DNA from: Actinomycetota bacterium
GTDB lineage: Bacteria > Actinomycetota > Humimicrobiia > Humimicrobiales > Humimicrobiaceae
Length of the DNA stretch: 64,000 nt
Direction of reading: 5' to 3'
Assembly (NCBI GenBank): GCA_016870615.1
Contig: VGAZ01000001.1
Location: 6,481-70,480 of the forward strand
The notes under the pieces were generated by a model. The model was given only the letters and a program-made list of their open reading frames with translations. It made no database searches and was not told the origin of the DNA. Positions 1 through 64,000 of this stretch are shown piece by piece. The position numbers and the translations under genes were made by a program. Positions within the stretch are counted from its first letter, which is position 1. The number at the start of each line of letters is the position of its first letter.

Positions 1-34
1 GTTTAATAAAAAAATAAGCTGAAAGGGCAAAAAA

Positions 35-709
35 ATGGATGTGAAACTTCTTTTCCAGCCTTCCTACACAATGGCCAATGTGAAGCTTTCTGCAAGCGAA
101 GAAATAAGGGCCGAATCCGGGGCAATGGTTTCAATGAGCGGCGGCATTACTCTTGAAACCAAAATGCAGGGCGGACTTTTTAAGGCTCTCGGCAGATCTC
201 TTCTTGGCGGTGAATCATTTTTTATGAATACCTTTAAAGCTGATGCCGGCGGAGGAGAGATAAACCTTGCGCCTGCTCTTCCGGGCGATATGTTTGTTGT
301 TGAGCTTTCAAAGCCGATGCTTGTACAGTCTGGAAGCTACATTGCCTCAGAAAGCGGCGTTGAAATTGATACAAAGTTTGGCGGCGCAAAAACCTTTTTT
401 GCATCTGAGGGACTTTTTCTATTAAAAGCCACCGGAACAGGCAAGCTTCTTCTTTCCAGTTTTGGCGCAATACATGAAATAATTCTTTCAGACGGTGAAA
501 AATACACAGTTGATACAGGACATTTTGTTGCATTTGACGAAGGAGTTGGATTTAATGTAAGGCGAATCGGCGGAATGAAATCCACGCTTTTTAGCGGAGA
601 GGGTCTTGTAGTTGATATTACTGGTCCCGGAAGAATACTTATACAGTCAAGATCGCAGGATTCATTCCTTGGCTGGCTTGTGCCGAAACTTCCAAAGAGC
701 AATAAATGA
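35..709 (+). CDS. AIM24 family protein (TIGR00266/DUF124)
   Basis: The 224-aa product has the N-terminal pattern typical of AIM24/TIGR00266 proteins. The whole sequence is Gly-rich and beta-strand-like. Confidence 0.65.
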   Translation: MDVKLLFQPSYTMANVKLSASEEIRAESGAMVSMSGGITLETKMQGGLFKALGRSLLGGESFFMNTFKADAGGGEINLAPALPGDMFVVELSKPMLVQSGSYIASESGVEIDTKFGGAKTFFASEGLFLLKATGTGKLLLSSFGAIHEIILSDGEKYTVDTGHFVAFDEGVGFNVRRIGGMKSTLFSGEGLVVDITGPGRILIQSRSQDSFLGWLVPKLPKSNK

Positions 710-771
710 TTATTTGCTGCACAATAAAATATAATAGGTAAAAAATACAAAACTCAATATTTGGAGGGATA

Positions 772-1464
772 ATGGAGCTGTTAAAGAGCCTGGGTTTTAT
801 AGCCGGGAGCTATCTTGTCGGAGCAATACCATTCTGCTATGTCCTCGGTAAATTGGTCAGCGGAAAAAAGCTCACTGAAATCGGGGATAAAAACCCAGGA
901 GGCTGGAACCTTGTTTTCAATGTCTCAAAATTCTGGGGATTTGTAGGTATAATGCTTGACATGGCCAAAGGTTATTTTGCATATTTTTTGGCTTTTTTAT
1001 TTACAGGTGACTGGTTTTTAGGGGCACTTGGCACTTATCATAACCAGCTCATTGCAATACTTGCAGGATGCGCCGCAGTTGCGGGCCATAATTATCCTCC
1101 ATATATGAAATTTAAAGGCGGAAAAGGCATTGCAACATGGGGAGGTTTTGTAATAGCAGCTCACTATATTAGCCTTCCATTTGGGGCAATAGGCCATCTT
1201 TACGGACTTCTTATTGCCGCGGCAGGCCTGCTTGCCGGACTTCTTTTTGCAAGAAATATGATATGGTCCATTTCGCTTGGAATAATATTTTCAGGTATAT
1301 CACTCTGGCTGTTTTCAGGCTCGGCAGTATTCCTGGCTTCAATAATTATTCTTCTTATTATAATGATACCCAGGCAGATTAACCGCAGCATAAGCCTGGG
1401 GCTTAATTTCAAGTTCAGGAAAGAAGCAACTCTGGGGGATTTGTTTAAACCTAAAATAAGGTAA
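772..1464 (+). CDS. PlsY-family glycerol-3-phosphate acyltransferase-like membrane protein (divergent)
   Basis: It is a multi-TM protein with the PlsY signature HxxPxxxKFKGGKGxAT (HNYPPYMKFKGGKGIATWGG). The N-terminal SGNxGATN motif is replaced by KNPGGWN. Confidence 0.6.
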   Translation: MELLKSLGFIAGSYLVGAIPFCYVLGKLVSGKKLTEIGDKNPGGWNLVFNVSKFWGFVGIMLDMAKGYFAYFLAFLFTGDWFLGALGTYHNQLIAILAGCAAVAGHNYPPYMKFKGGKGIATWGGFVIAAHYISLPFGAIGHLYGLLIAAAGLLAGLLFARNMIWSISLGIIFSGISLWLFSGSAVFLASIIILLIIMIPRQINRSISLGLNFKFRKEATLGDLFKPKIR

Positions 1465-1478
1465 AAGAAAATTTTATG

Positions 1479-2675
1479 TTATTTTATAATGCTGTAGCTG
1501 TCCTCAACAAGCTCGGCTTCATCTGAAGAAACAACATCATAAACCCTGCCTTTCCAGAGCACACCCTTTTTATATTTTGCCTGCAGATAGCTGTTAACTG
1601 CAATTACCAGCATATAGCAAACCGAAACAGGCATAAATAATATATCCAGCAGCCGTAGCCTGAGCCTCATTGCAAGCACAATCTTTATTGTAAATATTAG
1701 CAGTATCTGTACGATGTTTAAAAGTATAAGCAAACCGGACCAGTTTAAAAACAGTACTCCTAAAGGAAGCAGCACAAACGGCAAAAGGAATATTGCTGAA
1801 AAAGCAGTTAATGCTAAAACTTCCATAAAAATATTGTAATTAAAAGCCGCATAGACAAACTTTGAAAAACCCTGCATTACTTCCTTAAAGTTGCGGTACA
1901 TCCTGCAGAACACATTATCGTTGCCATCAAAAATCATGAATTTAAAACCACATCTCTTAATCTGTTTTGAGAGATGAATATCTTCCAGCACTTCTGATTT
2001 TATTGACTGGTGGCCGCCCATTTTTTCATAAACATGGCGCCTGAACATGAAAAACTGCCCTATTCCCGTGCTGAAAAACCCGCCCCTTGCATACTTTACA
2101 AGCAATAGCGGCATGAAGGAAAGAATTGCAAAATTAATAAAAGGGACTGTCATTCTTTCATGGAATGTAACAGTTATCTGTTTGGGGTAAACTGAGATTG
2201 CATCAAGTTTTCCGGCAAGCAGGGCCGCCAGTGATTTGGAAACAGTATTTGACAAATGCACAGTATCAGCATCTGTAAATATGAAATAATCCCCTGCCGC
2301 ATGGACGGAAAGCTGCTGGCATGCCCAGCATTTGCCCATCCAGCCTTTTTGCAAAGGTTCGCCGTTTACAAGCTTTATGCGGCTGTCTTTTTGGGCCATA
2401 TGCCTTACTATCTCTGAAGTTTTATCAGTTGAATTATCATCAAGCACAATTATCTCAATATTCTTATAATCCTGCTTTAAAAAGGATGCCACGCATCTGT
2501 AAATATTTGCTTCCTCATTGCGCGCAGGTATGAGTACAGAAACAAGAGGGGGTTTTGATAATATGTTATCCGGAAGGCAAAATTTCTGTATATTGCAAAA
2601 AAGAAACATATTGATTATAAAATTAATCAGTATGAATCCTAAAATGGCAGTTATTATATAATGATAATACAGCAT
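1479..2675 (-). CDS. glycosyltransferase family 2, membrane-anchored
   Basis: It has a GT2 core (VSVLIPARNEEANI..., DDNSTDKT, TDADT) and several C-terminal TM helices. Confidence 0.75.
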   Translation of the reverse strand: MLYYHYIITAILGFILINFIINMFLFCNIQKFCLPDNILSKPPLVSVLIPARNEEANIYRCVASFLKQDYKNIEIIVLDDNSTDKTSEIVRHMAQKDSRIKLVNGEPLQKGWMGKCWACQQLSVHAAGDYFIFTDADTVHLSNTVSKSLAALLAGKLDAISVYPKQITVTFHERMTVPFINFAILSFMPLLLVKYARGGFFSTGIGQFFMFRRHVYEKMGGHQSIKSEVLEDIHLSKQIKRCGFKFMIFDGNDNVFCRMYRNFKEVMQGFSKFVYAAFNYNIFMEVLALTAFSAIFLLPFVLLPLGVLFLNWSGLLILLNIVQILLIFTIKIVLAMRLRLRLLDILFMPVSVCYMLVIAVNSYLQAKYKKGVLWKGRVYDVVSSDEAELVEDSYSIIK

Positions 2676-2847
2676 CTTTAGTTAACTGGATAAATATTTT
2701 TAAGCTTGCTGAAAAACTCTTAAGCTTTTTATAAATACTTTGCCAAATATTATTCTACATTTTATATCTAAGACGCTTATTTTTTCTTATAGTTTTAAAA
2801 AAATATAATAATTTATTAATAAGTGAATAGAAGCAGGAGGTTATTTT

Positions 2848-3246
2848 TTATTGCTGCTTGCTCTCAGCCCTGCTTAAGAAATCATCAAGATTGACCACAA
2901 ACCTGCTGTGGGTTCCCTCGCCTATTTTTTCTACATCATCATAAGCCTCGATTCTAAATTTCAGTTTTGCCCCATCAACCTCAGTAAGCTCAGCTTTTGC
3001 AGTTACCGACATGCCTACAGGCGTTGCCGCTATATGCCTTATATCAACTCTGGTTCCCACAGATGCATATCCCTGGCAAAGCTTGCTGTCCACGCAATTA
3101 ATTGCGGCAGCTTCCATTAGCCCTATCATTGCCGGAGTTGCAAAAACCCTGACTGTCCCGCTTCCATATTTTAATGCTGTATTTTCATCTGTGACTCTTG
3201 AAATTGCCTGGCCCTGAATGCCGGGCTTTAAATTAAATTCACTCAT
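2848..3246 (-). CDS. hotdog-fold thioesterase, FlK (fluoroacetyl-CoA thioesterase)-like family
   Basis: Blocks VFATPAMIGLMEAAAI, GTRVDIRHIAATPVGMSVTAKAEL and DDVEKIGEGTHSRFVV are collinear with my recollection of the FlK thioesterase motifs. Confidence 0.65.
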   Translation of the reverse strand: MSEFNLKPGIQGQAISRVTDENTALKYGSGTVRVFATPAMIGLMEAAAINCVDSKLCQGYASVGTRVDIRHIAATPVGMSVTAKAELTEVDGAKLKFRIEAYDDVEKIGEGTHSRFVVNLDDFLSRAESKQQ

Positions 3247-3551
3247 TTAGCCCCCAATTATATAATAGATTATTTTTAAATATTACAGCTTAATTCCCGC
3301 TTAATTATTATCCGGATAATTATAAATAATTTTTTGTGATGTTACACTTAAAAAGTTTTTAAATCCTGCAAAACACAAAAAACTATTCCCTGTGCAACAA
3401 TCAAGGTGGCAATCTTCTATCATGCCTTAATCGAATAGAAAGTAATTACTGTAAATATAAAAAAATAATTGCTGGCACAGTTTTATTTCCAGCAATATTG
3501 ATTATTTTTGAATTGGCATTATCATAAAACCATTTAACCGGATTTCATAAC

Positions 3552-4526
3552 TTAGTAGGCATATAATTTGCCGTACGGGCGGTGTGAATGAGGGGAAAGC
3601 TTGACAAAGTTTTTTAACCTGCCTGAAATCATTTTTTCATAATCAGCTTTAAAAAAACTGCAGTAATTATTTATATATTGCTTGAGGACTTCAATATCAT
3701 TTTTATCAGGTTCTGCCTTTTTTACTTCTTTTCCAATTTTATACTCATCCACATCCCCGCATATAAATATTTTTCCGCCATGCATGCCAGTTCCTGCAAA
3801 ATCCCCTACAACAGAGCTTGAGGATGTTGAGTAAAATTTTTCAAAATAATATGTTTTTTCAAATTTCTTGCCGCCAGTGTCTTCAATATTTTTATCTTCA
3901 CCTAAATCTTCAGGTCCGCTGCCGGCGCTGCCTTGTTGCCCGAGCACAATTATAAGGCCGCCTGCCATATATTCCCCAAGAAAATTTCCTGCCCTTCCGC
4001 CAATGACTATTACAGGAAATTTATCAAGATAGGATTTCATGTGGATCCCGCTTCTCCAGCCGACATTATCCCTGATATAAATTTCTCCGCCGCGCATTGA
4101 ATACCCCGTAATATCTCCGCTGCTGCCATGGACTATTATTTTTCCGCTGTTCATAGTATTGGCCAACCCGTCCTGGGCATTTCCAAAAACCTCAATCTGC
4201 GGCCCGTCCATAAAAGCGGCCATATCATTTCCAGGCACACCGTATATTTTTATTTTAAAATTGCCTTTAATGCCATCACCGATATATCGCTGGCCTATTA
4301 CATTTTTTAAAGAAATTGTAAGCGGGCCATCTTTTTCTTGCGGCTGCCCGTAAATTTTATTATTTACAGCCTGCAGGTTTTGGGATTTCGCTGCGTCTGC
4401 GTATTTTACAGGCGCCGCATTTTTAATTATTTCTTTTAATGCACTGTTCAGTATGCGGTAATGCATATCTTTTGCATCAATTTCATACTCCATATTTTTA
4501 TGCATTTTAACCTCAGGCATCTTCAT
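3552..4526 (-). CDS. glutamate synthase GXGXG-domain protein (GltB domain 3 homolog)
   Basis: It carries repeated G-x-G-x-G beta-helix motifs (KIYGVPGNDMAAFMDGPQIEVFGNAQDGLANTMNSGKIIVHGSSGD...IVIGGRAGNFLGEYMAGGLIIVLG). It is the last gene of the split glutamate synthase cluster. Confidence 0.8.
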   Translation of the reverse strand: MKMPEVKMHKNMEYEIDAKDMHYRILNSALKEIIKNAAPVKYADAAKSQNLQAVNNKIYGQPQEKDGPLTISLKNVIGQRYIGDGIKGNFKIKIYGVPGNDMAAFMDGPQIEVFGNAQDGLANTMNSGKIIVHGSSGDITGYSMRGGEIYIRDNVGWRSGIHMKSYLDKFPVIVIGGRAGNFLGEYMAGGLIIVLGQQGSAGSGPEDLGEDKNIEDTGGKKFEKTYYFEKFYSTSSSSVVGDFAGTGMHGGKIFICGDVDEYKIGKEVKKAEPDKNDIEVLKQYINNYCSFFKADYEKMISGRLKNFVKLSPHSHRPYGKLYAY

Positions 4527-4588
4527 TTTTATAAATTTCCTTTCAATTAGCTTAAAGGCGCAAAAATAAAAAAAGGGGCTATTTCTTT

Positions 4589-5995
4589 TTATACCTCAAT
4601 TCCTTCACCTACCACAAGATGTTTCCTGTAATCTGCAGGCAGCTGTATAAGGCCGAAATCTTCCTTTACAATATTTTCCCCTATTTCAGATACATCAACA
4701 TTATTATTTATAAGCCCCCAGTAAATCCCGGCTCTTTCAATTGCGCCTATAAGTATTGCCCCGACTGCCCTGTTTTGCCTTACAACAATTTTACGGTATA
4801 TTTTCCTGTCCGTATCATGTGATTTATATACTTTTAAATCTTTGTTTTTGTCATCATATTCAATGCTGCTCTGCCCAAGCGAAATCATGGGCATGCCAAG
4901 TATTTCAACAGAGTTCATTAAAAATCCCCCTGGATATGCAGTATCTATGCCTGACATATTACTGCCTGCAACTTCACCTTGCTTAACTGCTATTGGCCAT
5001 ATGGCCATGTTTTTGTCGCTGCCGGAAAGCACGTCATGGCTTTTTACAATATCCCCCGCAGCATATATATTGTCAATTGATGTTTTCATCCTGCTGTCAG
5101 TAATTATCCCGGCATCTGTTTTAATGCCGCTGTTTTTTAAATATCCTGTATCCGGCAAAACCCCGACAGCCAGTATAAGCAAATCAGACGGTATCTTTCT
5201 TCCATTGCTGAGCTTAAAAGAATTAATGCTGTTATTTTCTGTATATATTTCTTCAATTGTCTGGCCGCAGTATATGCTGCTGCCTGACTTCTTTATTGCC
5301 TCAATGAGTATGCCGGAAGCAGTTTCATCAAATGAAGCAGACAGCAGTTTATCAGAAAGCTCTACTATATTTATATTTAAATGCAGCCCAAGCAATGCTT
5401 CAGCAGCTTTTAAACCTATAAGGCCTCCTCCAAGTATAGATGCGGTTTTTATTGAATACTCATTGATATATTTTCTTATCATGATTGCATCATCAAGTGT
5501 TGTGAGGGTAAAAATTCCCTTTACGGAACTCATTGCCTCATCCAGGCTTAGGGTTTTACCTGTTTTATCGATAACCCTTATTTCTGGAATTATTGGCCTG
5601 CCTCCGCTTGCAATAAGAAGCTTATTATATAAATACTGGTTTCCCTGCTCTGTTATAGCTAAATTATCACTGCTCTTTATTGATACAACATTTTGGTTTG
5701 TTTTTAAATCTATATTGTTTTCTTCATAGAAATTGCTTTTTTTAAAATAAAGATTGCCGGGTTCAAGCCTTCCGGCAAGATAGTATGTTGTGAGAGGCTT
5801 TGAGTAATTACTGTATTTTTCCTTTGTCAGAACGGTAATTGGCGAATTTTTATCATTTTTCCTTATATTTTCTGCAGCAGAAAGCCCTGCAGCAGAATTG
5901 CCTATTATAAGGTAGTCTGTATTAAGAATGTTTTTATTTTTAACCATTTTTATATTCATTCCTTTCGCGCTTCCCGAAGCGCTGAACGCTTTCAA
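4589..5995 (-). CDS. FAD-dependent pyridine nucleotide-disulfide oxidoreductase (probable electron-donating subunit of the glutamate synthase complex)
   Basis: It has an N-terminal FAD Rossmann motif DYLIIGNSAAGLSAAE, a second dinucleotide motif ILGGGLIGLKAAE, and AAGDIV. The real start is probably M13 or M17 of the listed ORF. Confidence 0.75.
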   Translation of the reverse strand: MKAFSASGSAKGMNIKMVKNKNILNTDYLIIGNSAAGLSAAENIRKNDKNSPITVLTKEKYSNYSKPLTTYYLAGRLEPGNLYFKKSNFYEENNIDLKTNQNVVSIKSSDNLAITEQGNQYLYNKLLIASGGRPIIPEIRVIDKTGKTLSLDEAMSSVKGIFTLTTLDDAIMIRKYINEYSIKTASILGGGLIGLKAAEALLGLHLNINIVELSDKLLSASFDETASGILIEAIKKSGSSIYCGQTIEEIYTENNSINSFKLSNGRKIPSDLLILAVGVLPDTGYLKNSGIKTDAGIITDSRMKTSIDNIYAAGDIVKSHDVLSGSDKNMAIWPIAVKQGEVAGSNMSGIDTAYPGGFLMNSVEILGMPMISLGQSSIEYDDKNKDLKVYKSHDTDRKIYRKIVVRQNRAVGAILIGAIERAGIYWGLINNNVDVSEIGENIVKEDFGLIQLPADYRKHLVVGEGIEV

Positions 5996-6014
5996 GATAA
6001 AGATACGGCCCTTT

Positions 6015-6455
6015 TTATATTTCCTTAATTTTTAGCGCCTCATTCGGGCAGTTCTTTACGCACACAGGCTCTTCTTCGTCAAAGCACAAATCACATTTTG
6101 AAGCAACTTTTTTTGATTTTATATCTCTTTTTATCACTCCGTAAGGGCATACCATTATACAGCTCCAGCAGCCGACGCATTTTTCTTCATCGCATATAAC
6201 AACGCCTGTATTCTCGTTTTTTGCCATTGCCCCGGAAATGCATGCGCCTGTACACGGGGCATCCTCGCAATGCCTGCACTGTATTGCAAAAGAGTTGCTT
6301 CCTATTTCCTCGACAAGAACCCTTGCCAGGGTGCCGGGCTGGTCCTCCCTGAAAGCTTTAAGTATTTTTTTGCTTTTTGAATGTTTTACCTGGCAGTATA
6401 TCTCACATAACCTGCATCCTATGCAGTACTGCTCATCTATAAAAATCTTTTTCAA
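6015..6455 (-). CDS. 4Fe-4S ferredoxin (multi-cluster)
   Basis: It has several CxxCxxCxxxCP-like motifs: CIGCRLCEIYC, CVGCWSCIMVCPYG and CDLCFDEEEPVCVKNCP. Confidence 0.8.
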   Translation of the reverse strand: MKKIFIDEQYCIGCRLCEIYCQVKHSKSKKILKAFREDQPGTLARVLVEEIGSNSFAIQCRHCEDAPCTGACISGAMAKNENTGVVICDEEKCVGCWSCIMVCPYGVIKRDIKSKKVASKCDLCFDEEEPVCVKNCPNEALKIKEI

Positions 6456-6510
6456 TTAGAGTCCGCCTTTACTAATAATCTTTTTGGACATTACAGTTTT
6501 CTTTACACTG

Positions 6511-8031
6511 CTACCATGCCTGCCCCGCGTGTTTTATTCCAAGTATTGAAAGTTCGATTTCGCTTAAATTAATTCCCCTTAAATGTTCCCTGTTTCCCCT
6601 TAAGCTTTCAATTGCATTTATTCCTGCCCCTCCAAGCATTTCCTTTATCTCATGTGACCATGCCCGCAAAAGCCCGGAAAGCCTTTTTGTCCCTATTGAA
6701 GGGTTAAGCCTTTTTGTAAGGTATGGATCCTGCGTTGCAATGCCCCAGTTGCATTTTCCTGTATAGCATTTCTGGCAAAGGTGGCAGCCAAGCGCAATAA
6801 GCGCTGCTGTCCCGATATATACAGCGTCTGCCCCAAGAGCAATTGCCTTAATAATGTCAGAGCTTGAGCGGATGCTTCCTGCAATAATGATTGCAGCTTT
6901 ATGCCTTATTCCTTCCTCCCGCAGGCGGGTATCCACCGCTGCAAGAGCCAGTTCTATTGGTATTCCCACATTGTCCCTGATTGCCTGCGGAGCAGCTCCT
7001 GTACCTCCCCTGAATCCGTCTATTGCTACAAAATCTGCGCCTGCGCGCACTATGCCGCTTGCAATAGGGGCAATATTGTGGACTGCTGACACTTTAACGC
7101 CAACGGGCTTTAAATAATCCGTGGCTTCCTTAATGGCATAAATAAGCTGGGCCAAATCCTCTATTGAATATATATCATGATGCGGGGCGGGAGATATTGC
7201 ATCTGAACCCTCCGGAATCATGCGCGTGCTGGAAATATCGGCGGTAACTTTTTCCCCGGGCAAATGCCCGCCTATGCCGGGTTTTGCCCCCTGCCCTATT
7301 TTAATCTCAACTGCAGCCGCGCTTCTTAAGTACTGCCTGTTTACGCCAAATCTTCCTGATGCAACTTGCACTATTGTGTTTTTTGCAAAATGCTGCAGGT
7401 CTTTATGCATTCCGCCCTCGCCTGTATTATAAAAGGTTCCAAATGAATATGCTGCAGACGCCAGCGATTTGCATGCATTAAGGCTTATTGAGCCATAAGA
7501 CATCGCGCTAAAAAGTATTGGCGTTGAAAGCTCAAGATGGGGCCCGAGTTTTGATTTTAATTTAAATCCGCTGTCATTTTTTTCAATTTCAAGCTTTTCA
7601 GGTTTTGCGCCTATAAATGTTTTTATCTCCATTGGTTCACGGAGCGGGTCTATCGATGGATTTGTAACCTGCGCCGCATTAAAAAGGATATGGTCCCAGT
7701 ATACAGTATGCGGTTTGTCTGAACCCATGCCTGTAAGAAGCACTCCTCCTGTTTCTGCCTGCTTATATATATTTTTTATGTGAGCTTGCTGCCAGTTGGA
7801 ATTATCCTTAAATTCTGCAGCTTTTTTTCTTATGGTGATAGCTTCGGTGGGACAAAGTGATTCGCATCTGTGGCACCCTACACATTTGCTGGCCTCGCTA
7901 AGCACTGTTTTATCATCAGCATCATACTCGTGCGCATCATTTGAGCACTGCCTTACGCATACCTCACAGGATATGCATTTATTTAAATCCCTTTCAACAA
8001 CAAATTCAGACTGGTTTAATTTTAATGGCAT
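6511..8031 (-). CDS. gltB: archaeal-type glutamate synthase large subunit domain 2 (FMN-binding), with N-terminal 2x[4Fe-4S] ferredoxin domain
   Basis: N-terminal CISCEVCVRQC and CVGCHRCESLCP motifs are followed by a GltS FMN-domain TIM barrel (LELSTPILFSAMSYGSIS, GEGGMH, QVASGRFGV, IKIGQGAKPGIGGHLPG, CHLCQKCYTGKC). Confidence 0.85.
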   Translation of the reverse strand: MPLKLNQSEFVVERDLNKCISCEVCVRQCSNDAHEYDADDKTVLSEASKCVGCHRCESLCPTEAITIRKKAAEFKDNSNWQQAHIKNIYKQAETGGVLLTGMGSDKPHTVYWDHILFNAAQVTNPSIDPLREPMEIKTFIGAKPEKLEIEKNDSGFKLKSKLGPHLELSTPILFSAMSYGSISLNACKSLASAAYSFGTFYNTGEGGMHKDLQHFAKNTIVQVASGRFGVNRQYLRSAAAVEIKIGQGAKPGIGGHLPGEKVTADISSTRMIPEGSDAISPAPHHDIYSIEDLAQLIYAIKEATDYLKPVGVKVSAVHNIAPIASGIVRAGADFVAIDGFRGGTGAAPQAIRDNVGIPIELALAAVDTRLREEGIRHKAAIIIAGSIRSSSDIIKAIALGADAVYIGTAALIALGCHLCQKCYTGKCNWGIATQDPYLTKRLNPSIGTKRLSGLLRAWSHEIKEMLGGAGINAIESLRGNREHLRGINLSEIELSILGIKHAGQAW

Positions 8032-8034
8032 TTT

Positions 8035-9168
8035 TTAATCCTTTTTCTTCACGCGGCCTATAACAGGGATACCGCCTTGGGGCCGCCATACAATATCAGG
8101 CTGCGGGCAAACTTTTATTATTGCCGACTCCTCACTTGAAACATACAAATAGTCATTTTTTCTTGCTGCAACCATGGGGCGAAGTTTAATCCTGTCGTTT
8201 AATGCATACATGAAATCATTATGCCCGGCAATAATACTGAAAGGCCCGTTAATAAGCGCTCCTCCATACATTATCCTTAAAGTGCTTGCAAGCTCCCTGT
8301 CATCTTCAGGCATTTCCTCAATACGTTCCCAGAGGGGCGCTGCAAGTATCATGTTCAATAATTCAATATCCATATTTTTTTTCCTGGCAAGAAGGTCAAA
8401 AAGATATGTTATTACTTCAGTATCAGTAGAGAGGCTGCACTCATAACCCAGGCTTGCCACATATCTCTGGTTCCTTCCGTATGATGAAATTTCACCATTA
8501 TGCACAATTGAGAAGTTAAGCAGCCCAAAAGGATGCGCGCCTCCCCACCAGCCAACGCTGTTTGTGGGAAACCTGCCATGGGAGGTCCACAAGTAACCTT
8601 TATATTCATCCAGCCTGAAATAATGGCCTATGTCCTCCGGAAATCCCACACCTTTAAATATACCCATATTTTTACCGCTCGAAATAATATATGCGCCGCT
8701 AACCCGGGCGTTCATTTTAAGCACAAAATCAACTATAAAATCATCCTCTGAAAAATTATCAACAGGGACGTTTCTCTCATACAGGCTGTAAATATCCTTG
8801 AGCTTTAAAAAATACCTGAAAATCATCGGGGGATTTTCTATGGCCGGGGATCTTTTTGTGGGCAGCTCCTCAAAATACAGGACTGCAAAACTTTTTTTAA
8901 GTATATCCTCCATCCTGTTTCGCGCATCACTATCGTCATAAAGTATATGAAATGCCCAGTCATTTTTATACTGGGGATATATGCCATATGCTGCAAACCC
9001 CCCGCCAAGCCCGTTTGAGCGGTCATGCATCATTTCAATACCGTCAATTATCGTCCTGCCGTCAAAACAGCTGCCGCTTTCATTTAAAACGCCAAATACG
9101 GCGCAGCCTGAAGGAACCCTGTAGCCTGGATAATCAGATTTTTTATTTTTTATTAAAGATATACTCAT
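8035..9168 (-). CDS. class II (Ntn) glutamine amidotransferase domain protein (glutamate synthase domain 1 homolog)
   Basis: The nucleophile Cys sits in SGCAVFGVL after a short propeptide, within a GATase-2 fold. It is the first gene of the cluster. Confidence 0.85.
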   Translation of the reverse strand: MSISLIKNKKSDYPGYRVPSGCAVFGVLNESGSCFDGRTIIDGIEMMHDRSNGLGGGFAAYGIYPQYKNDWAFHILYDDSDARNRMEDILKKSFAVLYFEELPTKRSPAIENPPMIFRYFLKLKDIYSLYERNVPVDNFSEDDFIVDFVLKMNARVSGAYIISSGKNMGIFKGVGFPEDIGHYFRLDEYKGYLWTSHGRFPTNSVGWWGGAHPFGLLNFSIVHNGEISSYGRNQRYVASLGYECSLSTDTEVITYLFDLLARKKNMDIELLNMILAAPLWERIEEMPEDDRELASTLRIMYGGALINGPFSIIAGHNDFMYALNDRIKLRPMVAARKNDYLYVSSEESAIIKVCPQPDIVWRPQGGIPVIGRVKKKD

Positions 9169-9475
9169 TTTTATTATATGTACTCTGCCAAATATTGCTG
9201 TAAAAATAAAAAAGCCCCAAAAGACGTATCTGTCTGTTGCGGCTTCATTACCACTTTACCTTGCATAAAATACAGCTTTGTAAAAATATGCTTAAAGTAA
9301 TTAATAATATATTTACATTTTAAAAGTGTATGATAACTGTTTTTTCAAAAAAGTCAAATTTAAGTCAAATTTTTAAAGCCGGGCCAGGTAATAAACCCGG
9401 CTAAAAAGCATAAAATTAAAACTATATATTATTTACAGTAAAAATATTTTTAAATTTTTGCGCCAGACTGGTTAA

Positions 9476-10483
9476 TCAGGAATATATTTTCTTCATGTCT
9501 TCAAGAGTAAGCGGCTCATAATCAGCTGCATGCCCTGCAGTACCGAAGTCTATCATCTTGCCTTTAACAACCTCATAAACTGCCTTCCTGGCTGCCCCAA
9601 AGTAAGTTCTCGGATCAAATTCAGCCGGATTTTCTGCAAAGAATTTTCTTATTGCCCCGGTCATTGCAAGCCTTCCATCTGTGTCTACATTTATCTTCTT
9701 TATTCCAAGCTTAATGGCTTCCTGTATTGCTGACATGGGGACGCCGACTGCATCCGGCATCTTACCGCCATAATTATTAACCAAATCTATAAGCTCCTTT
9801 GGAACTGATGATGAGCCATGCATGACAAGCGGTGTACCGGGTGCTTTCTCCCGCACCTGCTTTATTATTTCCATCTTTATCATATCTTTTGCCACTTCCG
9901 GATCAACCTTGAACTTATATGCGCCATGGCTTGTGCCGATTGCAAGAGCAAGGGCATCGACACCGGTAATTTTTATAAACTTCGCAGCTTCATCCGGGTC
10001 AGTCAGTTTAACTTTTCCCGAACCCACGCCATCTTCAATCCCGCCAAGTGTGCCCAGCTCGCCTTCCACTGTTACGCCAAGATTGTGCGCATAATCAACG
10101 ACAGCTTTTGTAACTTCCACATTTTCATCAAATGTAGTGGGGGTTTTGCTGTCCTCTTTTAAAGAACCGTCAATCATAACTGAAGTAAAACCAAGCTCTA
10201 TTGCAAGCTTGCAAGTATCAAGGCTGTTTCCGTGGTCAAGGTGCAGGGCAACAGGTATTTCCGGGTTGTCTTCTATGGCTGCAGCGACCATGTGCTTTAT
10301 ATAATACATATTTGTATATTTTAAAGCGCCACGGCTGGCCTGTACTATTACAGGCGACTGGGTTTCTTTGGCGGCCATCATAATCCCCTGTATCTGTTCC
10401 ATATTATTGACATTGAAAGCCCCAACCCCATAGTTTTTTTTCATTGCTTCATCGAGAATCTGTTTCATTGGAACAAGCGGCAT
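9476..10483 (-). CDS. fba: fructose-1,6-bisphosphate aldolase, class II
   Basis: Motifs NYGVGAFNVNNMEQ, PVIVQASRGA, ALHLDHG, MIDGS and HGSSSVP fit class II FBA. Confidence 0.9.
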   Translation of the reverse strand: MPLVPMKQILDEAMKKNYGVGAFNVNNMEQIQGIMMAAKETQSPVIVQASRGALKYTNMYYIKHMVAAAIEDNPEIPVALHLDHGNSLDTCKLAIELGFTSVMIDGSLKEDSKTPTTFDENVEVTKAVVDYAHNLGVTVEGELGTLGGIEDGVGSGKVKLTDPDEAAKFIKITGVDALALAIGTSHGAYKFKVDPEVAKDMIKMEIIKQVREKAPGTPLVMHGSSSVPKELIDLVNNYGGKMPDAVGVPMSAIQEAIKLGIKKINVDTDGRLAMTGAIRKFFAENPAEFDPRTYFGAARKAVYEVVKGKMIDFGTAGHAADYEPLTLEDMKKIYS

Positions 10484-10602
10484 GATAAATCCTCCTGAAA
10501 TAAAAAATAATAATAGTATCTGTTATAAAATATACTTGGCAGAATCACTTTAAAAAATCCCAAATAATAATACAACAGTAATCATATTAAAGAAATAAAA
10601 AA

Positions 10603-11319
10603 TTAAATCTTCTTCATTGCGTTTGAAAGCACAATGGCATCTGCAACTTCCCTCATGGTTTTACGGTTATCCATTGCAAATTTCTGTATTTTCTTGAATG
10701 CTTCATCCTCAGAAATAGAAAGTTCCTTCATTATTACGCCCTTAGCTTTTTCCACTGATTTTCTTGTTTGTAGCTCTTCTTTTATAACCTGTGTCTCTAC
10801 AACAAGCCTGTAATTCTCGATAACTATTGCAGCCTGGTCAGCAACAGTTGAAAGTATGCTTATTTCATAGTCAGTGAATTTGTGGGGCGATGAAGTATAA
10901 ATATTTAAAGCGCCAATTACTTTGTTTTTCAGGTGCAGCGGCACAGAAAGCATGGAAACCAGCCCTTCTTTGACTGCAATGTCCTTGAATTTATAATTTT
11001 CACATTCCAGTATATTTTCTACAGCCAGGGGCTCATTCTCAAGCACGACTTTTCCCGCTATACCTTCCCCCACTTTTAATGGGTTTTTATTTATGTATTC
11101 CTTGCTTATGCTTTGTGTAGCTTTAATTGTCAGCTCCTGTTTTCCAGGATCCAGCAGCATCAGTGAGCATATTTTTGAGCCCAGGGTTTCAGCAGTAACA
11201 TTTACAATGAGCTTTAAAATATCATCAAGGTACAAATCCGAAGTAATTGCTTCACTTATTTTAAGAAGGGCATTTACAATTTCCCTTGAGCTGCTGTCAT
11301 TTCCAGCGCCAGCCGGCAT
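10603..11319 (-). CDS. GAF and ANTAR domain-containing RNA-binding antiterminator-type regulator
   Basis: A GAF-like N-terminal domain is followed by a C-terminal ANTAR helix set (VEKAKGVIMKELSISEDEAFKKIQKFAMDNRKTMREVADAIV). Confidence 0.7.
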   Translation of the reverse strand: MPAGAGNDSSSREIVNALLKISEAITSDLYLDDILKLIVNVTAETLGSKICSLMLLDPGKQELTIKATQSISKEYINKNPLKVGEGIAGKVVLENEPLAVENILECENYKFKDIAVKEGLVSMLSVPLHLKNKVIGALNIYTSSPHKFTDYEISILSTVADQAAIVIENYRLVVETQVIKEELQTRKSVEKAKGVIMKELSISEDEAFKKIQKFAMDNRKTMREVADAIVLSNAMKKI

Positions 11320-11549
11320 TTATTTATCCTTTTTTTAAAATTAAATAAAAAGTTTCAAAGGTTATTATACAATATATAATTTTAAATTTGGATTATTGAT
11401 TTTTATAAAAGCCGCACAAAAAAGCCGCAGGCAAAGCTTTACAAAAAACCCGGATAAAGTTAAAATTCATGATTGCTGACTGATAATTTAACTTCAGCCA
11501 GGATAAAATGTTGCTGTTACCGGCAGCAGGGTTTAAAATCACCCTTTTA

Positions 11550-11625
11550 GGCGCATTCGTCTAGTGGCCCAGGACATAGCCCTCTCACGGCTAAAACAGG
11601 GGTTCGAGTCCCCTATGCGCTACCA
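11550..11625 (+). tRNA. tRNA-Glu (anticodon CUC)
   Basis: Folded by hand into a cloverleaf: 7-bp acceptor stem GGCGCAU/AUGCGCU, D-arm GUCU..GGAC, anticodon stem UAGCC/GGCUA with loop CUCUCAC, T-arm AGGGG-UUCGAGU-CCCCU, and an encoded CCA. It closely resembles bacterial tRNA-Glu. Confidence 0.85.
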
Positions 11626-12326
11626 GTACATTTTGATAAAAAATCAAAAAGTAATTTCGAATTGTTTTCTAGATTTCTTAAGATTGTTTTTTGCCATTTT
11701 TTTGGTAGGGAATTAAATATATCTGAAATCTTTTTTTTCTGTGTTTTGTTGCCTAATAAAAATTCTCCGATTTCTTTAGCCGATGTTAAATCCCGTAGCT
11801 GCTTTTCCTTACTTGAGCGTCTTTCAAATATGATAAATTTATGGAGCACATACGCAGCAGGTTCAGGAACTACAACTGTCATATCCAGGTATTTAACTTT
11901 TATTGTATGAGATTGAAGAAGATTTAGAAATCTTAAGCCCTGGGCATTAATATGTAATTTTGGAATCCTGTATGGCTCGTTGCCTTTGCCCTTTCCAAGA
12001 TCGGCAGTTAAAAATTCCAGCTCAAGTTCCGGATGAACATATTTAGTATAGCCAGTCATATAATTTTGAAGAGGTATGAAATCTAAATCTTCTAATATTT
12101 CCGGTATATTTATCTCTTTTTTCATCCTGGGAGGATTTGGAATTAAAAAATCAATATCTAAAGTCCTAAGAAGTGGTATCTCGGGAGCGTTGGAAAAATA
12201 ATCTTTGTAGAAATAGTGGCACCAGCTTCCAATAAGAATAATATCTTGCAGAACGCCTGCATTATGAAGTGTATTTAATATTTTGAAAAACAGATTACTT
12301 TTTCTTTTCACTGGATATCTTTTCAA
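11613..12326 (-). CDS. nucleotidyltransferase-fold protein (AbiEii-like GS...DIDF motif), putative toxin or defence effector
   Basis: LIGSW...RTLDIDFLIP resembles the hG[GS]...[DE]h[DE]h pattern of the minimal NTase fold. The gene overlaps the upstream small ORF by 32 nt and abuts the 3' end of tRNA-Glu. Confidence 0.4.
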   Translation of the reverse strand: MKRYPVKRKSNLFFKILNTLHNAGVLQDIILIGSWCHYFYKDYFSNAPEIPLLRTLDIDFLIPNPPRMKKEINIPEILEDLDFIPLQNYMTGYTKYVHPELELEFLTADLGKGKGNEPYRIPKLHINAQGLRFLNLLQSHTIKVKYLDMTVVVPEPAAYVLHKFIIFERRSSKEKQLRDLTSAKEIGEFLLGNKTQKKKISDIFNSLPKKWQKTILRNLENNSKLLFDFLSKCTGSA

Positions 12327-12609
12327 GTTTTAATACATCTCTTTTAACCTGGTTGAATAGCTTTTGAAGCTTTCTTCTTTCTTTTATGCTGCCTTCAAGC
12401 TTAGAGATTTCATCTTCATTTAATTTTCCTAAATATTTAAAAACATTTTTCTTATCATCTCTATAATTTAGATAATAATAAACATGCCCCTTTATTTTCT
12501 TTTTTATCAAGCTTCCTTTTTGATACTTCTTTAATTTATTCTCATAGTTTTTTTTAAGGTTAATTAACCTGTTTAACTCTTCTTTTAAAATACCATTTAA
12601 AACTTCCAT
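12295..12609 (-). CDS. small Lys-rich coiled-coil protein, putative partner or antitoxin of the NTase-fold protein
   Basis: It is 104 aa and translationally coupled to the NTase gene. It has strong coiled-coil character and a KGHVYYYLNYRDDKKNVFKYLGKL segment that could be a wing/HTH. I recognise no family. Confidence 0.35.
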   Translation of the reverse strand: MEVLNGILKEELNRLINLKKNYENKLKKYQKGSLIKKKIKGHVYYYLNYRDDKKNVFKYLGKLNEDEISKLEGSIKERRKLQKLFNQVKRDVLKLEKISSEKKK

Positions 12610-12624
12610 AATTACCCGCTAATT

Positions 12625-12717
12625 TTACCAGACAATTTATTTTTTTTAATATGCTGTCTGGTAAATTCTTTAACGTGTTACCAGACAATTATTAATTTAT
12701 TATTATATGTCTGGTAA
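12625..12717. promoter_or_regulatory. two tandem copies of a 10-bp-arm palindrome TTACCAGACA-N20-TGTCTGGTAA, a candidate operator upstream of the small-protein/NTase operon
   Basis: Arms lie at 12625-12634 with 12655-12664 and at 12678-12687 with 12708-12717. Both AT-rich spacers are 20 nt. A further AGTTTACAACTT / AAGTTGTAAACT palindrome lies near 12795-12850. Confidence 0.5.
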
Positions 12718-12953
12718 CTAATGTCAATATGGGAATAGGTATATTTGAATAGGTATGTCTATATTTTATTATATTTTATATTTTACTTTAATTCATAGTT
12801 TACAACTTATTTAAAATCTCAATTATTAAGTTGTCAACAAGTTGTAAACTATTCTGTGTATTATTGCCTGTCATTACTTAAGAATAACTCCCTGTATATT
12901 TTAATTTCTTAATAATTAGTTTGAAATATTGTAACTTGGGGGCTACCAGTTAT

Positions 12954-13298
12954 TTATTCATAATATTTTAAAATTCTGTCTTTACTGTGATTACTCTGTT
13001 TACCTTTAAAATATATTTCAATAAATTCTATTTTTTGTTCTTCTGTAAAAAATGCATAGATTATCCTGATACCACTATTTGAGCCACTGCCTTTTAGAGA
13101 TCTACAACGGAATTTTTTGACTTTAAAAATTTCAGTTTTTATACCAAGATCACTGATTGGAAAGACCCTTGATGGAAAACCCCTTGGGTGCTTATTTAAA
13201 AATTGCTTTAATAAATTCAAATCTTCTTTCAGGCTTGGATATTTCTTTAATAGTTTTTCAAAATCTTTTTTAAACTCCGAAAGACTATCAAACTCCAT
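12954..13298 (-). CDS. RelE/ParE-superfamily type II toxin (HigB-like)
   Basis: It is 114 aa. The N-terminal FKKDFEKLLKKYPSLKEDL and C-terminal GIRIIYAFFTEEQKIEFIEIYFKGKQ segments match the RelE/ParE fold pattern. It lies immediately downstream of the XRE-Panacea gene, with a 3-nt gap. Confidence 0.55.
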   Translation of the reverse strand: MEFDSLSEFKKDFEKLLKKYPSLKEDLNLLKQFLNKHPRGFPSRVFPISDLGIKTEIFKVKKFRCRSLKGSGSNSGIRIIYAFFTEEQKIEFIEIYFKGKQSNHSKDRILKYYE

Positions 13299-13301
13299 AT
13301 A

Positions 13302-14060
13302 CTAATACTCCCTGACTGAGTGCATATCTTTTCTGTAGAAAACAGCTTCATAATCAATAATCTCAAGGTCAGGAGTAATTTCATAGGGTATATCCTCATG
13401 TGAATAATCTTCGATTTGATTAGCGTTCATCGAGGATAACCTTTCAATCACATTATCAATAATTTCTTTATCTCTAGCAGTTAATAAGCTTATATCAGCC
13501 CTTACCAATGGAATGTATTTTATTTGCCTGTAATTATGATAATCAATACTCGTCTTTAAGATTTTTTTACTTTCCAGTAACTCTTTTTCTATTTCTTCAA
13601 AATGGCAGGGAGCCGGGCCATGCTCTATTTTTCTATATAATTCTCCTGTTAAGTACTCCTCATTTAACTCATAGTAATCAAAATCAATAAAGTACAATAA
13701 TTTATATATAACAGTTTTTCCAACATTAATTTTTGAACCACATTTTTCTACTATGTAAAGTAAGATTTGCTTAAACTTTCCTTTATTAAATATAGGTTTT
13801 TCTTCTTTACTTTTTAAATTTAATTCTTTATCACATTTATTCTTGTAAAGTAGTTCCTCTATGGATAAATCAAACAATTTTGCAAATAATGCCAACTCAT
13901 AACTGGAAACCTCCCTTTTGCCTGATTCAATTAAAGATATTGCAGACCTTGGTATATTCATATTTTCTGAAAGTTTTTCTTGAGAATACCCAAATTCTTC
14001 TCTATATTTTTTTATGAGTTCACCTAATTCTTTATTATTATTTATTTCTAGATTATGCAT
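13302..14060 (-). CDS. HTH-XRE plus Panacea (DUF4065, SocA-like) domain antitoxin
   Basis: An N-terminal XRE HTH (GYSQEKLSENMNIPRSAISLIESGKR) is followed by a Panacea-domain block (GKTVIYKLLYFIDFDYYELNEEYLTGELYRKIEHGPAP). Confidence 0.65.
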   Translation of the reverse strand: MHNLEINNNKELGELIKKYREEFGYSQEKLSENMNIPRSAISLIESGKREVSSYELALFAKLFDLSIEELLYKNKCDKELNLKSKEEKPIFNKGKFKQILLYIVEKCGSKINVGKTVIYKLLYFIDFDYYELNEEYLTGELYRKIEHGPAPCHFEEIEKELLESKKILKTSIDYHNYRQIKYIPLVRADISLLTARDKEIIDNVIERLSSMNANQIEDYSHEDIPYEITPDLEIIDYEAVFYRKDMHSVREY

Positions 14061-14269
14061 TTTACCTCCTAATACTTGAAATAATACAATATGTTAGAAA
14101 TAAAGGCAAGTATTGTTAGAAAATAAAACAAAATAATTGTATAAAAATTGATATTATATTAATAAGAACTTCATAACATGCAGTGACGCATTCTGCTTAT
14201 TTATTGCAGTTTTCAATTTAATATAGGTTTTAAGGCAGTATTTGTCCTATCTGGTTTTTGCTTATATTA

Positions 14270-15076
14270 TCAGTAAACCCTTTTTTTCCTTGCAAGCTGT
14301 ATTATAATGCCAAGAACTATCAAGGCCATGCCGGTTATAACTGTTATTATTATGCCAAGGGCAGGGGTGCTTGCATCAGAAAGCCTTTTTAAAAGAATTC
14401 CAAGAAGCGACCATACAACAACAAGGCAATAGAACATATCATTTCTTGTAAATATCACAAGCAGCGCAATTATTATTCCCACAGCAATTACAAGAACTGC
14501 CCAGAACTGCTCACTTAAATTAAATCCGTTCCAGCCAATGTCTACAAGCAGGGCAGTGACATTTGCAATTGTTGCAATTGTAATCCAGCCCATGTATACA
14601 CTGAAGGCAAGATGCGCAAGCCCTTTTTCAGCTCCGCCTGCATCAGATTTTCCTATTCTTAACCTCAGATATATTGACAGCAGCATTATAAAAAGAAGTA
14701 CCATAAATATAAGGGAGAGCCACAAAATTTCATAATGCCAGGCAAAAATCCAGCCAATATTAAATAGTGAAGAAAGAAAAAACAGTATGCCGATTTTTTC
14801 CAATATGCCTACGCCGCCCGATCTTTTGCTAAAGGCAATTACCAGCTGGTATATAATATAAATACCAAGCAATAAATAAATAATGCCCCATATTGAAAAG
14901 GTTATACCTGCAGGTACAAATAAGTTCGGGTACTGGTCAGAAAGCTGGCCTGTTGTTTTATTATTTATTGGTAGTATTGTTGCAAGAGCATTTACTGCCA
15001 CTGTTGCTATAAAAGCAATTAGGTTTAACAGGGACAAAAATATTTTCGCCTGCCTGGAGTATGCGCCATTACTCAT
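14270..15076 (-). CDS. polytopic membrane protein, N-terminal region TspO/MBR-like (tentative)
   Basis: It has eight or more predicted TM helices. The DQYPNLFVPAGITFSIWGIIYLLLGIY segment resembles the TspO ligand-binding helix region, but the assignment is weak. Confidence 0.3.
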   Translation of the reverse strand: MSNGAYSRQAKIFLSLLNLIAFIATVAVNALATILPINNKTTGQLSDQYPNLFVPAGITFSIWGIIYLLLGIYIIYQLVIAFSKRSGGVGILEKIGILFFLSSLFNIGWIFAWHYEILWLSLIFMVLLFIMLLSIYLRLRIGKSDAGGAEKGLAHLAFSVYMGWITIATIANVTALLVDIGWNGFNLSEQFWAVLVIAVGIIIALLVIFTRNDMFYCLVVVWSLLGILLKRLSDASTPALGIIITVITGMALIVLGIIIQLARKKRVY

Positions 15077-15469
15077 TTTTCTTCTCCTTTTTTATAATGT
15101 TTTGCATTTGTCTGCAATTTATATAATATTCTACATTTTTTTATAAATTATAGATAAATATACCAGAAATTTTTATTAACAGGTAATCAAATATCAAAAA
15201 ACCTGTTCCTGCATTTAAATTCTTAAGCTAAAAAAGCTTATAACTGTGGTTTAACCGGCATAATTAATATTAATTTTTAATAACATTTTTAATGCCATCT
15301 TTTTCACTTCGCTCAAGTCATATAAAGGCATGAAATAGGAAAAAATATAAAACCCCTTTTTATATATAATGATAGTATTTATAATTAATAAATATATATA
15401 TATTTTTATAAAAAATAAATTAATAAATATATTGATTTTAATATAATATTAATATATAATTTAGAGACT

Positions 15470-15658
15470 ATGATTAAAAGAATTAAAATATTTAAAGATT
15501 ATTTTACCGGGCAAAAAGGCGCTTCTGCCACTGAATACGGGGTAATTATTGCAGGGGTGGCAATTGCACTTATCTTTGTTTTCTTTACAGTCACAGGAGC
15601 TTTTAACAGGGGATTTGAAGTAATTGTAAATACTCTTAATAATGCAGTAAACAGGTAG
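15470..15658 (+). CDS. flp: Flp family type IVb pilin
   Basis: The 62-aa product carries the Flp motif G-A-S-A-T-E-Y-G-V-I-I-A followed by a hydrophobic helix. It is preferred over the overlapping minus-strand ORF. Confidence 0.65.
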   Translation: MIKRIKIFKDYFTGQKGASATEYGVIIAGVAIALIFVFFTVTGAFNRGFEVIVNTLNNAVNR

Positions 15659-15776
15659 CTGCTGTATCATACTGATAAATCCCAGTTATTTTCAGGCTGC
15701 CTGCATTTATTACTTAATAATATATTTTACATATTTGCAGCAACACTAAAGATTTAATAAAACCTGTAAAATGACC

Positions 15777-16439
15777 TTATCCTGCTGTGGGCACCTTCCT
15801 GTAAATCATATGAAGTATTATGCCTTTTACAATTATTATTATAAAAAACCCTATTGTAAGCATAAATATTAAAAACGTTGCCTGCTGCCATTTCCACTCA
15901 TTTCCCCACACAAGAAACCTGTATCCATAACTCCATAAATACAGAAATGGGGGAAGGACAATAACTGCAAAAAGAGAAGAAACGACATTCTGGTTCACTT
16001 TATGTTTTTTCTTTAAAGTATATTTATAAGTGAAACCTATGCAGAGAGCGGCTGCAAGCACTATAGAAAACTGCAGCGGCATAAGCACAACTGATATGCC
16101 CATTGCCGTGGCTATGCCGCCGCCTCCCCTGAACCTGTAGAAAACCGGCCAGTTATGGCCGGCTAGTACTGCAAGGCTTGCAATGACAATTGTCAGCATA
16201 TCAAGACCGATCAAAATACCTATTCCGGGAACAAGCGCGCCTTTGCCGCAGTCAAAAATAAATGTGGGCAATGCAGCCTTAAAACCGTACTGCCTGCCTG
16301 CCCCGGCAGTTCCTGGCCTGTCAATTTTACCAAACCCATCTTTTTTTAATATCCTGGCAATAACATATCCAAAAACCACAGAGCCAAGAAGATAACTTGC
16401 AATTATATAAAAAATCCTGAAATAGATGCTTTCAACCAT
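15777..16439 (-). CDS. PlsY-family acyltransferase-like membrane protein, second divergent paralog
   Basis: It has the GHNWPVFYRFRGGGGIATAMG motif and PlsY-like TM topology. The N-terminal SGNxGATN motif is again non-canonical (RPGTAGAGRQ). Confidence 0.55.
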   Translation of the reverse strand: MVESIYFRIFYIIASYLLGSVVFGYVIARILKKDGFGKIDRPGTAGAGRQYGFKAALPTFIFDCGKGALVPGIGILIGLDMLTIVIASLAVLAGHNWPVFYRFRGGGGIATAMGISVVLMPLQFSIVLAAALCIGFTYKYTLKKKHKVNQNVVSSLFAVIVLPPFLYLWSYGYRFLVWGNEWKWQQATFLIFMLTIGFFIIIIVKGIILHMIYRKVPTAG

Positions 16440-16641
16440 TACCGCCCCTCAGATATTATTTAAAATTTTTTTTATTATAACAGAATAAGAATTATAAAAT
16501 CAGGTTTTTAATAAATTTTTAATATACATATTAAAACATTAGTAATATATAAGCGTCTATTTAGTCAATAAATATTTATCATTTAAAATTAAATATGTGT
16601 ATACTTAAAAATTAAAAAAATATTATTGAAAGGAATAAATA

Positions 16642-18066
16642 ATGGAAGATTTCTGGCTGCCGGTAAAAGACTTTATTTTCCTCTCTGTTTTCCTGCTTAT
16701 TGCTATCATACTTAAAAATAAAATTGGTTTTTTCAAAAAATTCCTGGTGCCAACTGCAATAATTGGCGGATTTATCGGCCTGATATACAGGTCCATACTC
16801 GAGTTTACAACAGGCGCGCAAGATCTTGCCGTACTTAAACTGAATCCTGATTTGCTGGGCAAACTCGTTTACCACCTTATGGCTATAGGGTTTATTTCAC
16901 TGGCTTTAAAAGAGCGATCAGCAACCTTAAAACATAATAAAAAAGACAATGTAAATACGGGTCTTGCAATTACCAGCGCATATCTTATCCAGGGTATTTT
17001 TGGATTTGCAATATCACTTCTTCTTGCATATACAATCCTTCCCAATCTTTTTCCCCCGTTCGGGCTCCTTCTGCCCCTTGGATTTGCCCAGGGCCCGGGA
17101 CAGGCATATTCTATAGGCACAAGCTGGGAAGCACTTGGATTTATAAATGGAGGAAATATTGGGCTTTCAATTGCAACTATAGGATATCTTTGGGCCATAT
17201 TTTTTGGAATACCTCTTCTTAATTTCCTTGTACGCAGGAAAGAAAGGCTCGGGCTCGTGGGCCTTGAGAAAGATTATAAAGAAACTCATGCGCCAGGCAA
17301 TAATCTTGAAGAAAAACATACTGAAAATATTCCAAGAAAAATATTTATTGACAGTCTTTCAGTGCAGATAGTGCTTATTGGAATCGTTTATGTTATCACG
17401 TATTTTGTTCTTAAGGGAATCACACTTGCTTTAAGCCCGCTCGGCAATTACGGCGATACTGTTTCACAGCTTCTGTGGGGCTTTCACTTTGTTATCGGCA
17501 CAATGATAGCAATACTTGTAAGAATTATACTTAATGCCCTTAAGCGTAAAAACTTTCTTCATATAAATTACCCTGATAATTATACCCTGCAGAGAATTTC
17601 TTCAGCTTCATTTGATTATATGATTGTTGCAGCAATTGCAGCAATATCCGTTGTTACCTTTAAAGAAAACTGGATAGCAATACTTATAGTAACAACAGCA
17701 GGAGGCATTATTACCACATTGTATGCAGTTCTTCTATGCAGGAGGATATTTAAAAGTTATGTAATAGAGCATATCGTCTCCCTTTACGGCACCTGGACAG
17801 GTACAATTTCAACAGGAGTTGCGCTTTTGCGTGAAGTTGACCCCGAGTCAAAATCAAATGCTGCTGAAAATCTGGTTCTTGGCAGCGCTGTGGCGCTTCC
17901 GCTGGGGGTGCCGCTGATGTTTATCCTTGGGCTTGCAATAAACGGCTACAGGGTAAACAATCCCATGCTTTACCTTTATACACTGATTATATTTATAGCA
18001 TTTTTTACAGTACTTTTACTTATTATGATTATAAAAAGAAAAAGGAACGAAAAAAGCGCAGCCTGA
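16642..18066 (+). CDS. gltS: sodium/glutamate symporter GltS-family membrane transporter
   Basis: The N-terminal FLVPTAIIGGFIGL segment is comparable to GltS YTIPEPVAGGLLVAL. It has about 12 TM helices and a central hydrophilic loop, and is about 470 aa. Confidence 0.55.
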   Translation: MEDFWLPVKDFIFLSVFLLIAIILKNKIGFFKKFLVPTAIIGGFIGLIYRSILEFTTGAQDLAVLKLNPDLLGKLVYHLMAIGFISLALKERSATLKHNKKDNVNTGLAITSAYLIQGIFGFAISLLLAYTILPNLFPPFGLLLPLGFAQGPGQAYSIGTSWEALGFINGGNIGLSIATIGYLWAIFFGIPLLNFLVRRKERLGLVGLEKDYKETHAPGNNLEEKHTENIPRKIFIDSLSVQIVLIGIVYVITYFVLKGITLALSPLGNYGDTVSQLLWGFHFVIGTMIAILVRIILNALKRKNFLHINYPDNYTLQRISSASFDYMIVAAIAAISVVTFKENWIAILIVTTAGGIITTLYAVLLCRRIFKSYVIEHIVSLYGTWTGTISTGVALLREVDPESKSNAAENLVLGSAVALPLGVPLMFILGLAINGYRVNNPMLYLYTLIIFIAFFTVLLLIMIIKRKRNEKSAA

Positions 18067-18101
18067 TTTATTTTAAAAATCTTTTATGAATAGTACTGGT
18101 C

Positions 18102-19472
18102 TTAGAAAACGGTATTTTGGTCACTTAACTTAACCATTATATTGAATTTTTTAACTTGCCTCCACACAAAAACAAAGGTTATAAGTATAGAGAAGAAATT
18201 TGATACAGGCACAGCCATCCATATGCCGCTCAGTTCAAAAAAAAGCGGAAGCACTATAATTGCGGGTATAAGCAAAAGAAGCTGTCGCGAAAGTATTATA
18301 ATAAGCGAAGGAACAGTTTTGCCTATAGCCTGGAAAAAACTTCCGCCCAGTATCTGAAACCCTATAAAAGGCAGGAAAATTACTATAATCCTGATGGGGG
18401 TAATACCCATCTGCAGAAGCATTTCGTTATCTGTAAATATTCCAAGAATCTGTCTTGGAGCAAACATTAAAAGAACAAATCCCGTGCCTGCAATTACAAT
18501 TGTCCATATTACTGCCTCTTTTAAAACAGTTTTTATCCTGTCGTATTGCCTGGCTCCATAATTAAAACTTACAAGTGTTGAAAAGCCCTGGGCAATGCCA
18601 ATTATGGGCATTTCAATCAAATTTAAAACCCTCAGCCCAATTCCCATTATGGCTATGTACATATTATTGCCATAATGAAGTATGCTCCTGTTAAAAATTA
18701 AAAACACCACACTTCCCACAACCTGGAGGGCAAAGGAAGGAAATCCGACAGCAATAATCTCTTTTGATAGATCCGGGTAAAGCCTGAATAATTTCAATTT
18801 AAAATGGTAAATGCTTTTTGAGGATTTAAAAAAACTAATAATATACGCAGCGCTCATAAACTGGCTTATTATAGTAGCAATAGCAGCTCCCCTTACGCCC
18901 ATGCCAAAACCAAAAATAAATACAGGGTCAAGTATAATATTGCAGACAGCCCCAATAAGCATGGCATACATGGCAGCCCTTGGCTTGCCCTCTGCCCTTA
19001 TAAGATTATTTGAACTGATGGCAAAAGAAAAAGAAATAAAGCCTATAAGTATTATTGACATATAATCTTTTGCCAGTTTCAGGGTTTCGGTTGAGGCGCC
19101 AAAAAAATAAAGTATTTTATCTATGAATATATATGCAAGAACCATAAGAACTGAGCTCAAAACCAAATTAAGAAGTATGCCTGTGCCGGCAGTCTTTAAT
19201 GCCTTTTCTGAGTTGCCGGCCCCTAAAGACCTTGATATGACGGATGCCGAGCCTATTCCAACCATAATGCCGACTGCCATAATTATAAGCTGTATGGGCA
19301 GTACTATTGTAAGGGCAGTAATTCCCAGGGGTCCAACTCCCCTTCCAACAAACAGCGTATCTACAATGTTGTATAGCGCGCTTACAAGCATTCCAATTAT
19401 CGCAGGGCTTGAAAACCTGAAAAGCAGGCTCCTCAGATTGCCGTTTAAGATTTGCTGTCTTTGTTCTTCCAT
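18102..19472 (-). CDS. MATE family efflux transporter
   Basis: It has 12 TM helices and the N-terminal MATE signature (PAIIGMLVSALYNIVDTLFVGRGVGPLGITALTIV). Confidence 0.85.
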   Translation of the reverse strand: MEEQRQQILNGNLRSLLFRFSSPAIIGMLVSALYNIVDTLFVGRGVGPLGITALTIVLPIQLIIMAVGIMVGIGSASVISRSLGAGNSEKALKTAGTGILLNLVLSSVLMVLAYIFIDKILYFFGASTETLKLAKDYMSIILIGFISFSFAISSNNLIRAEGKPRAAMYAMLIGAVCNIILDPVFIFGFGMGVRGAAIATIISQFMSAAYIISFFKSSKSIYHFKLKLFRLYPDLSKEIIAVGFPSFALQVVGSVVFLIFNRSILHYGNNMYIAIMGIGLRVLNLIEMPIIGIAQGFSTLVSFNYGARQYDRIKTVLKEAVIWTIVIAGTGFVLLMFAPRQILGIFTDNEMLLQMGITPIRIIVIFLPFIGFQILGGSFFQAIGKTVPSLIIILSRQLLLLIPAIIVLPLFFELSGIWMAVPVSNFFSILITFVFVWRQVKKFNIMVKLSDQNTVF

Positions 19473-19504
19473 TTAAATTTTTTAACAAAAATAGAGATTA
19501 AAAT

Positions 19505-19551
19505 AATTCAGTTTCCGATAGAGGCAAGACCTCTTTGCCGGAAACTGAATA
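19505..19551 (-). terminator. intrinsic terminator of hppA
   Basis: An 11-bp stem TTCAGTTTCCG / CGGAAACTGAA encloses an inner AGAGG-CAAGA-CCTCT hairpin. A U-rich tract follows on the minus strand. Confidence 0.5.
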
Positions 19552-19576
19552 CTGGTGTTTAAAATAATATATTTAT

Positions 19577-21706
19577 TTAGAAATGAAACAGTTTGCCGGA
19601 GAGGTCCGCCACAAGCACCGCTGTTTCTATTGCCACAACACTTATAAGCTTTATCAGTATATTCATTGAGGGCCCTGCAGTATCCTTTAAAGGATCCCCT
19701 ACAGTATCGCCAACAACTGATGCTGCATGCTCCGGGGTCCCGCTTTTGCCTTCTTCCTCGATTTTTTTCTTTGCATTATCAAGCGCCCCGCCGGCATTTG
19801 CCATGTATATGCCCTGGGCAAAGCCTGAAAGCAGGGTTCCGACTATAAGCGCAACAACACCACCCGGGCCAAGAAGAATACCTGTTACTACCGGTATTGT
19901 AAAAACAAGTATGCCCGGCAGTATTATACCTCTCTGGGCTGAGCGCGTAACTATTGAAATAAATGTTTTCGGGTCACCCTGGGACTTGCCTGCAAGTATG
20001 CCTTTTATCTGTTTTCTTGCCTCTACAACAACTTTATTGGCTGCATTTCCCACTGCCTTAATAAGCATTGAAGTAAACATAAACGGCAATATAATTCCAA
20101 TAAATAAGCCCACCAGGATTTTAGGGTCTTTAATGAAATCAAGGATGACTGCTGATGTTAAAAGTTCAATTTTTGAGAAATATGCCTGTCCAAGAGCAAG
20201 CGCCGTAATTGCCGCGCTGCCGATTAAAAGGCCCTTTCCTATGGCTGCAGTTGTATTTCCAACAGCATCAAGCTTATCGGTGATCTTTCTTACGCCTGCC
20301 GGCTGCTCAGACATTTCAGCTATGCCCCCTGCATTGTCTGCAATAGGTCCGTAAACATCAATAGTTATTACAAATGCAGAAGTGCTAAGCATGGCTACTG
20401 CTGCAATAGCAACTCCGTACAGCCCTACCTGGAAATTTGTGCTTCCACCGGATATGTAGAAAGAAAAAAGCATTACAGCAATGACTGTAAGCGCAGGCAG
20501 TATCGTGCTTTCCATTCCATATGCAAGCCCGTTAACCACAAGAGTGGCGGGCCCTGATTTTGCGCTTTCTGAAATGCTTCTTGTTGGCCTGTATCTTGCA
20601 TCAGTATAAAGCAGCGTAAAGAGCCCTATTAAAAAACCTGCGGCCAGCCCTCCAAGGCAGCAATAATAAAGGAAATTATAACTTGCGCCTATTACATACC
20701 TTATAATAAAAAATGCCAGGGCCATTATAATGACAACTGTTATCAAAAGGCCTGAAAGTGTTGTTCCTGTAAGCATCGAGACAGTTGCATTTGCCTTATA
20801 TCTTGCAATTACCAGTTTCATTATAAGGATTGCAATTATTGAAGCCAGTGCCCCTGCAGCTGCTATTACCATGGGCAGCAATAAACTGTTTAACATAACA
20901 GGAAGGCCCTTAAAAGCAACAAAACCTAGAAATTGCGCAGCTATTATTGCCCCCACCCAGGATTCCAGGGCATCCGCTTTCATACCCCCGACATCGCCTA
21001 CATTATCGCCTACATTATCAGCTATTGTTGCAGGGTTTCTCGGGTCGTCTTCTTTAAGCCCTGATTCAACTTTTCCAACGTAATCAGCGCCCATATCCGC
21101 AGCTTTTGTAAATATCCCGCCGCCGGTCCTCATAAAAAAGGCTGCAAAAGAAGTTCCTATTGTAAACGTGATAAGTATGGTTACAATTCTCTGCATGTCT
21201 GCTATCTGGTCAAGACCGCCCCGTCCATACCACCAGTAAAGGATGTTAAACCACAATGCCGTGTGCAAAAGCGCAACTGTTCCCAGCATCATGCCTGACG
21301 AAGATGCAGCAGTAAAAGCAACATTCATAGCTTCGCCAAGCCCCTTTTCCCTGGCTGCATGAGTTACCCTGGAATTTGATGTTGTAGATATCCATAAGCC
21401 AAGGTATCCGATGAGCAGGCTAAATATCATGCCTGTAGCAAAAGCGGGTATTGACTCAATATAGAGAAAACCAAAATATACCATAACACCAAGCAATGCA
21501 GTTATAACAAAAAAGAAAATAACTATGACTTTAAGCTGCTGCATAAAATATGCCTTGCTGCCTATAAAAATCGCATGCGAGATTTCTGCCATTTTCCCGG
21601 AGCCGCGGCTTTTCTTACTTACAAGCAACGCAAAAACAATAGCCATAATAAGGGAAAGTGCAGCGCCTATAAAAGGGATGATTCTTATCAAAAGTAATTT
21701 TGTCAT
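19577..21706 (-). CDS. hppA: membrane-bound proton/sodium-translocating pyrophosphatase
   Basis: It is 709 aa and polytopic, with the hallmark DNVGDNVGDVGGMKADALE motif and the GDTVGDPLKDTAGPS motif. Confidence 0.95.
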   Translation of the reverse strand: MTKLLLIRIIPFIGAALSLIMAIVFALLVSKKSRGSGKMAEISHAIFIGSKAYFMQQLKVIVIFFFVITALLGVMVYFGFLYIESIPAFATGMIFSLLIGYLGLWISTTSNSRVTHAAREKGLGEAMNVAFTAASSSGMMLGTVALLHTALWFNILYWWYGRGGLDQIADMQRIVTILITFTIGTSFAAFFMRTGGGIFTKAADMGADYVGKVESGLKEDDPRNPATIADNVGDNVGDVGGMKADALESWVGAIIAAQFLGFVAFKGLPVMLNSLLLPMVIAAAGALASIIAILIMKLVIARYKANATVSMLTGTTLSGLLITVVIIMALAFFIIRYVIGASYNFLYYCCLGGLAAGFLIGLFTLLYTDARYRPTRSISESAKSGPATLVVNGLAYGMESTILPALTVIAVMLFSFYISGGSTNFQVGLYGVAIAAVAMLSTSAFVITIDVYGPIADNAGGIAEMSEQPAGVRKITDKLDAVGNTTAAIGKGLLIGSAAITALALGQAYFSKIELLTSAVILDFIKDPKILVGLFIGIILPFMFTSMLIKAVGNAANKVVVEARKQIKGILAGKSQGDPKTFISIVTRSAQRGIILPGILVFTIPVVTGILLGPGGVVALIVGTLLSGFAQGIYMANAGGALDNAKKKIEEEGKSGTPEHAASVVGDTVGDPLKDTAGPSMNILIKLISVVAIETAVLVADLSGKLFHF

Positions 21707-21967
21707 TAAGTGCCCTCTTTTTTTTATTGCTGATACTATGCTTAGATTAAATAACCAAACTTTTCAAAAATACTATATAGATACAAAAGTTTTCCTCTTA
21801 TAAAAATCATAAGATTATAACAAAAAAGAACTGATAAATATATAGTTAAATCTTCTTTCACGTGTTGATTTGAATTGGAATATTTATAAATGCTTTTGCC
21901 GGTATTTTAAATATTTAAAAAACTATTTTTGCTGCAGGATAAGCGCGCTATATAAAATATAAATATA

Positions 21968-23212
21968 TTATTTAACCGTTTTTTTTCTTTTGCCCTTATT
22001 GTTAAGAATTAATTTACTGAAGACCTCTACAGTGTCCTTTATGCTGTTATTCCAGGAAAAAACTTCCTCTACCCTTTTTTTATTTTTCCCGCCCAGCATT
22101 CTTGTCTGCTCAGGATTATCTATTGCCCAAAGGATTTTTTCTGCAAGATTTAGGGCACTGTCGCCCTGCGCATAAATTCCCCCGTCTTCAAGAAACCGCC
22201 GGTTATTCTTTGAATCAAAGCACACAACAGCAAGACCGGCTCCCATATAATTAATGACTTTTCCACTTGCCTCGCCTGCCTTGTCAACCTTAGGCTCAAC
22301 TGCTACATCGCTTATTTGCAGGTAATCAGGAAGATCAAAATAATCCACCATCCCGCTCATATATACATTTTTTTCAACTCCCAGCCCCCTTATCCTTTTT
22401 TGGGTTTCTTCCACAGGGTACCCGACTATAAGAAAATGAATATCTTTTCTTTTTTTTAGCACCATCGGTATTGCATCAACCAGGTTCCATATTCCTTTGG
22501 CTTCAAGAAGCGCCCCGGTAAAAATTACAAGCGGACAGTTTTGCGGAATGCCAAGTTCTTTCCTGAATCCTTTCTTGGCGGGCCTGTTGAAAAAATCAGT
22601 ATGCACGCCATCAATAACAACTTTAACTTTTTCAGGGTTTATCTTAAACCTGTTTTTAATTATATCCCCGTTTGATACTGAGCTGCAGATAAAGAAATCC
22701 GGCATCCTGCAAATAAATTTTTCAAAATTATGGAAAAACCATTTAACAGCGCCGCCTTTTAACCAGTTAAACGTACCAAGCTCAGAAGTAAGGCTTCCCT
22801 GCACGTCAAATACAAGCGGCACTTTACCAAAAGATATAAGATATTTTACAAGCCCCCCGACAAATGCGCCTTCGTGAAGATGGCCGTATATAATATCAGG
22901 TTTTTCCTTAAGATATACTGAAGCTGCCTTAAAAAAAAGAAGTATGTCAATATAGAATTTATGCCAGGAGGGCCCTGCTTCAAGCTTTTTATACCACGGA
23001 ATATTTATAATCCTTCTTATATCAAGGCCTTCAAGATCCCTGCCGTTATGGTATGTACATATAATATTATAATGATTGTAATTCTTAAGTGCAGCCATTT
23101 CACCAAGAATCCGCATATGGCAGCCTCTATCTGCAAAAAATGGCGTTGGCACAATGTTTAAGACTTTAATAGTTTTTAATTTTTCTCCAGGCATTAAAAT
23201 GCTTTCCTTCAA
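21968..23212 (-). CDS. glycosyltransferase family 4 (GT-B, group 1)
   Basis: A GT4 fold is supported by the N-terminal NIVPTPFFADRGCHMRI segment and C-terminal VIFTGALLEAKGI and EASGKVINYMGAGLAVV motifs. Confidence 0.75.
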   Translation of the reverse strand: MKESILMPGEKLKTIKVLNIVPTPFFADRGCHMRILGEMAALKNYNHYNIICTYHNGRDLEGLDIRRIINIPWYKKLEAGPSWHKFYIDILLFFKAASVYLKEKPDIIYGHLHEGAFVGGLVKYLISFGKVPLVFDVQGSLTSELGTFNWLKGGAVKWFFHNFEKFICRMPDFFICSSVSNGDIIKNRFKINPEKVKVVIDGVHTDFFNRPAKKGFRKELGIPQNCPLVIFTGALLEAKGIWNLVDAIPMVLKKRKDIHFLIVGYPVEETQKRIRGLGVEKNVYMSGMVDYFDLPDYLQISDVAVEPKVDKAGEASGKVINYMGAGLAVVCFDSKNNRRFLEDGGIYAQGDSALNLAEKILWAIDNPEQTRMLGGKNKKRVEEVFSWNNSIKDTVEVFSKLILNNKGKRKKTVK

Positions 23213-23422
23213 TATTTAATTGTATAAAAATATTACTTATATATTTTATGGATTTGATTTAATTTACTATGCATTATAACATGAATATTTTTAAAGAATA
23301 AACTGTAAAAAATTATCCCCGAAGGTTATAATTAACAAATAATAATATGCTATTAATATGGATTTATGACTGATTTTACAATCAGCTAATAATTCTTCAT
23401 ATTTATAAAGAAAGGAATTTTT

Positions 23423-24409
23423 ATGGGCATTTTTGGAATTCTACTTTTTTTGGCCGGTATTGTCATGCTGGTTATCAGTATCGTCAGCGCGCTTCCTGTA
23501 ATTTTTATTATTAGTATTGTGTTTATAGCTGTTGGCTTTCTTTTCTTTTTGTTTGCCGGTTTTCGCACAGTAAGGCCCACCCAGAAGGGAATTGTTGAAA
23601 GATTCGGCAAATATATGAGGACAAGGGATGCCGGGCTTACATGGATAATTCCCATGGTTGAAAAAATGTACAGGGTAAATATTACTGAACAGATGGTTGA
23701 CATACCTCCTCAGATGGTTATAACCCAGGACAAACTTAATGCTTCAGTTGATGCTGTTGTTTACTACAAGATAAAAGATGTAAAAGCAAGCATATACAAT
23801 GTTGATGATCACAGGGCGCAGCTTACAAGCCTTGCAAGAACAACTTTAAGGGCTGTTATCGGGAATATGACCCTTACAGATGCAAATGAAAAACGGGCAT
23901 CTATAAATGAAAAAGTTGAAATAGTGCTTGATAAAGAAACTGCAAGTTACGGAGTTGAGGTGCTGAGATGCGAAATTCAGAAAATAGAGCCGCCTGCAGA
24001 TGTACAGGCATCTATGAATAATGTTGTAAAGGCTGAGCAGGAAAAAATTGCAGCAAGGGATTATGCAACCGCCACGGAAACAAGGGCAGACGGCGAAAAA
24101 AGGGCTGAGATCAAAAAGGCTGAAGGTGTAAAACAGGGCCTGATTCTTTCCGCTGAAGGACAGGGAGAAGGCATAAAAATTGTAGCAAATGCTGAAGCTG
24201 ACAGGATAAAAATAGTAAATGAAGCTGCAGACAAGTACTTTATCGGCAATGCGCAGGTTTTAAGAAAACTTGAAACTGTTGAAGCATCCCTTAAGGAAAA
24301 TGTGAAGTTTATAATTGATTCTGATAAAGTTGCAACCATAGTAACTGACGCTGCAGGGGTTTCGCCTATTCCTGTGGAGAAAAAGCAGGGCTCTTCTGCA
24401 AAACAGTAA
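23423..24409 (+). CDS. SPFH/band-7 (stomatin/HflC-like) domain protein
   Basis: An N-terminal TM helix is followed by an SPFH core (PTQKGIVERFGKYMRTRDAGLTWIIPMVEKMYRVNITEQ) and a coiled-coil tail. Confidence 0.85.
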   Translation: MGIFGILLFLAGIVMLVISIVSALPVIFIISIVFIAVGFLFFLFAGFRTVRPTQKGIVERFGKYMRTRDAGLTWIIPMVEKMYRVNITEQMVDIPPQMVITQDKLNASVDAVVYYKIKDVKASIYNVDDHRAQLTSLARTTLRAVIGNMTLTDANEKRASINEKVEIVLDKETASYGVEVLRCEIQKIEPPADVQASMNNVVKAEQEKIAARDYATATETRADGEKRAEIKKAEGVKQGLILSAEGQGEGIKIVANAEADRIKIVNEAADKYFIGNAQVLRKLETVEASLKENVKFIIDSDKVATIVTDAAGVSPIPVEKKQGSSAKQ

Positions 24410-24543
24410 ATGGGTTTAAAGCTAAAAAAAATTTAATTTATATTTGAATTCTTTGTGTTAAGTTTTTACAGTTGTGGCCAGACATAGAATTGTGACGATA
24501 TAAGTTTTAAATTATCATATTTTTAAGAATTACCGGAATTTAA

Positions 24544-24571
24544 AAACAGGCTTTTTGGCCTGTTTTTAATT
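24544..24571. terminator. bidirectional intrinsic terminator (AAACAGGC-loop-GCCTGTTT with flanking A and T runs)
   Basis: A perfect 8-bp stem has an A-run upstream and a T-run downstream. It lies between the SPFH gene (+) and a small minus-strand ORF. Confidence 0.5.
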
Positions 24572-25219
24572 TGATTCCTGATTTTCTATTTATTGCGCCT
24601 TACTTTTCTTTTTGCTGCAAAATAAAAATAATTATCCACCACAAGATACATAAATATAGCCAGGCATATGACAAAAGCTGTCGGCCTTAATACATATAAC
24701 AGGTCGCTGATAAATAAATCTAACATCTTATTTCATTCCTTTTATTCAAATATAATTATCAAAATACTTTTATAATTATATTTGTATTTTATTATTGTTT
24801 TTAATTTATAAAATTATTATATTACTTTACTAATATTAAAGTCAATAAAATATTTATATAATTATTATACATATATAATATTATTTATATCTTTTTATTA
24901 GTTTTTACAGCTATCTGGAGTTTGCAAATAATTTAAAATAAATTTAATCCTTATAAGAATAGACTATTTCCTGCAGCTGTATTGTCACATCATACTACTG
25001 AATATATCTTATGCAGCTTATAGATAGAATGTATAAAAGCTAGAATCTGCAAAACAGCGGGCCTGCCTTGTTAATAATATAAAGGAACCTTTTTTATGGC
25101 GCTGTATTTATTAAAAAGGATAAGCCTGAAAGAAATAAAGCAGGGAGCCATGCTTTTTTATACTGTTTTGTATACTTAACTGAGAAAAAAGAATGTTTGT
25201 AAATTTGAAGACAAAAAAA

Positions 25220-25652
25220 TTAGAGCTGGCCTGTAAGCCGAGTCCTGTTCTGATGGCCGGCAAATAAATTACCGGATACCAGCGGCAGTCATCCATCTGG
25301 GATAAATATTGCTATTTATCTCAAGCGGCCTTACCCGGAAGAAGAGCGGGCAACTCCATTTCTTCCCTATTTGGCCTTGCTTCGGGTGCGGTTTTCAAGG
25401 CCAGCCTGTTGCCAGGCTGCCGGTGAGCTCTTAACTCGCCATTTCACCCTTACCTGCCTGTAAAATAATTATATATTAAAGACAGGCGGTATATTTTCTG
25501 CTGCACTTTCGCTGAAGGCGCATTTACATAAGCCTCCGCCGGGTGTTACCCGGCACCCTGCCCTGTAAAGCTCGGACTTTCCTCCCGGGCTTACCTTTAA
25601 AAGCAAAATCGCAGATAAAAGTATATACCCGGGCGACTGCCCGGCCAACTCT
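25220..25652 (-). ncRNA. rnpB: RNase P RNA, bacterial type A
   Basis: The reverse complement contains GGAGGAAAGTCCGAGC...ACAGGGCAGGGTGCCGGGTAACACCCGG, CAGGTAAGGGTGAAATGG...GTTAAGAGCTCACC, AGCAAGGCCAAATAGGG, GCTTGAG, AGATGGATGACTG and ACAGAAC...CGGCTTA. These are collinear with universally conserved regions of E. coli M1 RNA. The P1 termini pair (GAGTTGGCC / GGCCAGCTC). Confidence 0.85.
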
Positions 25653-25826
25653 TAATAATATGATATATGTAATTTTTAAAAAATCAAGCCGGAAGGAAAT
25701 ATCCAGACATGTCTATCCCTTCCCTGCAAAATAGCGCTTAGCAATACACAATCATTATTTTTGCGCAGTTTAAAAACATAGAAAAGTATGATAAAAGAAA
25801 GGTTTGCCTGATTCTGATTTTAAAAC

Positions 25827-26357
25827 CTAAGACTTATCTTCAATTGTACCGAATTTAATATTATTGCCGTTTAAAAGAGTCTTATTTCCCCCAATGCCGT
25901 AAATTTCCCTGTCAAGAGCAATATTTACAAGCCTGTCTGCAGCACTGTTCTGTTCCCGCGGAATAAGCCTCAAATCCACAATCTCATAATCCTTAAGCCT
26001 TTTTACAATCTTTTTATAGATCTCAAAGAGGTTTTCATCCTTTATTTTCCAGATTCTTTTCAGCTGATTGTGAACAAGCTTGCTGTCGGTATTTATTATA
26101 ATGCGCCTTACATTATAATTATTTTTATATTTCTTTATAACATCAAGCACTTTTTCAAGTGACCTGTATTCTGCAACATTATTAGTACATTGGCCTACAT
26201 ACTCTGCAATTTCCTCAATTATATTATCATTTTTATCATAAACAACTGCGCCCACTGCAGACGGCCCGGGATTTCCTCTTGAGCCGCCGTCAAAATATAT
26301 TTTTAAATATTCAAAATTAAGATCCGCCAAAATGACTTCCCCATCAGTAAGATTCAT
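25827..26357 (-). CDS. rnhA: ribonuclease H (type 1)
   Basis: The FDGGSRGNPGPSAVGAVV motif and a downstream TNNVAEY...L acidic-residue arrangement fit RNase HI. Confidence 0.8.
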   Translation of the reverse strand: MNLTDGEVILADLNFEYLKIYFDGGSRGNPGPSAVGAVVYDKNDNIIEEIAEYVGQCTNNVAEYRSLEKVLDVIKKYKNNYNVRRIIINTDSKLVHNQLKRIWKIKDENLFEIYKKIVKRLKDYEIVDLRLIPREQNSAADRLVNIALDREIYGIGGNKTLLNGNNIKFGTIEDKS

Positions 26358-27108
26358 ATATTTTTAATGCTTCTTCAATTTTGTCACTGTTTATTACAAG
26401 CATTCTTGAACACATTGGGCATTTATGTATTTTCTGCCCGTCTTTTATATTCTGCAATTCCCCTGCAGAAATCTGCACACTGCAGGCCTGGCAGAAATTA
26501 TTCTTCATAATTGAAACTGCAATTCCGTCTTTTCTTTTTCTGAGCTCATCATATTTTTTCAGTATTTCTGCAGGTATTTTCTTTATTACATCCAGCCTTA
26601 TATTTTTAAGCTCTGATATTACTTTTTCAATCTCTTTAACGTTTGCTTCGATATGGCGGTTTAATTCTTCAAATTCCTTTTCAATAAGGTTTTTTTTCTC
26701 TGTAAGCTCTAAAAAAGCTGGGCGCTTTTCATCTATTTCTATCATCAGTTTTAATTCCCTGTCTTCCAGGTTTTCGTTTGACTGTTTTAACTGCTTTATT
26801 TCTTCCTGGTAATTCATAAGCTCCTTGGCGCTTGTAATTGTTCCACTGAATAATTTTTCATCTATTCTTTTAATCTTATCTTCCTGCATTTTTATAGTAT
26901 CTGCAGCCTTCTTTCTGTCATGTTCAAGGGCTTCAAGCCCACTTCCAGAAATACTGCAGCTTTCCTTAACATTTTCATATTCATTTTTTAGCTTAAGAAG
27001 CTGCTCGTTTTTTTTAATCCTGTTGATTTCAAAAGCCTTTTTATAAATGATTTTCTCAATAGCCTGGAGTTCCACAAGTTTTGTAATATCAAAATTTTTT
27101 TCAGTCAA
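26344..27108 (-). CDS. COG1579-type coiled-coil protein with C-terminal C4 zinc ribbon
   Basis: A long heptad-repeat region ends in CQACSVQIS...HKCPMCSRMLV. It is the conserved partner of Nif3 and RNase H in many bacteria. Confidence 0.7.
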   Translation of the reverse strand: MTEKNFDITKLVELQAIEKIIYKKAFEINRIKKNEQLLKLKNEYENVKESCSISGSGLEALEHDRKKAADTIKMQEDKIKRIDEKLFSGTITSAKELMNYQEEIKQLKQSNENLEDRELKLMIEIDEKRPAFLELTEKKNLIEKEFEELNRHIEANVKEIEKVISELKNIRLDVIKKIPAEILKKYDELRKRKDGIAVSIMKNNFCQACSVQISAGELQNIKDGQKIHKCPMCSRMLVINSDKIEEALKIYESY

Positions 27109-28240
27109 TACAGTACCTCCACCTGGTATATCCGGTTTTGCTTTTAAATATTTCCAAATCTTTGTAGTCTTTTAAACTGTTGCTGAGAATATCATGCATA
27201 AGCCTGATTGCAAATTTTTCACTTTCACCATGGCCAAGTTCAATAAGCACTTTTCCGCATTCCACAATTTCGGTAACCCTGCTGTATTTAAGTTCACCAA
27301 CTATGATAACATCACAGTCCAGTTCCCCAACCGAGAGCCTGTCTGTAAAAGAATTTGCGCTTCCATTTATAAATGCTGCCCTTTTTACAGGAAAATTATC
27401 AATATCAATGTCTTGCGGGCATGCAAGCCTTATGCATTCAAGTTCAAGATTTTTCTTAATGCCCTCTATAAAACCAGGCAGCATTTGCGCAGGTTCGACA
27501 CTTCCATTACATGCAAGCCCAAAAGTATCAGGCATGTTTTCAAGTTTAAATATATCGTAAGCAGGTTCTTCATACGGATGCGCCTTTATTACCGACATGG
27601 TCAGTTTATCAAGATTTTTCTCCTCAACAATGCATTCTATTTTTATTTCATCAACAAAATTTACAGCACCCATTTTACCTGAATAAGGATTTGCATTTTT
27701 AAGGGGCATAAAAGTGCCCATGCCTTTTGTATTGAAGCTGCAGCTGCTGTAATTTGCATAGTTTCCGCCTCCGTTTTCAAAAATTGTATTTCTAACGCCA
27801 TCTTCTGCTTCAGGGGGGACAAAAACAGAAAACTTATACCACTTCTGCCCGGCTTTCTCCAGGAGCTTTATGTCTTTAAGGCCGATTATCCTGGCAATAC
27901 TATCGTTTAAGCCCCCGTGCATGGCATCAAAATTTGTATGTGCAATATAAGCTGCAATGTTATTTTCAATAAGCTTAAACAACATGCTGCCTTTTATATC
28001 ACTGCTTAATATATTCTTTATAGGATTAAATATAAGGGGATGGTGCGCTATTATAAGGTCTGCTGAACCTGATAAAGCTTCATTTATTACGCTGCTGTTT
28101 ATATCAAGAGTTACCAGGACTTTGCTTATATTATTTTCCGGCCTGCCGATCTGCAGGCCCACAGGATCACCTGGCAGCGCGATATCTCTGTTAAATACTT
28201 TATCCAGAATGGCTGCAAGCTCATTAAGTAACATAGGCAA
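27101..28240 (-). CDS. Nif3 family (GTP cyclohydrolase I type 2 homolog, YqfO-like) dinuclear metal centre protein
   Basis: The N-terminal Nif3 signature (ALPGDPVGLQIGRPENNISKVLVTLDINSSVINEA...ADLIIAHHPLIF) is followed by a C-terminal segment with metal ligands (GHGESEK). Confidence 0.85.
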   Translation of the reverse strand: MPMLLNELAAILDKVFNRDIALPGDPVGLQIGRPENNISKVLVTLDINSSVINEALSGSADLIIAHHPLIFNPIKNILSSDIKGSMLFKLIENNIAAYIAHTNFDAMHGGLNDSIARIIGLKDIKLLEKAGQKWYKFSVFVPPEAEDGVRNTIFENGGGNYANYSSCSFNTKGMGTFMPLKNANPYSGKMGAVNFVDEIKIECIVEEKNLDKLTMSVIKAHPYEEPAYDIFKLENMPDTFGLACNGSVEPAQMLPGFIEGIKKNLELECIRLACPQDIDIDNFPVKRAAFINGSANSFTDRLSVGELDCDVIIVGELKYSRVTEIVECGKVLIELGHGESEKFAIRLMHDILSNSLKDYKDLEIFKSKTGYTRWRYCID

Positions 28241-28498
28241 ACATAAAATCTAATTGCAAAATAAAAAGAACATAATAAAAGAATATAATAATATAAAATT
28301 AAAAATAATGGTATAAGAATAAGAGTTAGGTGTGTTTCTTGCAGGTCCTGGAGTACTATTCTGGGGTATTTCCAGGCTGCAGAAGGCGGATTTAAAAAAA
28401 GAAGAAACAGAAGGAAGAGAAAAAACAGGGTGGTATTTAAAGGCATGGCACTCACAGGAGGGACAGTAAAACTGTTCCCTCCTGTTTTTAATAATTAT

Positions 28499-28801
28499 TT
28501 AAACAATCTGTATTTTTTTCCCCTTTGTATCTCCTTTAAAATCTTCCACTGCATGTTCCCATGCTTCCAGCCCTATATCATCATTATAATAAAGGGGCGA
28601 TTCATTTAAATGCGCCAGGGCAATTTTGCCTGTTATTAAAAGGTCATCATTGGTTACATTCGTATGAGAGTCAACTGTTCCATGCTCCAGTTCAATGTTT
28701 ATACCTTCAAGGTATTCTTCAGGTGTAAACCCAGCTTTAGCAAAATCTATTCCCAGCTGACTGGCAACTTCCTTTGCTTCATCCAGTGTAAATTTTCTCA
28801 T
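28499..28801 (-). CDS. conserved hypothetical small acidic protein
   Basis: The 100-aa ORF shows clear coding bias. The INIELEHGT motif suggests a conserved DUF, but I could not assign a family. Confidence 0.35.
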   Translation of the reverse strand: MRKFTLDEAKEVASQLGIDFAKAGFTPEEYLEGINIELEHGTVDSHTNVTNDDLLITGKIALAHLNESPLYYNDDIGLEAWEHAVEDFKGDTKGKKIQIV

Positions 28802-28942
28802 CTTCTTTTCTCCTTTTCTTACTTATCAATTGATAATTTTACATATTTAATTCACTTTAAGTACCATAACCGCCCTAAGTGCCTGCCGCCTGCCAGTACT
28901 AAAATGCATAGGTTACAAAAACAATCTCTGCCCGCACTGCCA

Positions 28943-31162
<2,220 letters not shown>

Positions 31163-31165
31163 TTA

Positions 31166-31591
31166 TCAGTTTTTATTTTTTTCCAGGCATTTTGGACAAA
31201 TTCCTTTAAAATAAACATTTTTATCTTTTATTTTAAAATATTTTAAAGAATCAACAGCCAGGTTATCAATGTCTGCTTCAAAATCATAAATGGTGCCGCA
31301 GGATTCACATTTGAAATGCCCATGACTGTGAACTTTAGAATCATATCTTGTTTCATTATCTTCAATAGTTAATACTTTTGCTAAGTTTGTGCTTTTAAAT
31401 AATTCCAGCGTATTATAAACTGTGGCTTTTGACAGGGTTGGTATCTCCTTTATTAGGCTGTTAAATATAGTATCGACTGTGGGATGATTTATATTTTCAT
31501 TTATATACTGGAGTATTTTAATCCTCTGGTAAGAAGGCTTTATATTTTTTTCAATAAGTATTTTTGAAAGATTGTCTATTTTCTGGTTCAA
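31166..31591 (-). CDS. perR: Fur-family peroxide-responsive repressor (PerR-like)
   Basis: A Fur-fold DNA-binding helix (TLSKATVYNTLELF), an HSHGHF metal site and CxxC...CxxC structural Zn motifs support the call. It lies directly upstream of katG and is preceded by a Per box. Confidence 0.75.
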   Translation of the reverse strand: MNQKIDNLSKILIEKNIKPSYQRIKILQYINENINHPTVDTIFNSLIKEIPTLSKATVYNTLELFKSTNLAKVLTIEDNETRYDSKVHSHGHFKCESCGTIYDFEADIDNLAVDSLKYFKIKDKNVYFKGICPKCLEKNKN

Positions 31592-31641
31592 TTATTCCAC
31601 CCTTAATTAATAATCATTAAATATTTGTAATTAAATAAAAT

Positions 31642-31656
31642 TTATAATCATTATAA
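31642..31656. promoter_or_regulatory. Per box (TTATAATCATTATAA) in the perR-katG promoter
   Basis: It matches the 7-1-7 PerR operator consensus TTATAATNATTATAA exactly and lies about 50 nt upstream of the perR start. Confidence 0.55.
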
Positions 31657-31908
31657 TATTATTATAGTTATAATTTATGAGTTGTCAATGTTTTATTAGC
31701 GGATTAAACTGGTGGTTTTATTTTTATGTTATTTTATTTGTAAAAACTTGCTCACATAAGCTTATATCCCCCAATAAATGCAATTGAGGCTCGTGCTTTT
31801 TCTCAAAGAATTATTAGCTGGCCATAGCAAACGATGGAACCAGGATTGCAACTTCAGATTAGGTATTATTTATACCTGAATTAAATATTAAATATGTCAT
31901 AAAAGATT

Positions 31909-32328
31909 TCACTTTTTAATATTAAATATATTCCTGAGCATTTCTCTTTCAGTTGTCCTGTAAATATAATAATCTGAATCTATTGTTATTATCTCTTTTA
32001 TTCCCAGTCTTTCAGATATGATAACAAGTGTTGCATCTGCCAAATCCATTGGTATATCAGAATACTTTTCTGAAAGCTTAATTATTTTATCTATTTCTCC
32101 TGTTTGTATATCTTCAATTTTTAATCCGCCAAGTCTTATCCATTTTAAAAAATCTATTTGTGCACCTACATTGAAATCGAGCATGTGGCATGTCTCTGTT
32201 ATGACTGGCCAGCTGGTTGTAAGCAATCCTTTATAGTTCTTAATGAGCTCTTTTATTTTCTCATGATATTTATCATTTTTATTAAATAATGCTATAAGTG
32301 GCCCTGCATCAATGAGAGTGTTTTTCAT
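31909..32328 (-). CDS. vapC: PIN-domain ribonuclease toxin VapC
   Basis: It has the N-terminal LIDAGPLIAL motif with the first acidic residue, the PIN fold acidic residues and a C-terminal ITIDSDY motif. It overlaps the upstream small gene by 20 nt. Confidence 0.75.
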   Translation of the reverse strand: MKNTLIDAGPLIALFNKNDKYHEKIKELIKNYKGLLTTSWPVITETCHMLDFNVGAQIDFLKWIRLGGLKIEDIQTGEIDKIIKLSEKYSDIPMDLADATLVIISERLGIKEIITIDSDYYIYRTTEREMLRNIFNIKK

Positions 32329-32554
32329 GAAGTTTTTCCTTCAGTTTTGTTTTATAATTACTGGATAAAGAATTGCTGCTGCCGTATCTTCCAAAAAGGT
32401 CTGCGCCAAGTTTAAATGGCATGAAATCTTTTGAGCGCATGTCATAGTATTCAATTATTGCTTTTTTAATTACTTCAGATTTTGTTGTTTTTTCAATCTC
32501 AGTCAAAGCAGCAATCTTATTTAATATTTCATTGTTTAATCTCACAGTTGTCAT
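32309..32554 (-). CDS. vapB: VapB-type antitoxin (ribbon-helix-helix-like)
   Basis: The 81-aa product has the N-terminal TVRLNNEILNKIAALTEIEKTTKSEVIKKAIIEYY segment consistent with RHH, and is translationally coupled to vapC. Confidence 0.5.
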   Translation of the reverse strand: MTTVRLNNEILNKIAALTEIEKTTKSEVIKKAIIEYYDMRSKDFMPFKLGADLFGRYGSSNSLSSNYKTKLKEKLHEKHSH

Positions 32555-32847
32555 ATTGTTACCTCCGTATTACATATTGTATTACATTTTAATCTGCTGT
32601 CAATAGGACGAAAAAACGATATATTATTTTTAATTGTAATCAGCAAAAAACAAGCTTTATATGACATACATACCGGAATGGCTGGCCCGGGTAGTGAAAT
32701 TTCGAAACAATTTATTTTGGAAATTACCAAGTTTAAAAAATTTTACATAAATTTTAAAATAGCCAGTTTGGTGTAAATCATTATTATGTTATAATAAAAA
32801 AGTGTTATAACTCTTAGTTGATTGATTCTAAAATTTAATTTTATTAT

Positions 32848-33051
32848 TTGGTTGGTACAATGTATACGAAAATTAAAATAGTTTACTGGAAAGGTGAAAA
32901 ATTCTGGTTGGGTAAAATTCTTGAACACCCTGAAATTATGAGCCAAGGTGAAACTATTGAAGAACTTGAAGAAAACCTAAAAGATGCCTATAGGCTAATG
33001 CTAATGGATGATGTGCCCTCAGATTATCAGCTAAAAGAAATCTCAGTATGA
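32848..33051 (+). CDS. hicB: HicB-family antitoxin
   Basis: The 67-aa product has the HicB/UPF0150 pattern (YWKGEKFWLGKILEHPEIMSQGETIEELEENLKDAYRL). Its stop overlaps the hicA start. Confidence 0.6.
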   Translation: MVGTMYTKIKIVYWKGEKFWLGKILEHPEIMSQGETIEELEENLKDAYRLMLMDDVPSDYQLKEISV

Positions 33052-33230
33052 AACGCAGCGAACTTTTGAAGCAAATAAAAAAAGAAGGCTGCATATTTTT
33101 AAGACCTGGTTCAAGACATGATATTTATATAAATCCCAAGACTGGGCAAAAACAACCAGTACCCAGACATTTAGAAATTGATAATGACTTGGCTAAGCAT
33201 ATTAAGAAATATCTTGGTATTATAAAATAG
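33048..33230 (+). CDS. hicA: HicA-family mRNA interferase toxin
   Basis: The 60-aa product matches the HicA/YcfA pattern (SELLKQIKKEGCIFLRPGSRHDIYINPKTGQKQPVPRH...IKKYLGI). Confidence 0.75.
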   Translation: MKRSELLKQIKKEGCIFLRPGSRHDIYINPKTGQKQPVPRHLEIDNDLAKHIKKYLGIIK

Positions 33231-33291
33231 TCCTTGGCTGGAGAGAAAGGATTCGAACCGGCAAGAATCAATTGATAAAATAAGATAAGTA

Positions 33292-33368
33292 TGGTGGGCC
33301 CACCTGGATTCGAACCAGGGACCTCCGCATTATGAGTGCGCTGCTCTAACCAGCTGAGCTATGGGCCC
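33292..33368 (-). tRNA. tRNA-Met (anticodon CAU), elongator-like; tRNA-Ile2(k2CAU) not excluded
   Basis: The reverse complement is GGGCCCATAGCTCAGCTGGTTAGAGCAGCGCACTCATAATGCGGAGGTCCCTGGTTCGAATCCAGGTGGGCCCACCA. It folds into a cloverleaf with anticodon loop CUCAUAA and closely resembles E. coli elongator tRNA-Met. Confidence 0.8.
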
Positions 33369-33501
33369 CAAATAACTTAAATTGCATAATGCAGCAATTG
33401 CATATGTTATAAAAAATTAAAATATAAGTCAAATTGTTTTGGATGATTATTTTGCTTTATCTGTATTTATTTAATGCCTGCTTTTTTCTGCAAAAATGCT
33501 T

Positions 33502-34779
33502 CTATATCCTTGCATCAAGGACATCTTTTTCATACTTAAAGACTTCATCAATCCAGGACAGATCTTGCGGCATGTCCTGTGAACTGCAGTAATAATTCCA
33601 GACTGCGCCAAAAGGCATTGTCTTTGTATCTTCTAAAAGGCCTAGCCTTGCAAACAATTGGCCGCTGCTTTCATATTTTTTAATAAGAGAAACAGGCTCA
33701 AGCAATGCAAAAAGAAGCGCTTTTATTACAGCTCTTGCGCCAATTACCCATGCGCCTATCCTGTTGATTGAGGCATCAAAAAAGTCTGTGCCTATATAAA
33801 CTTTATCCAGTGCGTTCGATATGACAATTTCCCTCATTATATTAATAACTTCATCAGATAATATGGTTACATGGTCGCTGTCCCATCGTATTCCCCTGCT
33901 CAAATGCAGCATTATGCCTTTAATATAGGGAAGCACTGCAGATATTTTATCTGAAACTAATTCTGTCGGATGAAAATGTCCCGTGTCAAAAGTTATAAGC
34001 TTGTCATTTTTAACTGCATATGATAGATAAAACTCATGTGAGCCAACCACATAGCTTTCAGAAGCAATGCCGAAAAGTTTACTTTCCAGTGAATCAATAA
34101 TATTTGATTCGGGGTATTTTATTGAAAAAACTTCATCAAGGGAATCTTTTAGAATCTGCCTGTGCTCAAGCTTTGATAATGTAATATCTTTGGAGCCGTC
34201 CTGTATCCACAAATTGAATATGCATGTCTTTTTTAAACGCTTTCCAAAATAATTTGATATTTCCCTGCATCTCTTGGTGTGTTCAATCCAGAAATCCCTT
34301 ATCTTTTTATCCTTGCTTGAAAGGGTGTACCCGCTTTCTGCAAAAATGTGAGAAAAAGGAGTCGGGTTAAAATCTATGCCTGCACTATTGCTTTCTGCCC
34401 AGTCTGCCCAGCTCTTGAAATGATCAACAGTAATTGCGTTTCGGTCCACCTTTTTGCCTTTAAAATCCCCGTATATTGGGTGAAGGTTAATTTTCTTTGC
34501 GCCTGGTATAAGCGAAAAAGCTTTTTCGATATCCTGCTGCAGTTCAGCCAAATTGCGTGCCCTGCCCTTAAAATTACCTGTAGCAAGTATGCCACCCCCC
34601 AGAGCCGAGCCGGATTCTTCAAAACCCACTACATCGTCCCCCTGCCAGCAGTGTATCGATACCGGAATTTTTTCAAGTTTTTTTAAGACTTTATCTGTAT
34701 TTATACCTAAGCCGGCATAGTATTCTTTGGCATATTCATATTGTTTTTCAATATTTTTCATATGTTCCCTGGTTTGCAT
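33502..34779 (-). CDS. rhaA: L-rhamnose isomerase
   Basis: Similarity to E. coli RhaA is collinear along the whole length (PVSIHCWQGDDVVGFE, GNFKGRARN, DFNPTPFSH, DTGHFHPTE, RWDSDHV, INRIGAWVIG). Confidence 0.9.
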   Translation of the reverse strand: MQTREHMKNIEKQYEYAKEYYAGLGINTDKVLKKLEKIPVSIHCWQGDDVVGFEESGSALGGGILATGNFKGRARNLAELQQDIEKAFSLIPGAKKINLHPIYGDFKGKKVDRNAITVDHFKSWADWAESNSAGIDFNPTPFSHIFAESGYTLSSKDKKIRDFWIEHTKRCREISNYFGKRLKKTCIFNLWIQDGSKDITLSKLEHRQILKDSLDEVFSIKYPESNIIDSLESKLFGIASESYVVGSHEFYLSYAVKNDKLITFDTGHFHPTELVSDKISAVLPYIKGIMLHLSRGIRWDSDHVTILSDEVINIMREIVISNALDKVYIGTDFFDASINRIGAWVIGARAVIKALLFALLEPVSLIKKYESSGQLFARLGLLEDTKTMPFGAVWNYYCSSQDMPQDLSWIDEVFKYEKDVLDARI

Positions 34780-34848
34780 TTCTATGATTAAAAGTTTTAT
34801 AAATAAAATTATTTTTATTATATGTTAATAGAAATTTTTATTAAAGAA

Positions 34849-35580
34849 TCAAATCATATTTTTCTGCCGAAAGCTGAAATATCCGCTCTCAGCGACAATT
34901 AAATGGTCAAGTACCTGTATGCCGACAATCGCGCAGGACTTGCAAAGCCTGTTTGTAATCTCAATATCATCAATGGAGGGTTCAGGGTCACCGCTTGGGT
35001 GATTATGCAGAAATATCACTGAGGCTGCAGATGATTTAATCGCTATTTTTAATACTTCCCTGGGATGAACTATCGATGAAGTCAGGGATCCCTGCGAAAC
35101 AAGCACTTCCTTTATTATTTTGTTTTTAACATTTAAAAGGACAAGCCTGAATTGTTCATTTTTTAAATCTTTAAGCAATGGTATATAATAATTTGCAACT
35201 TCTTCACTGCATTTAAAACTTGTATTGCTTCCGTTCTTTTGTGACACAGCACGCCTGCCAAGCTCAATTGCAGCTACAAGCTGCGCTGCTTTTGCAAGCC
35301 CGATACCCTTTATTTCTGACAGCTCATTAACTGATGCATCCATAAGCCCGCAGAGATTTTCATAACACAGAAGAACTGATTTGGCAAGATCCAGGGCTGA
35401 GGCGCTGCCGCCATTTTTACCTGTTCCTGTCCTTAAAAGTATGGCTATTAGCTCAGAGTCTGAAAGCGCTTCACTGCCAAGCTTTAAAAGCTTTTCCCTG
35501 GGCCTTTCGCTTTGTGGCCATTTATTGATGGGGATGTGTTTAAATTCACTTTTGTTAAAATTTGCCAGTTTTTGCTCCAT
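34849..35580 (-). CDS. radC: RadC-family JAB/MPN domain protein
   Basis: An N-terminal HhH segment is followed by the JAMM motif HNHPSGDPEPSIDD. Confidence 0.85.
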   Translation of the reverse strand: MEQKLANFNKSEFKHIPINKWPQSERPREKLLKLGSEALSDSELIAILLRTGTGKNGGSASALDLAKSVLLCYENLCGLMDASVNELSEIKGIGLAKAAQLVAAIELGRRAVSQKNGSNTSFKCSEEVANYYIPLLKDLKNEQFRLVLLNVKNKIIKEVLVSQGSLTSSIVHPREVLKIAIKSSAASVIFLHNHPSGDPEPSIDDIEITNRLCKSCAIVGIQVLDHLIVAESGYFSFRQKNMI

Positions 35581-35711
35581 TATTTAATATAAGCCGAAGT
35601 TAGCCTGCAACAATCTGCAATGTAACCTTAAATATTAAATAATATAGCATATTTATGTATTTATGTAAATATATAAAATATATTGTATTTTGCAATTCTT
35701 AAGGTATTAAT

Positions 35712-35787
35712 TTCTTTCAAAACTGTTGCTTATGGCTTTTTATTCTGCAGATAATCAATCATTGGCTGCGAAACAAGAGGCACCAGC
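35712..35787. repeat. 76-bp near-identical (about 97%) direct copy of the 3' end (last ~19 codons plus ~17 nt of 3' UTR) of the downstream 1028-aa oxidoreductase gene
   Basis: Region 35712-35787 matches 36074-36148 with two mismatches (TTCTTTCAAAA[C/A]TGTTGCTTATG[G/T]CTTTTTATTCTGCAGATAATCAATCATTGGCTGCGAAACAAGAGGCACCAG). Confidence 0.6.
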
Positions 35788-36039
35788 TTTTTTTTCATTA
35801 ATTAAGATTATGAAATACAATTACATGCATAGGATAGTTTTACTGACTTAGTTAATAATTTGTATTTTTAGAAAAGAGATATATTTCAATTAACAGGCGT
35901 GGCATCTTTTGATAAGCGGACATCGTTAGAAAAAACAGTCCGGTTTTAACTTTTAAATGACAAATTTAAATTTAATATTGACTAATATTTTTTTGTCTTA
36001 TATTATTAAAATGCAGGTTGGAGCAGTCCTTCCTGTTAT

Positions 36040-36073
36040 CAATCGCCCGTTGCAAAAGACGGGCATTATTTTT
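36040..36073 (+). terminator. intrinsic terminator-like hairpin GCCCGU-UGCAAAAGA-CGGGC followed by AUUAUUUUUUU (plus-strand orientation)
   Basis: The stem-loop plus U-tract reads correctly only on the plus strand, although the adjacent large gene is on the minus strand. Confidence 0.35.
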
Positions 36074-36091
36074 TTCTTTCAAAAATGTTGC

Positions 36092-39000
36092 TTATGTCTT
36101 TTTATTCTGCAGATAATCAATCATTGGCTGCGAAACAAGAGGCACCAGGTCCTTAATCATATGGGGCATGAGATTTGCCATTACCTCAGGCATCATCGCG
36201 GGCATCTGCTCCCTCATATAATCAGGCATTGGGATCCTGTCGCCTATTCTTTCAAGCATTACATTCATCACTTTGGGCATCATTTTTGGTAAAAGTATAG
36301 GGAAAAGTACAGGAAATAACCCTTTCATGGCGTTTAATGCTCCTGGAATCTTACCCATAAACCTCATCATGCCGCCCATTTTAAGGGGCATAGAATCAAT
36401 TAATTCAGGCCACATGGTTGCCATAAGCTCTGCAAAACCTTTAGGCGACATAAGTGCAATCATAGCTTCAAATACAGCCCACTGCTTCTGGACTTCAATA
36501 TCTGGATCAGGGTATTCATATCCCAGATAGGAAGAAGCAAACCTTGCAAGATCTACTATTTCAACATCAATATTTTTCTTATCCTTTGTAACCCTGAACT
36601 GGAACTCGCAGCATGGACACAGTGCAACTACTTTTTCCGCACCTGCTGCAAGCGCTTCATCAAGCCTTTCCTTGCCAACCTCTGCCGCCACTGCCGGTTC
36701 TTTAATCAACGTTAAAACGCTTCCGCAGCAATGAGCCTGCTCCCTGTTGTATTCCATCTCAACAAAATCAACCTTTGGCAGTGCCTTTATAACTTCGCGC
36801 GGAGCATCATATACTCCTGAAACCCTTCCTATATGACAGGAATCATGCCAGGTCACCCTGACAGGACTTGCCCCATCATCAGGAAAAGAAAACTGGCCGG
36901 ATTTTATTTTATCTGCAAGCAGCTCGCTGTAATGTACTGCTTTTATATTGTATTCCATGCCCAATTTTTTGGCCCACTCAGGATAAACATTGCGCCACAT
37001 CATATCACATGCCGGGCAGGAAGAAACAACTGTATCTGCCCCTATATCCTGTATTGCTTTTATATTTGATTTCATTGTTTGCTCAAAAACATCCCATTTA
37101 CCTGCAACAAGCATAGGGGTTCCGCAGCAGTTTTCATTTTTTCCTGCGTAAGCAAAATCAATGCCTGCCCTGTCAAGCAGCCTCACTGTTGCCTGGGCTA
37201 TATCCTGCTCAACATAGCTTGCGGTGCATCCCGCAAAATAAGCGATTTTTGCTTTCTTTGCCGGGCCGTATTTATCCTTCAGCTCAGCAGGAAACCATTT
37301 TTCCCTGTCTTTTCTGTATCCTGCCCAGATATCACCCTGGCTCTGAAGAGCAGCTGACATCATCTCAAACGGGGGTATGGTCATTTTCTTTTCAGTATTT
37401 ATAAGCTGGCCCCTCATTTTCATCCAGGATTGCTCAATAGGAAGATTTGCGGAACATTTGAGATTGCATATTTCACATGTCGTGCATGCAAGAAATGAAT
37501 CAACCATATCCTGTGACCACTTTTGACTGCCCTGCATATATAGCCTTAACCAGTACCACCTTCCCCTCGGTCCCTGGCTTTCCCAGCCCCTGCCATAGAA
37601 TTCATCGCATTCCGGGACACAGTATCCACATTGCGAGCAGGCATAAGCATACCAGGCAACATCTGCAGGCACTGATTTTACAGGCTTTAGCGAAGGCTTT
37701 TCTGCAAAGCGCTTTGTTATGCGGTTTGAAAAGGGCCTGATGACTGGTTCGGCCAATTCTGCAAGCTTCATAACAAAATTGATTTTTCCAAATCCAAAAA
37801 CTTTTCCCGGATTAAAGATATTATTCTTATCTTCTGCAGTTTTAAAATCCCTTATTTTGTCATAATGGTTAGCGCCAAGTATGGCTTTTGCCTTATTTGC
37901 AAAATATATTCCAGCAGCAAAAGGTCTTCCCCCATATTTTAATGCTATCTTCATTATTGAAAGTGAAAGGACAAAAACAAAATTATAACTGAATCTTCTT
38001 TCATCACTGGGGATAAAGCCTAAAACAACAACTTCTGGTTCGCTGTTTTTTCCATTTTTTAACAGAACGCCTTCCTTAATTACAGTGTGCTTTATTACTC
38101 TTTTTATTTCCCTGCTTACACCAGAAAGCGATGAAAGGGGTATTATAAATTCTGCAGGCACAAGACTTGGACCCAGTCTTTTTACAACCATGATCTTGAA
38201 CCTGTTTTCCCATTCATGTTTTGCTATAGCATCGTCAAGCCTTGTTGCAGATGCCATTTCAAGCACTTCCGGAAGTTTTTGGTTAATGGTTTCCCTGTCC
38301 TTTTTGCGGAAAGTCAATGTTACAATATAGGCTGAAGGAAGCAGTACCTTCTTTTCAGCGTCATGGCCCAAATGTGTCCTTAAGGGGGAAAGGTTTTTTA
38401 ATTGGGCCATTTCAGGATTAATATAAAGAACGGACCAGAAAGGGATATCCTTTTTAACAATAATTTCAAAAAACTTCTGCAGGTTTTCTTCATCAGGTAT
38501 GCCCACCGAAATTACTTCCATATCTTCAAGTTTCATTACTTTTATTTTCATTGAAGATATTAGCCCGGTAATGCCTTCCGCATCAGCTATATACCCTAAA
38601 TCATCCCCCTTAAATTCTTTTACGCTGCCGTCAGGAAGGACAACTCTTGCGCTTATTACATTATCCTTAAACATCCCGGCCTCATATGCGCCAATTCCAG
38701 TGCCCCCATTTGCAAGCCATCCCCCGGCTGTTGAGCCTGGGTAGCTTGACGGGTAAAGCTTTAAAGTAAGCCCCTTTTTGCCAAGCTCCCTGTCAAGTTT
38801 TTCCCAGATAATGCCCGGCATAACAGTTGCGCTCATCTCTTTTTCATTTATTTCAATTATCTTGCTCATCCTGTAAAAATCAACGACAACGCCATTTGAA
38901 AGCGGAAGCACTCCCCCGTAACCTGAGGTAGCCTTACCTCTCGGGATAAGGGGTATTTTATTATCATTTGCCCACAGGGCAAGTTTTATTAATTCCTCTT

Positions 39001-39178
39001 CTGACTCCGGCTGGACCACCGCAGAAGTAAGCGTATTTCCAATAAAAGGCTTAACAAGGGCAGGAATTGACGCTATATCATGGCTGTACAATTTCCGCTC
39101 TGTTTTATTAAAAGAAACCCTGCCGCCAAGCATACTTTTAAGTTCTTCCATGGCTTTTTTTTGCATATATTCCCCCAA
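36092..39178 (-). CDS. fused FAD-linked oxidase / 2x[4Fe-4S] / double CCG-domain oxidoreductase (YdiJ- or GlcD-GlcF-like 2-hydroxyacid dehydrogenase) with Met-rich C-terminal tail
   Basis: An N-terminal PCMH FAD-binding domain (PLIPRGKATSGYGGVLP) is followed by a ferredoxin segment (CSQCGYCVPECDEF, CTTCEICNLKC), two CCG domains (NCCGTPM, HCCGSVL) and a ~130-aa tail containing more than 25 Met. Confidence 0.8.
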   Translation of the reverse strand: MGEYMQKKAMEELKSMLGGRVSFNKTERKLYSHDIASIPALVKPFIGNTLTSAVVQPESEEELIKLALWANDNKIPLIPRGKATSGYGGVLPLSNGVVVDFYRMSKIIEINEKEMSATVMPGIIWEKLDRELGKKGLTLKLYPSSYPGSTAGGWLANGGTGIGAYEAGMFKDNVISARVVLPDGSVKEFKGDDLGYIADAEGITGLISSMKIKVMKLEDMEVISVGIPDEENLQKFFEIIVKKDIPFWSVLYINPEMAQLKNLSPLRTHLGHDAEKKVLLPSAYIVTLTFRKKDRETINQKLPEVLEMASATRLDDAIAKHEWENRFKIMVVKRLGPSLVPAEFIIPLSSLSGVSREIKRVIKHTVIKEGVLLKNGKNSEPEVVVLGFIPSDERRFSYNFVFVLSLSIMKIALKYGGRPFAAGIYFANKAKAILGANHYDKIRDFKTAEDKNNIFNPGKVFGFGKINFVMKLAELAEPVIRPFSNRITKRFAEKPSLKPVKSVPADVAWYAYACSQCGYCVPECDEFYGRGWESQGPRGRWYWLRLYMQGSQKWSQDMVDSFLACTTCEICNLKCSANLPIEQSWMKMRGQLINTEKKMTIPPFEMMSAALQSQGDIWAGYRKDREKWFPAELKDKYGPAKKAKIAYFAGCTASYVEQDIAQATVRLLDRAGIDFAYAGKNENCCGTPMLVAGKWDVFEQTMKSNIKAIQDIGADTVVSSCPACDMMWRNVYPEWAKKLGMEYNIKAVHYSELLADKIKSGQFSFPDDGASPVRVTWHDSCHIGRVSGVYDAPREVIKALPKVDFVEMEYNREQAHCCGSVLTLIKEPAVAAEVGKERLDEALAAGAEKVVALCPCCEFQFRVTKDKKNIDVEIVDLARFASSYLGYEYPDPDIEVQKQWAVFEAMIALMSPKGFAELMATMWPELIDSMPLKMGGMMRFMGKIPGALNAMKGLFPVLFPILLPKMMPKVMNVMLERIGDRIPMPDYMREQMPAMMPEVMANLMPHMIKDLVPLVSQPMIDYLQNKKT

Positions 39179-39363
39179 ATTAAAAATAATTGATCATTGA
39201 AGAAGTAATATTTTCATGAAAATAATTAAATTGATTAATATATTACAATATTATTATATAATATTATTTATAATATCATATATGTCAAGAAATTTTTAAT
39301 ATTTTAAACATTTTCCGGTTTTGCCTGTGTATTTGATTTATTTTTATTTATAATATTTAAGCT

Positions 39364-40305
39364 ATGTCAAAAAATAATAATTTTAAAAAATTATTGGCAG
39401 AATGTATGCTTTGCCCCCATATGTGCAGGGTAGACAGGGCAGCGGGCCAAAAAGGCTTTTGCAGGGCAGGAAACACTGCCATAATATCGTCTTCTATGGC
39501 CCACCATGGTGAAGAGCCCCCTTTATCCGGTAAATATGGTTCAGGAACAATTTTCTTCTCACACTGCAATATGAAATGTGTTTACTGCCAGAACTACCAG
39601 ATAAGCCAGGAGCACACAGGGAATACTTTTTCAGCTATCCAGATTGCCTCAGAAATGCTTAATCTGCAAGGGCAGGGGTGCCACAATATTAATCTTGTAT
39701 CCCCTACAATTTGGATTCCGCAAATAGCGGAAGCTTTCTTTATTGCAAAAGAATCCGGGCTAAAAATACCTGTTGTTTATAATACCGGGGGATATGAAAG
39801 AAAACAGGTAATTAAGCTGCTGGAGGGGATCATAGACATATATATGCCTGATATAAGATACAGCAGCGACAATATGGCCCAGAAATACTCAGGTGTAAAA
39901 AATTATGTTAAAAATAACCGGCAGTCATTAATAGAGATGTACCGCCAGGTGGGCGGTCTTGTATTTGATGGTAACGGAATTGCAAAAAAAGGGCTGCTTA
40001 TAAGGCTTTTGGTGCTTCCGGGAAATATCGGGGGCGTTAAAGAAACACTTGATTTCATAAAGGATGAATTATCGCCAGATGTATATTTAAGCATAATGGC
40101 GCAGTATCACCCGGAATATATGGCCTTTAATTACCCGGAACTTTCCCGCAGCATTTTACCCGGTGAATACTTCCAGGTAGTGGAGTATGCAGAAAAGCTT
40201 GGCCTTGTAAACGGCTGGATACAGGACTATACTCCGCCTGAAAAAGATTTTTTCAGGCCAGACTTTAACAGGGAAAAAGTTTTTAAGTATTACGAAGACA
40301 AATGA
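39364..40305 (+). CDS. radical SAM protein, PflX (COG1313) family
   Basis: The N-terminal CPHMCRVDRAAGQKGFCRAG segment matches my recollection of the PflX N-terminus, and a CNMKCVYCQN radical SAM triad is present. Confidence 0.65.
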   Translation: MSKNNNFKKLLAECMLCPHMCRVDRAAGQKGFCRAGNTAIISSSMAHHGEEPPLSGKYGSGTIFFSHCNMKCVYCQNYQISQEHTGNTFSAIQIASEMLNLQGQGCHNINLVSPTIWIPQIAEAFFIAKESGLKIPVVYNTGGYERKQVIKLLEGIIDIYMPDIRYSSDNMAQKYSGVKNYVKNNRQSLIEMYRQVGGLVFDGNGIAKKGLLIRLLVLPGNIGGVKETLDFIKDELSPDVYLSIMAQYHPEYMAFNYPELSRSILPGEYFQVVEYAEKLGLVNGWIQDYTPPEKDFFRPDFNREKVFKYYEDK

Positions 40306-40312
40306 ATTAAAC

Positions 40313-42190
40313 TTAATAAGATCTGCCGGCTTTCCATTTCATAAGGCTTTTTGTGTCCATGGTATTAATTACATCATCTTTTTCAAGGCCTGAACGCCTT
40401 GCAACGTCTATACCAAGCTTTATCATGTCAAGATTATCAATTCTGTGAGAATCCGTATCAATTACAACTTTTCCGCCCATTTTTTTAAACTGCCTTACAT
40501 ATTCATCGTTTAAATCAAGCCGCAAAAGATATGAATTTATTTCAAGCGCCTTGCCATACCTGGCCGCAGCCTCAAAGATTTGGCCCATATCAAAAATGTA
40601 TGGCGCTCTTGAGCCAAATACTACTCCTGTTGGATGCGCTATTGCATCAACATGCCTGTTTTTAATTGCGCTTATTACTCTTGCGGTATTTTCATGCCGC
40701 GTATTTAAATAATTGGAATGCATGGAGCCAAGTACAAAATCAATTCCCTCCAGGATTTCGTCACTGTAGTCAAGCCTCCCGACTCCAGTTATGTCCACTT
40801 CAGCTCCAAGAAAGATGTGTGGGCTTTTTATATTCCCCCTGAGTTCTTCAATATATTTTATTTTTTCAAGCAGCCTTGCCTCATCAAGGCCGTTTCCATA
40901 AATATTGCTTACAGAATGATCAGTTATTGCAAAATACTCATATCCGTAATTTATGCATTTTTTGACCAGCTCACCTGTCTCTATTAAGCCATCGCTCCAG
41001 GGTGAATGTATGTGCAAATCCCCTTTGATATCGCCAGTATTTATAAGTTTGGGAAGATTGAAGTTATTTGAAAGGCCAATCTCACCATTATTTTCACGAA
41101 GCTCAGGCTCTATATATTGAATTTTTAGAAAATCATATATACTTTTGTCTGCATCATCAATATCTGCCAAATCCGCGTTATTAATATTATTTATATTTTT
41201 AATTATATCCTCAAAAATACCGGCATCACTTTTGATTCTTTTAGAATCCTTAAAAGTGGCAGGATAATTGCTTGAAGGCCGGGGGCCCGGCCCCCCTGTT
41301 TTTGCAGCAATCATATCTTTAACCGCTGCAACATGCTCTTTGCTGCCGGTTGTCGTAAATAAATCATAACTCCAGCCAGTCTGTGAGCTTATAATTATCT
41401 CAACTTCTATATTAAAAACAGTATCGTATCTTGCACTTATATTATCGTCCCTCTTTTCCATAGAGATGATTTTCCTGGCAAAACCCAGCTGTGCTATTTG
41501 CTTCAACAGTTTTTCACTTAGCGCAAAATCATATTCTTTATTATTAAATGCCGGCAGCAGCAGGATATCTATGTCTTTTATAAAAGATTTTTTACGCCGC
41601 AGGGATCCCGTAATCTGTATTTTTTTTATATCTTTTAGACTCAAAAGATGCGATTTTATATTTTCAATAAAGAATGCCACATATCCTGAAGGAAAAAGCG
41701 TTTTTGTGTTTTCATAATAATCAAGCGAATATATAAACCGCTCAATGTGTATTTTGTTTATTAATAAATCACCCGGCATGGGCGAATCAATTACCCGCTT
41801 GTATACGCTGCCATCAGAAACAGCTTCTTTCAAATCATTTATTGTTTTTGCCCCAAGAGCCTCATAAATATGGAATATGCGCCTTTTGCCAAGGCCGCTT
41901 ATCCTTATAAATTTAATAAGGTCTTCAGAATATTTTTCCTTCAAATCTTCATATTTCTTAATTTTCCCTGTTTTAAAATACTCTTCAATAAGGCTATAAG
42001 CATAAGGAGTTATCCCGGGAAGATTTTCTACAATTTTTTCAGAATAGGCCATGGCTATATCCCCGGTGTAATCCCTTATCGTCCTTGCAGCCTTTGTAAA
42101 ATCCATTACTTTATCAAAATTGCCGCCTTCTTTGTTTTTAAACATTTCAGCAAGGCTTGCAAAAATTGTAGATAGTGTATAATTTAACAT
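40313..42190 (-). CDS. polX: DNA polymerase X family protein with C-terminal PHP phosphoesterase domain
   Basis: Pol-beta-like palm motifs (GSLRRKKSFIKDIDILL) are followed by a PHP domain (DLHIHSPWSDG...AITDHS). Confidence 0.85.
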   Translation of the reverse strand: MLNYTLSTIFASLAEMFKNKEGGNFDKVMDFTKAARTIRDYTGDIAMAYSEKIVENLPGITPYAYSLIEEYFKTGKIKKYEDLKEKYSEDLIKFIRISGLGKRRIFHIYEALGAKTINDLKEAVSDGSVYKRVIDSPMPGDLLINKIHIERFIYSLDYYENTKTLFPSGYVAFFIENIKSHLLSLKDIKKIQITGSLRRKKSFIKDIDILLLPAFNNKEYDFALSEKLLKQIAQLGFARKIISMEKRDDNISARYDTVFNIEVEIIISSQTGWSYDLFTTTGSKEHVAAVKDMIAAKTGGPGPRPSSNYPATFKDSKRIKSDAGIFEDIIKNINNINNADLADIDDADKSIYDFLKIQYIEPELRENNGEIGLSNNFNLPKLINTGDIKGDLHIHSPWSDGLIETGELVKKCINYGYEYFAITDHSVSNIYGNGLDEARLLEKIKYIEELRGNIKSPHIFLGAEVDITGVGRLDYSDEILEGIDFVLGSMHSNYLNTRHENTARVISAIKNRHVDAIAHPTGVVFGSRAPYIFDMGQIFEAAARYGKALEINSYLLRLDLNDEYVRQFKKMGGKVVIDTDSHRIDNLDMIKLGIDVARRSGLEKDDVINTMDTKSLMKWKAGRSY

Positions 42191-42383
42191 AATAGAAAAT
42201 CCTGAAAAATAAAACTAATATAATGTTTCAAGATACAACAGGCAAAAATCTTTAAAACCCGGTTTAGCCTGGATTTTTTAAACACAAAGATAGAAAATTA
42301 TATCATAATCTACAAAAATTTATTGAAGGATATGGTTAAAAAATATAAATTATATTCAGGAAAGGACAAGTACTATAAATAAT

Positions 42384-43037
42384 ATGCAAAACAGTGAAGA
42401 AAAAGACAATTATTTACTTGCCCGACAGAATATGGTTTCTGGCCAGATTATTGCAAGAGGCATTAAAGATGAAAAAGTCATATCTGCAATGCGCAAGGTA
42501 AGGCGCCAGGAATATACTGATGAAGAGATGAGGCAATTTGCCTATGAGGACAGGCCCCTGCCAATCGGCCAGGGACAGACAATATCACAGCCTTATATTG
42601 TTGCATTGATGACAGAGCTTCTTTGCCTTAAAGGGGATGAAAAAGTCCTTGAAATAGGCACAGGTTCCGGTTACCAGACAGCAATAATTGCAGAAATAGC
42701 AGCAGAAGTTTACAGTATTGAAATAATTAAGCCGCTTTATGAGCGTGCAAAAAAAGCCCTTTCAAAATACAATAATATACATTTAAAAAATGATGACGGT
42801 TATAACGGATGGCTCCAGTACAGCCCCTATGACCGCATCATTGCAACCGCTGCCCCCGAGAAAATACCAAAGCCCTTAACAGAGCAGCTAAAAGACGGAG
42901 GCATAATGGTGCTGCCTTGCGGCCCTTCAGGTTTTAGCCAGGTATTATATAAAATAGTTAAAAAAGGCAAAGACTCCATTACAGAGCGTGTATGCGATGT
43001 AGCATTTGTTCCTTTTACTAGAAATATGAGGAAATAG
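42384..43037 (+). CDS. pcm: protein-L-isoaspartate O-methyltransferase
   Basis: It has the SAM motif LEIGTGSGYQTAIIAEI and PCMT-family blocks (TISQPYIVALM, RIIATAAPEKIP). Confidence 0.85.
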   Translation: MQNSEEKDNYLLARQNMVSGQIIARGIKDEKVISAMRKVRRQEYTDEEMRQFAYEDRPLPIGQGQTISQPYIVALMTELLCLKGDEKVLEIGTGSGYQTAIIAEIAAEVYSIEIIKPLYERAKKALSKYNNIHLKNDDGYNGWLQYSPYDRIIATAAPEKIPKPLTEQLKDGGIMVLPCGPSGFSQVLYKIVKKGKDSITERVCDVAFVPFTRNMRK

Positions 43038-43044
43038 TCGTAAT

Positions 43045-44157
43045 ATGAAAACAGCAACTGTAAATCTCCCGCTTCACGGCGGAAAAGCCCCTTACTGGCT
43101 ATTTTGGCGGATGATGCGTCTTTCCAGGCATATACTTATACTTATGGCAGAAGATAAAGGTCCCGCAGAAATAATGAGGAGATTATCAGATCCTTTATGG
43201 TTCCAGGCGCTAGGGTGCGTTCTGGGATTTGACTGGCATTCAAGCGGAGTTACCACAACTGTTTGCGGTGCGCTTAAAGAGGCATCAAAAGGCATAGAGA
43301 AATATACCGGGCTTTATGTGGCCGGCGGCAAAGGCGGCACAAGCAGGAAAACCCCTTTAGAAATACAGGCCGTGCAGGAAAAGTCGGGCAATGATCTTTC
43401 AAATCTTGTTTACAGCAGCAGGATGTCAGCCAAGGTTGACAGCAATGCCCTGCAGGACGGATACCAGCTTTATCATCACAGCTTCTTTTTCACGCCTGAC
43501 GGAAAAAACTGGGCAGTGGTGCAGCAGGGAATGAATGAAAACAACAGGATGGCAAGGCGATACCACTGGAACAGTGAGATATTTTCTGATTTTGTTTGCC
43601 GGCCTCACAGCGCTGTATGCTGCAACAGTACTTCAGAAGTATTAAACCTTGTGGACAGCAGCAGTAGCTGCTGCAGAAATACAATATCTGAGCTTGCTTG
43701 CAGCAAACCCGCACAGGTATTAAAAGATTTTAAACTGCTGCAGGCGTTTGAAGAAAAACACAAAACCCCATTGCAGGTTAAAGAAATAACTTATCCAAAA
43801 AGGCATGACATAAGGCTTTCTGATATGAACACAAACAGGCTGGAAAAAATACTTTTATCATCTTATGAGAAAAAACCCCAGAACTTTGAAAAACTTCTTG
43901 CCATACAGGGGGTGGGGCCAAAAACAATAAGGGCCCTTGCAATGATTTCACAGCTTATATATGGCGTTAAGTACAGCACTGCCGACCCGGTTAAATACAG
44001 TTTTGCGCACGGAGGAAAGGACGGTATTCCCTATCCTGTTGACAGGCAAAATTATGACAGGTCAATAGATATACTGGAAAGAGCGGTAAAATCATCAGGC
44101 ATGCAAAAATCAGAAAAAATCAGCGCTTTAAAAAGGCTTGCATATTTTTACGGTTAA
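43045..44157 (+). CDS. DUF763 (COG1415) family protein
   Basis: The N-terminal LPLHGGKAPYWLFWRM segment is recognised from memory as the DUF763 signature, so confidence is moderate. The start is 8 nt after the pcm stop. Confidence 0.5.
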   Translation: MKTATVNLPLHGGKAPYWLFWRMMRLSRHILILMAEDKGPAEIMRRLSDPLWFQALGCVLGFDWHSSGVTTTVCGALKEASKGIEKYTGLYVAGGKGGTSRKTPLEIQAVQEKSGNDLSNLVYSSRMSAKVDSNALQDGYQLYHHSFFFTPDGKNWAVVQQGMNENNRMARRYHWNSEIFSDFVCRPHSAVCCNSTSEVLNLVDSSSSCCRNTISELACSKPAQVLKDFKLLQAFEEKHKTPLQVKEITYPKRHDIRLSDMNTNRLEKILLSSYEKKPQNFEKLLAIQGVGPKTIRALAMISQLIYGVKYSTADPVKYSFAHGGKDGIPYPVDRQNYDRSIDILERAVKSSGMQKSEKISALKRLAYFYG

Positions 44158-44438
44158 CCAGCTCCGCCATTTTACATATATGTCATTTCTACCCTTATAT
44201 AAAAACATAAACTGGTTTAATTATTCTTCACTTATATTTAACATTTTTTCAATCTTAACTGTAAGTACATCTCATTTAGATAAAGAGGAATTTACAAAAA
44301 AAGAAAAATAATTTACTGGAAGACTCCATGAATAATTTTTTATCACAGTTATAATTTTTTTCTCTTATATTATTGCTATTTATTATGCAGTGATCCATTT
44401 TTCTGGACTTTATATCAGTAAATACTAAAATTACTAAT

Positions 44439-45434
44439 ATGAATAGCAAAGAAAAACTTAATAAAGTAAATAAAAGAAATAAAACATGCCAAGAAAATAA
44501 ACCGGCAGTAAAGCACCACAACAGGTTTAAACAACTGGCATATTTTGCAGCTTTTAAAGCCAGGAGCAGGTTAAATAAAAATTACAGAAAGCCGCTTCTC
44601 TGCAGTTTTAAGCTTACTGGAAACTGCAACCTTAAGTGCCTGCACTGTCCTTTCTGGAAAAAAGAAAAACCTGCCGATATGAATTATTTTGAAGTAACCA
44701 GCATACTTGATATGCTTCATTTAGATGGTGTCAGGATAGTTATTTTTGAAGGCGGTGAGCCACTCCTCTGGAAGGATAGGGAAAACAATAAAGATATTGG
44801 CAATATAATAAGCTATGCGCAAAAGCTATTTTTCTGTACTGGTGTTACAACTAACGGCACTCTCGACCTTGGGCGGTTTTTACCGGATATCTTTTTTATA
44901 AGCGTAGACGGGCTGGAAGATACACATGACAGGATAAGGGGTAAAAGCTTTAAAAAGATTATTGAAAATCTTGAAAAGAATATCAAATCAAAAAAAATAA
45001 TTACCAATATCTGCATATCAAAAGCTAATTACAATGAGATTGAAGAAGTCATTAAATTCTTAAATGACAGAGTATATGGAATCACTATTCAGTTTTTTTA
45101 CCCTTATGAAGGCCTTGATGATTTAAGGCTTACAAATAATGCCAAAGATGAAGTACTGAAAAAATTGCTTGGCTTAAAAAAGCAGGGGTATAAAATCCTT
45201 GACAGCGCATCATGCTTAAAAAGAATGGCCCATAATACCTGGCGGTGCAGTGACTTTCTTGTATCAAGCGTTGAGCAGGACGGTACAGTAAGTTACGGCT
45301 GTTACCTGAAAAATAAAGTTGAAAATGTTATTTGCAGCGAATGCGGTTTTGCTGTCCATTGCGAAATATCCCTTGCATATAACCTGGATATCGATGCACT
45401 TAAAACCGCAAAAGGCATTTTCTGGGACCGCTAA
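44439..45434 (+). CDS. radical SAM protein with C-terminal Cys-rich (SPASM/twitch-like) region
   Basis: It has a CNLKCLHCPF radical SAM triad with a GGEPLL glycine-rich SAM motif, and C-terminal cysteines (WRCSDF...YGCY...CSECGFAVHC). Confidence 0.6.
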   Translation: MNSKEKLNKVNKRNKTCQENKPAVKHHNRFKQLAYFAAFKARSRLNKNYRKPLLCSFKLTGNCNLKCLHCPFWKKEKPADMNYFEVTSILDMLHLDGVRIVIFEGGEPLLWKDRENNKDIGNIISYAQKLFFCTGVTTNGTLDLGRFLPDIFFISVDGLEDTHDRIRGKSFKKIIENLEKNIKSKKIITNICISKANYNEIEEVIKFLNDRVYGITIQFFYPYEGLDDLRLTNNAKDEVLKKLLGLKKQGYKILDSASCLKRMAHNTWRCSDFLVSSVEQDGTVSYGCYLKNKVENVICSECGFAVHCEISLAYNLDIDALKTAKGIFWDR

Positions 45435-45440
45435 AAAAAT

Positions 45441-45848
45441 GATGCTATAAGCGAAGTTTCACTTGAAGAGGAATTAAATAGCAGAAGTTCTGCAAGACAA
45501 TACAGCCCATTAGACCTGGAACTGGAAGATATAAGCCAGCTTTTATGGGCAGCGCAGAGTGTAACTGAAAAATCTGCAAGCATCATTAAAGCACCCTTGC
45601 TGCCTGGCCAATACCCCAGGCACCTGCTGGTTTCTTGTGCGGCAGTAATTTACCACAGTGGCGCTCATATCAGAAGAAAGTTGTGTAAAAACATCATCAT
45701 ACACATCAACAAAACAAGAAAAAGGCTTAGACTCTGGGTAAAGGCTGCCAATATCTTTCCAGCCAAAATCCGGCTCCTTCCGGCTTTGCCATTTATATAT
45801 GCACTGCTGCATTACCCACAATCCAGCAATAATCCTGAACTGCCATAA
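45441..45848 (+). pseudogene. truncated or frameshifted nitroreductase / SagB-type dehydrogenase family remnant
   Basis: The in-frame translation ELNSRSSARQYSPLDLELEDISQLLWAAQSVTEKSASIIKAPLLPGQYP matches the N-terminal signature of nitroreductase-fold proteins. There is no in-frame ATG (ATGATG lies in another frame). The similarity then decays and the ORF stops about 135 codons in. Confidence 0.35.
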
Positions 45849-45856
45849 TAATGCCC

Positions 45857-46495
45857 TTATCGTTTTACCGCTTCAACAAATTTTTTAGCAGCAGCTGATG
45901 CATCCGGAGCATATATTTCTATACCATACATGTCAGCAAAATGCTGTGTAACAGGGGCCCCGCCTACTGCAAGGGCAACTTTGTCCCTGAGCCCTGCATC
46001 CTCTATAGCCTTTATATGGGCAGGAATGTTGGCAAGAGTTGTTGTTAAAAGGCCTGAAAATGCAACAATGTCGGGGCTGTTTTCTTTTATTGCAGTTACA
46101 AAAGTTTCATAATCAACATCTATGCCAAGATCTATTACCTTAAAACCCTGCCCCTCTGCCATTGTTATAACAAGGTTTTTGCCTATATCATGAAGGTCGC
46201 CTTTTACAGTGCCTATTAAAAGCGTTCCTTTTTCTGAAATATGTTCTGAGCCTTTAAGAAGCGGCTTTATATAATCCATTGCTGTTTTCATTGCCTTTGC
46301 AGCAAGAAGCATATCAGGCATGTATAGCTCGCCTGAACCGAATTTATCCCCCACCTCTATCATTGCAGCAGAAAGGGCATTGTTTATAATATCATCAAGA
46401 GGCTGGCCTTTATCTATTGCATCCTTAACAAGCCCCTGCATGTCTTTATAATTACCTGCAACTACTGCATCGTAAATTTCCTTCAATTCTGACAT
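45857..46495 (-). CDS. methyltransferase cognate corrinoid protein (B12-binding)
   Basis: An N-terminal B12-binding-2 helical cap is followed by a Rossmann B12 domain with the DxHxxG motif (GDLHDIGKN). Confidence 0.85.
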   Translation of the reverse strand: MSELKEIYDAVVAGNYKDMQGLVKDAIDKGQPLDDIINNALSAAMIEVGDKFGSGELYMPDMLLAAKAMKTAMDYIKPLLKGSEHISEKGTLLIGTVKGDLHDIGKNLVITMAEGQGFKVIDLGIDVDYETFVTAIKENSPDIVAFSGLLTTTLANIPAHIKAIEDAGLRDKVALAVGGAPVTQHFADMYGIEIYAPDASAAAKKFVEAVKR

Positions 46496-46539
46496 TTATC
46501 TCTCCTTTACTTTTATTAATTGCAAAGATTATTAATTTT

Positions 46540-47643
46540 TTAATATGCTCCGTATTTATGTATTGCATTTATATATGCAATTACATTTTCATGCGGTATG
46601 TAATTCACTACTGAGTGGGAAACAGTTGCAACATAACCGTAACCCGGTTTTAAAACTTCCATGTGAGCCTTTACATCTGCATCAACGTCTTCAGGTGTGC
46701 CTTTTGACAATGGAAACTCTATATCAACATTGCCTGAAAGGCAGAGCCTGCTTCCATATCTTTTTTTATACTCAACATAATCAACTCCATAGGGATCCAT
46801 TGGATTAAGGCAGTCAAGGCCTATTTCTATAAGGTCCTCTACTATATCATCTATCCTGCCGTCGGAATGAAACATTATTGGTATTCCTGCATTTAAAGCA
46901 GGCTCAAAAACACGGGCCATTCTTTTTACCCACATTTCCTTAAATATTTTAGGAGGTATAAAAAGACCGGTTTTAAAAGCAACATCATCAGCTGGAAATA
47001 CAAAATCCACACCCGCATCAACAAGTGCTTTAGTTAGGTTTACAAAATGCTCGCATGATACTTCAAGCATATCCTCAACAAGTTCCCTGTCCTCGTATAC
47101 CATCATCATAAAATCATTCATGCCTACAACAAATTCATAAGGAGTTTGCAGCATGCATCCATAAAGCGCAGATACGCCGATTTTTGAATTTCTTTTGTTT
47201 ATAGCATCTTTATATTCCTTAACATACCCTGCGGCACTATTTATGCTATTCTCCGAATCAAGCACCAGTGCGTCAAAATCCTTCCTTGTCTTTACTGACC
47301 TGTCATAAGCAGGTACAAGCTCACCCTTTTCATTATATTTTTTAAAGGGAGTCCAGATGCCCCCGTCAAACATCATTGCGTCCTGGCCCACAATATTGCA
47401 CAAATCTATGAAATCATCAGGAAACATGGGCCTGCCCTGTTCTGCATCCGCGCCTTTGGCAGGATCCCCGCCATATGATAAAGTATTTCCTGCAAACCTG
47501 CCAAGCAGCTTTTCAACATGCTGGTCCTCATAAAGGACTTCAAAATTTGGAACCCTGTCAACAGGCTTTCTCTTAAACGCTGCCAAAAGTCTTTCCTTGT
47601 CCGGTCCGCCTTTAAAGGGTTCTATTGTTTTTGTGTTTATCAT
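46540..47643 (-). CDS. uroporphyrinogen decarboxylase (UroD/MtaA/CmuA) family methyltransferase
   Basis: It is 367 aa with a UroD-fold TIM barrel (N-terminal VDRVP, C-terminal FHSDGRI...LNPMDP). It lies beside a corrinoid protein. Confidence 0.7.
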   Translation of the reverse strand: MINTKTIEPFKGGPDKERLLAAFKRKPVDRVPNFEVLYEDQHVEKLLGRFAGNTLSYGGDPAKGADAEQGRPMFPDDFIDLCNIVGQDAMMFDGGIWTPFKKYNEKGELVPAYDRSVKTRKDFDALVLDSENSINSAAGYVKEYKDAINKRNSKIGVSALYGCMLQTPYEFVVGMNDFMMMVYEDRELVEDMLEVSCEHFVNLTKALVDAGVDFVFPADDVAFKTGLFIPPKIFKEMWVKRMARVFEPALNAGIPIMFHSDGRIDDIVEDLIEIGLDCLNPMDPYGVDYVEYKKRYGSRLCLSGNVDIEFPLSKGTPEDVDADVKAHMEVLKPGYGYVATVSHSVVNYIPHENVIAYINAIHKYGAY

Positions 47644-47802
47644 TTTTACAAACCTCCGTAACTGCCTGTTATAGTATTAGAAAAGATGAGTTAAATAATA
47701 TTTTTATTATATGCAATTTATAGCAGATATGCAATAAATCATGCTAATTTTGCAATAAATTTTTACTGCATACCCGTTTGATAATGAACGCGGCCATAAA
47801 AA

Positions 47803-48123
47803 TCAATCCAGGTGAAACACCTCTTCGAGCATCTCTATTTCAGGGCCCAGCGTATTTTTATCTTCCTTGATAAAGTATTTTTCCATATGCTCCTGCCACT
47901 TTTTATTGAGCTGTGTGCTGCTTATCTTTTCCATGGAAGCGTTAAAGTCATCAGCTTCAAGATATGCAAAAAGAGTGCCGTCCCCGCGGAAATATATTGA
48001 ATAATTTCTAATGCCTGAATCACTTATTACTTTTGCAAACTCGGGCCATATCTGGTCATGTGCCTTTTTATATTCAGCCTTAAGCTCAGGTTTGATTTTA
48101 AAAACAAATGCCGCCCTTGCCAT
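47803..48123 (-). CDS. rhaM: L-rhamnose mutarotase
   Basis: It is collinear with E. coli RhaM as I recall it (AAFVFKIKP, HDQIWPEF, NYSIYF, EEVFHL). Confidence 0.85.
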   Translation of the reverse strand: MARAAFVFKIKPELKAEYKKAHDQIWPEFAKVISDSGIRNYSIYFRGDGTLFAYLEADDFNASMEKISSTQLNKKWQEHMEKYFIKEDKNTLGPEIEMLEEVFHLD

Positions 48124-48182
48124 TAACGCAACCTCCTAAATAGAAATATTTGACTATATTTAAACCGGTAAATGCCCCAACT

Positions 48183-49163
48183 TTATTTGAAAATAAGATC
48201 TGTTATAAGATCCATATTATCTGCAAACCTGTATCCTTTGATGTTTTCGTCGATTATCTTCTCATTTTTAAGAAGCTTTGATGCAAGGTCCTGGAATTTG
48301 TGCGTCAGTTTTACTCCAAGAGCAAGGGATTTTGCCCTGTCATCCCTTGGGGCTATTATATCTATCGCGCACCAGCCATCATAATTTGTTTTATTAAGAT
48401 AATAATAAAATTCTAGTATTTCCCAGAAATTTACAGTCCCGAAAATCATGTCTGGGTCTGCATCCTTGTAATTTTCATTGATATGTATCTGGTAAAGCTT
48501 TCCCCAGTAATCAAGAAGCGCAACAGACTCCCCTATGCCTTCTGCTGCAACAAGAGCATGGCCGATATCAAGGGCGCATCCGACATTATCAAGCCCGACA
48601 TCGTGAATAAACGCCATTGCTTTTCCTGTGTCCCCTATATACTGTTTCTGCCTCGGATCCTTAAGCTTTGCCTCAATGGCAATTTTCATATCCTTTGCAT
48701 ATTCGCCTATTTCCCTTACAGTTTCAACCAAATATTTCCAGCCCTGCACATAATTAACCTGGAAAACATAATCATAACCGTCATGCGCGGGCCACAGAAG
48801 CACACTTTGCGCATTTACCGCTTTTGCAAAATCAATGGCCTCCTTAAACAGCTTTACAGCTTCTTTCCTTATTTTTTGATCATTGGCGCAGAAAGAGCCA
48901 TGCCTCCATTTCCTGTCAGCAAAACATTCTACTGCCACATTTGAGACCTTAAGACCGTAATCGCCTATTTTTTTAACCAGCTTATCTGGGTCATTTGGAA
49001 GAGGAGCTGTTGGATAAAAAGTAAACAAACCGTCAAGCCCCTTTATTTTGGACATAATTTCAAGCTGCTGTTCCACACTCATTTCGTCATAATAACCCCC
49101 GGGAACATATCTTTCAGCATAGGTACCAAGACACCATAGATGCGCATCCACATTCAGTTTCAT
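48183..49163 (-). CDS. sugar phosphate isomerase/epimerase (xylose isomerase-like TIM barrel) family protein
   Basis: It has an AP-endonuclease-2/XI-like TIM barrel pattern (VLLWPAHDGYDY, ALDIGHALVAAEG, YQIHINENY). Confidence 0.6.
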   Translation of the reverse strand: MKLNVDAHLWCLGTYAERYVPGGYYDEMSVEQQLEIMSKIKGLDGLFTFYPTAPLPNDPDKLVKKIGDYGLKVSNVAVECFADRKWRHGSFCANDQKIRKEAVKLFKEAIDFAKAVNAQSVLLWPAHDGYDYVFQVNYVQGWKYLVETVREIGEYAKDMKIAIEAKLKDPRQKQYIGDTGKAMAFIHDVGLDNVGCALDIGHALVAAEGIGESVALLDYWGKLYQIHINENYKDADPDMIFGTVNFWEILEFYYYLNKTNYDGWCAIDIIAPRDDRAKSLALGVKLTHKFQDLASKLLKNEKIIDENIKGYRFADNMDLITDLIFK

Positions 49164-49238
49164 AACTATTGCCTCCAGTCATTAAGTAAATAATAAATCA
49201 ATAATCTCTATGGTATTTTTTACCATAGAGGCGGTAAT

Positions 49239-50423
49239 TTATGCCTTTTTATTTAAACCATCAATTATTTTATTAAGGGCATTCCTGTAATAGGTAAAAT
49301 TATCCCATGTGCAGTCCTGTGACACAAAATGGTCTATATGCGGGATATATCTTCCCTTTTTTAAAAGCTCTGCAGCTATTGAAAGCTCCGCGTCTATTTT
49401 TGCCCTGGTGGAGCCTTCAAAAAGCACGCGCTTATCTATTCCACCCATGAGCTGGAAATCCGGGAAATTTTTCCTTATGCGCAGCATATCATTTCCGGCA
49501 GCCCTTTCAAAAGGATACATTCCTGTAACGCCTGTCTCAACAATTAAGGGGATAAGGTCCTCAACATAGCCGTCGCTGTCTGTAAGGATTATGTCAATAC
49601 CTGCCTCTTTTGCAAAATTGACAATTTTTTTATAGCGGGGCCTTAAAAATTCCCTGAAATGAGCAGGCGATATAAGGGAGCCTCCCTTGCCTGCCATATC
49701 CTCCCATATAAGTATGCAGTCCACTTTAACATCATTTACTATTGCACCGTAATACTCCAGAAGGAAATTACAAAATGTTTCGCATATATCATGAATGAGT
49801 TCAGGGTCATCATACATTACCATCATATAATCAGTAAGCCCCATTATCTGCCTTGGAAAGCCTAAAAAACCGCCGTTTGTTCCTCCAAGGCGTATGGGAA
49901 AATCCCTGTCCTTTAGCCTTGCGGCAAGGTTATCCCAGTCTGGCGGAAGCCGTTTCTTTATTGTATTGCTGCTGTAATGCTGTTTATACTCCTGCCAGCT
50001 TTTTTTGTCTTTTACCGGGTGGGCAAGCTCCATTGGAAGTGATGTTATATGTATGTCGTTTTTTAATGTGACGCCGTATTCGTCTTTATATATTATATGG
50101 GTATCAGTTTTGTCGATTTCTTCTATTTTAAACATGGGGCTGTAGTCCACCGGAAATTTTGTAAGATACTGGTCAAGCCCAAACACCGGCTGCACATTGA
50201 CATCGCCTGCTTTTTCCATATCAGCATAAATATTCTTATTTGCCATTATTGCTATGCCGTCAGATATTTTATCAGGCACAGGCTCTATCATTTTAAGGCC
50301 CTGGTCAAACCACCGCCTGATGGTGCCTGCCCAGTAACCAAATTCCACCATGGGGACCTGGACACCGCTATAGTCACCATCTGCCATGCGCATTACAGAT
50401 AAAAATTTTTCTCTTGAGTTCAT
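49239..50423 (-). CDS. UroD/MtaA-family methyltransferase (paralog 2)
   Basis: It is a paralog of 55354..56628 (EFGYWAGT, CILIWEDMAGKGGSLISP, ILTDSDG). The start is trimmed to MNSREKF by analogy with the paralog's MDTREKF; the listed ORF extends to 50483. Confidence 0.65.
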   Translation of the reverse strand: MNSREKFLSVMRMADGDYSGVQVPMVEFGYWAGTIRRWFDQGLKMIEPVPDKISDGIAIMANKNIYADMEKAGDVNVQPVFGLDQYLTKFPVDYSPMFKIEEIDKTDTHIIYKDEYGVTLKNDIHITSLPMELAHPVKDKKSWQEYKQHYSSNTIKKRLPPDWDNLAARLKDRDFPIRLGGTNGGFLGFPRQIMGLTDYMMVMYDDPELIHDICETFCNFLLEYYGAIVNDVKVDCILIWEDMAGKGGSLISPAHFREFLRPRYKKIVNFAKEAGIDIILTDSDGYVEDLIPLIVETGVTGMYPFERAAGNDMLRIRKNFPDFQLMGGIDKRVLFEGSTRAKIDAELSIAAELLKKGRYIPHIDHFVSQDCTWDNFTYYRNALNKIIDGLNKKA

Positions 50424-50445
50424 AATCATTATTAATCTAATTATA

Positions 50446-51426
50446 TCAATACAGTTGCAAATGCCTTTTGTTCCTGAATGCATCTATTGCTATAACAAGA
50501 ACCAGCAAAGCGCCTTTTACAACCATTCTCAGGAATACAGGAACATTTAGAAGCACCATTCCGTTTGTAATTGTCTGGATAATTATAAGGGCTATAAAAA
50601 CTCCAAGATAGTTACCCCTGCCGCCACCGACAACCACTCCGCCAAGAACTACAATAGTAAGAACCTCAAGCTCTGCACCCGTGCCATACTCTGGCCTTCC
50701 TGAGCCAAGCTGAGAGATAAGCAATAGCCCTGCTACAGAACAGAAAAAACCGCTTATAACATATGATAATATTTTTATACGGTCAACAGGTATACCGGCA
50801 AGCCTGGCAAGTGTTTCGTTGCCTCCAATGGTAAAAAGATCCCTTCCGAACCTTGTGAACTTTAATATGAGAGTTAAAGCTACAAATGCAATGATTATAT
50901 AAAGAGTAGTTATTGGAAATACATTACCAAGATAAATCCTTCCAAAATTCTGCACAAATACATTATATACCCTGGGATTTAAATCAGCCCAGAAATAGCA
51001 AACTCCCCTGAAAATAGCAAGTGTGCCCAGCGTTGTAATAATAGGGTTTATTCCCACTTTTGTAATTATAAGCCCGTTAATTAAGCCTACAGTGCATCCT
51101 ATTGCTATAGCTATAAGAAAGACCCAGGGAGTAGCTACCTCTATTCCTTTCATTAACAGTACTGAGCTCACTATGCCTGCAAGACCTGCAGTTGAACCAA
51201 TTGCTAGATCAAAACCTCCACCAATCATTACAACAGTCACTCCTGCTGCTAGAATCCCAAATACTGCAAAATTATTATAAATTCCTTTAATGTTCTGTAT
51301 TGTAAGGAATTTATCGCTTGTAAGGGAAAATAGCAGCATCATAACAATATAAATTCCTATCAGTGTAGGTGTTGGTGTTCTTAAAAAACTTAAAAACCCA
51401 GAATATTTTTTCACAGCTTTTTCCAT
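50446..51426 (-). CDS. sugar ABC transporter permease (CUT2/RbsC-like)
   Basis: It has about 9 TM helices and a BPD_transp_2 pattern. Confidence 0.8.
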   Translation of the reverse strand: MEKAVKKYSGFLSFLRTPTPTLIGIYIVMMLLFSLTSDKFLTIQNIKGIYNNFAVFGILAAGVTVVMIGGGFDLAIGSTAGLAGIVSSVLLMKGIEVATPWVFLIAIAIGCTVGLINGLIITKVGINPIITTLGTLAIFRGVCYFWADLNPRVYNVFVQNFGRIYLGNVFPITTLYIIIAFVALTLILKFTRFGRDLFTIGGNETLARLAGIPVDRIKILSYVISGFFCSVAGLLLISQLGSGRPEYGTGAELEVLTIVVLGGVVVGGGRGNYLGVFIALIIIQTITNGMVLLNVPVFLRMVVKGALLVLVIAIDAFRNKRHLQLY

Positions 51427-52410
51427 TTATGTTCTCCTCCTGGCAACTGCCTGCCTAATTTCATATGTTGAAACTACAAGTATCAGGACAGAACCCTGTA
51501 CCATTTGAATGTAAAAATAGTAAATATTCATTATTGTAAGGAAATTATAAAGCACACTTAAAATAAACACTCCTGCAAGTGTTCCAAGTATCTGTCCCCT
51601 GCCTCCTCCCAGGGCAGTTCCGCCCAGTATAATAGCTGATATAATCACAAGTTCCTGGCCCTGTCCGTGCTGCGGCATCCCGACCGCAGATAAAGACGTA
51701 AGCACCAGTCCGCCAAGAGCAGCCGCTGCTCCACAAAATAAAAAGCCGATAAATTTCACTTTTTTAACATTTATGCCTGAAAGAAACGAAGCGAGCGGAT
51801 TTGCCCCAATAGCATATATCCTCCTGCCCCATTTTGAATGATTCATAATAATATAAGTTATGATAAATACTGCTACCAAAAGAACTATTGGAAACGGGAT
51901 AACTTTAAATACAAAACCCCTGCCAATATAATCTATGACCGTATTTAGGGCAAGTTTGGATTCCCCGTTTGTAATAGTGTAACCTATGCCTCTCCATATA
52001 AACATTGTACCTATGGTAGCAATAATAGAATTTACCCCTACAACTGTTACAAGCATTCCATTAAATGCACCCATTGCAAATCCGCCGGCAAGCGCAATTA
52101 TCACTACAAGCCAGCCCGGCAAACCCTTTTCAAGCAGTAAAGCAGTAAGGCACGCTGTAAGGCCGATATTTCCGCCAATGGAAAAATCTATTTCTCCGGA
52201 AACCATTACCATTGTAAGTATTGCAGCAATTATCCCGACAAATGAAAGATTATTAATCATTGGAATAAGATTCAATTTAGAAAAGAAAAATGGCCTTCCC
52301 ACATATGAAAATAATGCAAACATTACAACAAGAATAAGAAAAAGTATTGCTGTATTATTTAATCTTACTTTCTTTTTTTGTAAAACATCAACAGTCTTAT
52401 CATCTACCAT
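51427..52410 (-). CDS. sugar ABC transporter permease (CUT2/RbsC-like), second copy
   Basis: It is homologous to the adjacent permease, and its start abuts the stop of the upstream gene. Confidence 0.8.
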   Translation of the reverse strand: MVDDKTVDVLQKKKVRLNNTAILFLILVVMFALFSYVGRPFFFSKLNLIPMINNLSFVGIIAAILTMVMVSGEIDFSIGGNIGLTACLTALLLEKGLPGWLVVIIALAGGFAMGAFNGMLVTVVGVNSIIATIGTMFIWRGIGYTITNGESKLALNTVIDYIGRGFVFKVIPFPIVLLVAVFIITYIIMNHSKWGRRIYAIGANPLASFLSGINVKKVKFIGFLFCGAAAALGGLVLTSLSAVGMPQHGQGQELVIISAIILGGTALGGGRGQILGTLAGVFILSVLYNFLTIMNIYYFYIQMVQGSVLILVVSTYEIRQAVARRRT

Positions 52411-52427
52411 AAACCCTCCCTATATTA

Positions 52428-53921
52428 TTACAGGCATGCTGAACGAAGCAGACCTTCTTCTGAGGCATCGCATATTTTATATTCTTCCGTAAACCTTCCC
52501 TTGCTCATAACTATTATTCTATCAGCAATAGAAAGAATTTCCGGAAGCTCTGAGCTTATCATGATTATTGAAGAGCCTTTTTCACATAAATCCTGCATCA
52601 ATTTATATATTTCAATTTTTGCGCCTACATCAACTCCTCTTGTGGGCTCATTTAAAATTATTATTTGCGAACCACTTTCAAGCCATTTGGCAAGAACGAC
52701 TTTCTGCTGGTTTCCCCCTGAAAGGCTGTTTACCTCCTGTTCAACTGAAGGTGTTCTTATCCCTATTTCATCTACCCAATTACCAGCTTTCCTGCGTTCC
52801 TGGTTCCTGGCTATCAGAAAACTTTTTCCAAGTTCTTTAATGTTTGCAAGGGTTATGTTTTCTTTAACGCCCATCATAAGCGCAAGGCCCTCAATTTTCC
52901 TGTCAAGGGGCACCAGTCCAATTTTTGCATCCCTTGCCATGCCCGGACTTTTAATTCTAAGTTTTTTACCGTTAACTATTATCTCTCCATTTTTTATCTT
53001 ATTTGCACCAAAAAGGGCTTTAACAAGTGAACTCCTGCCTGAACCAAGCAGGCCAAATATTCCAAGTATCTCACCTTTCCTTAGCTTAAAACTTATATTG
53101 TCAAACCCTTCAGCACCAAGATTATTAACTTCCATGACCACGCCACCAATGGGTACGTGCCTTTTGGGATACATGTCTTTTATGTCCCTTCCAACCATCA
53201 TTTCCACAAGTTTATTGGAATCAGATTCTTTTGTTTTAAGTGTTCCGACTTTTTTCCCGTCCCTAAGCACTGTTACCCTATCAGTTATTTCAAAAATTTC
53301 TTTCAGCCTGTGTGAAATATATATTATTGCAACACCTTTTGTTTTTAAGGCCTGTATTATCTTAAAAAGGGATTGTGTTTCCTCTTCTGAAAGAGCTGCA
53401 GTGGGTTCATCCATGACAAGTATTTTTGCTTCCTGTGAAATTGCTTTGGCAATTTCCACAATCTGTTTTTCAGAAACAGTCAAATCTCCAATTATTGCAT
53501 TGGGATCAAGTTTAACATTCATAACAGCAAGCAGCTCCTCAGCTTTTTTATTCATGCCTTTCCAGTCTATGATCTTTAATGGTCCTTTTACCAGCTGTTC
53601 ACCAATAAAAATATTTTCAGCCACTGTAAGATTATTTATAGTATTTAACTCCTGGTATATTACCCTTATGCCTGAAGACATAGCTTCAGCAGGACCCTTT
53701 ATTTCAAATTTCTGGCCATCAATAAAAATATCTCCAGAGTCTTTTATGTAATTGCCCGCAAGTATTTTTATAAGGGTTGACTTGCCTGCACCATTTTCCC
53801 CAAGTATCCCCAGTACTTCACCTTTATACAAATCAATTGAGACATTGTCTAATGCTACAACTCCAGGAAAAGTTTTCGTAATATTTTCCATTCGCAAAAC
53901 TATTCCATTACTGTCTGACAC
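52428..53921 (-). CDS. sugar ABC transporter ATP-binding protein, duplicated ATPase (RbsA/MglA-like)
   Basis: It has two NBDs: Walker A GENGAGKST, signature LSVSEKQ, and a second degenerate Walker A GLLGSGRS with LSGGNQQK. Confidence 0.9.
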   Translation of the reverse strand: MSDSNGIVLRMENITKTFPGVVALDNVSIDLYKGEVLGILGENGAGKSTLIKILAGNYIKDSGDIFIDGQKFEIKGPAEAMSSGIRVIYQELNTINNLTVAENIFIGEQLVKGPLKIIDWKGMNKKAEELLAVMNVKLDPNAIIGDLTVSEKQIVEIAKAISQEAKILVMDEPTAALSEEETQSLFKIIQALKTKGVAIIYISHRLKEIFEITDRVTVLRDGKKVGTLKTKESDSNKLVEMMVGRDIKDMYPKRHVPIGGVVMEVNNLGAEGFDNISFKLRKGEILGIFGLLGSGRSSLVKALFGANKIKNGEIIVNGKKLRIKSPGMARDAKIGLVPLDRKIEGLALMMGVKENITLANIKELGKSFLIARNQERRKAGNWVDEIGIRTPSVEQEVNSLSGGNQQKVVLAKWLESGSQIIILNEPTRGVDVGAKIEIYKLMQDLCEKGSSIIMISSELPEILSIADRIIVMSKGRFTEEYKICDASEEGLLRSACL

Positions 53922-54046
53922 TTTATCACCACCCGTATAGCAAAATTGAGGAGACTGGCTAAAACAGCCTCCCCAATTTTTTGATAATTTATGACATTGT
54001 TAATATCATTTCTGGCATATCATGTTTTATTATACTAATATACTAT

Positions 54047-55138
54047 TTATTCAGGATACCATTCATCAATATTATCTTTATTTATTACAACATTTTCAAC
54101 ATAAAGGAATGGCGGAACAATTTGGCCCATCATAAGTGCAACTGCTGCAGGTACAAGATACTCCCCATATCTTTCAGGGAAAAACGCAACTGAACCGTCT
54201 GTAAGTCCATCACGGATTTGCTGCTTGCCAACATCATCACAGCCCATTGTAACTATAAACCATTTTTCAGGATCCCATCTGCCTGCAGTCTGTATGGCTG
54301 CAATACAACCGCTCATGGTCTGCTCATTAATTGATGTCATTGCAACATATTGTGCATCAGGTATTGTTGAAAGTATGTCTGTCATAGCTTTGTTGGCCTG
54401 CTCTGCTTCGCCGGCTCCGCCGTCTGCCCTGTAAGTAATAGGATCAATTTTTTCTGCACCATATTTGTCAACAAAAGCCTGGTAAAAACCTTCTGATCTC
54501 AGCATAAGGATATCGCCACCGGCAGGAAATTGCATAAGCACTATTGCATCAAGCATATCAATTCCGCCCATTGCTTCTACTGCCGCTACTGCATATTCTC
54601 CACCAAGATAAGAAACATAGAAATTGTTAACACCCATAAATGGTGCGCCAGGTGTTGGTACGTCAACAGCTATAATCGGTATTCCTGCCTGGCCGAATTT
54701 TGTAGCTATAATACTGTTTACTTTGGCATCAAACTGGAAGTTAATGAGAACATCAGGACTTTTTGCAAGCATGATATCTGCATTTTTAAGCCCGATTGTT
54801 GCATCATACTGGTTGTCAGCATAATATAGGTCTCCAGGTGCGCCACCTGCTAAAGCCCACTGTTTCTGGACATCTGACCAAACTGATTCGCAGAAAGGTA
54901 TTCCACCCATTATGTTTGTAAAGGCAAGTGTTTTGCCTGCTGCAGGTGCATCAGGATATGCTTCACCTTTTTTAGCTACTTCCCTGAGCATTTCGTAATA
55001 ATCATATGCAGCCTCTCCAATAACTTCAGCTGCTTTGGTTTCTTCGGCTTTTTGTGCCTGTACACAACCTGAAAAAGAAATTGTTGCCGCCAGTACTACA
55101 ACTAGAATTGCTGCCAATAATACTACAGTTTTTTTCAT
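54047..55138 (-). CDS. ABC transporter substrate-binding lipoprotein, periplasmic sugar-binding (type I PBP) family
   Basis: A signal peptide with lipobox FSGC is followed by a PBP type I fold. Confidence 0.75.
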   Translation of the reverse strand: MKKTVVLLAAILVVVLAATISFSGCVQAQKAEETKAAEVIGEAAYDYYEMLREVAKKGEAYPDAPAAGKTLAFTNIMGGIPFCESVWSDVQKQWALAGGAPGDLYYADNQYDATIGLKNADIMLAKSPDVLINFQFDAKVNSIIATKFGQAGIPIIAVDVPTPGAPFMGVNNFYVSYLGGEYAVAAVEAMGGIDMLDAIVLMQFPAGGDILMLRSEGFYQAFVDKYGAEKIDPITYRADGGAGEAEQANKAMTDILSTIPDAQYVAMTSINEQTMSGCIAAIQTAGRWDPEKWFIVTMGCDDVGKQQIRDGLTDGSVAFFPERYGEYLVPAAVALMMGQIVPPFLYVENVVINKDNIDEWYPE

Positions 55139-55353
55139 TTTTCCTCCTTTTTATTAATTGGTTTTTATAAAATGATTTTTGCCTGTTATTTTCACATTCT
55201 CCTTTCAATTAAGTTTTTAACATAAAAATAGAATAGCTTTTGACCATAAGAGATTTCAGAATGAAATATAATTTAGAAAAACGATTTTCTAAAAATACCA
55301 TACAATATTTATTTTGTCAATATTTTGTCATTTAGTGTCATTTAAATAATTTT

Positions 55354-56628
55354 TTATATACCATCAATCATACTGTTTAATTGTTCCCTGTAATACTTAA
55401 AATTGCCCCAGGGTACTTCCGGGGGAATCAAATGGTCACCGAAAGGTATGTATCCCCCCTGCTTTAAAAGCCATTGGACCGGCTCAAGTATTTCATCAAT
55501 TCTTTCTTTGCCTTTGGCAATTTCAAGCTTTGGAATGCCACCCATAATAAAAAGGCCGGGGTAATCTTTTCTAAGCTTTACAACATCCATGCCTGCGCTT
55601 ACTTCCATAGGGTAAAGCCCTGTTACCCCTGCATCTATAAATATTGGAACAAGTTCATTGCAGTCTCCATCTGTATCAACAAGAAAAATATCAATTTTTT
55701 TACTCTTTAAAAAATTCGATATTTTTTTGTAGTACGGCGCCATAAACTCCCTGATTAGAACAGGGGAAACCATAGAACCTTTACCGGATGATATATCCTC
55801 CCAAATATTGCATAAATCTATATCAGTATAAACAAGTATTTCTTCCCAGAGAGCAATCCATATGTCGGTTAGCCGGTCAAGAATATCTTTTATAAGGTCG
55901 GGATGGTCATAATAAAAAAGAAATAAATTTTCATAACCTATAAGATGAGTTAAAGTGCCAAATATGCCATTGGGATAACCCCCTACTGCAAGAGGATAAT
56001 CCCTTCCCTTATATTCCTTAACTAGTTCATCCCAGTTTGCCGGAAGCCTGTCTTTTATATTATCAAGTCGCATTCTCTGGCTTTTAATCTCCTCCCATGA
56101 CTTCCAGTCTTTTATCGGCCAGTCAAGCCCTGCCGGAAGCACCTGTTCTGATTTTGAAAACCTCCTGGTGCATCCGTCAAGGTCTATATAGTCAATATAT
56201 TTTTCATCTTCAAAAATAATTTTGGTTTCAAATTGCGGATAAAAAAGCTGTTCTGCGCAAACTATTATCTGCACTTCATCCATTTTAAAATAGTTTTTAA
56301 CGTCTTTATCAACTGCAAAACCCTGGGTGGGCCAGTAAAGCCCCCCTGCGCATACAGGCATGCCATCTGGAAGCTTTACTCCATCGGGCTGGTTAAACAT
56401 TTTTTCAAAAAGGTTTTTGTCTTTTTTTAAAAAATGCCTCCACACTGCAGTATAAAGTGAAGCAGTGCTATTAACTATATTTACAGGCACAACAGGATAA
56501 TTATTTAACGGCAGTCCCTCGCAGTACCAGTTATTCAGCGTTTTACCCCAATACCCAAATTCCCATTTTACTGAACTTGCTTTCTGCTTAAAGTGCGCGC
56601 ATTCTATAAATTTCTCTCTTGTGTCCAT
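55354..56628 (-). CDS. UroD/MtaA-family methyltransferase (paralog 3)
   Basis: It is 424 aa and similar to 49239..50423 along its whole length. Confidence 0.7.
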   Translation of the reverse strand: MDTREKFIECAHFKQKASSVKWEFGYWGKTLNNWYCEGLPLNNYPVVPVNIVNSTASLYTAVWRHFLKKDKNLFEKMFNQPDGVKLPDGMPVCAGGLYWPTQGFAVDKDVKNYFKMDEVQIIVCAEQLFYPQFETKIIFEDEKYIDYIDLDGCTRRFSKSEQVLPAGLDWPIKDWKSWEEIKSQRMRLDNIKDRLPANWDELVKEYKGRDYPLAVGGYPNGIFGTLTHLIGYENLFLFYYDHPDLIKDILDRLTDIWIALWEEILVYTDIDLCNIWEDISSGKGSMVSPVLIREFMAPYYKKISNFLKSKKIDIFLVDTDGDCNELVPIFIDAGVTGLYPMEVSAGMDVVKLRKDYPGLFIMGGIPKLEIAKGKERIDEILEPVQWLLKQGGYIPFGDHLIPPEVPWGNFKYYREQLNSMIDGI

Positions 56629-56662
56629 AGATCACCTGTTGCAAAGATTTTTAAATTTTATT

Positions 56663-58070
56663 TTAAAGAAGTCCTTTTTTCCTGTAATACTCTGTGGCTT
56701 CTTTTAATATACTGTCAATTTCTTTGTCCTGCTGGGGAGTTAGAGGAACAGGCTTATGTGTCGCCACTATTTCCTCATATTTTTCTTTTGCCTTATCAAG
56801 AGCTGTTTTTTTGCCGGTGTTAATCCATTCCTGATAAGATGATTTATCAAACATTTTCGGCATATAATCTTCTGTTTTCCACATGGTCCTTGTCTGTTTG
56901 GAATTCAGGAAAGTTCCGCTGCTTGCCACTTCCTTAATTACGTCAAGTCCTATTGTTTCATCATTTACAGTAAATCCTTCAACAATGCGGCCTATTGTCT
57001 TTGCTATATCATCATCAAGTATTGCAAGAACCGGATTGTATGCAAGCTCTGCAGTAACCCCGCCGTGAAGGACTATAAGATTGGCGCCTGAAAGTGCAGA
57101 TGCCGTTGCAAGCGGAAGCTTTTCGGCCCCAAGCTGGTAGTCAATTATTTTTGCATTGGAAAAAGCTGAACCGGTATTGTTTACCGGTATATTATAGTGA
57201 TAGTGCCATATCTGGTTATATGCCATCTGGTGAAGCGCAATAGCAGCAGTGCCGAAGTTTAAATCGCCAGTCTGCATATTCATTGCAGACACAAAATTAT
57301 TTGCAATAATTCCGCATCCCGGTTTTATGCATTGCAGAAGCACAATAATTGCAAGAAGCTCTGCGTTGTGGGAAACAGATGCGCCTGCAATCGTAATCGG
57401 ATGAGAGCCGCCCATTATTGAGCCGGAGGCTATATATATTGGAAATCCTGCATCAAGATAATGAAAAGCGGCATTGCACGGATCCTCTGCAAGTGACAGC
57501 GGCGCCGCACCTTCAACACAGCCCATTATCTGGGCGCCCACAGCCTGCGCAATTTTAGTTTCCCATATAAAAGAGTCTGTTGGCTGAGCTCCCCTTGAGG
57601 CAGCTCATTACGGGTGGAACTCCCTCCAGTTCGAAATAAGGGGTATATGAAGGAAAGACATTTACTGAATCAAGATAGTCCGACACCATAACACCAATAT
57701 TATTCTGCTCAAGGGTTGGCATTGTAACAATTCCTGTATCAATATCAACATGCCTTGCGCCTGCCGAGTTCATGAAATACATTGTATTGCCGCCAAGCCT
57801 TATGCTTTTTTCGCTATCTCTGGCCTTAAGATAAAAACTTGAAGGTGTTTTTGAAATTGCCCACTGCACCAGGCTCGGGGGTATTTTTGCTGTCATTGAT
57901 GCGTAATCTACAATGCAGCCATGCTCTTCAAGTAGCTTTAAAGCCTTTTGTGATTCATACTTAAAACCTACTTCTTCCAGAACATTCAGCGATGCAGTGT
58001 GTATCTGTTCTATCTGTGAACTGGAAAGCACCTTTACAGGCTCAAAATTTAATTTATATCCTTTTTGCAT
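56663..58070 (-). pseudogene. MttB-superfamily (trimethylamine/glycine betaine-type) methyltransferase, interrupted by a frameshift
   Basis: The N-terminal 171 aa (LSSSQIEQIHTASLNVLEEVGFKYES...) and the C-terminal 292 aa are collinear with MttB/MtgB proteins but lie in different frames. The upstream ORF stops at TAA (57555). The downstream frame is open from 57604, giving a 50-nt overlap. Confidence 0.7.
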
Positions 58071-58178
58071 AATTATCTGTTCCTTTCACTTATCTTAAAG
58101 ACACTGAAGTTCATAAAAAACTTTTGAAATCAAGATTTTTACCTTTATAAAAACAAAGAGAAAAATCCCATGTTTAAA

Positions 58179-58823
58179 TTAATCAATGCCCATAAATCTT
58201 CTGCAGATTTTTACACCTTCAGGGGCTGTTGAGCCATAACCGTCTGCTCCAATGGAGTCGGCAAATTCCTGGTTTATGGGGCTTCCCCCAACAATTATCT
58301 TTACCCTGTCTCTTATACCTGCATCTTTTAAACCTTCGATTACTTTTTTCTGTTCCATAGCAGTTGTTGTAAGAAGAGCCGACATTGCAAGTATGTCTGC
58401 ATTTTCCTCCTTTACAGCTTTTAAAAAATCTTCACCTTTTACATTTATGCCAAGATCAATAACTTTAAAGCCGGCAGCATACAAAAGCGTTGCAACCATG
58501 CCCTTGCCTATTGAATGAATATCTCCAAACACTGTACCTATAACAACTTTACCCACAGAAGACTCACTGCCTCCCTGTTTTTGGATCGCCTCATTTATGA
58601 CTGGAAATGCTTTTTTTAAAACTTCAGAAGCGCAAACAAGATCAGGCAGGAACAGGTCGCCTTTGCCAAACCGCTCACCCACATCCCTGATTGCCTCAGT
58701 TAAAGCATTTGCAGCCTTAAGAGGATCTGTTCCGGATTCAATAGCATCTTTTGCAGTCTCCTCTGCATTGTCTATATCAAAATTAAGTACAATGTCTTTT
58801 AACTGCTGTACAAAATCTGCCAT
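58179..58823 (-). CDS. methyltransferase cognate corrinoid protein (B12-binding), second copy
   Basis: It has a B12-binding-2 cap and the DxHxxG motif (GDIHSIGKG). Confidence 0.85.
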   Translation of the reverse strand: MADFVQQLKDIVLNFDIDNAEETAKDAIESGTDPLKAANALTEAIRDVGERFGKGDLFLPDLVCASEVLKKAFPVINEAIQKQGGSESSVGKVVIGTVFGDIHSIGKGMVATLLYAAGFKVIDLGINVKGEDFLKAVKEENADILAMSALLTTTAMEQKKVIEGLKDAGIRDRVKIIVGGSPINQEFADSIGADGYGSTAPEGVKICRRFMGID

Positions 58824-58903
58824 CGCGGGCCTCCTTTTTTGATTGTTTTTTATTATTTAATTTCAATTGATACTTTTTATAAATATATTTTCCGTTTTAA
58901 TCC

Positions 58904-59938
58904 TTATTTCGGGACAGCTGTGGATCCCCTGACTATAATTTCCGTTTCAAGAACAATATTCTTATTTTCCACCTTTTTACCTTCAATTATATCAAGCAAC
59001 AGATTTGCTGCTGTTGCCCCCATTATTTTTTTGGGCTGCTTTACAGTAGTTAGTGGAGGGTCTGAAAATTCACATATTATCTCATTATTAAAACCCATAA
59101 CTGATACATCCCCCGGAACCTTTAAGCCAAATTCCTTAAATGCATGAATTGCGCCTATTGCAAGAAAATCAGCAAGATTAAGGTATGCAGTTGCAATCTT
59201 TTTTTCCTCAACTCTTCTTTTAATAAGTTTGTATGTGGCCTTGAGCTCGTCAAGGCGCATAAGATCGTCTATTATTACAATATCCGGGTCATATTCAATA
59301 TTATTTTTTGCAAGGCCTGCACAATAACCTTCATACCTTCTTCTTATTGTTGTCTGGTTTTTAAAAGGAAAAGTTATAAAGCCTATTTTTCTATGGCCAA
59401 GGTCATAAAGGTACTGGAAGGCATTCTGCATGGCGGCCTTGTTGTCTATAAGCACAGATGGTATTTCGCTGTTCTTAAGCTCCCTGTCAAGAACTACAAC
59501 CGGTATATTTGAAAGATGGGCTTTTTTAATATGATCATATGAATCATAACCGCAAAAAAACATAAGACCGTCAATTGTCTGGTCTATCATAGCATTCATC
59601 TGCCGCTCTTCCTCATAAATGTCATAGAATGTACATCCGAGTATAAGGGTATAGTTTCTGGCACGTGCGGCCTCTTCAATGCCACGCAGCACCTGGGCAA
59701 AAAATGGCTGTGCTATATCTGGAAGGATTACCCCAAGAGTGCGTGTACTTTTTGTGCGCAGCCCCCTTGCAATAATATTAGGCCTGTAATTAAGTTTTTT
59801 TATTGCCTTTTTTACAGCGTCAGCCGTTTTATCTGAAACAAACTTGGTTTGGTTTATAACATGAGAGACTGTTGATATTACAACGCCGGACTCTTTGGCT
59901 ATATCTTTTATGGATGGTTTTTTAACAGATTTATTCAT
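58904..59938 (-). CDS. LacI family transcriptional regulator
   Basis: An N-terminal HTH (IKDIAKESGVVISTVSHVIN) is followed by a periplasmic-binding-like effector domain. Confidence 0.85.
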   Translation of the reverse strand: MNKSVKKPSIKDIAKESGVVISTVSHVINQTKFVSDKTADAVKKAIKKLNYRPNIIARGLRTKSTRTLGVILPDIAQPFFAQVLRGIEEAARARNYTLILGCTFYDIYEEERQMNAMIDQTIDGLMFFCGYDSYDHIKKAHLSNIPVVVLDRELKNSEIPSVLIDNKAAMQNAFQYLYDLGHRKIGFITFPFKNQTTIRRRYEGYCAGLAKNNIEYDPDIVIIDDLMRLDELKATYKLIKRRVEEKKIATAYLNLADFLAIGAIHAFKEFGLKVPGDVSVMGFNNEIICEFSDPPLTTVKQPKKIMGATAANLLLDIIEGKKVENKNIVLETEIIVRGSTAVPK

Positions 59939-60104
59939 GTGTTAATATATAACAGAAAAACGTTTTTCTGTCAATATATGTTAATTAAATAATCCTCCAG
60001 TATATTTTTTATAATAGTGCGGATATTATGCTATTATTAAATACAATAATTAATAAAACCAGCAGTATAGTTGCCTTTTAAAAAAACTAAAGGTTTATTA
60101 AAAA

Positions 60105-61829
60105 ATGGATAAAAAAGAAATAGTTTCTGTTTTAAATAAAATAAGCATACTGTATGAGCTAAAAGGCGAAAACTTCTTTAAAATACGGGCATACCAGGCT
60201 GCTGCAAGGGCGCTTGAACTATCTGATATCAATATAGATAGCAATACTTTAGAAAGTGAACTCATTTCAATAAAAGGAGTAGGCAAAAGCATAGCCGCCC
60301 AGATAATTGAGCTTTCCAAAAACGAGTTGCCTGATTTATATAAAAACCTTAAATCATCAATTCCTGCCGGTCTTCTGGAAATGCTTAAAATACAAAAACT
60401 TGGGCCCAAAAAAATAAAATTTCTTTATGATGAAATGGGCATTTCAGATATTGGCCAGCTTGAATCAGCATGCATTGAAAACAGGATTGCAGGGCTTCCA
60501 AATTTCGGCAAAAAAACGCAGGACAATATACTTCACGGCATTGAACTGGTAAAGAAATTCAGTGAAGCCTTTCTTTACAGCATTGCTGCAGGCCAGGCAG
60601 AAACAATAGTGGAAAAATTACAAAGCTCAGGGCATATTACACATATCAGCATTGCAGGAAGCCTCAGGAGAAAAAAAGGCGTGGTAAAGGATATTGATAT
60701 AGTGGCCTGCACACAAAACCCTGGTGATGCAATGGATATTTTCACAGGGCTTTCCCAGGTAAGTGAAATTACAGCAAAGGGGGAAACAAAGTCATCAGTA
60801 AGGCTGAAATCAGGTATTAATGCAGATTTAAGGATTGTTGAAAACTTCCAGTATCCTTATGCGCTTCATCATTTTACAGGCAGCAAGGAACATAATACTG
60901 CAATGAGGTCACTTGCAAAAAAATCAGGCATTAAGATGAACGAATACGGGCTGTTTAAAAATGATAAGCTGATTAAATGCAGGGATGAAAAGGAAATATT
61001 TTCTGTATTTAATATGGAATATATTGAACCTGAATTAAGGGAAAATACCGGCGAGATTGAAGCAGCAGCTTCTCGTAGTCTGCCCGGCATCATAGATGAT
61101 AAAGATATCCTGGGGCTTTTCCATTTCCACACTGATTACTCAGATGGAAATATGAGCTTAAGACAGGCAACTGTGCGCCTTATTGAAATGGGTTTCTCTT
61201 ACTGCGGCATTTCCGATCATTCAAAAACAGCTGCTTATGCCGGGGGGATTGCAGATGAAAAAATTGCTGCATATATTGAAAACACTAATATTGTAAAGAA
61301 CGAATTTAAAGAATTTACAATATTTAGCGGAATTGAGTCTGACATCCTTGCAGACGGCAGCCTTGACTACAGTGACGAAATACTTTCACTTTTTGACTTT
61401 GTAATAATAGCGGTTCATTCCAGTTTTAACATGAACCGCAAAGCAATGACAGAGCGGATAATAAAAGGGATGCAAAACAGGTTTGCAACAATACTGGCTC
61501 ATCCAACCGGCAGGCTTTTGCTTGCAAGGGATCCTTATGATGTTGATATAAACGAAATTATTGATGCTGCCAGTGCTTATAATGTTGATATAGAAATAAA
61601 TGCAAGCCCCTTCAGGCTTGATCTTGACTGGCAGAACTGCAAGTATGCAAAAGAAAAAAATGTGAAAATTTTTATAAACCCCGATGCCCACAGCCTTGAA
61701 GGATTTAATGATTACAGATACGGCGTAAATGTTGCAAGAAAAGGCTGGCTTGAAAAAACAGATATTGTAAACACCTGGCAAGCTGATAAAGTGGCTCTTC
61801 ATTTAAGCCGTAAAAAACAGGCCAAATAA
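60105..61829 (+). CDS. polX: DNA polymerase X family protein with PHP domain (second paralog)
   Basis: It has HhH motifs, the GSLRRKKGVVKDIDIV palm and a PHP domain (HFHTDYSDG...ISDHS). Confidence 0.85.
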   Translation: MDKKEIVSVLNKISILYELKGENFFKIRAYQAAARALELSDINIDSNTLESELISIKGVGKSIAAQIIELSKNELPDLYKNLKSSIPAGLLEMLKIQKLGPKKIKFLYDEMGISDIGQLESACIENRIAGLPNFGKKTQDNILHGIELVKKFSEAFLYSIAAGQAETIVEKLQSSGHITHISIAGSLRRKKGVVKDIDIVACTQNPGDAMDIFTGLSQVSEITAKGETKSSVRLKSGINADLRIVENFQYPYALHHFTGSKEHNTAMRSLAKKSGIKMNEYGLFKNDKLIKCRDEKEIFSVFNMEYIEPELRENTGEIEAAASRSLPGIIDDKDILGLFHFHTDYSDGNMSLRQATVRLIEMGFSYCGISDHSKTAAYAGGIADEKIAAYIENTNIVKNEFKEFTIFSGIESDILADGSLDYSDEILSLFDFVIIAVHSSFNMNRKAMTERIIKGMQNRFATILAHPTGRLLLARDPYDVDINEIIDAASAYNVDIEINASPFRLDLDWQNCKYAKEKNVKIFINPDAHSLEGFNDYRYGVNVARKGWLEKTDIVNTWQADKVALHLSRKKQAK

Positions 61830-62038
61830 AGTTCCGTTCGCAGTCATTTATATAAATAATATTCTCCTCCATAATTATAAAGTTCCAAAAACCCTTACGG
61901 AAAACTATTAAAATTATATCTTCCTGCCTCTAATATTTAACATAGATTTAACCTGCAATTAACCTATATGAAAAAATAACAGTATAAAATCCCTTTAAAT
62001 TTAAAAAATATTATCAAAAAAGTTAGAAAGGGTATTTT

Positions 62039-63298
62039 ATGGAACCGGAAATGGCAATTGATTTTATCTGGATTCTGCTTGCTGCTTTTCTTGTTTTTTT
62101 AATGCATGCAGGATTTACGCTTGTTGAGGTTGGATTTACGCGGGCCAAAAATTCAGTGAATATTATCATGAAAAACTTCATGACCATTTCACTGGGACTG
62201 TTAATCTATTTTCTTATAGGTTATGGGCTGATGTTCGGCACGTCTGCAGGCGGATTTATAGGCACTGATAATTTTATATTAAGGCTTGCAGGAAACGGAG
62301 ATACTTCAAATTTTGTTATATGGCTTTTCCAGGCAGTATTTGCCGCAACTGGTGCAACAATAGTATCAGGAGCAATGGCTGAGAGAACAAAATTCCCCAG
62401 CTACCTTGTATTTTGCCTGGTGATTACTGCTTTTGTATACCCGGTGGTGGGCCACTGGGTGTGGGGCGGCGGATGGCTTGCTGATATGGGCTTTATTGAT
62501 TTTGCAGGTTCAACAGTCGTTCACTCAGTTGGCGGTTTTTCAGCTCTTGCAGGCGCCATGATTCTTGGCCCAAGACTGGGCAAATATAATAAAGACAAAT
62601 CATCCAATGCTTTTCCCGGGCATAATATACCGCTTGCTGCGCTCGGTGTCTTGATTCTATGGTTTGGATGGTTCGGGTTTAATGCCGGAAGCACACTATC
62701 CGGTTCAAGCCCTGCAATTTCTTTTATTGCGGTAAATACTGCACTTGCAGGAGCTGCAGGGGCGCTGGGTTCAATGGCTTATGTGTGGATAAAGTATAAA
62801 AAGCCTGATGCATCAATGGTTTTAAACGGCGCGCTTGCGGGCCTTGTGGGCATAACTGCAGGATGTGCAGTGGTGTCACCTGTTAGCGCTATGATAATAG
62901 GATTTATAGCTGGTATAATTGTCGTTGTTTCAGTTGAACTGTTTGACCGAAAATTGCGTATTGATGATCCTGTAGGCGCTATATCTGTGCATGGCATATG
63001 CGGCGTATTTGGAACTCTTGCTGTCGGGTTTTTTGCCCAGTCTTCATATGTAGAGATTGCCGGTTTTCCAGGGGCAAGCGGGCTTTTCTTTGGCGGAGGA
63101 GCTAAACTTTTATTGACACAGCTTATAGGCTCAGCAAGCGCAGTGGCCTGGAGCTTTTCTATAATGCTTGTTTTATTTGTTGCAATGAAATATACAATAG
63201 GCCTGAGGGTGTCAAGAAATGAAGAACTGAAAGGCCTTGACATACCCGAGCATGGAATGGAAGCATACAGCGGATTCCAGATTTTTACAAACGAATAG
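62039..63298 (+). CDS. amtB: ammonium transporter
   Basis: An Amt/MEP fold is supported by 11 TM helices and conserved FAATGATIVSGAMAER and FGFNAGS segments. Confidence 0.9.
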   Translation: MEPEMAIDFIWILLAAFLVFLMHAGFTLVEVGFTRAKNSVNIIMKNFMTISLGLLIYFLIGYGLMFGTSAGGFIGTDNFILRLAGNGDTSNFVIWLFQAVFAATGATIVSGAMAERTKFPSYLVFCLVITAFVYPVVGHWVWGGGWLADMGFIDFAGSTVVHSVGGFSALAGAMILGPRLGKYNKDKSSNAFPGHNIPLAALGVLILWFGWFGFNAGSTLSGSSPAISFIAVNTALAGAAGALGSMAYVWIKYKKPDASMVLNGALAGLVGITAGCAVVSPVSAMIIGFIAGIIVVVSVELFDRKLRIDDPVGAISVHGICGVFGTLAVGFFAQSSYVEIAGFPGASGLFFGGGAKLLLTQLIGSASAVAWSFSIMLVLFVAMKYTIGLRVSRNEELKGLDIPEHGMEAYSGFQIFTNE

Positions 63299-63354
63299 AA
63301 TAATGTATTTTATTAAATAAAAAATATTGTCAAATTATTTACAGGGAGAAGAAA

Positions 63355-63696
63355 ATGAAATTAATTATAGCGATGATACAGCCTCATAAGCTTCCTGATG
63401 TTAAAAAAGCTCTTTTTGAAGAGGACGTATTCAAAATGACTGTAACCAATGTGCTGGGATGCGGACAGCAGAAAGGCTATACTGAAACATACAGGGGCGT
63501 AATATATGAGGTGAATCTTTTAAAGAAGGTAAGGCTTGAAATAGCAGTAAACGATGATTTTGTCGAAAGGACAATAAAAGCTATTAAAAAAGGGGCATAT
63601 ACCGGTAATATAGGGGATGGAAAGATATTTGTTCTTGATTTGCCCAGATGCATCAGGATAAGGACAGGCGAAGAAGGCCATGATGCAATAGGCTAA
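63355..63696 (+). CDS. glnK: nitrogen regulatory protein P-II
   Basis: The 113-aa product has a T-loop region GYTETYRG and a C-terminal DGKIFV motif. It is adjacent to amtB. Confidence 0.9.
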
Positions 63697-63724
63697 GCAG
63701 AATAACTGCTCTATTCTATTGATT

Positions 63725-63790
63725 AAAGCAGGCAATAAAGAAGTGCTTGAACTTTGCAGTTAAAAGAAGCCCTTTATTGCCTGCTTCTTA
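63725..63790 (+). terminator. long stem-loop (15-bp arms AAGCAGGCAATAAAG / CTTTATTGCCTGCTT) after glnK
   Basis: A perfect 15-bp inverted repeat with a ~22-nt loop is followed by a T-rich tract. Confidence 0.45.
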
Positions 63791-64000
63791 TTATGCAAAA
63801 TGATATATTATGTTCTTGAATAAAATGATAATTATCCCGGATAAAATAAGATGCAAAATAAGCAGGAAAATTTAAATTACTGTAAACAATTTTTAGAAAA
63901 ATATATAATTAAGAATTATTTCTACAAATCTTAATGTTTTAAAAAATGAAGAAATCAAATTTTGATCTTTACGCGCCGGCATTTAATAATATAGATAAGA

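Follow-up and report, generated by a model that had tools for sequence, protein, structure and literature searches.

A widespread mobile pair of a DUF6788-like small protein and a PF12281 nucleotidyltransferase, a candidate MenAT/AbiE-like toxin–antitoxin module, beside a tRNA-Glu gene

Toxins with a nucleotidyltransferase (NTase) fold, such as MenT and AbiEii, are actively studied; they are known for their tRNA-poisoning chemistry and for an unusual auto-phosphorylation switch that is induced by the antitoxin. Few phage-defence systems are as abundant as AbiE, whose AbiEi autoregulates through two inverted repeats. The minimal NTase of HEPN-MNT systems is the antitoxin. Toxin–antitoxin (TA) proteins may also be fused, as in CapRel-SJ46 and EzeT. 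The NTases of HEPN-MNT systems, the CD-NTases and the antibiotic NTases share a Pol-beta core consisting of G-[GS], DxD and a third carboxylate.

The window analysed here is a 64,000-nucleotide stretch from an actinomycetotal genome of the family Humimicrobiaceae. It harbours an islet of about 2.7 kb beside a tRNA-Glu gene (anticodon CTC; 11550..11625, forward strand), which is predicted by ARAGORN, matches Rfam RF00005 with 60 bits and encodes its CCA. This tRNA gene and the four reading frames of the original prediction were all found in place, the latter on the reverse strand. They comprise the NTase gene (11613..12311), the gene of a 104-aa protein (12295..12609) and, as a second module, the genes of a 114-aa protein (12954..13298) and a 252-aa protein (13302..14060). 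Both modules lie in a region of low GC content (12000..14260; 0.23-0.30 versus about 0.38-0.47 in the flanks). The 3' end of the tRNA gene, including the encoded CCA, overlaps the stop and the last four codons of the convergent NTase gene by 13 nt, as had been described. The size of 237 aa first given for the NTase corresponds to the reading frame 11613-12326, whereas gene callers on identical contigs start at GTG 12311; the protein probably has 232 aa from this GTG rather than 237 aa. The overlap of the two genes is then 17 nt, compared with 32 nt from TTG 12326, and a 17-nt overlap is also found in other phyla.

The locus had been described as a classic defence-island context. Two TA-type modules do lie beside the tRNA-Glu gene, but the description is overstated, as the flanks encode FBA aldolase, a GAF-ANTAR regulator, a membrane protein, a Flp pilin and PlsY. 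Neither an integrase nor an att repeat was found at the locus. In a related metagenome-assembled genome (MAG L016), a tRNA-Glu(CTC) gene is likewise located near the NTase gene, 59 nt away, and the NTase pair and the tRNA-Glu/GAF-ANTAR/FBA synteny are retained without the second module.

This second module is a type II TA module of the PanAT type, ordinary in kind and independent of the first. HTH-PanA antitoxins have been paired with mRNA-interferase-type toxins, and the 252-aa protein resembles PanAT systems in consisting of an N-terminal XRE HTH and a Panacea (DUF4065/SocA) domain and in being followed by a small toxin (PMC8832971). Its assignment as an XRE-Panacea antitoxin was confirmed by HTH_3 (E 3e-13) and PF13274 SocA_Panacea (E 7.3e-16; 59.5 bits against a cut-off of 25.7), both above cut-off. 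The 114-aa toxin gene starts 3 nt downstream. No Pfam model matches this protein above threshold; its predicted RelE-like nature is borne out by a profile search against the PDB, which placed it in the RelE/ParE superfamily with HigB-2 of V. cholerae (5ja8/5ja9; E 2.5e-4). PF06296 RelE is weakly matched by 5 of 27 homologues, some of which are named RelE or YafQ by JGI. Between the two modules lies a repeat cluster (12795..12852) with the inverted repeat ATAGTTTACAACTT...AAGTTGTAAACTAT and a tandem AAGTTGT(C/A)AAC, which is local only.

The pair next to the tRNA-Glu gene was originally thought to match no nameable family. This view has to be revised, as the NTase belongs to Pfam PF12281 NTP_transf_8 (84.5 bits, E 1.4e-23; gathering cut-off 26.3) and its partner is DUF6788-like. 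All 29 aligned NTase homologues match PF12281, and homologues are named "GSU2403 family nucleotidyltransferase fold protein" by NCBI. Clustering at 50% identity divides the NTase family into about 2,000 clusters. Both PF12281 and PF20586 (DUF6788) are database families without a described function; a search of open literature for PF12281/GSU2403 and DUF6788 yielded no functional paper, only one unrelated paper citing the GSU2403 locus tag.

The GS...DIDF signature noted in the NTase is real and conserved. Among 270 family members, G28, S/G29 and D52 are conserved in 100%, D54 in 99% and E/D99 in 98%, so that the catalytic signature of Pol-beta NTases (G-[GS], DxD, third carboxylate) is preserved. 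T50-x-D52-x-D54, K158 and D174 are 98-100% conserved in the same set, with Thr50 invariant; the key residues are G28-S29, T50-x-D52-x-D54, E99, K158, R165, K170 and R173-D174. The last of these form a K...R...K..[KR]D motif in a C-terminal helical lobe typical of MenT/AbiEii.

This lobe bears on the idea that the NTase modifies antibiotics or other small molecules, that is, that it is a resistance enzyme of the ANT/Lnu kind with a dedicated repressor. Matches to such enzymes extend no further than the NTase core common to both, with 131-153 residues aligned; neither ANT(2'') nor LnuA has the K/[KR]D lobe at the C-terminus or an obligate, translationally coupled or fused partner like that of the NTase family. 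The hosts, moreover, are mostly uncultured anaerobes of sediments and groundwater. A resistance function is therefore regarded as very improbable. The comparison with CD-NTase/SMODS (CBASS) proteins, which had been proposed, revealed no resemblance beyond chance level: Foldseek hits to CdnD reached E values of only 0.9-1.2 (probability 0.03-0.04), PADLOC gave no match and no effector gene was found.

The AlphaFold2 (AF2) model of the NTase (pLDDT 92) predicts a bi-lobed fold similar to solved MenT structures, in keeping with the MenT/AbiEii type. At the sequence level, PF08843 (DUF1814) had no match at E <= 10 among 29 members, and none was obtained with the AbiE models of PADLOC. MenT toxins need four motifs for toxicity, namely [S/T]-x-D (I/II), Lys (III) and Asp (IV), with S67, D69, K171 and D186 in MenT4 and T39, D41, K137 and D152 in MenT1 (PMC7450476; PMC11375011). 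The spacing in the NTase (T50-x-D52, then 106 residues to K158 and 16 to D174) parallels that of MenT4 and MenT1, a tentative equivalence drawn from spacing and similarity of fold. By analogy with MenT1, MenT3 and MenT4, a freed NTase would add nucleotides to an RNA target via its G-S / T-x-D-x-D / E / K...R...K..[KR]D site. The most likely target would be the 3'-CCA ends of tRNAs, so that aminoacylation and growth would be blocked. As Thr50 precedes the catalytic Asp by two residues and thus appears to occupy the position of the phospho-acceptors MenT1 T39 and MenT3 S78, auto-phosphorylation induced by the antitoxin may plausibly serve as a further off-switch.

The 104-aa protein had been described as a coiled-coil partner. 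Its AF2 model (pLDDT 92.9) does contain two long helices (residues 2-26 and 65-103), but these enclose a three-stranded antiparallel sheet (33-61), which is the most conserved part, and the protein is better described as a putative β-sheet DNA-binding autorepressor. Precomputed matches to PF20586.4 DUF6788 exist for the identical protein P0121 and nearly all homologues. In a scan with PF20586.3, the small protein of the window had no match and only 8 of 30 homologues gave hits, all of them below threshold (best E 0.014), which makes it, as judged by profile comparison, a weak, sub-threshold relative of DUF6788. The succession of a three-stranded antiparallel sheet and a helix is shared with the Arm-type/AP2 β-sheet DNA-binding domains of integrases. 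The motif G-x-x-Y-x-Y-L-x-x-R-x-x-x-K-x-x-F-x-Y-[LIV]-G likewise resembles the Arm-type consensus, and one homologue has a weak Pfam match to PF13356 Arm-DNA-bind_3 (E 0.028). Comparative evidence argues for a dimer of the small protein that is held together by the two long helices and reads DNA with the sheet.

Candidate operators were found upstream of the small gene. Two palindromes of the form TTACCAGACA-N20-TGTCTGGTAA are present, a proximal one at 12625..12664, 16-55 nt ahead of the start codon for the 104-aa protein, and a distal one at 12678..12717, offset from the first by 53 bp. All four exact half-sites fall in a stretch of 93 bp, with only one further exact copy in the whole window, and overlap the best sigma-70-like promoter of the region (12699..12727, reverse strand). 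According to a consensus scan, this promoter matches 11 of 12 consensus positions, with TTGACA (12727-12722), a 17-nt spacer and AATAAT (12704-12699); the distal palindrome spans its -10 box and spacer. Palindromes of the type TT-N5-ACA-N20-TGT-N5-AA, usually two, cover the promoter in 73 of 79 related loci, and inverted repeats of 9 nt or longer occur in 87.5% of loci versus 2.4% of shuffles. The operator class co-varies best with columns 35 and 48, both in the β-sheet of the small protein, which rank first and second among 279 columns in a covariation uncorrected for phylogeny. Autoregulation via palindromic operators at the promoter is predicted on these grounds: the sheet would read the two tandem operators, and because these cover the -10 box and the leader, the small protein would tightly repress its own bicistronic operon.

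In 74 of 76 loci, drawn from more than 12 phyla of bacteria and archaea, the small gene immediately precedes the NTase gene on the same strand. The compact bicistronic operon is kept as a unit in variable contexts, as is generic for type II-like TA systems. The two proteins are separate in the window, as they are at 76 genome loci, whereas on 446 alphaproteobacterial plasmids, including chromids, they form a single polypeptide of 338-364 aa; fusions also occur in P0064 and P0317. In the alphaproteobacterial forms, hhalign relates the NTase part with E 4e-19 and the N-terminal part with E 3.2e-4. Since the genes are translationally coupled and the proteins fused in many relatives, the small protein may also bind and neutralise the NTase.

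The same fusions complicate a simple TA reading. They are hard to square with classical addiction by a labile antitoxin and would equally fit a non-toxic enzyme with a DNA-binding domain. DUF6788 would then be a transcription factor or DNA-targeting subunit of a benign NTase, which might act in nucleic-acid repair or modification, signalling or stress adaptation, and the split form would be a two-subunit version of an ancestral fusion. The frequency of full-length fusions and their stability on the 446 plasmids and chromids agree with this, as does the retention of the operators by the fused genes, which also have two palindromes upstream. A study in which the S. meliloti megaplasmids were systematically deleted reportedly found only four addictive loci, none of them of the GSU2403 family. 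The closest characterised bacterial structures to the NTase model are toxins, however, and double-operator repression with translational coupling is typical of toxic cargo.

Gene decay also speaks against a benign enzyme. A disrupted NTase gene accompanies an intact small gene in about 17-18 loci, and the reverse was seen in one; gene lengths predict 69% NTase disruption, which gives a binomial estimate of about 0.008, for counts that come from MAG assemblies, where frameshifts can be assembly errors. This is the decay typical of toxins, which are lost preferentially while the antitoxin is retained. The same bias counters a reversed polarity, in which the NTase would be the antitoxin and would modify and silence a toxic small protein; with such a protein, the opposite would be expected. 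HEPN-MNT systems and the strictly conserved active site of the NTase provide a rationale for this polarity. The small protein, however, contains no HEPN or other toxin-like domain according to Pfam and PADLOC, which found no HEPN domain in the neighbouring genes either. Its gene is the upstream one and its product the likely operator reader, and fusions place the small domain N-terminal to an intact NTase. Exchanged roles are thus considered highly unlikely.

The distribution of the pair is extremely patchy. It is found on plasmids, including conjugative ones and hundreds of rhizobial and roseobacter plasmids, and in a prophage, where it adjoins portal, protease and decoration (head) genes; serine recombinases are also near. 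As it spreads as a self-contained unit in neighbourhoods that are unrelated between lineages, it is not housekeeping, and the concern that the NTase might be a housekeeping enzyme was not substantiated. Recurrence next to tRNA genes or in defence islands holds in part: at 5 of 60 loci, a tRNA or tmRNA gene is no more than about 400 nt away, but the neighbours are mostly housekeeping genes. No conserved metabolic or repair neighbours were found in any lineage, and this, together with the mobility of the pair and its prophage and tRNA/tmRNA-adjacent sites, weakens the case for a benign autoregulated enzyme, which is judged rather unlikely, if still worth serious consideration.

Prophage carriage beside head genes, the nearby serine recombinases and the conjugative plasmids would also suit an AbiE-like abortive infection system that senses phage and halts translation. 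The small protein or N-terminal domain would be the sensor, and fused forms would be cis-autoinhibited effectors, analogous to CapRel-type fusions. The AbiEii/MenT-like fold of the NTase, the existence of fused forms and the TA genes that the pair often adjoins, in the window and in relatives, are in line with this proposal. On the other hand, PADLOC gave no match for the pair in the window, no copy of the module was found in 50,697 GenBank phage genomes, IMG/VR contains only two loci, and the neighbourhoods are not defence islands. A role in abortive infection is accordingly held to be improbable.

The pair is a member of a widespread, self-contained mobile module of a DUF6788-like DNA-binding protein and a PF12281 NTase of the MenT/AbiEii type. 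That it acts as an autorepressed MenAT/AbiE-like TA module with a new antitoxin/repressor is the reading preferred here, at about even confidence. The locus points to a separate and sizeable family that has the same catalytic signature as MenT/AbiEii and a very small partner of an entirely different kind. What the comparison supplies is a predicted operator, a candidate protein–DNA recognition code, a candidate phospho-acceptor residue and natural split and fused forms. If toxicity holds true, the family would extend the MenAT/AbiE paradigm and offer a compact repressor–operator set whose specificities have diversified in nature. Should the NTase prove non-toxic, the family would remain one of unannotated enzymes under tight self-regulation that are common on symbiosis plasmids.

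As in MenAT and AbiE, the partner gene lies immediately upstream and the operon is preceded by inverted repeats. Unlike in these systems, the partner has 104 aa and an unrelated helix-β3-helix fold; it gave no match to AbiEi, MenA or COG5340 and is neither of the wHTH-CTD type of AbiEi and MenA3 nor like MenA1. The predicted operator differs as well, being a palindrome with 10-nt arms and a 20-nt spacer that is present twice, and in many relatives the partner forms the N-terminal part of a fusion with the NTase. Although their domain order and folds are unrelated to those of CapRel-SJ46 and EzeT, the alphaproteobacterial relatives resemble these proteins in carrying a putative neutralising/DNA-binding domain and an NTase domain in one polypeptide.

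Four minus-strand open reading frames follow the plus-strand tRNA-Glu(CTC) gene, which ARAGORN and Rfam both place at 11550–11625. They comprise a nucleotidyltransferase (NTase) ORF at 11613–12326, a small gene for a protein of 104 aa at 12295–12609, a 114-aa ORF at 12954–13298 and a 252-aa ORF at 13302–14060. The NTase stop codon and the last four codons before it are complementary to the 3' end of the tRNA acceptor, encoded CCA included, which gives a convergent overlap of 13 nt. The original prediction had described the region in this way, and its description is borne out. It had also named a coupled pair of 104 and 237 aa. The genes do overlap, but gene calls on other contigs, which carry an identical 104-aa gene and an NTase 97–100% identical, start the NTase at GTG 12311, resulting in a protein of 232 aa and an overlap of 17 nt with the small gene. 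An Omnitrophota contig and many other loci share this 17-nt overlap. The GC content is 0.23–0.30 across about 12000–14250, whereas the flanks have about 0.38–0.47. Neither an integrase nor an att-type direct repeat of the tRNA 3' end, both sought at this locus to delimit an integrative island, was found, and the wider flanks consist of housekeeping genes. The region is thus a small two-module islet, not the defence island originally proposed. In an Rfam scan of 11300–14400, the tRNA is the sole genuine match. Unrelated to these findings, the flanks (genes at 10603–11319 and 15470–15658) hold a GAF-ANTAR RNA-binding antiterminator-type regulator just past the tRNA and, on the opposite side of the islet, a 268-aa membrane protein and a 62-aa Flp/Fap pilin gene.

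The module farther from the tRNA is, judged by its domains and profiles, an ordinary type II toxin–antitoxin module of the known PanAT type. Its 252-aa protein combines HTH_3 (E 3e-13) with SocA_Panacea (E 7.3e-16), an architecture that Kurata et al. (PMC8832971) describe as HTH-PanA. For the 114-aa protein, Pfam gives no match; a profile of its homologues matches HigB-2 of V. cholerae (E 2.5e-4), five of these homologues weakly match PF06296 RelE, and some are named RelE or YafQ by JGI. The proposed combination of an XRE-Panacea antitoxin with a RelE-like toxin is thereby supported. This module is independent of the NTase pair: in a related MAG (L016, NTase 74% identical), the pair is retained next to tRNA-Glu, GAF-ANTAR and FBA, without the Panacea module. 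Another related Actinomycetota MAG has, just upstream of the pair, a 62-aa fragment (L012, 775–960) that shares 79% identity with the XRE-Panacea antitoxin and seems to be what is left of a decayed second module. Between the two modules lies a gap of 344 nt; at 12795–12852, it contains an inverted repeat with 22-nt arms (ATAGTTTACAACTT...AAGTTGTAAACTAT) and a tandem AAGTTGT(C/A)AAC. This cluster has no further copies within the window; possible roles are those of a terminator or of an orphan operator.

For the NTase pair, the original interpretation is partly supported; its statement that the pair matches no nameable family does not hold. The NTase is a clear member of PF12281, NTP_transf_8 (Pfam, E 1.4e-23, 84.5 bits against a cut-off of 26.3), and its homologues are named "GSU2403 family nucleotidyltransferase fold protein" in the source databases. 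A protein identical to the 104-aa one (P0121) and its homologues have precomputed matches to PF20586 (DUF6788); with the local Pfam copy, DUF6788 is found below threshold in 8 of 30 homologues (best E 0.014). A search for functional literature on PF12281/NTP_transf_8/GSU2403, DUF6788 and DUF6036 returned nothing, and PF12281 and DUF6788 are named database families that are functionally blank. NCBIfam and PADLOC have no matches for the pair, and PDB sequence and profile searches with both proteins gave nothing meaningful.

The AlphaFold2 model of the NTase (pLDDT 92, pTM 0.89) structurally matches the NTase-like antigen 5uvd of Paracoccidioides (score 12.0), MenT1 (11.5), MenT4 (9.6), ANT(2'') and TglT/MenT3 (both 9.5), TM1012 and JHP933 (both 9.4), LnuA (9.0) and AbiEi (7.7). 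Foldseek agrees, with a probability of 1.0 for MenT1. The nearest characterised bacterial structures are toxins; an antibiotic NTase is highly improbable. The CD-NTase/SMODS and HEPN-MNT readings were rejected: the Foldseek result for CdnD is at chance level, PADLOC has no match for the pair, and neither the partner nor the neighbouring genes have a HEPN domain. The predicted GS...DIDF signature is real and near-invariant in 270 family members: G28, S/G29 and D52 are present in 100%, T50 and D54 in 99%, E/D99 in 98%, K158 in 100%, R165 in 98%, K170 in 99%, [KR]173 in 95% and D174 in 98%. From T50-x-D52, 106 residues lead to K158 and a further 16 to D174. The residues that matter are S78/D80/K189/D211 in MenT3 and S67/D69/K171/D186 in MenT4 (PMC7450476), and T39/D41/K137/D152 in MenT1 (PMC11375011). 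The spacing of T50/D52/K158/D174 mirrors that of these toxins, an equivalence drawn from spacing and overall fold, not from residue-level superposition. With DUF1814/AbiEii there is no match at the sequence level (Pfam, PADLOC models). Within a toxin–antitoxin-like reading of the pair, the protein is very probably an active, MenT-related NTase.

Scanning one genome per species yielded 76 NTase loci. The hosts belong to Actinomycetota, Atribacterota, Omnitrophota, Spirochaetota, Desulfobacterota, Nitrospirota, Elusimicrobiota, Fibrobacterota, Acidobacteriota, Bacillota, Planctomycetota and Margulisiibacteriota, and two are archaeal MAGs. At 74 of the 76 loci, the gene directly upstream is a homologue of the small gene; it has the same orientation and overlaps or abuts the NTase. 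Two close relatives, P0064 (348 aa) and P0317, are natural fusions. More distant homologues on alphaproteobacterial plasmids (L094–L099) are single proteins of 338–364 aa with an N-terminal domain resembling the small protein. Over their C-terminal 240 residues, they match the NTase profile (hhalign probability 99.1, E 4e-19), and residues 31–91 align colinearly with the β-sheet of the small protein and the helix after it (E 3.2e-4, probability 38.7). Fused genes are present on 446 PLSDB plasmids, for example NC_011895.1 (13660–14709) and NZ_CP017945.1 (157031–158125). When clustered at 50% identity, the entire family amounts to about 2,000 clusters (E <= 1e-3). By gene order and fusion, the two genes are an obligate unit that is sometimes a single protein. 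On a Leptospirales MAG contig (L028, 3–2729), the pair occurs twice in tandem. In P0313 (327 aa), from the representative library, a C-terminal NTase fragment precedes a full NTase, an apparent circular permutation that is probably an assembly artefact or read-through of tandem copies.

Four exact copies of TTACCAGACA are packed into 93 bp upstream of the small gene; elsewhere in the 64 kb, just one further exact copy exists. The four belong to a proximal (12625–12664) and a distal palindrome (12678–12717), each of 40 bp with 10-nt arms and a 20-nt spacer, and 53 bp apart. The distal palindrome overlaps the best sigma-70-like promoter candidate of the region (TTGACA-17-AATAAT, 12727–12699, minus strand). 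An Rfam "mir-8" hit at 12669–12728 on both strands (E 0.04 and 0.55, well under the gathering score) is an artefact of the distal palindrome. In 87.5% of related loci, the 150 nt preceding the small gene contain an exact inverted repeat of 9 nt or longer, compared with 2.4% of shuffled controls. A register-aware search found TT-N5-ACA-N(~20)-TGT-N5-AA palindromes at 73 of 79 loci; most of these loci carry two, whose spacers measure exactly 20 nt. By their central 5 bp, the palindromes divide into lineage-specific classes (ACCAG, GCCTA, GCCCA, AACCT, ACACT, ACCTT and others); TTGCCTAACA represents one operator class among the homologues. Fused plasmid genes are likewise closely preceded by a tandem pair of palindromes, here with spacers of some 12 nt. 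In Marinibacterium pLA6_009, for example, CGTGTGCAAC-N12-GTTGCACACG occurs twice, immediately adjoining the plasmid replication initiator gene.

The model of the small protein (AlphaFold2, pLDDT 92.9) consists of a helix (2–26), three antiparallel strands (33–61) and a second helix (65–103). Covariation with operator class, uncorrected for phylogeny, was ranked over 279 variable columns, 91 from the small protein and 188 from the NTase. Columns 48 (β2) and 35 (β1) of the small protein take the top two ranks and column 57 (β3) rank eight, and small-protein columns score above NTase columns overall (Mann–Whitney p 0.009). At column 35, for instance, I/V goes with TTACC, S with TTGCC or TTAAC, and K with TTACA; at column 48, N goes with AG, Q with CT and M with TT. 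Taken together, the comparative data point to the small protein, or the fused N-terminal domain, as a dimeric operator reader that represses its own operon, an autorepressor role that is quite probable within the toxin–antitoxin-like reading.

Whether the NTase is a toxin is first addressed by gene decay. The NTase is frameshifted, truncated or fragmentary beside an intact small gene at about 17–18 of the 76 loci, a count that includes MAGs, in which assembly errors may mimic frameshifts. The reverse was seen at a single locus (L031); at three others, neither gene is undamaged and present. Gene lengths predict 69% of single hits in the NTase, and the analysis's own binomial estimate for the asymmetry is about 0.008. 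Ascertainment is not its source, because the search patterns lie inside the NTase. A reversed polarity, with the NTase as the antitoxin, is very unlikely.

Mobility is the second line of evidence. Plasmid-borne modules sometimes lie beside replication genes or integrases, and the pair of L093 adjoins two serine recombinases and an XRE regulator. In an IMG/VR contig (UViG_3300014656_005795; L092, 103–4668), it adjoins genes for a lambda-family portal, an S49 prohead protease and head-decoration protein D, as a moron-like insert of a (pro)phage. A tRNA or tmRNA lies within about 400 nt of the pair at 5 of 60 loci. Two of the five are tmRNA, a classic integration site for islands, at about 80–390 nt from the pair (L020, 6779–7131, and L027, 4895–5247, from a Clostridia MAG and Candidatus Euphemobacter); the others are tRNA-Pro (L046), tRNA-Leu (L068) and tRNA-Glu (L016). 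The surrounding genes vary by lineage and are mainly housekeeping, with now and then another toxin–antitoxin gene (ParE, AbiEi_4, DUF6036). A dedicated phage-defence role, with which such occasional neighbours and the (pro)phage insert would be compatible, is improbable beside the largely housekeeping surroundings.

Toxic cargo is typically held under double-operator self-repression and translational coupling. These features, together with the asymmetric decay, the mobility and the toxins among the nearest structures, argue for the NTase as a toxin. Against this count the abundant single-polypeptide forms, which fit a labile-antitoxin addiction model poorly, the lack of a PADLOC model for the pair and the absence of the family from GenBank phages, in whose genomes no homologue was found. 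The main rival, a non-toxic, self-regulated DNA-binding enzyme, is possible, if rather unlikely. The reading as a toxin–antitoxin-like system, with the NTase as putative toxin, stands at about even chances as a whole.

According to the toxin–antitoxin-like reading, the dimeric small protein or N-terminal domain would read the operators and repress its own operon, and, as coupling and fusion suggest, would also bind the NTase. By analogy with MenT, an unrestrained NTase would nucleotidylate an RNA, with tRNA 3' ends as the likeliest substrate, and translation would stop; tRNA as the target is a tentative suggestion. In MenT toxins, the site of antitoxin-induced auto-phosphorylation is the Ser/Thr two residues N-terminal of the catalytic Asp (PMC7450476, PMC11375011), and auto-phosphorylation of Thr50 may be an extra off-switch. 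These findings leave current concepts standing. The pair fits best as a variant of the MenAT/AbiE kind, one that combines a distinct NTase family with an unrelated, miniature putative antitoxin/repressor, a conserved, diversifying operator, and split and fused forms.

Follow-up and report, generated by a model that had tools for sequence, protein, structure and literature searches.

What kind of protein is encoded directly behind an antitoxin-like gene when curated toxin profiles do not recognize it, and how would its partner hold it in check? This question is raised by two adjacent genes, panA and panT, in the window analyzed here, a 64-kb stretch of DNA. [quoted passage not shown] Within this reading, our confidence is greatest for the toxicity of PanT and its neutralization by PanA, and it falls successively for mRNA cleavage in the ribosomal A site, for autorepression, and for neutralization by the Panacea module.

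A two-gene cassette and its class

Both genes lie on the minus strand. The panA open reading frame (ORF; 13302–14060, stop codon included) encodes a 252-aa protein with HTH and Panacea antitoxin domains, and panT (12954–13298, stop codon included) encodes the putative HigB2/RelE-like toxin of 114 aa. The preliminary description had reported an antitoxin-first pair separated by 3 nt, and both the ORF list and the sequence placed the two ORFs exactly there. The junction reads TAG-tat-ATG and the two genes share a reading frame. A ribosome-binding site for panT, AGGGAG (13308–13313, minus strand), can be read from the sequence inside panA, close to its 3' end and 9 nt ahead of the panT ATG at 13298. 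Together, the short gap, the shared frame, and the position of AGGGAG inside the end of panA give the usual picture of translational coupling. The ribosome-binding site of panA, AGGAGG (14065–14070, minus strand), was likewise read from the sequence, and its GGAGG block is kept in eight related upstream regions. It is preceded by a putative sigma-70-like promoter (14081–14109, minus strand) that consists of a −35 element TTGCCT at 14109–14104, a 17-nt spacer, and a −10 element TATTAT at 14086–14081. This prediction reached 9 of 12 matches in a consensus scan, and a −35 TTG and a TA..T −10 stand at conserved positions in related loci. No terminator was found downstream of panT. A single promoter would drive panA and then panT, with translation of panT coupled to that of panA.

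The pair recurs widely. A genome scan with the PanT profile, limited to one genome per species, returned at least 542 loci, 80 of which were kept. PanT loci were present in Bacteroidota, Omnitrophota, Saganbacteria, Acidobacteriota, Patescibacteria, and other phyla, as well as in one Aenigmatarchaeote MAG. A homologue of the Panacea region of the window lies immediately upstream of the toxin gene and on the same strand in 79 of the 80 kept loci, and the sole remaining locus is cut at this point by a contig end. In 70 of the 73 loci that allowed this ORF to be delimited, its end falls −11 to +13 nt from the start of the toxin gene. The ORFs upstream of panT are 247–329 aa in length and are colinear over the HTH, the Panacea region, and the tail. 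The neighboring genes, by comparison of three unrelated neighborhoods, differ completely between loci. Between the window and its closest relatives, DNA similarity (75%–89% identity) extends from about 14131–14171 to 12937–12953. Homology is therefore confined to the interval between the first operator and the stop codon of panT, which makes the module a discrete cassette. The panA-panT pair is a conserved and mobile cassette. A BLAST comparison of the cassette with plasmids gave no match. The closest relatives of the window copy, which are 82%–92% identical to it, all come from metagenomes or MAGs, and a metagenome scan with PanA supplied nine loci that were usable for footprinting.

Pairs of this kind have been catalogued in the survey of Panacea neighborhoods by Kurata et al. 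(2022, PNAS 119:e2102212119, PMC8832971). Dataset S1 of that survey contains a toxin cluster pT15, group T14, with the gene order A|T, the annotation 'hypothetical protein', and the HHpred assignment 'Toxin HigB-2 (99.73%)'. The PanAs of T14 carry an 'HTH' N-terminal domain in bacteria and are labeled 'noNTD' in methanogens, the gaps between antitoxin and toxin range from −17 to +12 nt, and the status of the class is given as 'notest' (PMC8832971). One locus that we recovered with the profile of the window toxin (L080, NZ_AYMG01000012.1) encodes PanA at 2198–2998 and a toxin from 3001, with a gap of 2, and this toxin is 50% identical to the PanT of the window; judging by strain, architecture, and gap, it is probably the listed T14 pair of Pedobacter jeongneungensis H1ai. 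On sequence grounds, the window pair belongs to PanT group T14, a group that is catalogued and whose function is predicted only. It has in common with T14 a Panacea antitoxin that mostly bears an N-terminal HTH, the antitoxin-first order, and a HigB-2-like toxin. It shows no structural difference from the group and can be regarded as a divergent member from an AT-rich genome. We found no later experimental literature on the T14 class, and the NetFlax supplement holds no entry for this pair. The nine PanAT toxins validated in the survey are membrane, toxSAS, MazF-like, Fic/Doc, or cyclase-like proteins, and none is RelE-like; the validated PanAs form direct complexes with their toxins (PMC8832971). 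By analogy with this general property of validated PanATs, PanT is expected to be toxic and to be neutralized by direct binding of PanA.

The antitoxin, its predicted operators, and its presumed neutralizing part

PanA had been described as a Panacea domain fused to an XRE HTH, and both halves of that claim hold. Residues 16–70 match Pfam HTH_3 (E = 3e-13; 50 bits, cutoff 23), and residues 119–225 match SocA_Panacea, PF13274 (E = 7.3e-16; 59.5 bits, gathering score 25.7), the latter being a profile whose use the preliminary description had suggested. Both scores are well above the curated thresholds. An AlphaFold2 (AF2) model of PanA, built with 35 homologues as input and with a mean pLDDT of 85, contains a five-helix HTH at residues 9–71, a linker of low confidence at 77–86, and a confident globular alpha/beta region at 93–242 that exceeds the Pfam Panacea model in size. 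Residues 245–252 have a pLDDT below 50 and are predicted to be disordered. The protein can accordingly be divided into an XRE/Cro-type HTH (residues 9–71; 13848–14036, minus strand), supported by AF2, Pfam, and Foldseek/HMMER; a Panacea (DUF4065/SocA-like) domain (residues 93–242; 13335–13784, minus strand), supported by PF13274 and AF2 and proposed as the toxin-binding part; and a conserved C-terminal tail of the form R-x4-SVR-x-Y (residues 243–252; 13305–13334, minus strand).

PanA has 1651 homologues, and the architecture is the same in the best 120. Two alignments were used to assess conservation, one of colinear panA orthologues (A2) and one of PanA database homologues (A3). In A2, the HTH residues R20, Q27, R38, E45, and R49 are invariant, and the Panacea region is strongly conserved in both alignments. 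In the tail, A3 shows no variation at R243, S248, and R250; R243 and R250 are likewise invariant in A2, where V249 reaches at least 90% conservation. The tail may serve as a toxin contact or as a degradation tag. Fold and profile searches of PanA (Foldseek, HMMER) matched the HTH part alone, to the restriction-modification controllers C.BclI and C.AhdI, to ImmR and SinR, and to the P22 C2 repressor, and returned no solved structure of a Panacea domain. A HigA model scored below threshold on PanA (16.7 bits against a cutoff of 47.7).

The HTH would have its targets in the promoter of its own operon. Short direct repeats at this position had been put forward as possible autoregulation sites; they are real and very probably autoregulatory, but they turn out to be halves of palindromes and not simple direct repeats. 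The repeat TGTTAGAAA occurs at 14092–14100 and 14114–14122, with a spacing of 22 nt, and nowhere else in the 64-kb window on either strand. About 0.97 occurrences are expected in the whole window against the two observed, and because both copies fall within the panA promoter region, their co-location is not due to chance. Each copy makes up the right half of a 19-bp palindrome-type site, and the two sites, arranged in tandem, are the candidate operators O1 and O2. O1 (14113–14131, either strand), which contains the repeat at 14114–14122, is a perfect 10/10 match to TTGTT-N9-AACAA and is located just upstream of the −35 element. O2 (14091–14109, either strand), which contains the repeat at 14092–14100, reads TTGCC-N9-AACAT (7/10), lies 22 bp from O1, and overlaps the −35 hexamer and the spacer.

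On neither strand of the 64-kb window is there a 10/10 match to the motif other than O1. Looser sequences of the form TTG-N11-AACAWT occur there about as often as chance predicts (4 matches, 3.7 expected); a loose motif is not rare in AT-rich DNA, and the operator claim therefore rests on the uniqueness of the perfect O1 match and on enrichment across loci. Among 76 genome loci, 54 contain a match of at least 9/10 within 170 nt upstream of panA. The motif reaches a density of 5.7 per kb in this region and of 0.125 per kb in the remainder of these loci, which amounts to a 46-fold enrichment, and a second site stands 21–24 bp away in 43 of the 54 loci that have a strong site. Those panA subfamilies that do not carry TTGTT-N9-AACAA possess other tandem repeats, such as TGTAAT...ATTACA, in which the 22-bp spacing is kept. 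The eight related upstream regions can be aligned in one block only, composed of GTT...TC(T/G)AACA, the −35 TTG, AACAT, the −10 element, and the Shine-Dalgarno sequence; GTT...TCnAACA is invariant at O1 in close relatives, and the AACAT of O2 is invariant in eight relatives. The PanA HTH, presumably as a dimer, would bind the two tandem 19-bp operators, whose centers are 22 bp apart. Since O1 and O2 flank and overlap the −35 element, binding of PanA would repress the operon. HTH-driven autoregulation through promoter occlusion is thus predicted, and the predicted sites support it well.

Neutralization of PanT would occur by direct binding through the C-terminal Panacea module of PanA, possibly with the participation of the conserved tail. 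The T14 toxins, which are also paired with PanAs without any N-terminal domain (PMC8832971), suggest that neutralization depends on the Panacea module and not on the HTH; the archaeal T14 PanAs are of this 'noNTD' type, so the HTH is dispensable for pairing. A useful comparison is offered by MqsR:PanA (ZBD-HTH-Panacea, Bartonella/Burkholderia-type), which likewise joins a multidomain, HTH-bearing PanA with an RNase related to the RelE superfamily. Its HTH is thought to dimerize and autoregulate, and its Zn-binding domain (ZBD) neutralizes while Panacea is dispensable (Ernits et al. 2023, PNAS 120:e2305393120, PMC10440598). The PanA of the window has no ZBD, and hence Panacea or the tail must carry the neutralizing role. 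We regard as a tentative possibility, and not a probable one, that neutralization of PanT falls to the tail, in the manner of a linear element, or to the HTH as in some HigA proteins, with Panacea serving as a scaffold or sensor. The tail is predicted to be disordered at residues 245–252 and yet retains its invariant S248 and R250, RelB and HigA2 neutralize with short segments that fold on binding (PMC5416850), and in some multidomain PanAs it is the ZBD, PAD1, or Phd-C that neutralizes instead of Panacea (PMC10440598). However, the existence of 'noNTD' partners argues against the HTH as neutralizer, and standalone Panacea is reported to neutralize directly (PMC10440598). Either the globular domain or the conserved tail may make the key contact.

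Genomic setting and possible triggers

The cassette is situated in a stretch of low GC content (27.9%, compared with 38.0% over the whole window) that is flanked by a tRNA-Glu(CTC) gene (11550–11625, plus strand) and by housekeeping genes. The same stretch contains a second two-gene TA-like unit, which encodes a 104-aa protein and a 237-aa NTP_transf_8 protein. In one metagenomic locus (L091), panT directly abuts the orthologous tRNA-Glu, and in another (L092) a tRNA-Val gene follows panT; taken together with the window, these arrangements suggest that the 3' flank of a tRNA gene is a recurrent landing place. No att-like direct repeat that matches the 3' end of tRNA-Glu over 11 nt or more was detected within 10 kb, and no integrase was found. 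Given that no such att repeat is present, we do not claim an integrated element. Rfam models matched only the tRNA in the cassette region.

Loss or inactivation of PanA would release free PanT and stop translation. It is conceivable, although unlikely, that this serves anti-phage abortive infection: on sensing a phage product or phage-induced shut-off, Panacea would set free or switch on the HigB2-like RNase. Ernits et al. [quoted passage not shown] The location in a low-GC islet beside a tRNA gene, the second TA-like pair in this islet, the phage-encoded relatives of both proteins of the pair (phrog_5869, E = 7.5e-8; phrog_1281, E = 4.6e-13), and the resemblance of the PanA HTH to HTH and controller models of PADLOC are all consistent with such a role. 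However, the defence-system models of PADLOC match neither the toxin nor the Panacea part, and no defence island was seen around the cassette, as its flanking genes are housekeeping genes. Abortive infection concerns the role and the trigger of the cassette, and it is compatible with all the observations made here and with the proposed molecular mechanism.

A more specific version, which we find doubtful, is a new mode of control for RelE-type RNases, in which the globular Panacea domain or the conserved 'SVRxY' tail would both bind the toxin and respond to a signal such as a phage product or proteolysis, so that the pair would act as a phage-triggered abortive-infection switch instead of a passive addiction module. 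If this were true, the tandem TTGTT-N9-AACAA sites at 22–23 bp would constitute a portable, cross-phylum regulatory part. Neither a Panacea-sensor switch nor an operator code has been described for T14.

The predicted toxin and the meaning of the pair

The claim that the 114-aa protein is a RelE/ParE-like toxin, for which structure prediction and RelE/ParE profile searches had been suggested as checks, was upheld by the former and not by the latter. PanT has no match in Pfam (even at E ≤ 1), NCBIfam, or PADLOC, and in PHROGs it matches an unannotated family alone, so that the profile search formally fails for the window protein. A Pfam scan of 37 PanT relatives gave PF06296 matches in 10, with a best E value of 0.002 and none at the gathering score. 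Structure prediction and fold search, in contrast to these standard profile libraries, gave a RelE fold, with the N-terminal strand, two helices, and antiparallel sheet of the RelE/ParE superfamily. PanT would be a RelE-superfamily toxin nearest to HigB2 of V. cholerae (VcHigB2), although the link between the two at the sequence level is borderline (E about 1e-3).

Alanine substitutions of R51, R64, Y82, and K84 in VcHigB2 lower its activity 170- to 3000-fold, and the protein needs its long Gly/Lys-rich beta2-beta3 loop (PMC5416850). In a HMMER alignment, these four residues correspond to R64, R78, Y96, and K98 of PanT. R78, Y96, and K98 are invariant across 37 diverse PanT relatives with identity to the window PanT down to 48%; R64, the equivalent of HigB2 R51, is present in the window copy and is Ala in most relatives. 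The loop and strand motif KGxGxxxG-x-R-I-I-Y is common to PanT and HigB2, whose loops align with ASKGKGKRGGS-R-IIYY opposite SLKGSGSNSGI-R-IIYA, and the residues of the compared active site in EcRelE are K54, R61, Y87, and the R81 region. From the 45-residue HMMER alignment and the predicted structure on which this catalytic assignment is based, it can be suggested that free PanT most likely enters the ribosomal A site and cuts mRNA under translation, with catalysis through R78, Y96, and K98 (in addition to R64 in the window copy) and the long Gly-rich beta2-beta3 loop.

PanT has 286 close homologues, and its profile recovers 909 clusters at 50% identity among 1.84 billion representatives. A PanT-type domain with K/R/Y/K retained also forms the C-terminus of one database protein, a filamentous-haemagglutinin-repeat protein of 3334 aa, which is a CdiA-CT-like arrangement.

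As far as sequence and model can indicate, the conserved active-site residues fit a ribosome-dependent mRNase of the RelE/HigB2 type better than a DNA gyrase poison of the ParE type. That PanT is such a gyrase poison is very improbable: the catalytic residues of RelE type, invariant in the PanT family, are absent from ParE, and ParE structures rank below mRNases among the fold matches of PanT. The antitoxins of ParDE and PaaA-ParE, ParD and PaaA, are also unrelated to PanA, and the window pair contains neither a ParE-type toxin devoid of RNase residues nor a ParD or PaaA antitoxin. We give hardly any credence to a plain transcription-factor operon in which the 114-aa protein is a non-toxic, degenerate RelE-fold co-regulator: toxin profile HMMs are all without a match and the R51 equivalent varies across the family, but the active-site residues are strictly conserved in at least 37 diverse relatives of a family with 909 clusters, the two-gene linkage persists across phyla despite changing neighbors, and the domain is reused at the C-terminus of the CdiA-like giant protein.

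As a probable mRNase, PanT would be HigB2-like in its action, and the pair is nonetheless not a higBA operon, because its order is antitoxin-first and its antitoxin is an HTH-Panacea protein, whereas classical higBA is toxin-first and has a HigA-type HTH antitoxin. The same difference in order separates the pair from V. cholerae HigB2-HigA2 (PDB 5JA8/5JA9/5MJE/8A0X; Hadzi et al. 2017), since higBA2 is toxin-first. HigA2, which lacks a Panacea domain, neutralizes through a disordered segment at its N-terminus, whereas PanA has an N-terminal HTH and a presumed neutralizing Panacea domain at the C-terminus. RelBE, YoeB, YafQ, and archaeal RelE have RHH or Phd/YefM-type antitoxins with a C-terminal wrapping peptide and no HTH-Panacea protein. 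The PanT of the window further differs from the RelE-superfamily mRNases in that it falls below threshold in every Pfam RelE/ParE model.

The cassette is an ordinary member of a class that has already been enumerated by a published survey. The present analysis makes this class easy to test: a toxin family that goes unrecognized by curated HMMs now has a confident fold assignment and a map of its catalytic residues, the cassette has exact boundaries, and an operator motif is predicted whose conservation extends from Bacteroidota to candidate phyla. Neither a Panacea structure nor a Panacea-RNase complex was among the solved structures searched, and Panacea-RelE pairs are a clean system for studying how one antitoxin domain neutralizes unrelated toxin folds.

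The low-GC islet and its tRNA border

Both toxin-antitoxin-like modules of the window, the panAT cassette and the NTP_transf_8 unit, sit inside a low-GC islet (11626-14269) with 27.9% GC versus 38.0% for the window as a whole. The islet adjoins a plus-strand tRNA-Glu(CTC) gene at 11550-11625 and is flanked by housekeeping genes that encode a GAF-ANTAR regulator, class II FBP aldolase, glutamate synthase, PlsY, MatE, and H+-PPase. A search within 10 kb for att-like repeats of at least 11 nt found none, and no integrase was found.

Related loci place the cassette beside tRNA genes as well. On a related metagenomic contig (L091, 2501-3683), the end of panT lies 1 nt from the tRNA-Glu(CTC) orthologue, which is 93.5% identical, and a tRNA-Val gene lies ~120 nt after panT on another contig (L092, 1-1035). 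Because a tRNA-Glu gene in one case and a tRNA-Val gene in the other stand next to panT, the panAT cassette appears to settle repeatedly at tRNA 3' flanks. In L091, no second module separates panT from tRNA-Glu(CTC), and for this reason the NTP_transf_8 module of the window appears to be an additional insertion that separates the tRNA gene from panAT. In the Bacteroidota-type locus of P0107 (L004-L006, 3351-4547), a conserved 157-aa gene without a Pfam match and a 161-aa phage-integrase fragment come after the pair; this hints that some cassette members reside in a mobile-element context.

The nearest genome relatives of the cassette (L010, L011, and L012), with 70-84% toxin identity, come from MAGs labelled 'uncultured Actinomycetota bacterium', and the locus DNA has a GC content of only 31-37%. 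Another near homologue carries the label Clostridiaceae, and the taxonomy assigned to these bins seems unreliable.

The NTP_transf_8 unit and the adjoining spacer

The second two-gene unit (11613-12609, minus strand) consists of a gene for a 104-aa protein with no family match (12295-12609, minus strand) that overlaps a gene for a 237-aa protein assigned to Pfam NTP_transf_8 (PF12281, E=1.4e-23). At its 3' end, the ORF of the 237-aa protein shares 13 nt with the tRNA-Glu gene, which lies on the opposite strand. For this unit, a PDB sequence search and the NCBIfam, PADLOC, and PHROGs collections yielded no match. It is probably another toxin-antitoxin-like or nucleotidyltransferase module.

Between the two modules lies an AT-rich spacer of 344 bp (12610-12953, about 24% GC). 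A 40-nt palindromic element, TTACCAGACA...TGTCTGGTAA, occurs in it twice, at 12625-12664 and 12678-12717, and a 22-nt inverted repeat lies at 12795-12816/12831-12852. The best sigma-70-like promoter predicted in the region, TTGACA-17-AATAAT on the minus strand (12727..12699), is overlapped by repeats of the spacer, and these repeats are candidate operators of the NTP_transf_8 module.

Variation in toxin and antitoxin

The panT-type toxin domain also occurs at the end (residues about 3213-3327) of P0319, a database protein of 3334 aa with filamentous-haemagglutinin repeats (PF13332). This copy shares 37% identity with the window toxin and retains the equivalents of K59, R78, Y96, and K98. It is possible that the arrangement is a gene-calling fusion. 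As a protein with haemagglutinin repeats that terminates in the toxin domain, P0319, a single database sequence, suggests that panT-type domains also serve as CdiA-CT-type polymorphic toxins.

The C-terminal tail of PanA (residues 243-252; 13305-13334) is not covered by the Pfam Panacea model, and residues 245-252 are predicted to be disordered (pLDDT <50). In an alignment of database homologues, R243, S248, and R250 are nevertheless invariant; for R243 and R250 this holds among cross-phylum genome loci as well. The tail may bind the toxin or act as a degradation signal.

Upstream of panA, PanA subfamilies without TTGTT-N9-AACAA (loci L020, L023, L030, L013, L041, and L001) have other repeats, which are likewise spaced 22 bp apart in tandem. 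Alternative panA-upstream repeats include AATGTAATAA, TGTAATATAATC, and ATGTAAT-N5-ATTACAT, and L020 has an inverted repeat with 27-nt arms. Judged from these sequences, the architecture of the putative panA operators appears to have been kept among subfamilies, while their recognition sequence appears to have diverged.

Follow-up and report, generated by a model that had tools for sequence, protein, structure and literature searches.

The window is a 64,000-nucleotide stretch of DNA from an Actinomycetota bacterium of the family Humimicrobiaceae (assembly GCA_016870615.1, contig VGAZ01000001.1). On its minus strand lies a gene for a large oxidoreductase with an FAD-binding part, an iron-sulfur part, and a cysteine-rich part fused in one chain, which ends in a methionine-rich domain (the tail). 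The features of the gene are listed below, with positions in the window and residues in the 1,028-aa numbering.

36092..39178, minus strand: fused FAD / 2x[4Fe-4S] / 2xCCG oxidoreductase with a Met-rich C-terminal domain (ORF list, Pfam, homologs)
38612..39025, minus strand: FAD_binding_4, residues 52-189 (Pfam PF01565, 126 bits)
37799..38524, minus strand: divergent FAD-linked-oxidase cap domain, residues 219-460 (PF02913)
37442..37642, minus strand: 2x[4Fe-4S] ferredoxin-like dicluster domain, residues 513-579 (Pfam Fer4_17)
36593..37237, minus strand: two CCG (HdrB/HdrD-type) cysteine-rich domains, approximately residues 648-862 (Pfam PF02754, two stretches)
36500..36592, minus strand: linker from the second CCG domain to the Met-rich domain, residues 863-893, with a conserved PDPxPEV (alignments A1 and A2)
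36110..36499, minus strand: Met/Pro-rich domain predicted to form six helices, residues 894-1023 (Met count, AF2, conservation, dN/dS)
36236..36340, minus strand: long helix 5 of the tail, residues 947-981, with Pro at i, i+4, i+8, and i+12, FPVLFPILLPKMMP (DSSP, helical wheel)
36263..36319, minus strand: most hydrophobic 19-mer of the tail, LFPVLFPILLPKMMPKVMN (octanol scale, Kyte-Doolittle)
36110..36223, minus strand: long helix 6 of the tail, residues 986-1023, with repeated (L/M)MPxxM, QMPAMMPEVMANLMPHMIKDLVPLV (DSSP, helical wheel)
36092-36094, minus strand: stop codon

Counted from a TTG codon, the open reading frame encodes 1,028 aa. An NCBI protein (P0121) is 100% identical to its product and has a length of 1,019 aa; therefore, the ATG at 39151 is probably the true start. 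In the window, the gene looks monocistronic, with a divergent gene upstream and the next downstream ORF 511 bp away. The N-terminus (MQKKAMEELKSMLGGRVSFNKTERK), read directly, has neither a hydrophobic h-region nor a twin-arginine motif, and the enzyme, which carries cytoplasmic cofactors, looks cytoplasmic.

The fused FAD/Fe-S/CCG architecture is as the original prediction described it, with Pfam matches to FAD_binding_4, FAD-oxidase_C (weak), Fer4_17, and two CCG stretches. FAD_binding_4 scores above the Pfam gathering threshold, which places the enzyme among the VAO/PCMH FAD-linked oxidases. The cap domain scores 19.9 bits against PF02913, below the cut-off of 21.2, compared with 231 bits for YdiJ. 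In Foldseek, the full-length model matches structures of D-lactate dehydrogenase and AGPS (TMt 0.56-0.79, E down to 2e-19); because both are FAD-linked oxidases, the N-terminal half is presumed to account for this match. All eight dicluster cysteines (C505/508/511/515 and C556/559/562/566 in the numbering of alignment A2) are invariant, as are the CX..CCG..CxxC cysteines of both CCG motifs across the 52 sequences of that alignment. The CCG assignment rests on a score of 124.2 bits against a cut-off of 20.6, and these domains are putative binders of non-cubane [4Fe-4S] clusters with disulfide- or quinone-directed activity. The linker that follows them is modeled with low confidence (pLDDT 57-64 in the full-length model).

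Comparison with named enzymes does not favor the label of hydroxyacid dehydrogenase that had been given to this protein. Escherichia coli YdiJ, a D-2-hydroxyglutarate dehydrogenase, has a similar length (1,018 aa) and likewise fuses FAD_binding_4 to an Fe-S domain. The identity between the two FAD domains is only 31% over 145 aa (BLASTP), and YdiJ has neither a Pfam CCG match nor a Met-rich tail. The YdiJ equivalog (NF049975) gives 69.2 bits against a cut-off of 1350, with the FAD domain alone aligned, and GlcD (TIGR00387) gives 110 bits against 568, both far below threshold, and the FAD-oxidase_C match is weak. The GEHG motif, whose histidine is a metal ligand or catalytic residue in the YdiJ/GlcD/D-LDH group, is missing from the oxidoreductase, where "FA--AGIY" aligns with the "WGEHGKG" of YdiJ (BLASTP).

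The C-terminal half is closer to a different set of proteins. Residues ~505-870, in which two complete CCG motifs come after two CxxCxxCxxxC motifs, form a module common to proteins of the TfrB, LdhH, GlpC, GlcF, and HdrD type. The best NCBIfam similarities are to TfrB (158 bits against a cut-off of 385) and LdhH (152/800), followed by GlpC (109/278), GlcF (66/333), and DsrK (45/400); none of the equivalog cut-offs for GlcF, GlpC, TfrB, LdhH, DsrK, HmcF, or TmcB is reached. The matches stop at query residues 860-879, 3-22 positions short of the ends of the TfrB, LdhH, GlpC, GlcF, HmcF, and TmcB profiles, all of which lack the ~140-residue C-terminal extension of the oxidoreductase. DsrK is an exception: its match stops at residue 826 of the query and at position 376 of the 453 in the profile. 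The tail thus has no counterpart in YdiJ, in GlcD/GlcF homologs, or in any named CCG family. Unlike those modules, that of the oxidoreductase has an N-terminal FAD domain fused to it, and no membrane partner gene of the HdrE or DsrM type adjoins it. The best PDB sequence match is to the Fe-S/CCG part of 9ojn, a 1,042-aa "iron-sulfur-binding reductase" that we tentatively take to be mycobacterial EtfD.

The tail stands out by its composition. The last 130 residues of the protein hold 23 methionines (17.7%, versus 3.1% in the other 898 residues), slightly fewer than the "more than 25" first counted, although some homologs reach 26-30; the three tail peptides quoted in the original prediction are all present in the ORF. 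Given the window's methionine frequency of 2.9%, the binomial probability of at least 23 in 130 is 4.6e-12, and among the window's 46 open frames of 200 codons or more, the next-richest 130-residue stretch holds 10. The methionine richness is therefore real (P ~5e-12). The methionines are densely spaced as MxxM, MM, MxM, and MxxxM on the helices. The tail also contains 15 prolines (in a 135-residue stretch), no cysteine, and one histidine; 52% of its residues are AILMFVW and 11% are proline, its net charge is +2, and its GRAVY is +0.24 versus -0.19 for the rest of the protein. Base composition was rejected as the origin of the methionine richness: across genomes of 28% to 71% GC, the methionine fraction of the tail stays at 14-19% and is independent of GC (r = -0.04).

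Rather than a loose string of Met motifs, the tail is predicted to be a folded domain. AF2 models it alone with high confidence (pLDDT 88.9, pTM 0.78) as six helices, which the full-length model reproduces (DSSP of the models: 894-909, 912-920, 923-928, 931-942, 947-981, and 986-1023), and an autonomous all-alpha six-helix domain is therefore predicted. The two long helices, 5 and 6, have low whole-helix hydrophobic moments (0.11-0.13), with local 11-mers reaching 0.5-0.66. Aligned to each other with hhalign as a possible internal duplication, they gave P=9e-4 and a probability of 23%, a weak and composition-biased signal. On the Wimley-White octanol scale, the 19-mer LFPVLFPILLPKMMPKVMN in helix 5 has a free energy of -5.5 kcal/mol; only one other 19-mer window of the whole protein is more favorable. 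It also holds the tail's Kyte-Doolittle 19-mer maximum of 1.40, and no window attains the usual transmembrane threshold. The tail alone matched no Pfam family at E up to 1 and no NCBIfam family; its profile, searched against PDB sequences, did no better than a noise-level E of 0.26, and its model found no fold match among PDB structures. The likeness to the SRP54 M domain that had been suggested is thus not borne out by Pfam or by PDB folds.

More than 120 full-length homologs (1,019-1,039 aa, 99-100% coverage) bear the tail in frame. Its mean pairwise identity of 82% exceeds that of the whole protein (74%) and of the FAD and CCG domains, making it the second most conserved module of the enzyme. 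Its dN/dS of about 0.03-0.12, with dS saturated, indicates that it is under purifying selection. The tail is thus not a product of low-complexity drift. Most tail methionines are invariant in the 27- and 52-sequence alignments, as are the interleaved prolines and hydrophobic residues, and all faces of the helices are conserved. In divergent homologs, methionine is swapped for L/I/V/F/Y/A and rarely for S, T, G, or C. Among 31 deeply divergent cluster representatives, 29 retain 16-24% methionine; the other two have 6.6% and 9.2%, offset by extra ILVF, with proline staying at 10-15%. Histidines number 0-3 per tail, and neither cysteine nor histidine is conserved. These substitutions suggest that methionine acts in the tail as an exchangeable hydrophobic residue.

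The chance that the tail arises from an upstream frameshift or from untranslated sequence is negligible: databases do contain some short "tail-only" entries from long contigs, but the tail is in frame in more than 120 homologs and under purifying selection, and P0020, the only short entry checked, is a fragment of a gene (locus L085) that frameshifts in the assembly have split into pieces of 138, 736, and 155 aa. The remaining short entries begin inside the CCG domain or off-consensus, which suggests that they are likewise fragments of frameshifted genes, and we rejected them as stand-alone tail proteins.

The tail-bearing enzyme occurs in 541 species genomes from many bacterial phyla and from Methanoperedens, an archaeon that oxidizes methane. 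At least 10 phylum-level host labels are represented, among them Actinomycetota, Chloroflexota, Zixibacteria, Gemmatimonadota, Ignavibacteria, WOR-3, Desulfobacterota lineages, and Planctomycetota. Methanoperedens is the sole named archaeal lineage among the 80 loci listed; one further locus (L036) is labeled just "uncultured archaeon." Going by taxon labels, the hosts look to be mostly anaerobic or sediment lineages. The tail was found solely at the C-terminus of the architecture FAD_binding_4 + 2x[4Fe-4S] + two CCG, always after the second CCG, and on no other architecture among 1.84 billion representatives. It is universal in the orthologous family but carries no known role: we found no description in the literature of a Met-rich domain in CCG, flavin, or Fe-S enzymes, and papers on ANME, Methanoperedens, and DsrMKJOP do not mention the tail-bearing oxidoreductase. 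By these comparisons, the tail is a previously undescribed domain, specific to one orthologous oxidoreductase family.

We clustered all ORFs of 83 related loci to search for recurrent neighbors. No membrane-protein or electron-transfer partner gene recurs in these loci, and no Msr gene recurs near the oxidoreductase. The sole recurrent neighbor is a regulator of the ArsR family; an ArsR/SmtB-family metalloregulator lies directly upstream in 38 of 68 related loci (56%), and none is present in the window itself. With such a regulator upstream, the enzyme could have a metal-related role.

Our preferred reading, which we advance tentatively, is that the tail serves for docking, as a deformable hydrophobic module that lies next to the terminal CCG cluster and provides monotopic access to the membrane or to a quinone. 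Electrons would pass from the substrate to FAD, through the two [4Fe-4S] clusters, and on to the two CCG-type clusters. The tail, tethered ~30 residues past the last CCG domain, would offer a large deformable hydrophobic surface lined by flexible methionine side chains. This surface could seat an otherwise soluble-looking enzyme monotopically on the cytoplasmic face of the membrane and give a lipid-soluble acceptor or donor, with menaquinone the most plausible candidate, access to the terminal CCG cluster. Other CCG enzymes leave this task to amphipathic helices or to a distinct membrane subunit; SdhE, GlpC, and GlcF, which are CCG subunits of quinone-linked enzymes, are proposed to act as monotopic anchors by means of amphipathic helices (PMC2754724). 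Because Methanoperedens is reported to use menaquinone, not methanophenazine (PMC4683180), this acceptor may be common to the bacterial and archaeal hosts.

We infer this membrane or quinone docking, whereas the existence, translation, conservation, helicity, hydrophobicity, and family specificity of the domain and the absence of a partner gene are results of the analyses above. The hydrophobicity of the tail, its -5.5 kcal/mol 19-mer, its position C-terminal to the second CCG domain, and the lack of a membrane partner gene all speak for docking. Other observations speak against it. The long helices, with moments of 0.11-0.13, are not classical amphipathic surface helices. Many peripheral membrane anchors are markedly cationic, and the net charge of the tail is just +2. 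Its Kyte-Doolittle maximum of 1.40 also falls short of the usual transmembrane threshold. The very high conservation of the tail is unusual for a simple lipid anchor and fits better with a specific ligand or protein interface. The ArsR/SmtB neighbor also counts against docking, as it could point to a metal-related role instead. Among the roles originally put forward, a membrane or partner anchor fares best, while metal binding and antioxidant protection lose ground.

A parallel for docking is offered by NDH-2 and sulfide:quinone oxidoreductase, in which, as proposed for the tail, a C-terminal helical appendage on a single-polypeptide flavoenzyme reaches a lipid-soluble acceptor; both are described as monotopic (PMC5299459, PMC9666304). 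Their anchors are short amphipathic helices that are not Met-rich, whereas the tail is a 130-residue domain with low whole-helix amphipathicity and little charge. Moreover, these anchors are probably poorly conserved.

An unlikely alternative is that a Met-lined groove in the tail grips a hydrophobic helix in a partner protein whose gene lies elsewhere, such as an electron carrier or a small membrane protein, or else a lipophilic part of the enzyme's substrate, with no contact with the bilayer. The SRP54 M domain, the Get3 groove, and the Sgt2/SGTA C-domain resemble the tail in being all-alpha, very Met-rich, and ~100-130 residues long, and these Met-rich helical grooves are established binders of hydrophobic helices. 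The flexibility of methionine would explain why it is preferred and yet exchangeable for I/L/V/F, an identity of 82% suits a specific interface, and the FAD domain bears a resemblance to alkyl-DHAP synthase as well, an enzyme that acts on lipid substrates. However, no partner gene is conserved nearby in the 83 loci, the tail matches neither SRP_SPB nor an STI1-type family in Pfam (E up to 1), and no structural match to SRP54-M or Get3 was found in the PDB. The tail also differs from these domains in the regular prolines (i, i+4, i+8) within its long helices, in its far higher sequence conservation, and in being part of a redox enzyme, whereas those domains belong to targeting factors. Finally, it follows the CCG end of the electron chain and not the FAD substrate site.

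Equally unlikely, in our judgment, is a purely structural role, in which the tail is a hydrophobic helical hairpin for dimerization or oligomerization, or a lid on the CCG domain, with methionine filling a packed core. Conservation of every helix face is what would be expected if all faces were packed, and the isolated tail is modeled with a high pTM. Such a role leaves unexplained why 29 of 31 divergent lineages keep 16-24% methionine instead of a Leu/Ile/Val core, and related CCG enzymes work without such a domain. In addition, 52% hydrophobic residues plus 11% proline probably exceed what a 130-residue helical domain could bury on its own.

The Cu(I)/Ag(I) reading of the Met motifs is disfavored. 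In this reading, which we consider improbable, MxxM/MxxxM motifs would bind Cu(I), Ag(I), or a different thiophilic metal, so that the tail could sense or buffer it or shield exposed Fe-S clusters. The tail shares its density of MxxM, MxM, and MxxxM spacings, along with MM pairs, with CusF, CopC/PcoC, the Met-rich insert of CueO, the Mets motifs of Ctr1, and SilE, and the metalloregulator upstream in 38 of 68 loci would suit such a function. Yet ArsR-family members also sense non-metals, and the window has no such regulator. Cu(I) sites made up of Met alone are typically found in proteins of the periplasm or outside the cell, and the known Met-motif Cu(I)/Ag(I) sites are extracytoplasmic and usually include His or Asp; the tail is His-poor (0-3 His in each tail, with no conserved His or Cys), and it belongs to a cytoplasmic-looking enzyme in which no signal peptide is seen at the N-terminus (MQKKAMEELKSMLGGRVSFNKTERK) and the cofactors are cytoplasmic. 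Known Met-rich metal segments are also poorly conserved, varying between orthologs, and often disordered, unlike the tail, which is 82% conserved and confidently folded in AF2. Because two divergent lineages retain the domain at 6.6-9.2% Met, with methionine replaced by I/L/V/F, obligatory metal ligation is argued against.

Least plausible among the functional readings, and very improbable, is a sacrificial antioxidant tail whose surface methionines scavenge oxidants to guard oxygen-sensitive clusters. Methionine is dense near the Fe-S domains, but scavenging does not need position-specific invariance of methionine, proline, and hydrophobic residues; the hosts look mostly anaerobic or sediment-dwelling by taxon labels, and no Msr gene recurs nearby in the 83 loci.

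A more speculative extension of the docking reading, which we consider doubtful, is that the tail is a new self-contained membrane/quinone-docking domain that makes an HdrD-like module into a one-polypeptide respiratory dehydrogenase, replacing the cytochrome b or other membrane subunit on which modules of this type normally depend. In that case, the near identity of the tail sequence between many bacterial phyla and Methanoperedens would reflect a horizontally mobile, plug-in entry to menaquinone pools.

The family to which this enzyme belongs is widespread and unusually conserved, and it has no assigned substrate or acceptor. The tail is its most conserved part other than the cofactor sites, is extreme in composition, and is described in no database. 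As a 130-residue autonomous fold, it is also a tractable target. If the tail is a membrane/quinone interface, it would explain how an HdrD-like module works without a membrane partner, and its sequence would provide a signature by which to find quinone-linked dehydrogenases of this stand-alone kind in anaerobes. Should the tail bind a soft metal or a partner helix instead, it would represent a new conserved Met-based recognition module. Under either reading, the tail merits definition as a family (a DUF-type entry).

A methionine-rich C-terminal tail of about 130 residues had been predicted on the oxidoreductase, and our counts confirm it. The last 130 residues contain 23 Met (17.7%, versus 3.1% in the remaining protein; binomial P of at least 23 Met ~5e-12), so that the richness holds while the original figure of "more than 25" was slightly too high; every peptide quoted in support was found in the protein. 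Its Pro count is 15–17, varying with the exact stretch taken; Cys is absent and His occurs once. The other long open frames of the 64-kb window have at most 10 Met in any 130-residue stretch. Base composition was ruled out as the cause because the Met fraction is steady at 14–19% over 73 related loci with GC contents from 28% to 71% (r = -0.04).

The ORF (36092..39178, minus strand) encodes 1028 aa when counted from a TTG. Since the identical NCBI protein (P0121) has 1019 aa, translation probably begins at the ATG at 39151. Pfam supports the predicted fusion of FAD, Fe-S and CCG modules:

Residues 52-189: FAD_binding_4
Residues 219-460: FAD-oxidase_C, weak, score under threshold
Residues 513-579: Fer4_17 dicluster
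C-terminal limit at residue 862: two CCG domains

The electron path (FAD, dicluster, two CCG domains) is complete on one stand-alone enzyme, with the tail tethered past the terminal CCG domain. Residues 887-1028 gave no Pfam or NCBIfam match, even at E up to 1.

A tail-only query returned 370 proteins, with 69–79% identity among the 120 matches listed. The whole-protein query returned >120 homologs (1019–1039 aa, 64–100% identity), and because these cover 99–100% of the query, the tail is in frame with the enzyme in all of them. By mean pairwise identity in a 52-sequence alignment, the tail (82%) is the second most conserved module, after the Fe-S dicluster (87%) and ahead of the CCG domains (76%), the FAD domain (74%) and the whole protein (74%); most of its Met positions are invariant in the alignments. 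Tail dN/dS against five homologs was 0.03–0.12, an approximate ratio as dS is saturated. The tail is therefore a genuine, translated domain under selection, and given these ratios and the full-length in-frame homologs, an origin from an upstream frameshift or untranslated sequence has practically no chance of being correct. In L085, a related locus, the oxidoreductase gene (1885-4968) is broken up, appearing as three overlapping ORFs (138, 736 and 155 aa), which explains at least some short "tail-only" database proteins. Other such entries on long contigs start mid-domain, and the class looks like assembly artefacts, L085 being the one examined.

Open frames also run antisense to the tail:

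35957..36292, plus strand, in the window
36273..36530, plus strand, in the window
4923..5513, minus strand, in the related locus L025

Some are strikingly His-rich (e.g. ...HMGHEICHYLRHHRGHLLPHIIRH...), because an ATG codon reads as CAT on the opposite strand. Shadow ORFs of this kind are present in 56 related loci; we attribute them to conservation of the sense strand and do not regard them as genes.

AlphaFold2 modeling, a step called for in the original prediction, gave a confident fold from a 27-sequence tail alignment (pLDDT 88.9, pTM 0.78), with six predicted helices (residues 894-909, 912-920, 923-928, 931-942, 947-981 and 986-1023 in 1028-aa numbering). The full-length model (pLDDT 77) has the same six helices, with pLDDT ~80–90 over much of the tail. 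In the two long helices, FPVLFPILLPKMMP and MPAMMPEVMANLMPHMIKDLVP, Pro recurs at regular 4- or 8-residue spacing, as does an (L/M)MPxxM motif. The tail is more hydrophobic than the rest of the protein (GRAVY +0.24 versus -0.19), AILMFVW make up 52% of its residues, and its net charge is +2. The 19-mer LFPVLFPILLPKMMPKVMN has the second lowest Wimley-White octanol free energy of any 19-mer window in the protein (-5.5 kcal/mol); no tail window reaches the Kyte-Doolittle transmembrane threshold (maximum 1.40). Hydrophobic moments are low over whole helices (0.11–0.13) and 0.5–0.66 in local 11-mers. These features define the tail as a conserved helical domain, autonomous, hydrophobic and rich in Met and Pro.

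Comparison with known enzymes, also proposed originally, yielded no counterpart of the tail. E. coli YdiJ has only the FAD domain in common with the window protein (31% identity over 145 aa), with no Pfam CCG match and no tail. NCBIfam scores all fell far under their cut-offs: YdiJ, 69 bits (cut-off 1350); GlcD (TIGR00387), 110 (568); GlcF, 66 (333); TfrB, 158 (385); LdhH, 152 (800); and GlpC, 109 (278). Matches to TfrB, LdhH, GlpC, GlcF, HmcF and TmcB end at query residues 860–879, 3–22 positions before the profile end, so these proteins stop where the tail starts; the DsrK match stops earlier (query residue 826, profile position 376 of 453). The enzyme belongs to the VAO-type FAD and CCG superfamilies and to no characterised family. 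Its earlier label, hydroxyacid dehydrogenase, is unproven, because FAD-oxidase_C scores under threshold and the GEHG motif of YdiJ ('WGEHGKG'; KYGGLLWGEHGKG) is replaced, aligning to 'FA--AGIY' within 'KYGGRPFA--AGIY':

~37850-37990, minus strand, lost-GEHG site, residues ~404-425 (1028-aa numbering) or 395-416 (1019-aa numbering)

Given the replaced motif and the low FAD-oxidase_C score, a D-2-hydroxyacid may not be what the FAD domain oxidises. Our searches for the tail came up empty in Pfam, NCBIfam, the PDB (by sequence and by fold) and the literature; we regard it as an undescribed domain.

A tail profile matched only 250 of 1.84 billion cluster representatives. Every match was a fragment or the extreme C-terminus of a ~1000–1030-aa protein, and those divergent full-length representatives that we examined share the layout of the window protein; the tail is therefore restricted to the FAD/dicluster/2xCCG architecture. 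The GTDB species genomes contain 541 stretches coding for it, and the best 80 of these (70–83% identical) represent Actinomycetota, Chloroflexota (Dehalococcoidia, Anaerolineae, Thermoflexales), Zixibacteria, Gemmatimonadota, Ignavibacteria, WOR-3, Desulfomonilia, Syntrophaceae, Thermodesulfobacteriota, Planctomycetota and, as the only archaeal lineage named, Candidatus Methanoperedens (contigs L018, L025 and L047). The L025 copy is full length (1029 aa), and one neighboring ORF resembles a PheRS beta subunit of archaeal type. The Methanoperedens ortholog is 76% identical to the window protein in the tail and 61% outside it. These data suggest inter-domain horizontal transfer of the gene, plus very strong constraint.

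The oxidoreductase gene looks monocistronic in the window, which also holds the following features:

39364..40305, plus strand, divergent radical-SAM gene upstream of the oxidoreductase
34849..35580, minus strand, next downstream ORF after a 511-bp gap, RadC/JAB-like in appearance
36045..36064, GC-rich hairpin GCCCGTTGCAAAAGACGGGC, 28 nt past the oxidoreductase stop codon
31909..32328, minus strand, PIN/VapC-like ORF, overlapping the next
32309..32554, minus strand, small antitoxin-like ORF
32848..33051 and 33048..33230, plus strand, HicB/HicA-like pair
45857..47643 and 49239..50483, minus strand, cobalamin-binding corrinoid-protein-like ORF (212 aa) adjoining uroporphyrinogen-decarboxylase/MtaA-like ORFs (367 and 414 aa)

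The hairpin may end oxidoreductase transcription; the terminator scan scored it on the plus strand only, because its T-run lies on that side. From their translations, the two pairs at 31909..33230 look like toxin-antitoxin modules, and the ORFs at 45857..50483 resemble a methyltransferase system that acts on methylated substrates.

Among clustered ORFs of 83 related loci we found no recurrent membrane or electron-transfer partner. The sole recurrent neighbor is an ArsR/SmtB-family HTH regulator (~110 aa, passing NCBIfam NF033788), located directly upstream on the same strand, 46–378 bp off, in 38 of the 68 loci with enough upstream DNA, and absent from the window. A Cys precedes the 'DPxRL' helix in all three representatives compared. 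Examples of the regulator lie at:

L057, 1991-2320
L001, 5600-5941
L032, 2000-2326

This regulator may report an inducer or substrate of the oxidoreductase. In L085, the ArsR-like gene is separated from the oxidoreductase by an outer-membrane transporter of the FadL/Toluene_X type (527-1759), which handles hydrophobic compounds.

We then examined substitutions in 31 representatives with near-complete tails, from clusters built at 50% identity. Met made up 15.6–24.3% of the tail in 29; the other two were Met-poor (6.6% and 9.2%), with I/L/V/F up to 32–36% and Pro unchanged at 10–15%. At the Met columns of the window protein the usual replacements are L, I, V, F, Y or A; S, T, G or C each occur singly in a few columns. 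Because of these replacements and the I/L/V/F gain in Met-poor lineages, we conclude that Met, while strongly preferred, works as a hydrophobic residue. Get3, Sgt2 and SRP54 have Met-lined, flexible hydrophobic surfaces, and the substitution pattern fits such a polarisable surface. A tail that grips a partner helix or lipophilic substrate like a helical hand is unlikely in our estimate, and we hold a purely structural or oligomerisation role equally doubtful. Soft-metal binding, of the Cu(I)/Ag(I) type originally proposed, is kept alive by the ArsR neighbor but is improbable, being weakened by the lack of conserved Cys or His in any column, the apparently cytoplasmic location, the high conservation and the Met-poor lineages. 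The substitution pattern also argues against Met as an indispensable metal ligand. That the Met serve as an antioxidant sink is very improbable.

Our preferred, still tentative, reading is that the tail is an interface with the membrane and a lipid-soluble acceptor, most likely menaquinone. In support of this reading, a monotopic anchoring role is proposed for SdhE, GlpC and GlcF (PMC2754724), and Methanoperedens is reported to use menaquinone (PMC4683180). The tail would then be the enzyme's contact to both, standing in for the membrane subunit or amphipathic helices of other CCG enzymes.

Follow-up and report, generated by a model that had tools for sequence, protein, structure and literature searches.

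B12-type methyl-transfer genes, a sugar importer and rhamnose-type enzymes joined in a repressor-controlled cluster of an uncultured lake actinobacterium

The window, that is, the whole 64 kb stretch of DNA analysed, comes from an uncultured anaerobic lake actinobacterium. It carries a cluster of 13 genes, all on the minus strand between positions 45857 and 59938, in which B12-type methyl-transfer proteins, a sugar importer and rhamnose-type enzymes are joined under the control of a repressor (table 1). The open reading frames and the Pfam domains of the encoded proteins bear out the gene content, order, strand and coordinates described in an earlier note on this DNA, and the profiles proposed there for a check (PF01208, PF06253 and PF02310/PF02607) all match the expected proteins. 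The intergenic gaps across the cluster range from 0 to 215 bp. For every cluster gene compared, dN/dS lies between 0.03 and 0.09, indicating strong purifying selection.

Table 1. Genes and predicted sequence elements of the cluster, in the direction of transcription.
Feature	Position	Strand	Description
Predicted LacI-type operator O1	59954..59969	.	AGAAAAACGTTTTTCT; core of the 20-bp perfect palindrome ACAGAAAAACGTTTTTCTGT
LacI-family repressor	58904-59938	-	344 aa; PF00356 (LacI HTH) + Peripla_BP_1/3
Corrinoid protein CP1, MtgC-like	58179-58823	-	214 aa; PF02607 (B12-binding_2) + PF02310 (B12-binding)
MttB-family methyltransferase gene, non-pyrrolysine, disrupted	56663-58070	-	PF06253; ORFs 57555-58070 (171 aa) and 56663-57541 (292 aa)
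Long UroD-like TIM-barrel protein UroD424	55354-56628	-	424 aa; PF01208 over the C-terminal half only
Predicted LacI-type operator O2	55275..55290	.	Reads AGAAAATCGTTTTTCT on the coding strand; before the transporter genes
CUT2 periplasmic/lipoprotein sugar-binding protein	54047-55138	-	363 aa; Peripla_BP_4
Fused double ABC ATPase	52428-53921	-	497 aa; two ABC_tran stretches
Two CUT2 permeases	51427-52410 and 50446-51426	-	BPD_transp_2 in each
Long UroD-like TIM-barrel protein UroD394	49239-50423	-	394 aa; PF01208
Hairpin between UroD394 and TIM-barrel gene	49206..49230	-	Perfect 10-bp stem, without a clear T-tail
Xylose-isomerase-like TIM-barrel enzyme	48183-49163	-	326 aa; AP_endonuc_2
L-rhamnose-mutarotase-family protein RhaM	47803-48123	-	106 aa; PF05336, 101 bits
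Promoter-like region before UroD367-CP2	47706..47758	-	Three ATTGCA repeats + perfect TATAAT
MtaA/CmuA-like UroD-family protein UroD367	46540-47643	-	PF01208, 104 bits
Corrinoid protein CP2	45857-46495	-	212 aa; PF02607 + PF02310
Rhamnulokinase-like FGGY kinase remnant	45618-45830	-	Matches residues about 306-376 of the relatives' 500-aa protein

The solved ribose-type binding proteins are only distant relatives of the CUT2 binding protein (E about 4e-7), and the ATPase scores about 540-550 bits against RbsA, XylG and AraG-like models, under the equivalog cut-offs. The TIM-barrel enzyme had been described as a sugar-phosphate isomerase; the fold stands, and the protein is better called xylose-isomerase-like, its best solved relative being the uncharacterised 'xylose isomerase' 3ktc (E 3e-45). 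Its best NCBIfam matches, far under the cut-offs, are the actinobacterial xylose isomerase and the Gram-positive RhaI, and it is probably an aldose-ketose isomerase or an epimerase. RhaM reaches 75 bits against the YiiL equivalog, under the cut-off of 99.6. A bona fide RhaA is also encoded in the window, 11 kb away (634 bits, cut-off 572). Directly downstream of the cluster lies the kinase remnant; an intact FGGY gene is present in 11 related loci, either in the corresponding position or at another site of the cluster, and its product matches the rhamnulokinase model TIGR02627 with 345 bits, against 123 for fuculokinase.

The base-off/His-on motif DxHxxG is present in both corrinoid proteins (GDIHSIGK in CP1 and GDLHDIGK in CP2), which are 41% identical. 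The best NCBIfam match of CP1 is the glycine-betaine corrinoid protein MtgC (186 bits, under the cut-off of 310). The family and place of the MttB-type methyltransferase were assigned correctly in the earlier note, and the gene itself is broken in the window: its two ORFs lie in different frames as the result of a 41-bp deletion (at about 57600/57601), seen on comparison with contigs of other samples that are nearly identical elsewhere. A pyrrolysine TAG codon was considered as the cause of the split and rejected, since the stop is TAA and the deletion explains the interruption. In four contigs of the same population (L009-L012) the gene is intact, and the four translations, of 482 aa, have no internal stop or in-frame TAG. 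The locus is thus partly eroded in the present genome, with the kinase gone and, in this assembly, mttB frameshifted, and may not be fully functional here.

None of the three UroD paralogs is a genuine uroporphyrinogen decarboxylase. Assignment to HemE was rejected: against TIGR01464 (cut-off 303), UroD367 reaches no more than 24.8 bits and the other two give no hit. UroD394 and UroD424 are paralogues, 34% identical over their full length. UroD394, the start of which is most likely at 50423 as in its orthologues and not at the first ATG at 50483, is the most conserved marker of the system: orthologues of 59-88% identity are found in 43 MAG loci, D242, D284 and H365 are invariant, and dN/dS is 0.06-0.09. 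The best fold match of its AF2 model (pLDDT 89) is the methylcobalamin:CoM methyltransferase MtaA (4ay7), followed by UroD. The joint family profile of UroD394 and UroD424 reaches MtaA and UroD at no better than E about 1e-3 and fails to match CdmB, so the term 'methyltransferase' is taken for these two proteins from fold and neighbourhood only; the long UroD family is only remotely related to any characterised methyltransferase. UroD394 is a candidate substrate:corrinoid methyltransferase (MT1) for a methylated sugar. Another candidate MT1 is UroD424, with orthologues in nine related loci, usually encoded directly after the permease genes.

UroD367 is closer to known enzymes. Its best solved relatives are MtaA (4ay7, E 3e-12) and the chloromethane MT1 CdmB (9rui, E 2e-6), and it scores 79 bits against mtaA_cmuA, under the cut-off of 235. 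In the related loci its gene is almost always directly followed by that of CP2, and we regard it as a candidate methyl-corrinoid:acceptor methyltransferase (MT2) or a further MT1. The zinc-binding cysteines of MtaA are kept in none of the three paralogs: where MtaA has the ligands HxC...C, UroD367 reads HSD...Y, lacking both cysteines, and UroD394 and UroD424 read DSDG and DTDG at this motif. CdmB and the Moorella O-demethylase function without zinc (PMC13222342).

The LacI-family regulator scores below every NCBIfam equivalog cut-off (PurR, RbsR and CcpA, about 235 bits). A LacI-type palindrome, AGAAAAnCGnTTTTCT, occurs at exactly two sites in the 64 kb, against none expected from shuffled sequences. 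One (O1) precedes lacI-CP1-mttB-UroD424, the other (O2) transporter-UroD394-isomerase-mutarotase, and sites at the same places are conserved in seven other species-level loci. O1, upstream of lacI, is flanked by a TTGACA-like -35 and an A/T-rich -10, and this position and architecture are kept in L021, L024, L046 and L009. O2 directly follows a promoter-like TTGACA-17-TATTTT (55292-55320); the architecture TTGACA...TGGTATTTTTA-AGAAAATCGTTTTTCT is kept in L019, L021, L024, L026, L046, L051 and L059.

The promoter-like region before UroD367-CP2 does not contain the LacI operator and may therefore be the site of a second regulator. It is conserved in L020, and in L025 and L035 UroD367 is preceded by a related inverted repeat, ATGCA/ATTGCAT. 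The hairpin after UroD394 may act in the processing or stability of the mRNA or as a weak attenuator. Given at least two operator-bearing promoters and this separate region, the cluster probably comprises several transcription units. The LacI control envisaged earlier is supported by the predicted operator common to two cluster promoters; a single transcription unit is improbable. Internal promoter-like regions, which had been named as evidence against a functional tie, do exist, yet the operator before the methyltransferase unit is identical to that before the sugar unit.

The locus was compared with the 43 loci carrying a UroD394 orthologue, which belong to uncultured Actinomycetota/Humimicrobiia, Spirochaetota and one Atribacteria MAG. 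A TIM isomerase, RhaM or FGGY kinase is encoded in 35 of them (TIM isomerase in 27, RhaM in 31), the CUT2 ATPase in 21, UroD367 in 15 and a corrinoid protein or MttB in 19; the sugar enzymes, rather than the corrinoid protein, are the most constant neighbours of UroD394. In the other 24 loci, neither corrinoid protein nor MttB was seen in the sequence fetched, and these include the apparently complete clusters L024, L026, L042, L087 (with three UroD-like genes) and L088. The transporter, the MtaA-like UroD with its corrinoid protein, and MttB with its corrinoid protein recur as modules in shuffled orders. Locus L054, of a Spirochaetaceae, has the ABC ATPase, both permeases, UroD424, CP1, MttB, RhaM, TIM, UroD394, UroD367 and FGGY; the binding protein was not detected there. 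A minimal operon (FAA-hydrolase / UroD390 / UroD371 / corrinoid protein / class II aldolase) is present in three contigs, two from ENA metagenomes (one of a biogas fermenter) and one from an NCBI MAG. The neighbourhood thus recurs, rearranged, as the earlier note had suggested examining. Synteny kept in three phyla and an operator common to both units make the co-occurrence of methyl-transfer and sugar parts more than chance adjacency.

We consider that there is about an even chance that the locus serves to import a methylated monosaccharide resembling rhamnose and to demethylate it in a corrinoid-dependent manner. The most likely sugar is a rhamnose-type 6-deoxyhexose that carries an O-methyl group, such as 3-O-methyl-L-rhamnose. 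O-methyl-rhamnose has been reported in glycoproteins of charophytes, bryophytes and ferns and in cyanobacterial and bacterial exopolysaccharides. The sugar would enter through the CUT2 transporter, and it or a derivative would relieve LacI at the two operator-bearing promoters. UroD394 and/or UroD424 would bind the sugar and offer its methoxy group to CP2 (and CP1), whose Co(I) corrinoid would accept the methyl group. UroD367 would then hand the methyl group to an acceptor, unless it is a further substrate-specific methyltransferase, and the MttB-CP1 module would add another methyl-donor specificity. The demethylated sugar would pass to the mutarotase and the isomerase and, in the relatives, to a rhamnulokinase-like kinase and a class II aldolase, which complete a rhamnose-type route and would yield DHAP and lactaldehyde. 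Since alkoxides leave far less readily than phenolate or chloride, the demethylation would require some form of activation; the conserved Asp/Asp/His site might provide it, for example, or the reaction might follow isomerization to the ketose. The likely acceptor is tetrahydrofolate, from which the methyl group could enter the Wood-Ljungdahl pathway or methionine synthesis; members of the class UBA1414 are reported to encode the former, a possible methyl sink (PMC7325909).

This proposal, made in outline in the earlier note, draws support from the linkage, the operator and the distinctness of the UroD paralogs from HemE. It is weakened by the missing zinc cysteines, by the 24 loci mentioned above and by the window ORFs examined, among which neither a pterin-binding methyl-corrinoid:THF methyltransferase (PF00809) nor a RamA-type activase was found.

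In a second, unlikely reading, UroD394 and UroD424 are B12-independent sugar-modifying enzymes (e.g. decarboxylase, dehydratase or epimerase-like on a decorated deoxyhexose), and UroD367-CP2 and MttB-CP1 handle a separate small methylated compound. This compound, for instance methanol or a quaternary amine, would either be set free from the same natural substrate or occur alongside it, and this would account for the co-regulation. The constancy of the sugar enzymes beside UroD394, the complete-looking clusters with no corrinoid protein in the fetched sequence and a family profile as close to UroD as to MtaA fit this reading. Distant homologues also lie in the carbohydrate loci L072 and L078, among glycosidases, sulfatases and sugar-acid dehydratases and with no corrinoid protein nearby, as judged by reading the neighbouring sequences. 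To our knowledge, moreover, all characterised non-pyrrolysine MttB members act on quaternary amines. However, MtaA is the top match by fold, a second substrate would have no transporter in the cluster, and corrinoid protein or MttB modules occupy three different positions within the sugar cluster in two phyla. The compact minimal operon and Chloroflexota locus L074, which pairs distant UroD homologues with a corrinoid protein, also argue against it.

It is rather improbable that the substrate is an N-methylated or quaternary-ammonium sugar derivative or glycoside (a sugar-linked methylamine), with MttB-CP1 as the primary demethylase and the UroD paralogs as MT2 or auxiliary methyltransferases. 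MttB and its MtgC-like partner do lie directly behind lacI under O1, 7-10 related loci (that of a Spirochaete among them) have MttB inside the cluster, and a class III aminotransferase adjoining UroD394 in five loci hints at amino-sugar variants. Most related loci nevertheless lack MttB while the UroD394, isomerase and mutarotase genes persist; in the window it is MttB that is frameshifted, the remainder being intact and under purifying selection, and we know of no abundant natural quaternary-amine sugar.

An S-methyl substrate such as a methylthio-sugar, with the UroD-like proteins working in the manner of MtsA/MtpA-type methylthiol methyltransferases, is very improbable. Thiolate leaves far better than alkoxide, and the class II aldolase of the relatives is weakly similar to MtnB. 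MtaA homologues of the UroD family in widespread bacterial 'mlp' clusters have been proposed to function in methyl-sulfur or methyl-selenide metabolism (PMC10418091). But the zinc-thiolate site of the thiol-handling MtaA/MtsA enzymes is not conserved, and the kinase, mutarotase and isomerase types are those of rhamnose-like sugars and not of methylthioribose salvage. Mere adjacency of a betaine-type methyltransferase operon, a sugar operon and a second methyltransferase pair, to which the internal promoter-like regions before the transporter genes and UroD367 and the independent decay of MttB and the kinase might point, is already disfavoured and hardly credible given the shuffled linkage across phyla, the identical operators and the position of UroD394, 22 bp past the second permease and 75 bp ahead of the isomerase gene.

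Like the earlier note, we found no published description of a corrinoid route for methylated sugars in the literature, and a 2025 paper describes the anaerobic demethylation of 6-O-methyl-galactose as still unexplained. The cluster is the best candidate so far for how anaerobes strip methyl groups off methylated sugars. Under the demethylation reading, methyl uptake by the corrinoid would proceed as in the aryl-O-demethylase, methanol and chloromethane systems. The minimal operon resembles an MT1-MT2-corrinoid triad in composition, with two UroD-like proteins and one corrinoid protein, though the genes stand in the order MT-MT-corrinoid protein.

The cluster comprises 13 co-directional genes on the minus strand (45857-59938), and open reading frames together with Pfam searches bore out the gene order that the earlier note had read from the sequence. 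Both corrinoid proteins, CP1 and CP2 (41% identical to each other), combine the two B12 domains with the DxHxxG cobalamin-binding motif (GDIHSIGK in CP1 and GDLHDIGK in CP2), so that the corrinoid component of a three-component system is present twice. The binding protein, the fused double ATPase and the two permeases, with the domains listed in the table, constitute a monosaccharide ABC transporter of the CUT2 type. None of the cluster methyltransferases, corrinoid proteins, regulator, binding protein or isomerase reaches an NCBIfam equivalog cut-off, and all of them therefore belong to unnamed subfamilies. The start of UroD394, one of the two long UroD-like paralogues (named, like the others, after their length in amino acids), most probably lies at 50423, in agreement with its orthologues; a 414-aa reading frame for this gene was without record in an exact look-up, and the real start gives 394 aa.

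Coordinates and domain content of the cluster genes, in the order of transcription
Gene	Position	Strand	Domains
LacI	58904-59938	minus	LacI HTH + Peripla_BP
CP1	58179-58823	minus	B12-binding_2 + B12-binding
MttB	56663-58070	minus	PF06253
UroD424	55354-56628	minus	PF01208
Binding protein	54047-55138	minus	Peripla_BP_4
ABC ATPase	52428-53921	minus	two ABC_tran stretches
Permeases	51427-52410, 50446-51426	minus	BPD_transp_2
UroD394	49239-50423	minus	PF01208
TIM barrel (isomerase)	48183-49163	minus	AP_endonuc_2
RhaM	47803-48123	minus	PF05336
UroD367	46540-47643	minus	PF01208
CP2	45857-46495	minus	B12-binding_2 + B12-binding

The nearest relatives of the cluster proteins are encoded by MAGs labelled Actinomycetota, Humimicrobiales or Humimicrobiaceae; one of these loci belongs to Candidatus Humimicrobium oleiphilum UBA1414. 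Several freshwater metagenome samples yielded identical proteins, and the name of one related MAG refers to a 1200-m deep cast.

The gene neighbourhood recurs, in rearranged orders, in related genomes; the earlier note had made its reading depend on such recurrence. A total of 65 loci were collected, one genome per species, and their reading frames were labelled with the window proteins. An orthologue of UroD394 (59-88% identity) is present in 43 loci, from uncultured Actinomycetota, Spirochaetota and one Atribacteria MAG. These 43 loci contain RhaM, of the L-rhamnose-mutarotase family, in 31 cases, the TIM-barrel isomerase in 27, the CUT2 ATPase in 21, UroD367 in 15, an FGGY kinase in 11, UroD424 in nine and a corrinoid protein or MttB (by tblastn) in 19; the counts are lower bounds, because many of the loci are short contigs. 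The window type has the order lacI-CP1-mttB-(UroD424)-ABC-UroD394-TIM-RhaM-UroD367-CP2. The second type reads ABC-UroD424-CP1-mttB-UroD367-CP2-TIM-RhaM-UroD394, and the third ABC-UroD424-isochorismatase-FGGY-TIM-RhaM-UroD394-...-UroD367-CP2-...-aldolase. Most of the set is found in L054, a locus of a Spirochaetaceae MAG (ABC ATPase, both permeases, UroD424, CP1, MttB, RhaM, TIM barrel, UroD394, UroD367 and FGGY kinase), where no binding protein was detected. A compact operon for an FAA-hydrolase, UroD390, UroD371, a corrinoid protein and a class II aldolase is carried by three contigs, two from ENA metagenomes (one of a biogas fermenter) and one from an NCBI MAG. Also found repeatedly in these neighbourhoods are genes for a class II aldolase, an isochorismatase-like hydrolase, an Amidohydro_2 protein and a class III aminotransferase. 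The dN/dS ratio is 0.03-0.09 for every cluster gene compared with orthologues. Since the linkage is shuffled yet persistent across phyla, the comparison of sequences gives good support to the view that the methyl-transfer and sugar genes form a functional unit.

A palindrome of the LacI type with a central CG, AGAAAAnCGnTTTTCT, is predicted to be the operator (also given as AGAAAAACGTTTTTCT); exact copies occur twice in the 64-kb window and in none of 100 shuffles. The first site lies between TTGACA and an A/T-rich -10 element ahead of lacI, and CP1, mttB and UroD424 follow along this unit after gaps of 80, 108 and 34 bp. The second is placed immediately after TTGACA-17-TATTTT ahead of the binding-protein gene, behind which come the ATPase, the permeases, UroD394 (22 bp past the second permease), the isomerase and the mutarotase. 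The motif is found in the same promoter architecture ahead of orthologous genes in seven other species-level loci. The regulator has both the LacI HTH and a periplasmic-binding-protein-like effector domain and, with CG-centred palindromes overlapping promoter-like elements, the arrangement is that of a LacI-family regulon. As the same predicted operator precedes both, the methyltransferase unit and the sugar unit appear to share one LacI repressor.

The 159 bp upstream of the pair UroD367-CP2 form a region of their own, which contains a perfect TATAAT and three ATTGCA repeats (47706-47758) but not the LacI operator. These elements are conserved in one related locus (L020), and a related ATGCA...ATTGCAT inverted repeat is located upstream of UroD367 in two others (L025 and L035). 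The ATTGCA repeats may be the binding site of a second regulator. Because this pair has a promoter-like region of its own without the operator, the cluster probably consists of three transcription units, two of them in one regulon. Separate transcription of the sugar and methyltransferase genes had been named as an outcome that would undo their association. Internal promoters do exist, but a UroD gene is situated inside the sugar unit and the operator is shared, and the two gene sets do not come apart. A generic scan for promoters and terminators is uninformative on the question of a single operon, its counts not being above those of shuffled sequences (55 versus 46.5 and 16 versus 12.1, respectively). 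At Rfam gathering thresholds there is no cobalamin riboswitch or other known RNA element in the cluster; the only matches elsewhere in the window are two tRNAs and an RNase P RNA of bacterial type, which identifies the organism as a bacterium. A hairpin with a perfect 10-bp stem, CTCTATGGTA-AAAAA-TACCATAGAG, is located between UroD394 and the isomerase gene (49206-49230) and has no convincing T-tail.

The UroD paralogues are not genuine uroporphyrinogen decarboxylases (HemE), the alternative raised in the earlier note: TIGR01464 gives 24.8 bits for UroD367 (cut-off 303) and no match for UroD394 and UroD424, and there are no haem genes near the cluster. UroD367 is the most similar to MtaA, its solved relatives being MtaA itself (4ay7, E 3e-12) and the chloromethane methyltransferase CdmB (9rui, E 2e-6). 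An MtaA-type zinc enzyme, or membership of the MtaA/MtbA family, can also be rejected, as the scores reach at most 79 bits where the cut-off is 235 and the zinc ligands are not conserved: the HxC...C of MtaA (HIC...C) is aligned with HSD...Y in UroD367, both zinc cysteines being absent. UroD-fold substrate:corrinoid methyltransferases (MT1) need no zinc in CdmB and in the Moorella O-demethylase (PMC13222342).

UroD394 and UroD424 are paralogues with 34% identity and a common N-terminal extension; they share only about 29% identity with UroD367, in the C-terminal half. Among solved structures, the AlphaFold model of UroD394 (pLDDT 89, pTM 0.88) is matched best by MtaA; uroporphyrinogen decarboxylases come next, and cobalamin-independent methionine synthase is more distant. 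Searches of solved structures with the long UroD family, by sequence and by a UroD394/424 profile, gave marginal matches to UroD and MtaA and none to CdmB; in the profile search, MtaA (3e-3) and UroD are about equally far away (E about 1e-3). The candidates for MT1 in the cluster are a frameshifted MttB-family gene and UroD-fold proteins that have the right fold and reach MtaA weakly. The family of UroD394 is unnamed and has 328 representatives at 50% identity (E < 1e-30). Three residues, Asp242, Asp284 and His365 (UroD394 numbering), are invariant across the family and in all three window paralogues, and Asp284 falls within the motif that holds the HxC zinc ligands of MtaA. Speculatively, the ligand that this harder Asp/Asp/His site binds or protonates could be the oxygen of the sugar methoxy group, in place of the thiolate bound by MtaA.

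Distant UroD394-, UroD424- and UroD367-like genes (30-36% identity) were noticed in carbohydrate loci of another kind, in a Chloroflexia MAG (L078, about 8800-16400) and a Clostridia MAG (L072, about 4600-16200). Judged by eye, the neighbours in the former are a RhaM-like protein, an apparent Gfo/Idh/MocA-type oxidoreductase, an enolase-superfamily dehydratase and sulfatases; in the latter they are apparent GH4-like and DUF4038-like glycosidases, a family-5 binding protein and a RuBisCO-like protein. None of these neighbours looked like a corrinoid protein. In another related locus (L039, 5264-8890) a separate full-length UroD/MtaA-like gene (PF01208, 177 bits) is present just upstream of the UroD394 orthologue, adjoining a distant corrinoid protein and a DUF1638-GGDEF fusion protein.

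The third cluster gene belongs to the MttB family, as the earlier note had read it, but its copy in the window is broken. In the window, MttB is divided into two reading frames in different phases with a TAA stop, each fragment matching PF06253 (74 and 178 bits), and there is a 41-bp gap at about 57600/57601 (in the region 57555-57660) within a locally polymorphic stretch. An intact gene of 1449 bp, coding for 482 aa, is found in four contigs from other samples with an identical CP1 (L009-L012), and the four translated copies have no internal stop; the disruption is seen in the window only. The window copy could be either a strain-level pseudogene or an artefact of the MAG assembly. Pyrrolysine read-through is excluded, since the TAA stop, the change of frame and the 41-bp deletion account for the split. 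The intact copies have no in-frame UAG and, with PF06253 and CP1 directly upstream, the gene has the features of the non-pyrrolysine MttB superfamily.

A remnant of an FGGY kinase gene is located directly behind CP2 (45618-45830), between CP2 and a convergent radical-SAM gene (44439-45434). It has 71 codons, 69% identical to kinase residues 306-376; in the region 45435-45856 a start-codon region ('MAV') is fused to these approximately 71 internal codons, after which the similarity ends. The full kinase is located behind or within the cluster in 11 related loci and is rhamnulokinase-like (TIGR02627 345 bits, with a cut-off of 528, versus 123 bits for fuculokinase). Contigs from the same population share the layout of the window, with the radical-SAM gene about 420 bp behind CP2 (L001), which suggests that the kinase was lost by a deletion now fixed in this lineage.

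CUT2 transporters carry monosaccharides. The mutarotase RhaM matches PF05336 with 101 bits and misses the stricter YiiL equivalog (75 versus 99.6 bits). The isomerase is a short xylose-isomerase-like TIM barrel, scoring 70 bits against the RhaI cut-off of 531; its nearest solved relative, 3ktc, is itself uncharacterized. The locus does not hold a complete L-rhamnose pathway: there is no RhaA or RhaI in it, the kinase is only a remnant and the class II aldolase that accompanies the rhamnulokinase-like kinase in related loci is not found in the window. A true L-rhamnose isomerase, RhaA, is encoded in the window (33502-34779, minus strand; with 634 bits it passes the equivalog cut-off), where it stands alone between a RadC-like gene and tRNA-Met with no kinase or aldolase adjoining; no RhaA homologues were found in the related loci. 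On the basis of the RhaM-family mutarotase, the CUT2 transporter, the relatives' kinase and aldolase and the RhaA of the window, the carbon skeleton of the substrate is most likely a rhamnose-like 6-deoxyhexose. O-methyl-rhamnose is reported from arabinogalactan proteins of charophytes, bryophytes and ferns and from cyanobacterial and bacterial exopolysaccharides, and would plausibly be at hand in a lake. Attack by Co(I) would have to displace an alkoxide, which leaves poorly. Isomerization to the ketose would put a 3-O-methyl group beside the carbonyl (an enediol methyl ether), making the ether aryl-ether-like; this speculative step could be the reason why the unusual isomerase travels with UroD394.

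Two components expected of such a pathway were not found. There is no pterin-binding (PF00809) methyl-corrinoid:THF methyltransferase, the usual methyl-corrinoid:acceptor enzyme (MT2), among the scanned window reading frames, and no RamA/RACo-type activase among those of at least 150 aa; neither was present in a sample of unlabelled neighbours from related loci. MT2 may be encoded elsewhere in the genome. No Wood-Ljungdahl genes were found in the window; the pathway has been reported in some members of the UBA1414 class (PMC7325909). In 24 of the 43 related loci, some of them complete-looking, neither a corrinoid protein nor MttB was found in the fetched sequence. For example, L087 codes for a transporter, aldolase, kinase, two TIM barrels, RhaM, LacI, an esterase and three UroD-like genes, and the spirochaete locus L088 has UroD383 and UroD398 adjacent to each other; a corrinoid protein was likewise not found in L024, L026 and L042. 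In those genomes the corrinoid protein may be encoded at another place; alternatively, the long UroD proteins may need none. It is mainly because of these 24 loci that we consider the case for LacI-repressed import and corrinoid-dependent demethylation of a methylated rhamnose-like monosaccharide to be about evenly balanced.

Several other features of the window were recorded. Two PolX/PHP-domain DNA-polymerase-like genes bracket the region (40313-42190, minus strand; 60105-61829, plus strand). Between the downstream one and the cluster are genes for DUF763 (43045-44157) and a protein-isoaspartate methyltransferase (PCMT, 42384-43037), which also adjoin the cluster, with a large reading frame beyond, in five related loci (L021, L024, L027, L046 and L051). 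A 1028-aa fusion (36092-39178, minus strand) of FAD_binding_4, 4Fe-4S dicluster and two CCG domains resembles a GlcD/GlcF- or D-lactate-dehydrogenase-like oxidoreductase in fused form. A 729-aa protein with two haem-peroxidase-domain stretches (28943-31132, minus strand) is probably a KatG-type catalase-peroxidase, in an apparent anaerobe from anoxic water. The G+C content falls to 0.28-0.31 at 12000-16000, compared with about 0.38 elsewhere. This stretch, which may be a horizontally acquired island, carries an HTH + SocA/Panacea antitoxin-like gene (13302-14060); Pfam gave no match for the reading frames 14270-15076, inside it, and 16642-18066, just beyond.

The proposal that an imported methylated sugar is demethylated by corrinoid chemistry is sustained in part: comparative evidence supports its functional unity and LacI control well, whereas its chemistry is a prediction: cobamide-dependent methyl transfer would be applied to a carbohydrate by new methyltransferase families. 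It is our tentative view, held with somewhat less than even confidence, that the cluster and its relatives represent the first anaerobic cobamide-dependent removal of sugar methyl ethers, with UroD394/UroD424 as a new MT1 family for alkyl (carbohydrate) rather than aryl ethers and UroD367, a relative of MtaA free of zinc cysteines, as MT2. Methylated sugars such as 6-O-methyl-galactose, 2-O-methyl-fucose, 2-O-methyl-xylose, 3-O-methyl-rhamnose and 4-O-methyl-glucuronate are constituents of algal, plant, cyanobacterial and bacterial glycans. If the proposal is correct, those of algal, plant and bacterial glycans would be an unrecognized C1 source for uncultured Actinomycetota (Humimicrobiia), Spirochaetota and Atribacterota of anoxic waters, sediments and digesters. 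Carbohydrate ethers would join aryl ethers, methanol, methylamines, methylthiols and methyl halides as substrates of cobamide methyltransferases, and new enzyme families, including that of UroD394, would be defined. Glycan degradation would be tied to C1 and acetogenic metabolism in abundant uncultured anaerobes, and a B12 dependency would be added to carbohydrate turnover in anoxic habitats. The interest is high because the open question of anaerobic sugar demethylation becomes directly testable, with the binding protein, the repressor and operator, the three UroD-like proteins and the two corrinoid proteins as a candidate set; it is lessened because MT2 and the activase are missing, many related loci show no corrinoid protein and the locus is partly eroded here.

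The known systems most similar to the cluster are the three-component corrinoid O-demethylases and dehalogenases, in which a UroD-fold MT1 works with a small corrinoid protein and an MT2: MtvABC of Moorella, Odm/Vdm of Acetobacterium, MtoABCD of Methermicoccus and CdmBCA for chloromethane (PMC13222342, PMC8630106). Common features are a UroD-fold TIM-barrel MT1 of about 390-430 aa with N-terminal insertions, a corrinoid protein of about 210 aa with DxHxxG and several MT1 paralogues per organism. However, the substrates of these systems, aryl methyl ethers or methyl halides, offer good leaving groups, whereas the cluster has a monosaccharide transporter and sugar enzymes. Their MT2 is pterin-binding (MeTr/MtrH-type); in the cluster neither such an MT2 nor an activase is found in cis. 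The UroD families of the cluster are new, and the UroD394/424 profile misses CdmB entirely.

The MttB/MtgC systems are also similar. Non-pyrrolysine MttB systems act on quaternary amines and include MtgB/MtgC for glycine betaine, MtcB for carnitine and MtyB for gamma-butyrobetaine (PMC8604678, PMC13080624), and the cluster resembles them in the 482-aa PF06253 protein, without in-frame TAG, beside an MtgC-like corrinoid protein. It differs from them in its sub-equivalog scores, its sugar locus under a LacI operator, the lack of an MtgA-type (PF00809) partner and the disruption of the gene in the window. In the methanol- and methylamine:CoM methyltransferase systems of methanogens (MtaABC/MtbA), MtaA is the protein closest to UroD394 in structure and to UroD367 in sequence. 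The gene of UroD367 adjoins a corrinoid-protein gene; the zinc site and the NCBIfam score of UroD367 set it apart. We know of no coenzyme M metabolism in this kind of bacterium. Type 1 mlp clusters (Kountz and Balskus, PMC10418091) are widespread in bacteria and encode homologues of the soluble corrinoid methyltransferases of methanogens, with unknown substrates; they are distinguished by their ties to methyl-sulfur or methyl-selenide metabolism and not to sugar transport.

In marine bacteria, 6-O-methyl-D-galactose is demethylated aerobically by a cytochrome P450 with ferredoxin and reductase (Reisky et al. 2018, as cited in PMC12316285; PMC10033563, PMC9400963), the only known enzymatic removal of a methyl ether from a monosaccharide. 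This route, like the cluster, is encoded inside a sugar-utilization locus, and it removes the methyl ether before central catabolism. It requires O2, releases formaldehyde and has no corrinoid or UroD-like proteins, whereas the window locus has no P450 and belongs to lineages of anoxic water and sediment. A 2025 paper on gut porphyran states that the mechanism of anaerobic demethylation 'has not been elucidated yet' (PMC12316285), and no description of a corrinoid route for methylated sugars was found in the published literature, covered incompletely for subscription journals.

Operons for L-rhamnose comprise RhaM, RhaA or RhaI, RhaB, RhaD, a CUT2 transporter of the RhaSTPQ type and a LacI or other regulator. 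The cluster shares with them the RhaM-family mutarotase, the CUT2 transporter and a LacI-family repressor with a CG-centred palindromic operator, and its relatives also share the rhamnulokinase-like kinase and the class II aldolase. Unlike these operons, it has a short xylose-isomerase-like TIM barrel in place of RhaA, which is encoded elsewhere in the window, and has lost the kinase; between its sugar genes stand those for three UroD-like proteins, two corrinoid proteins and MttB.
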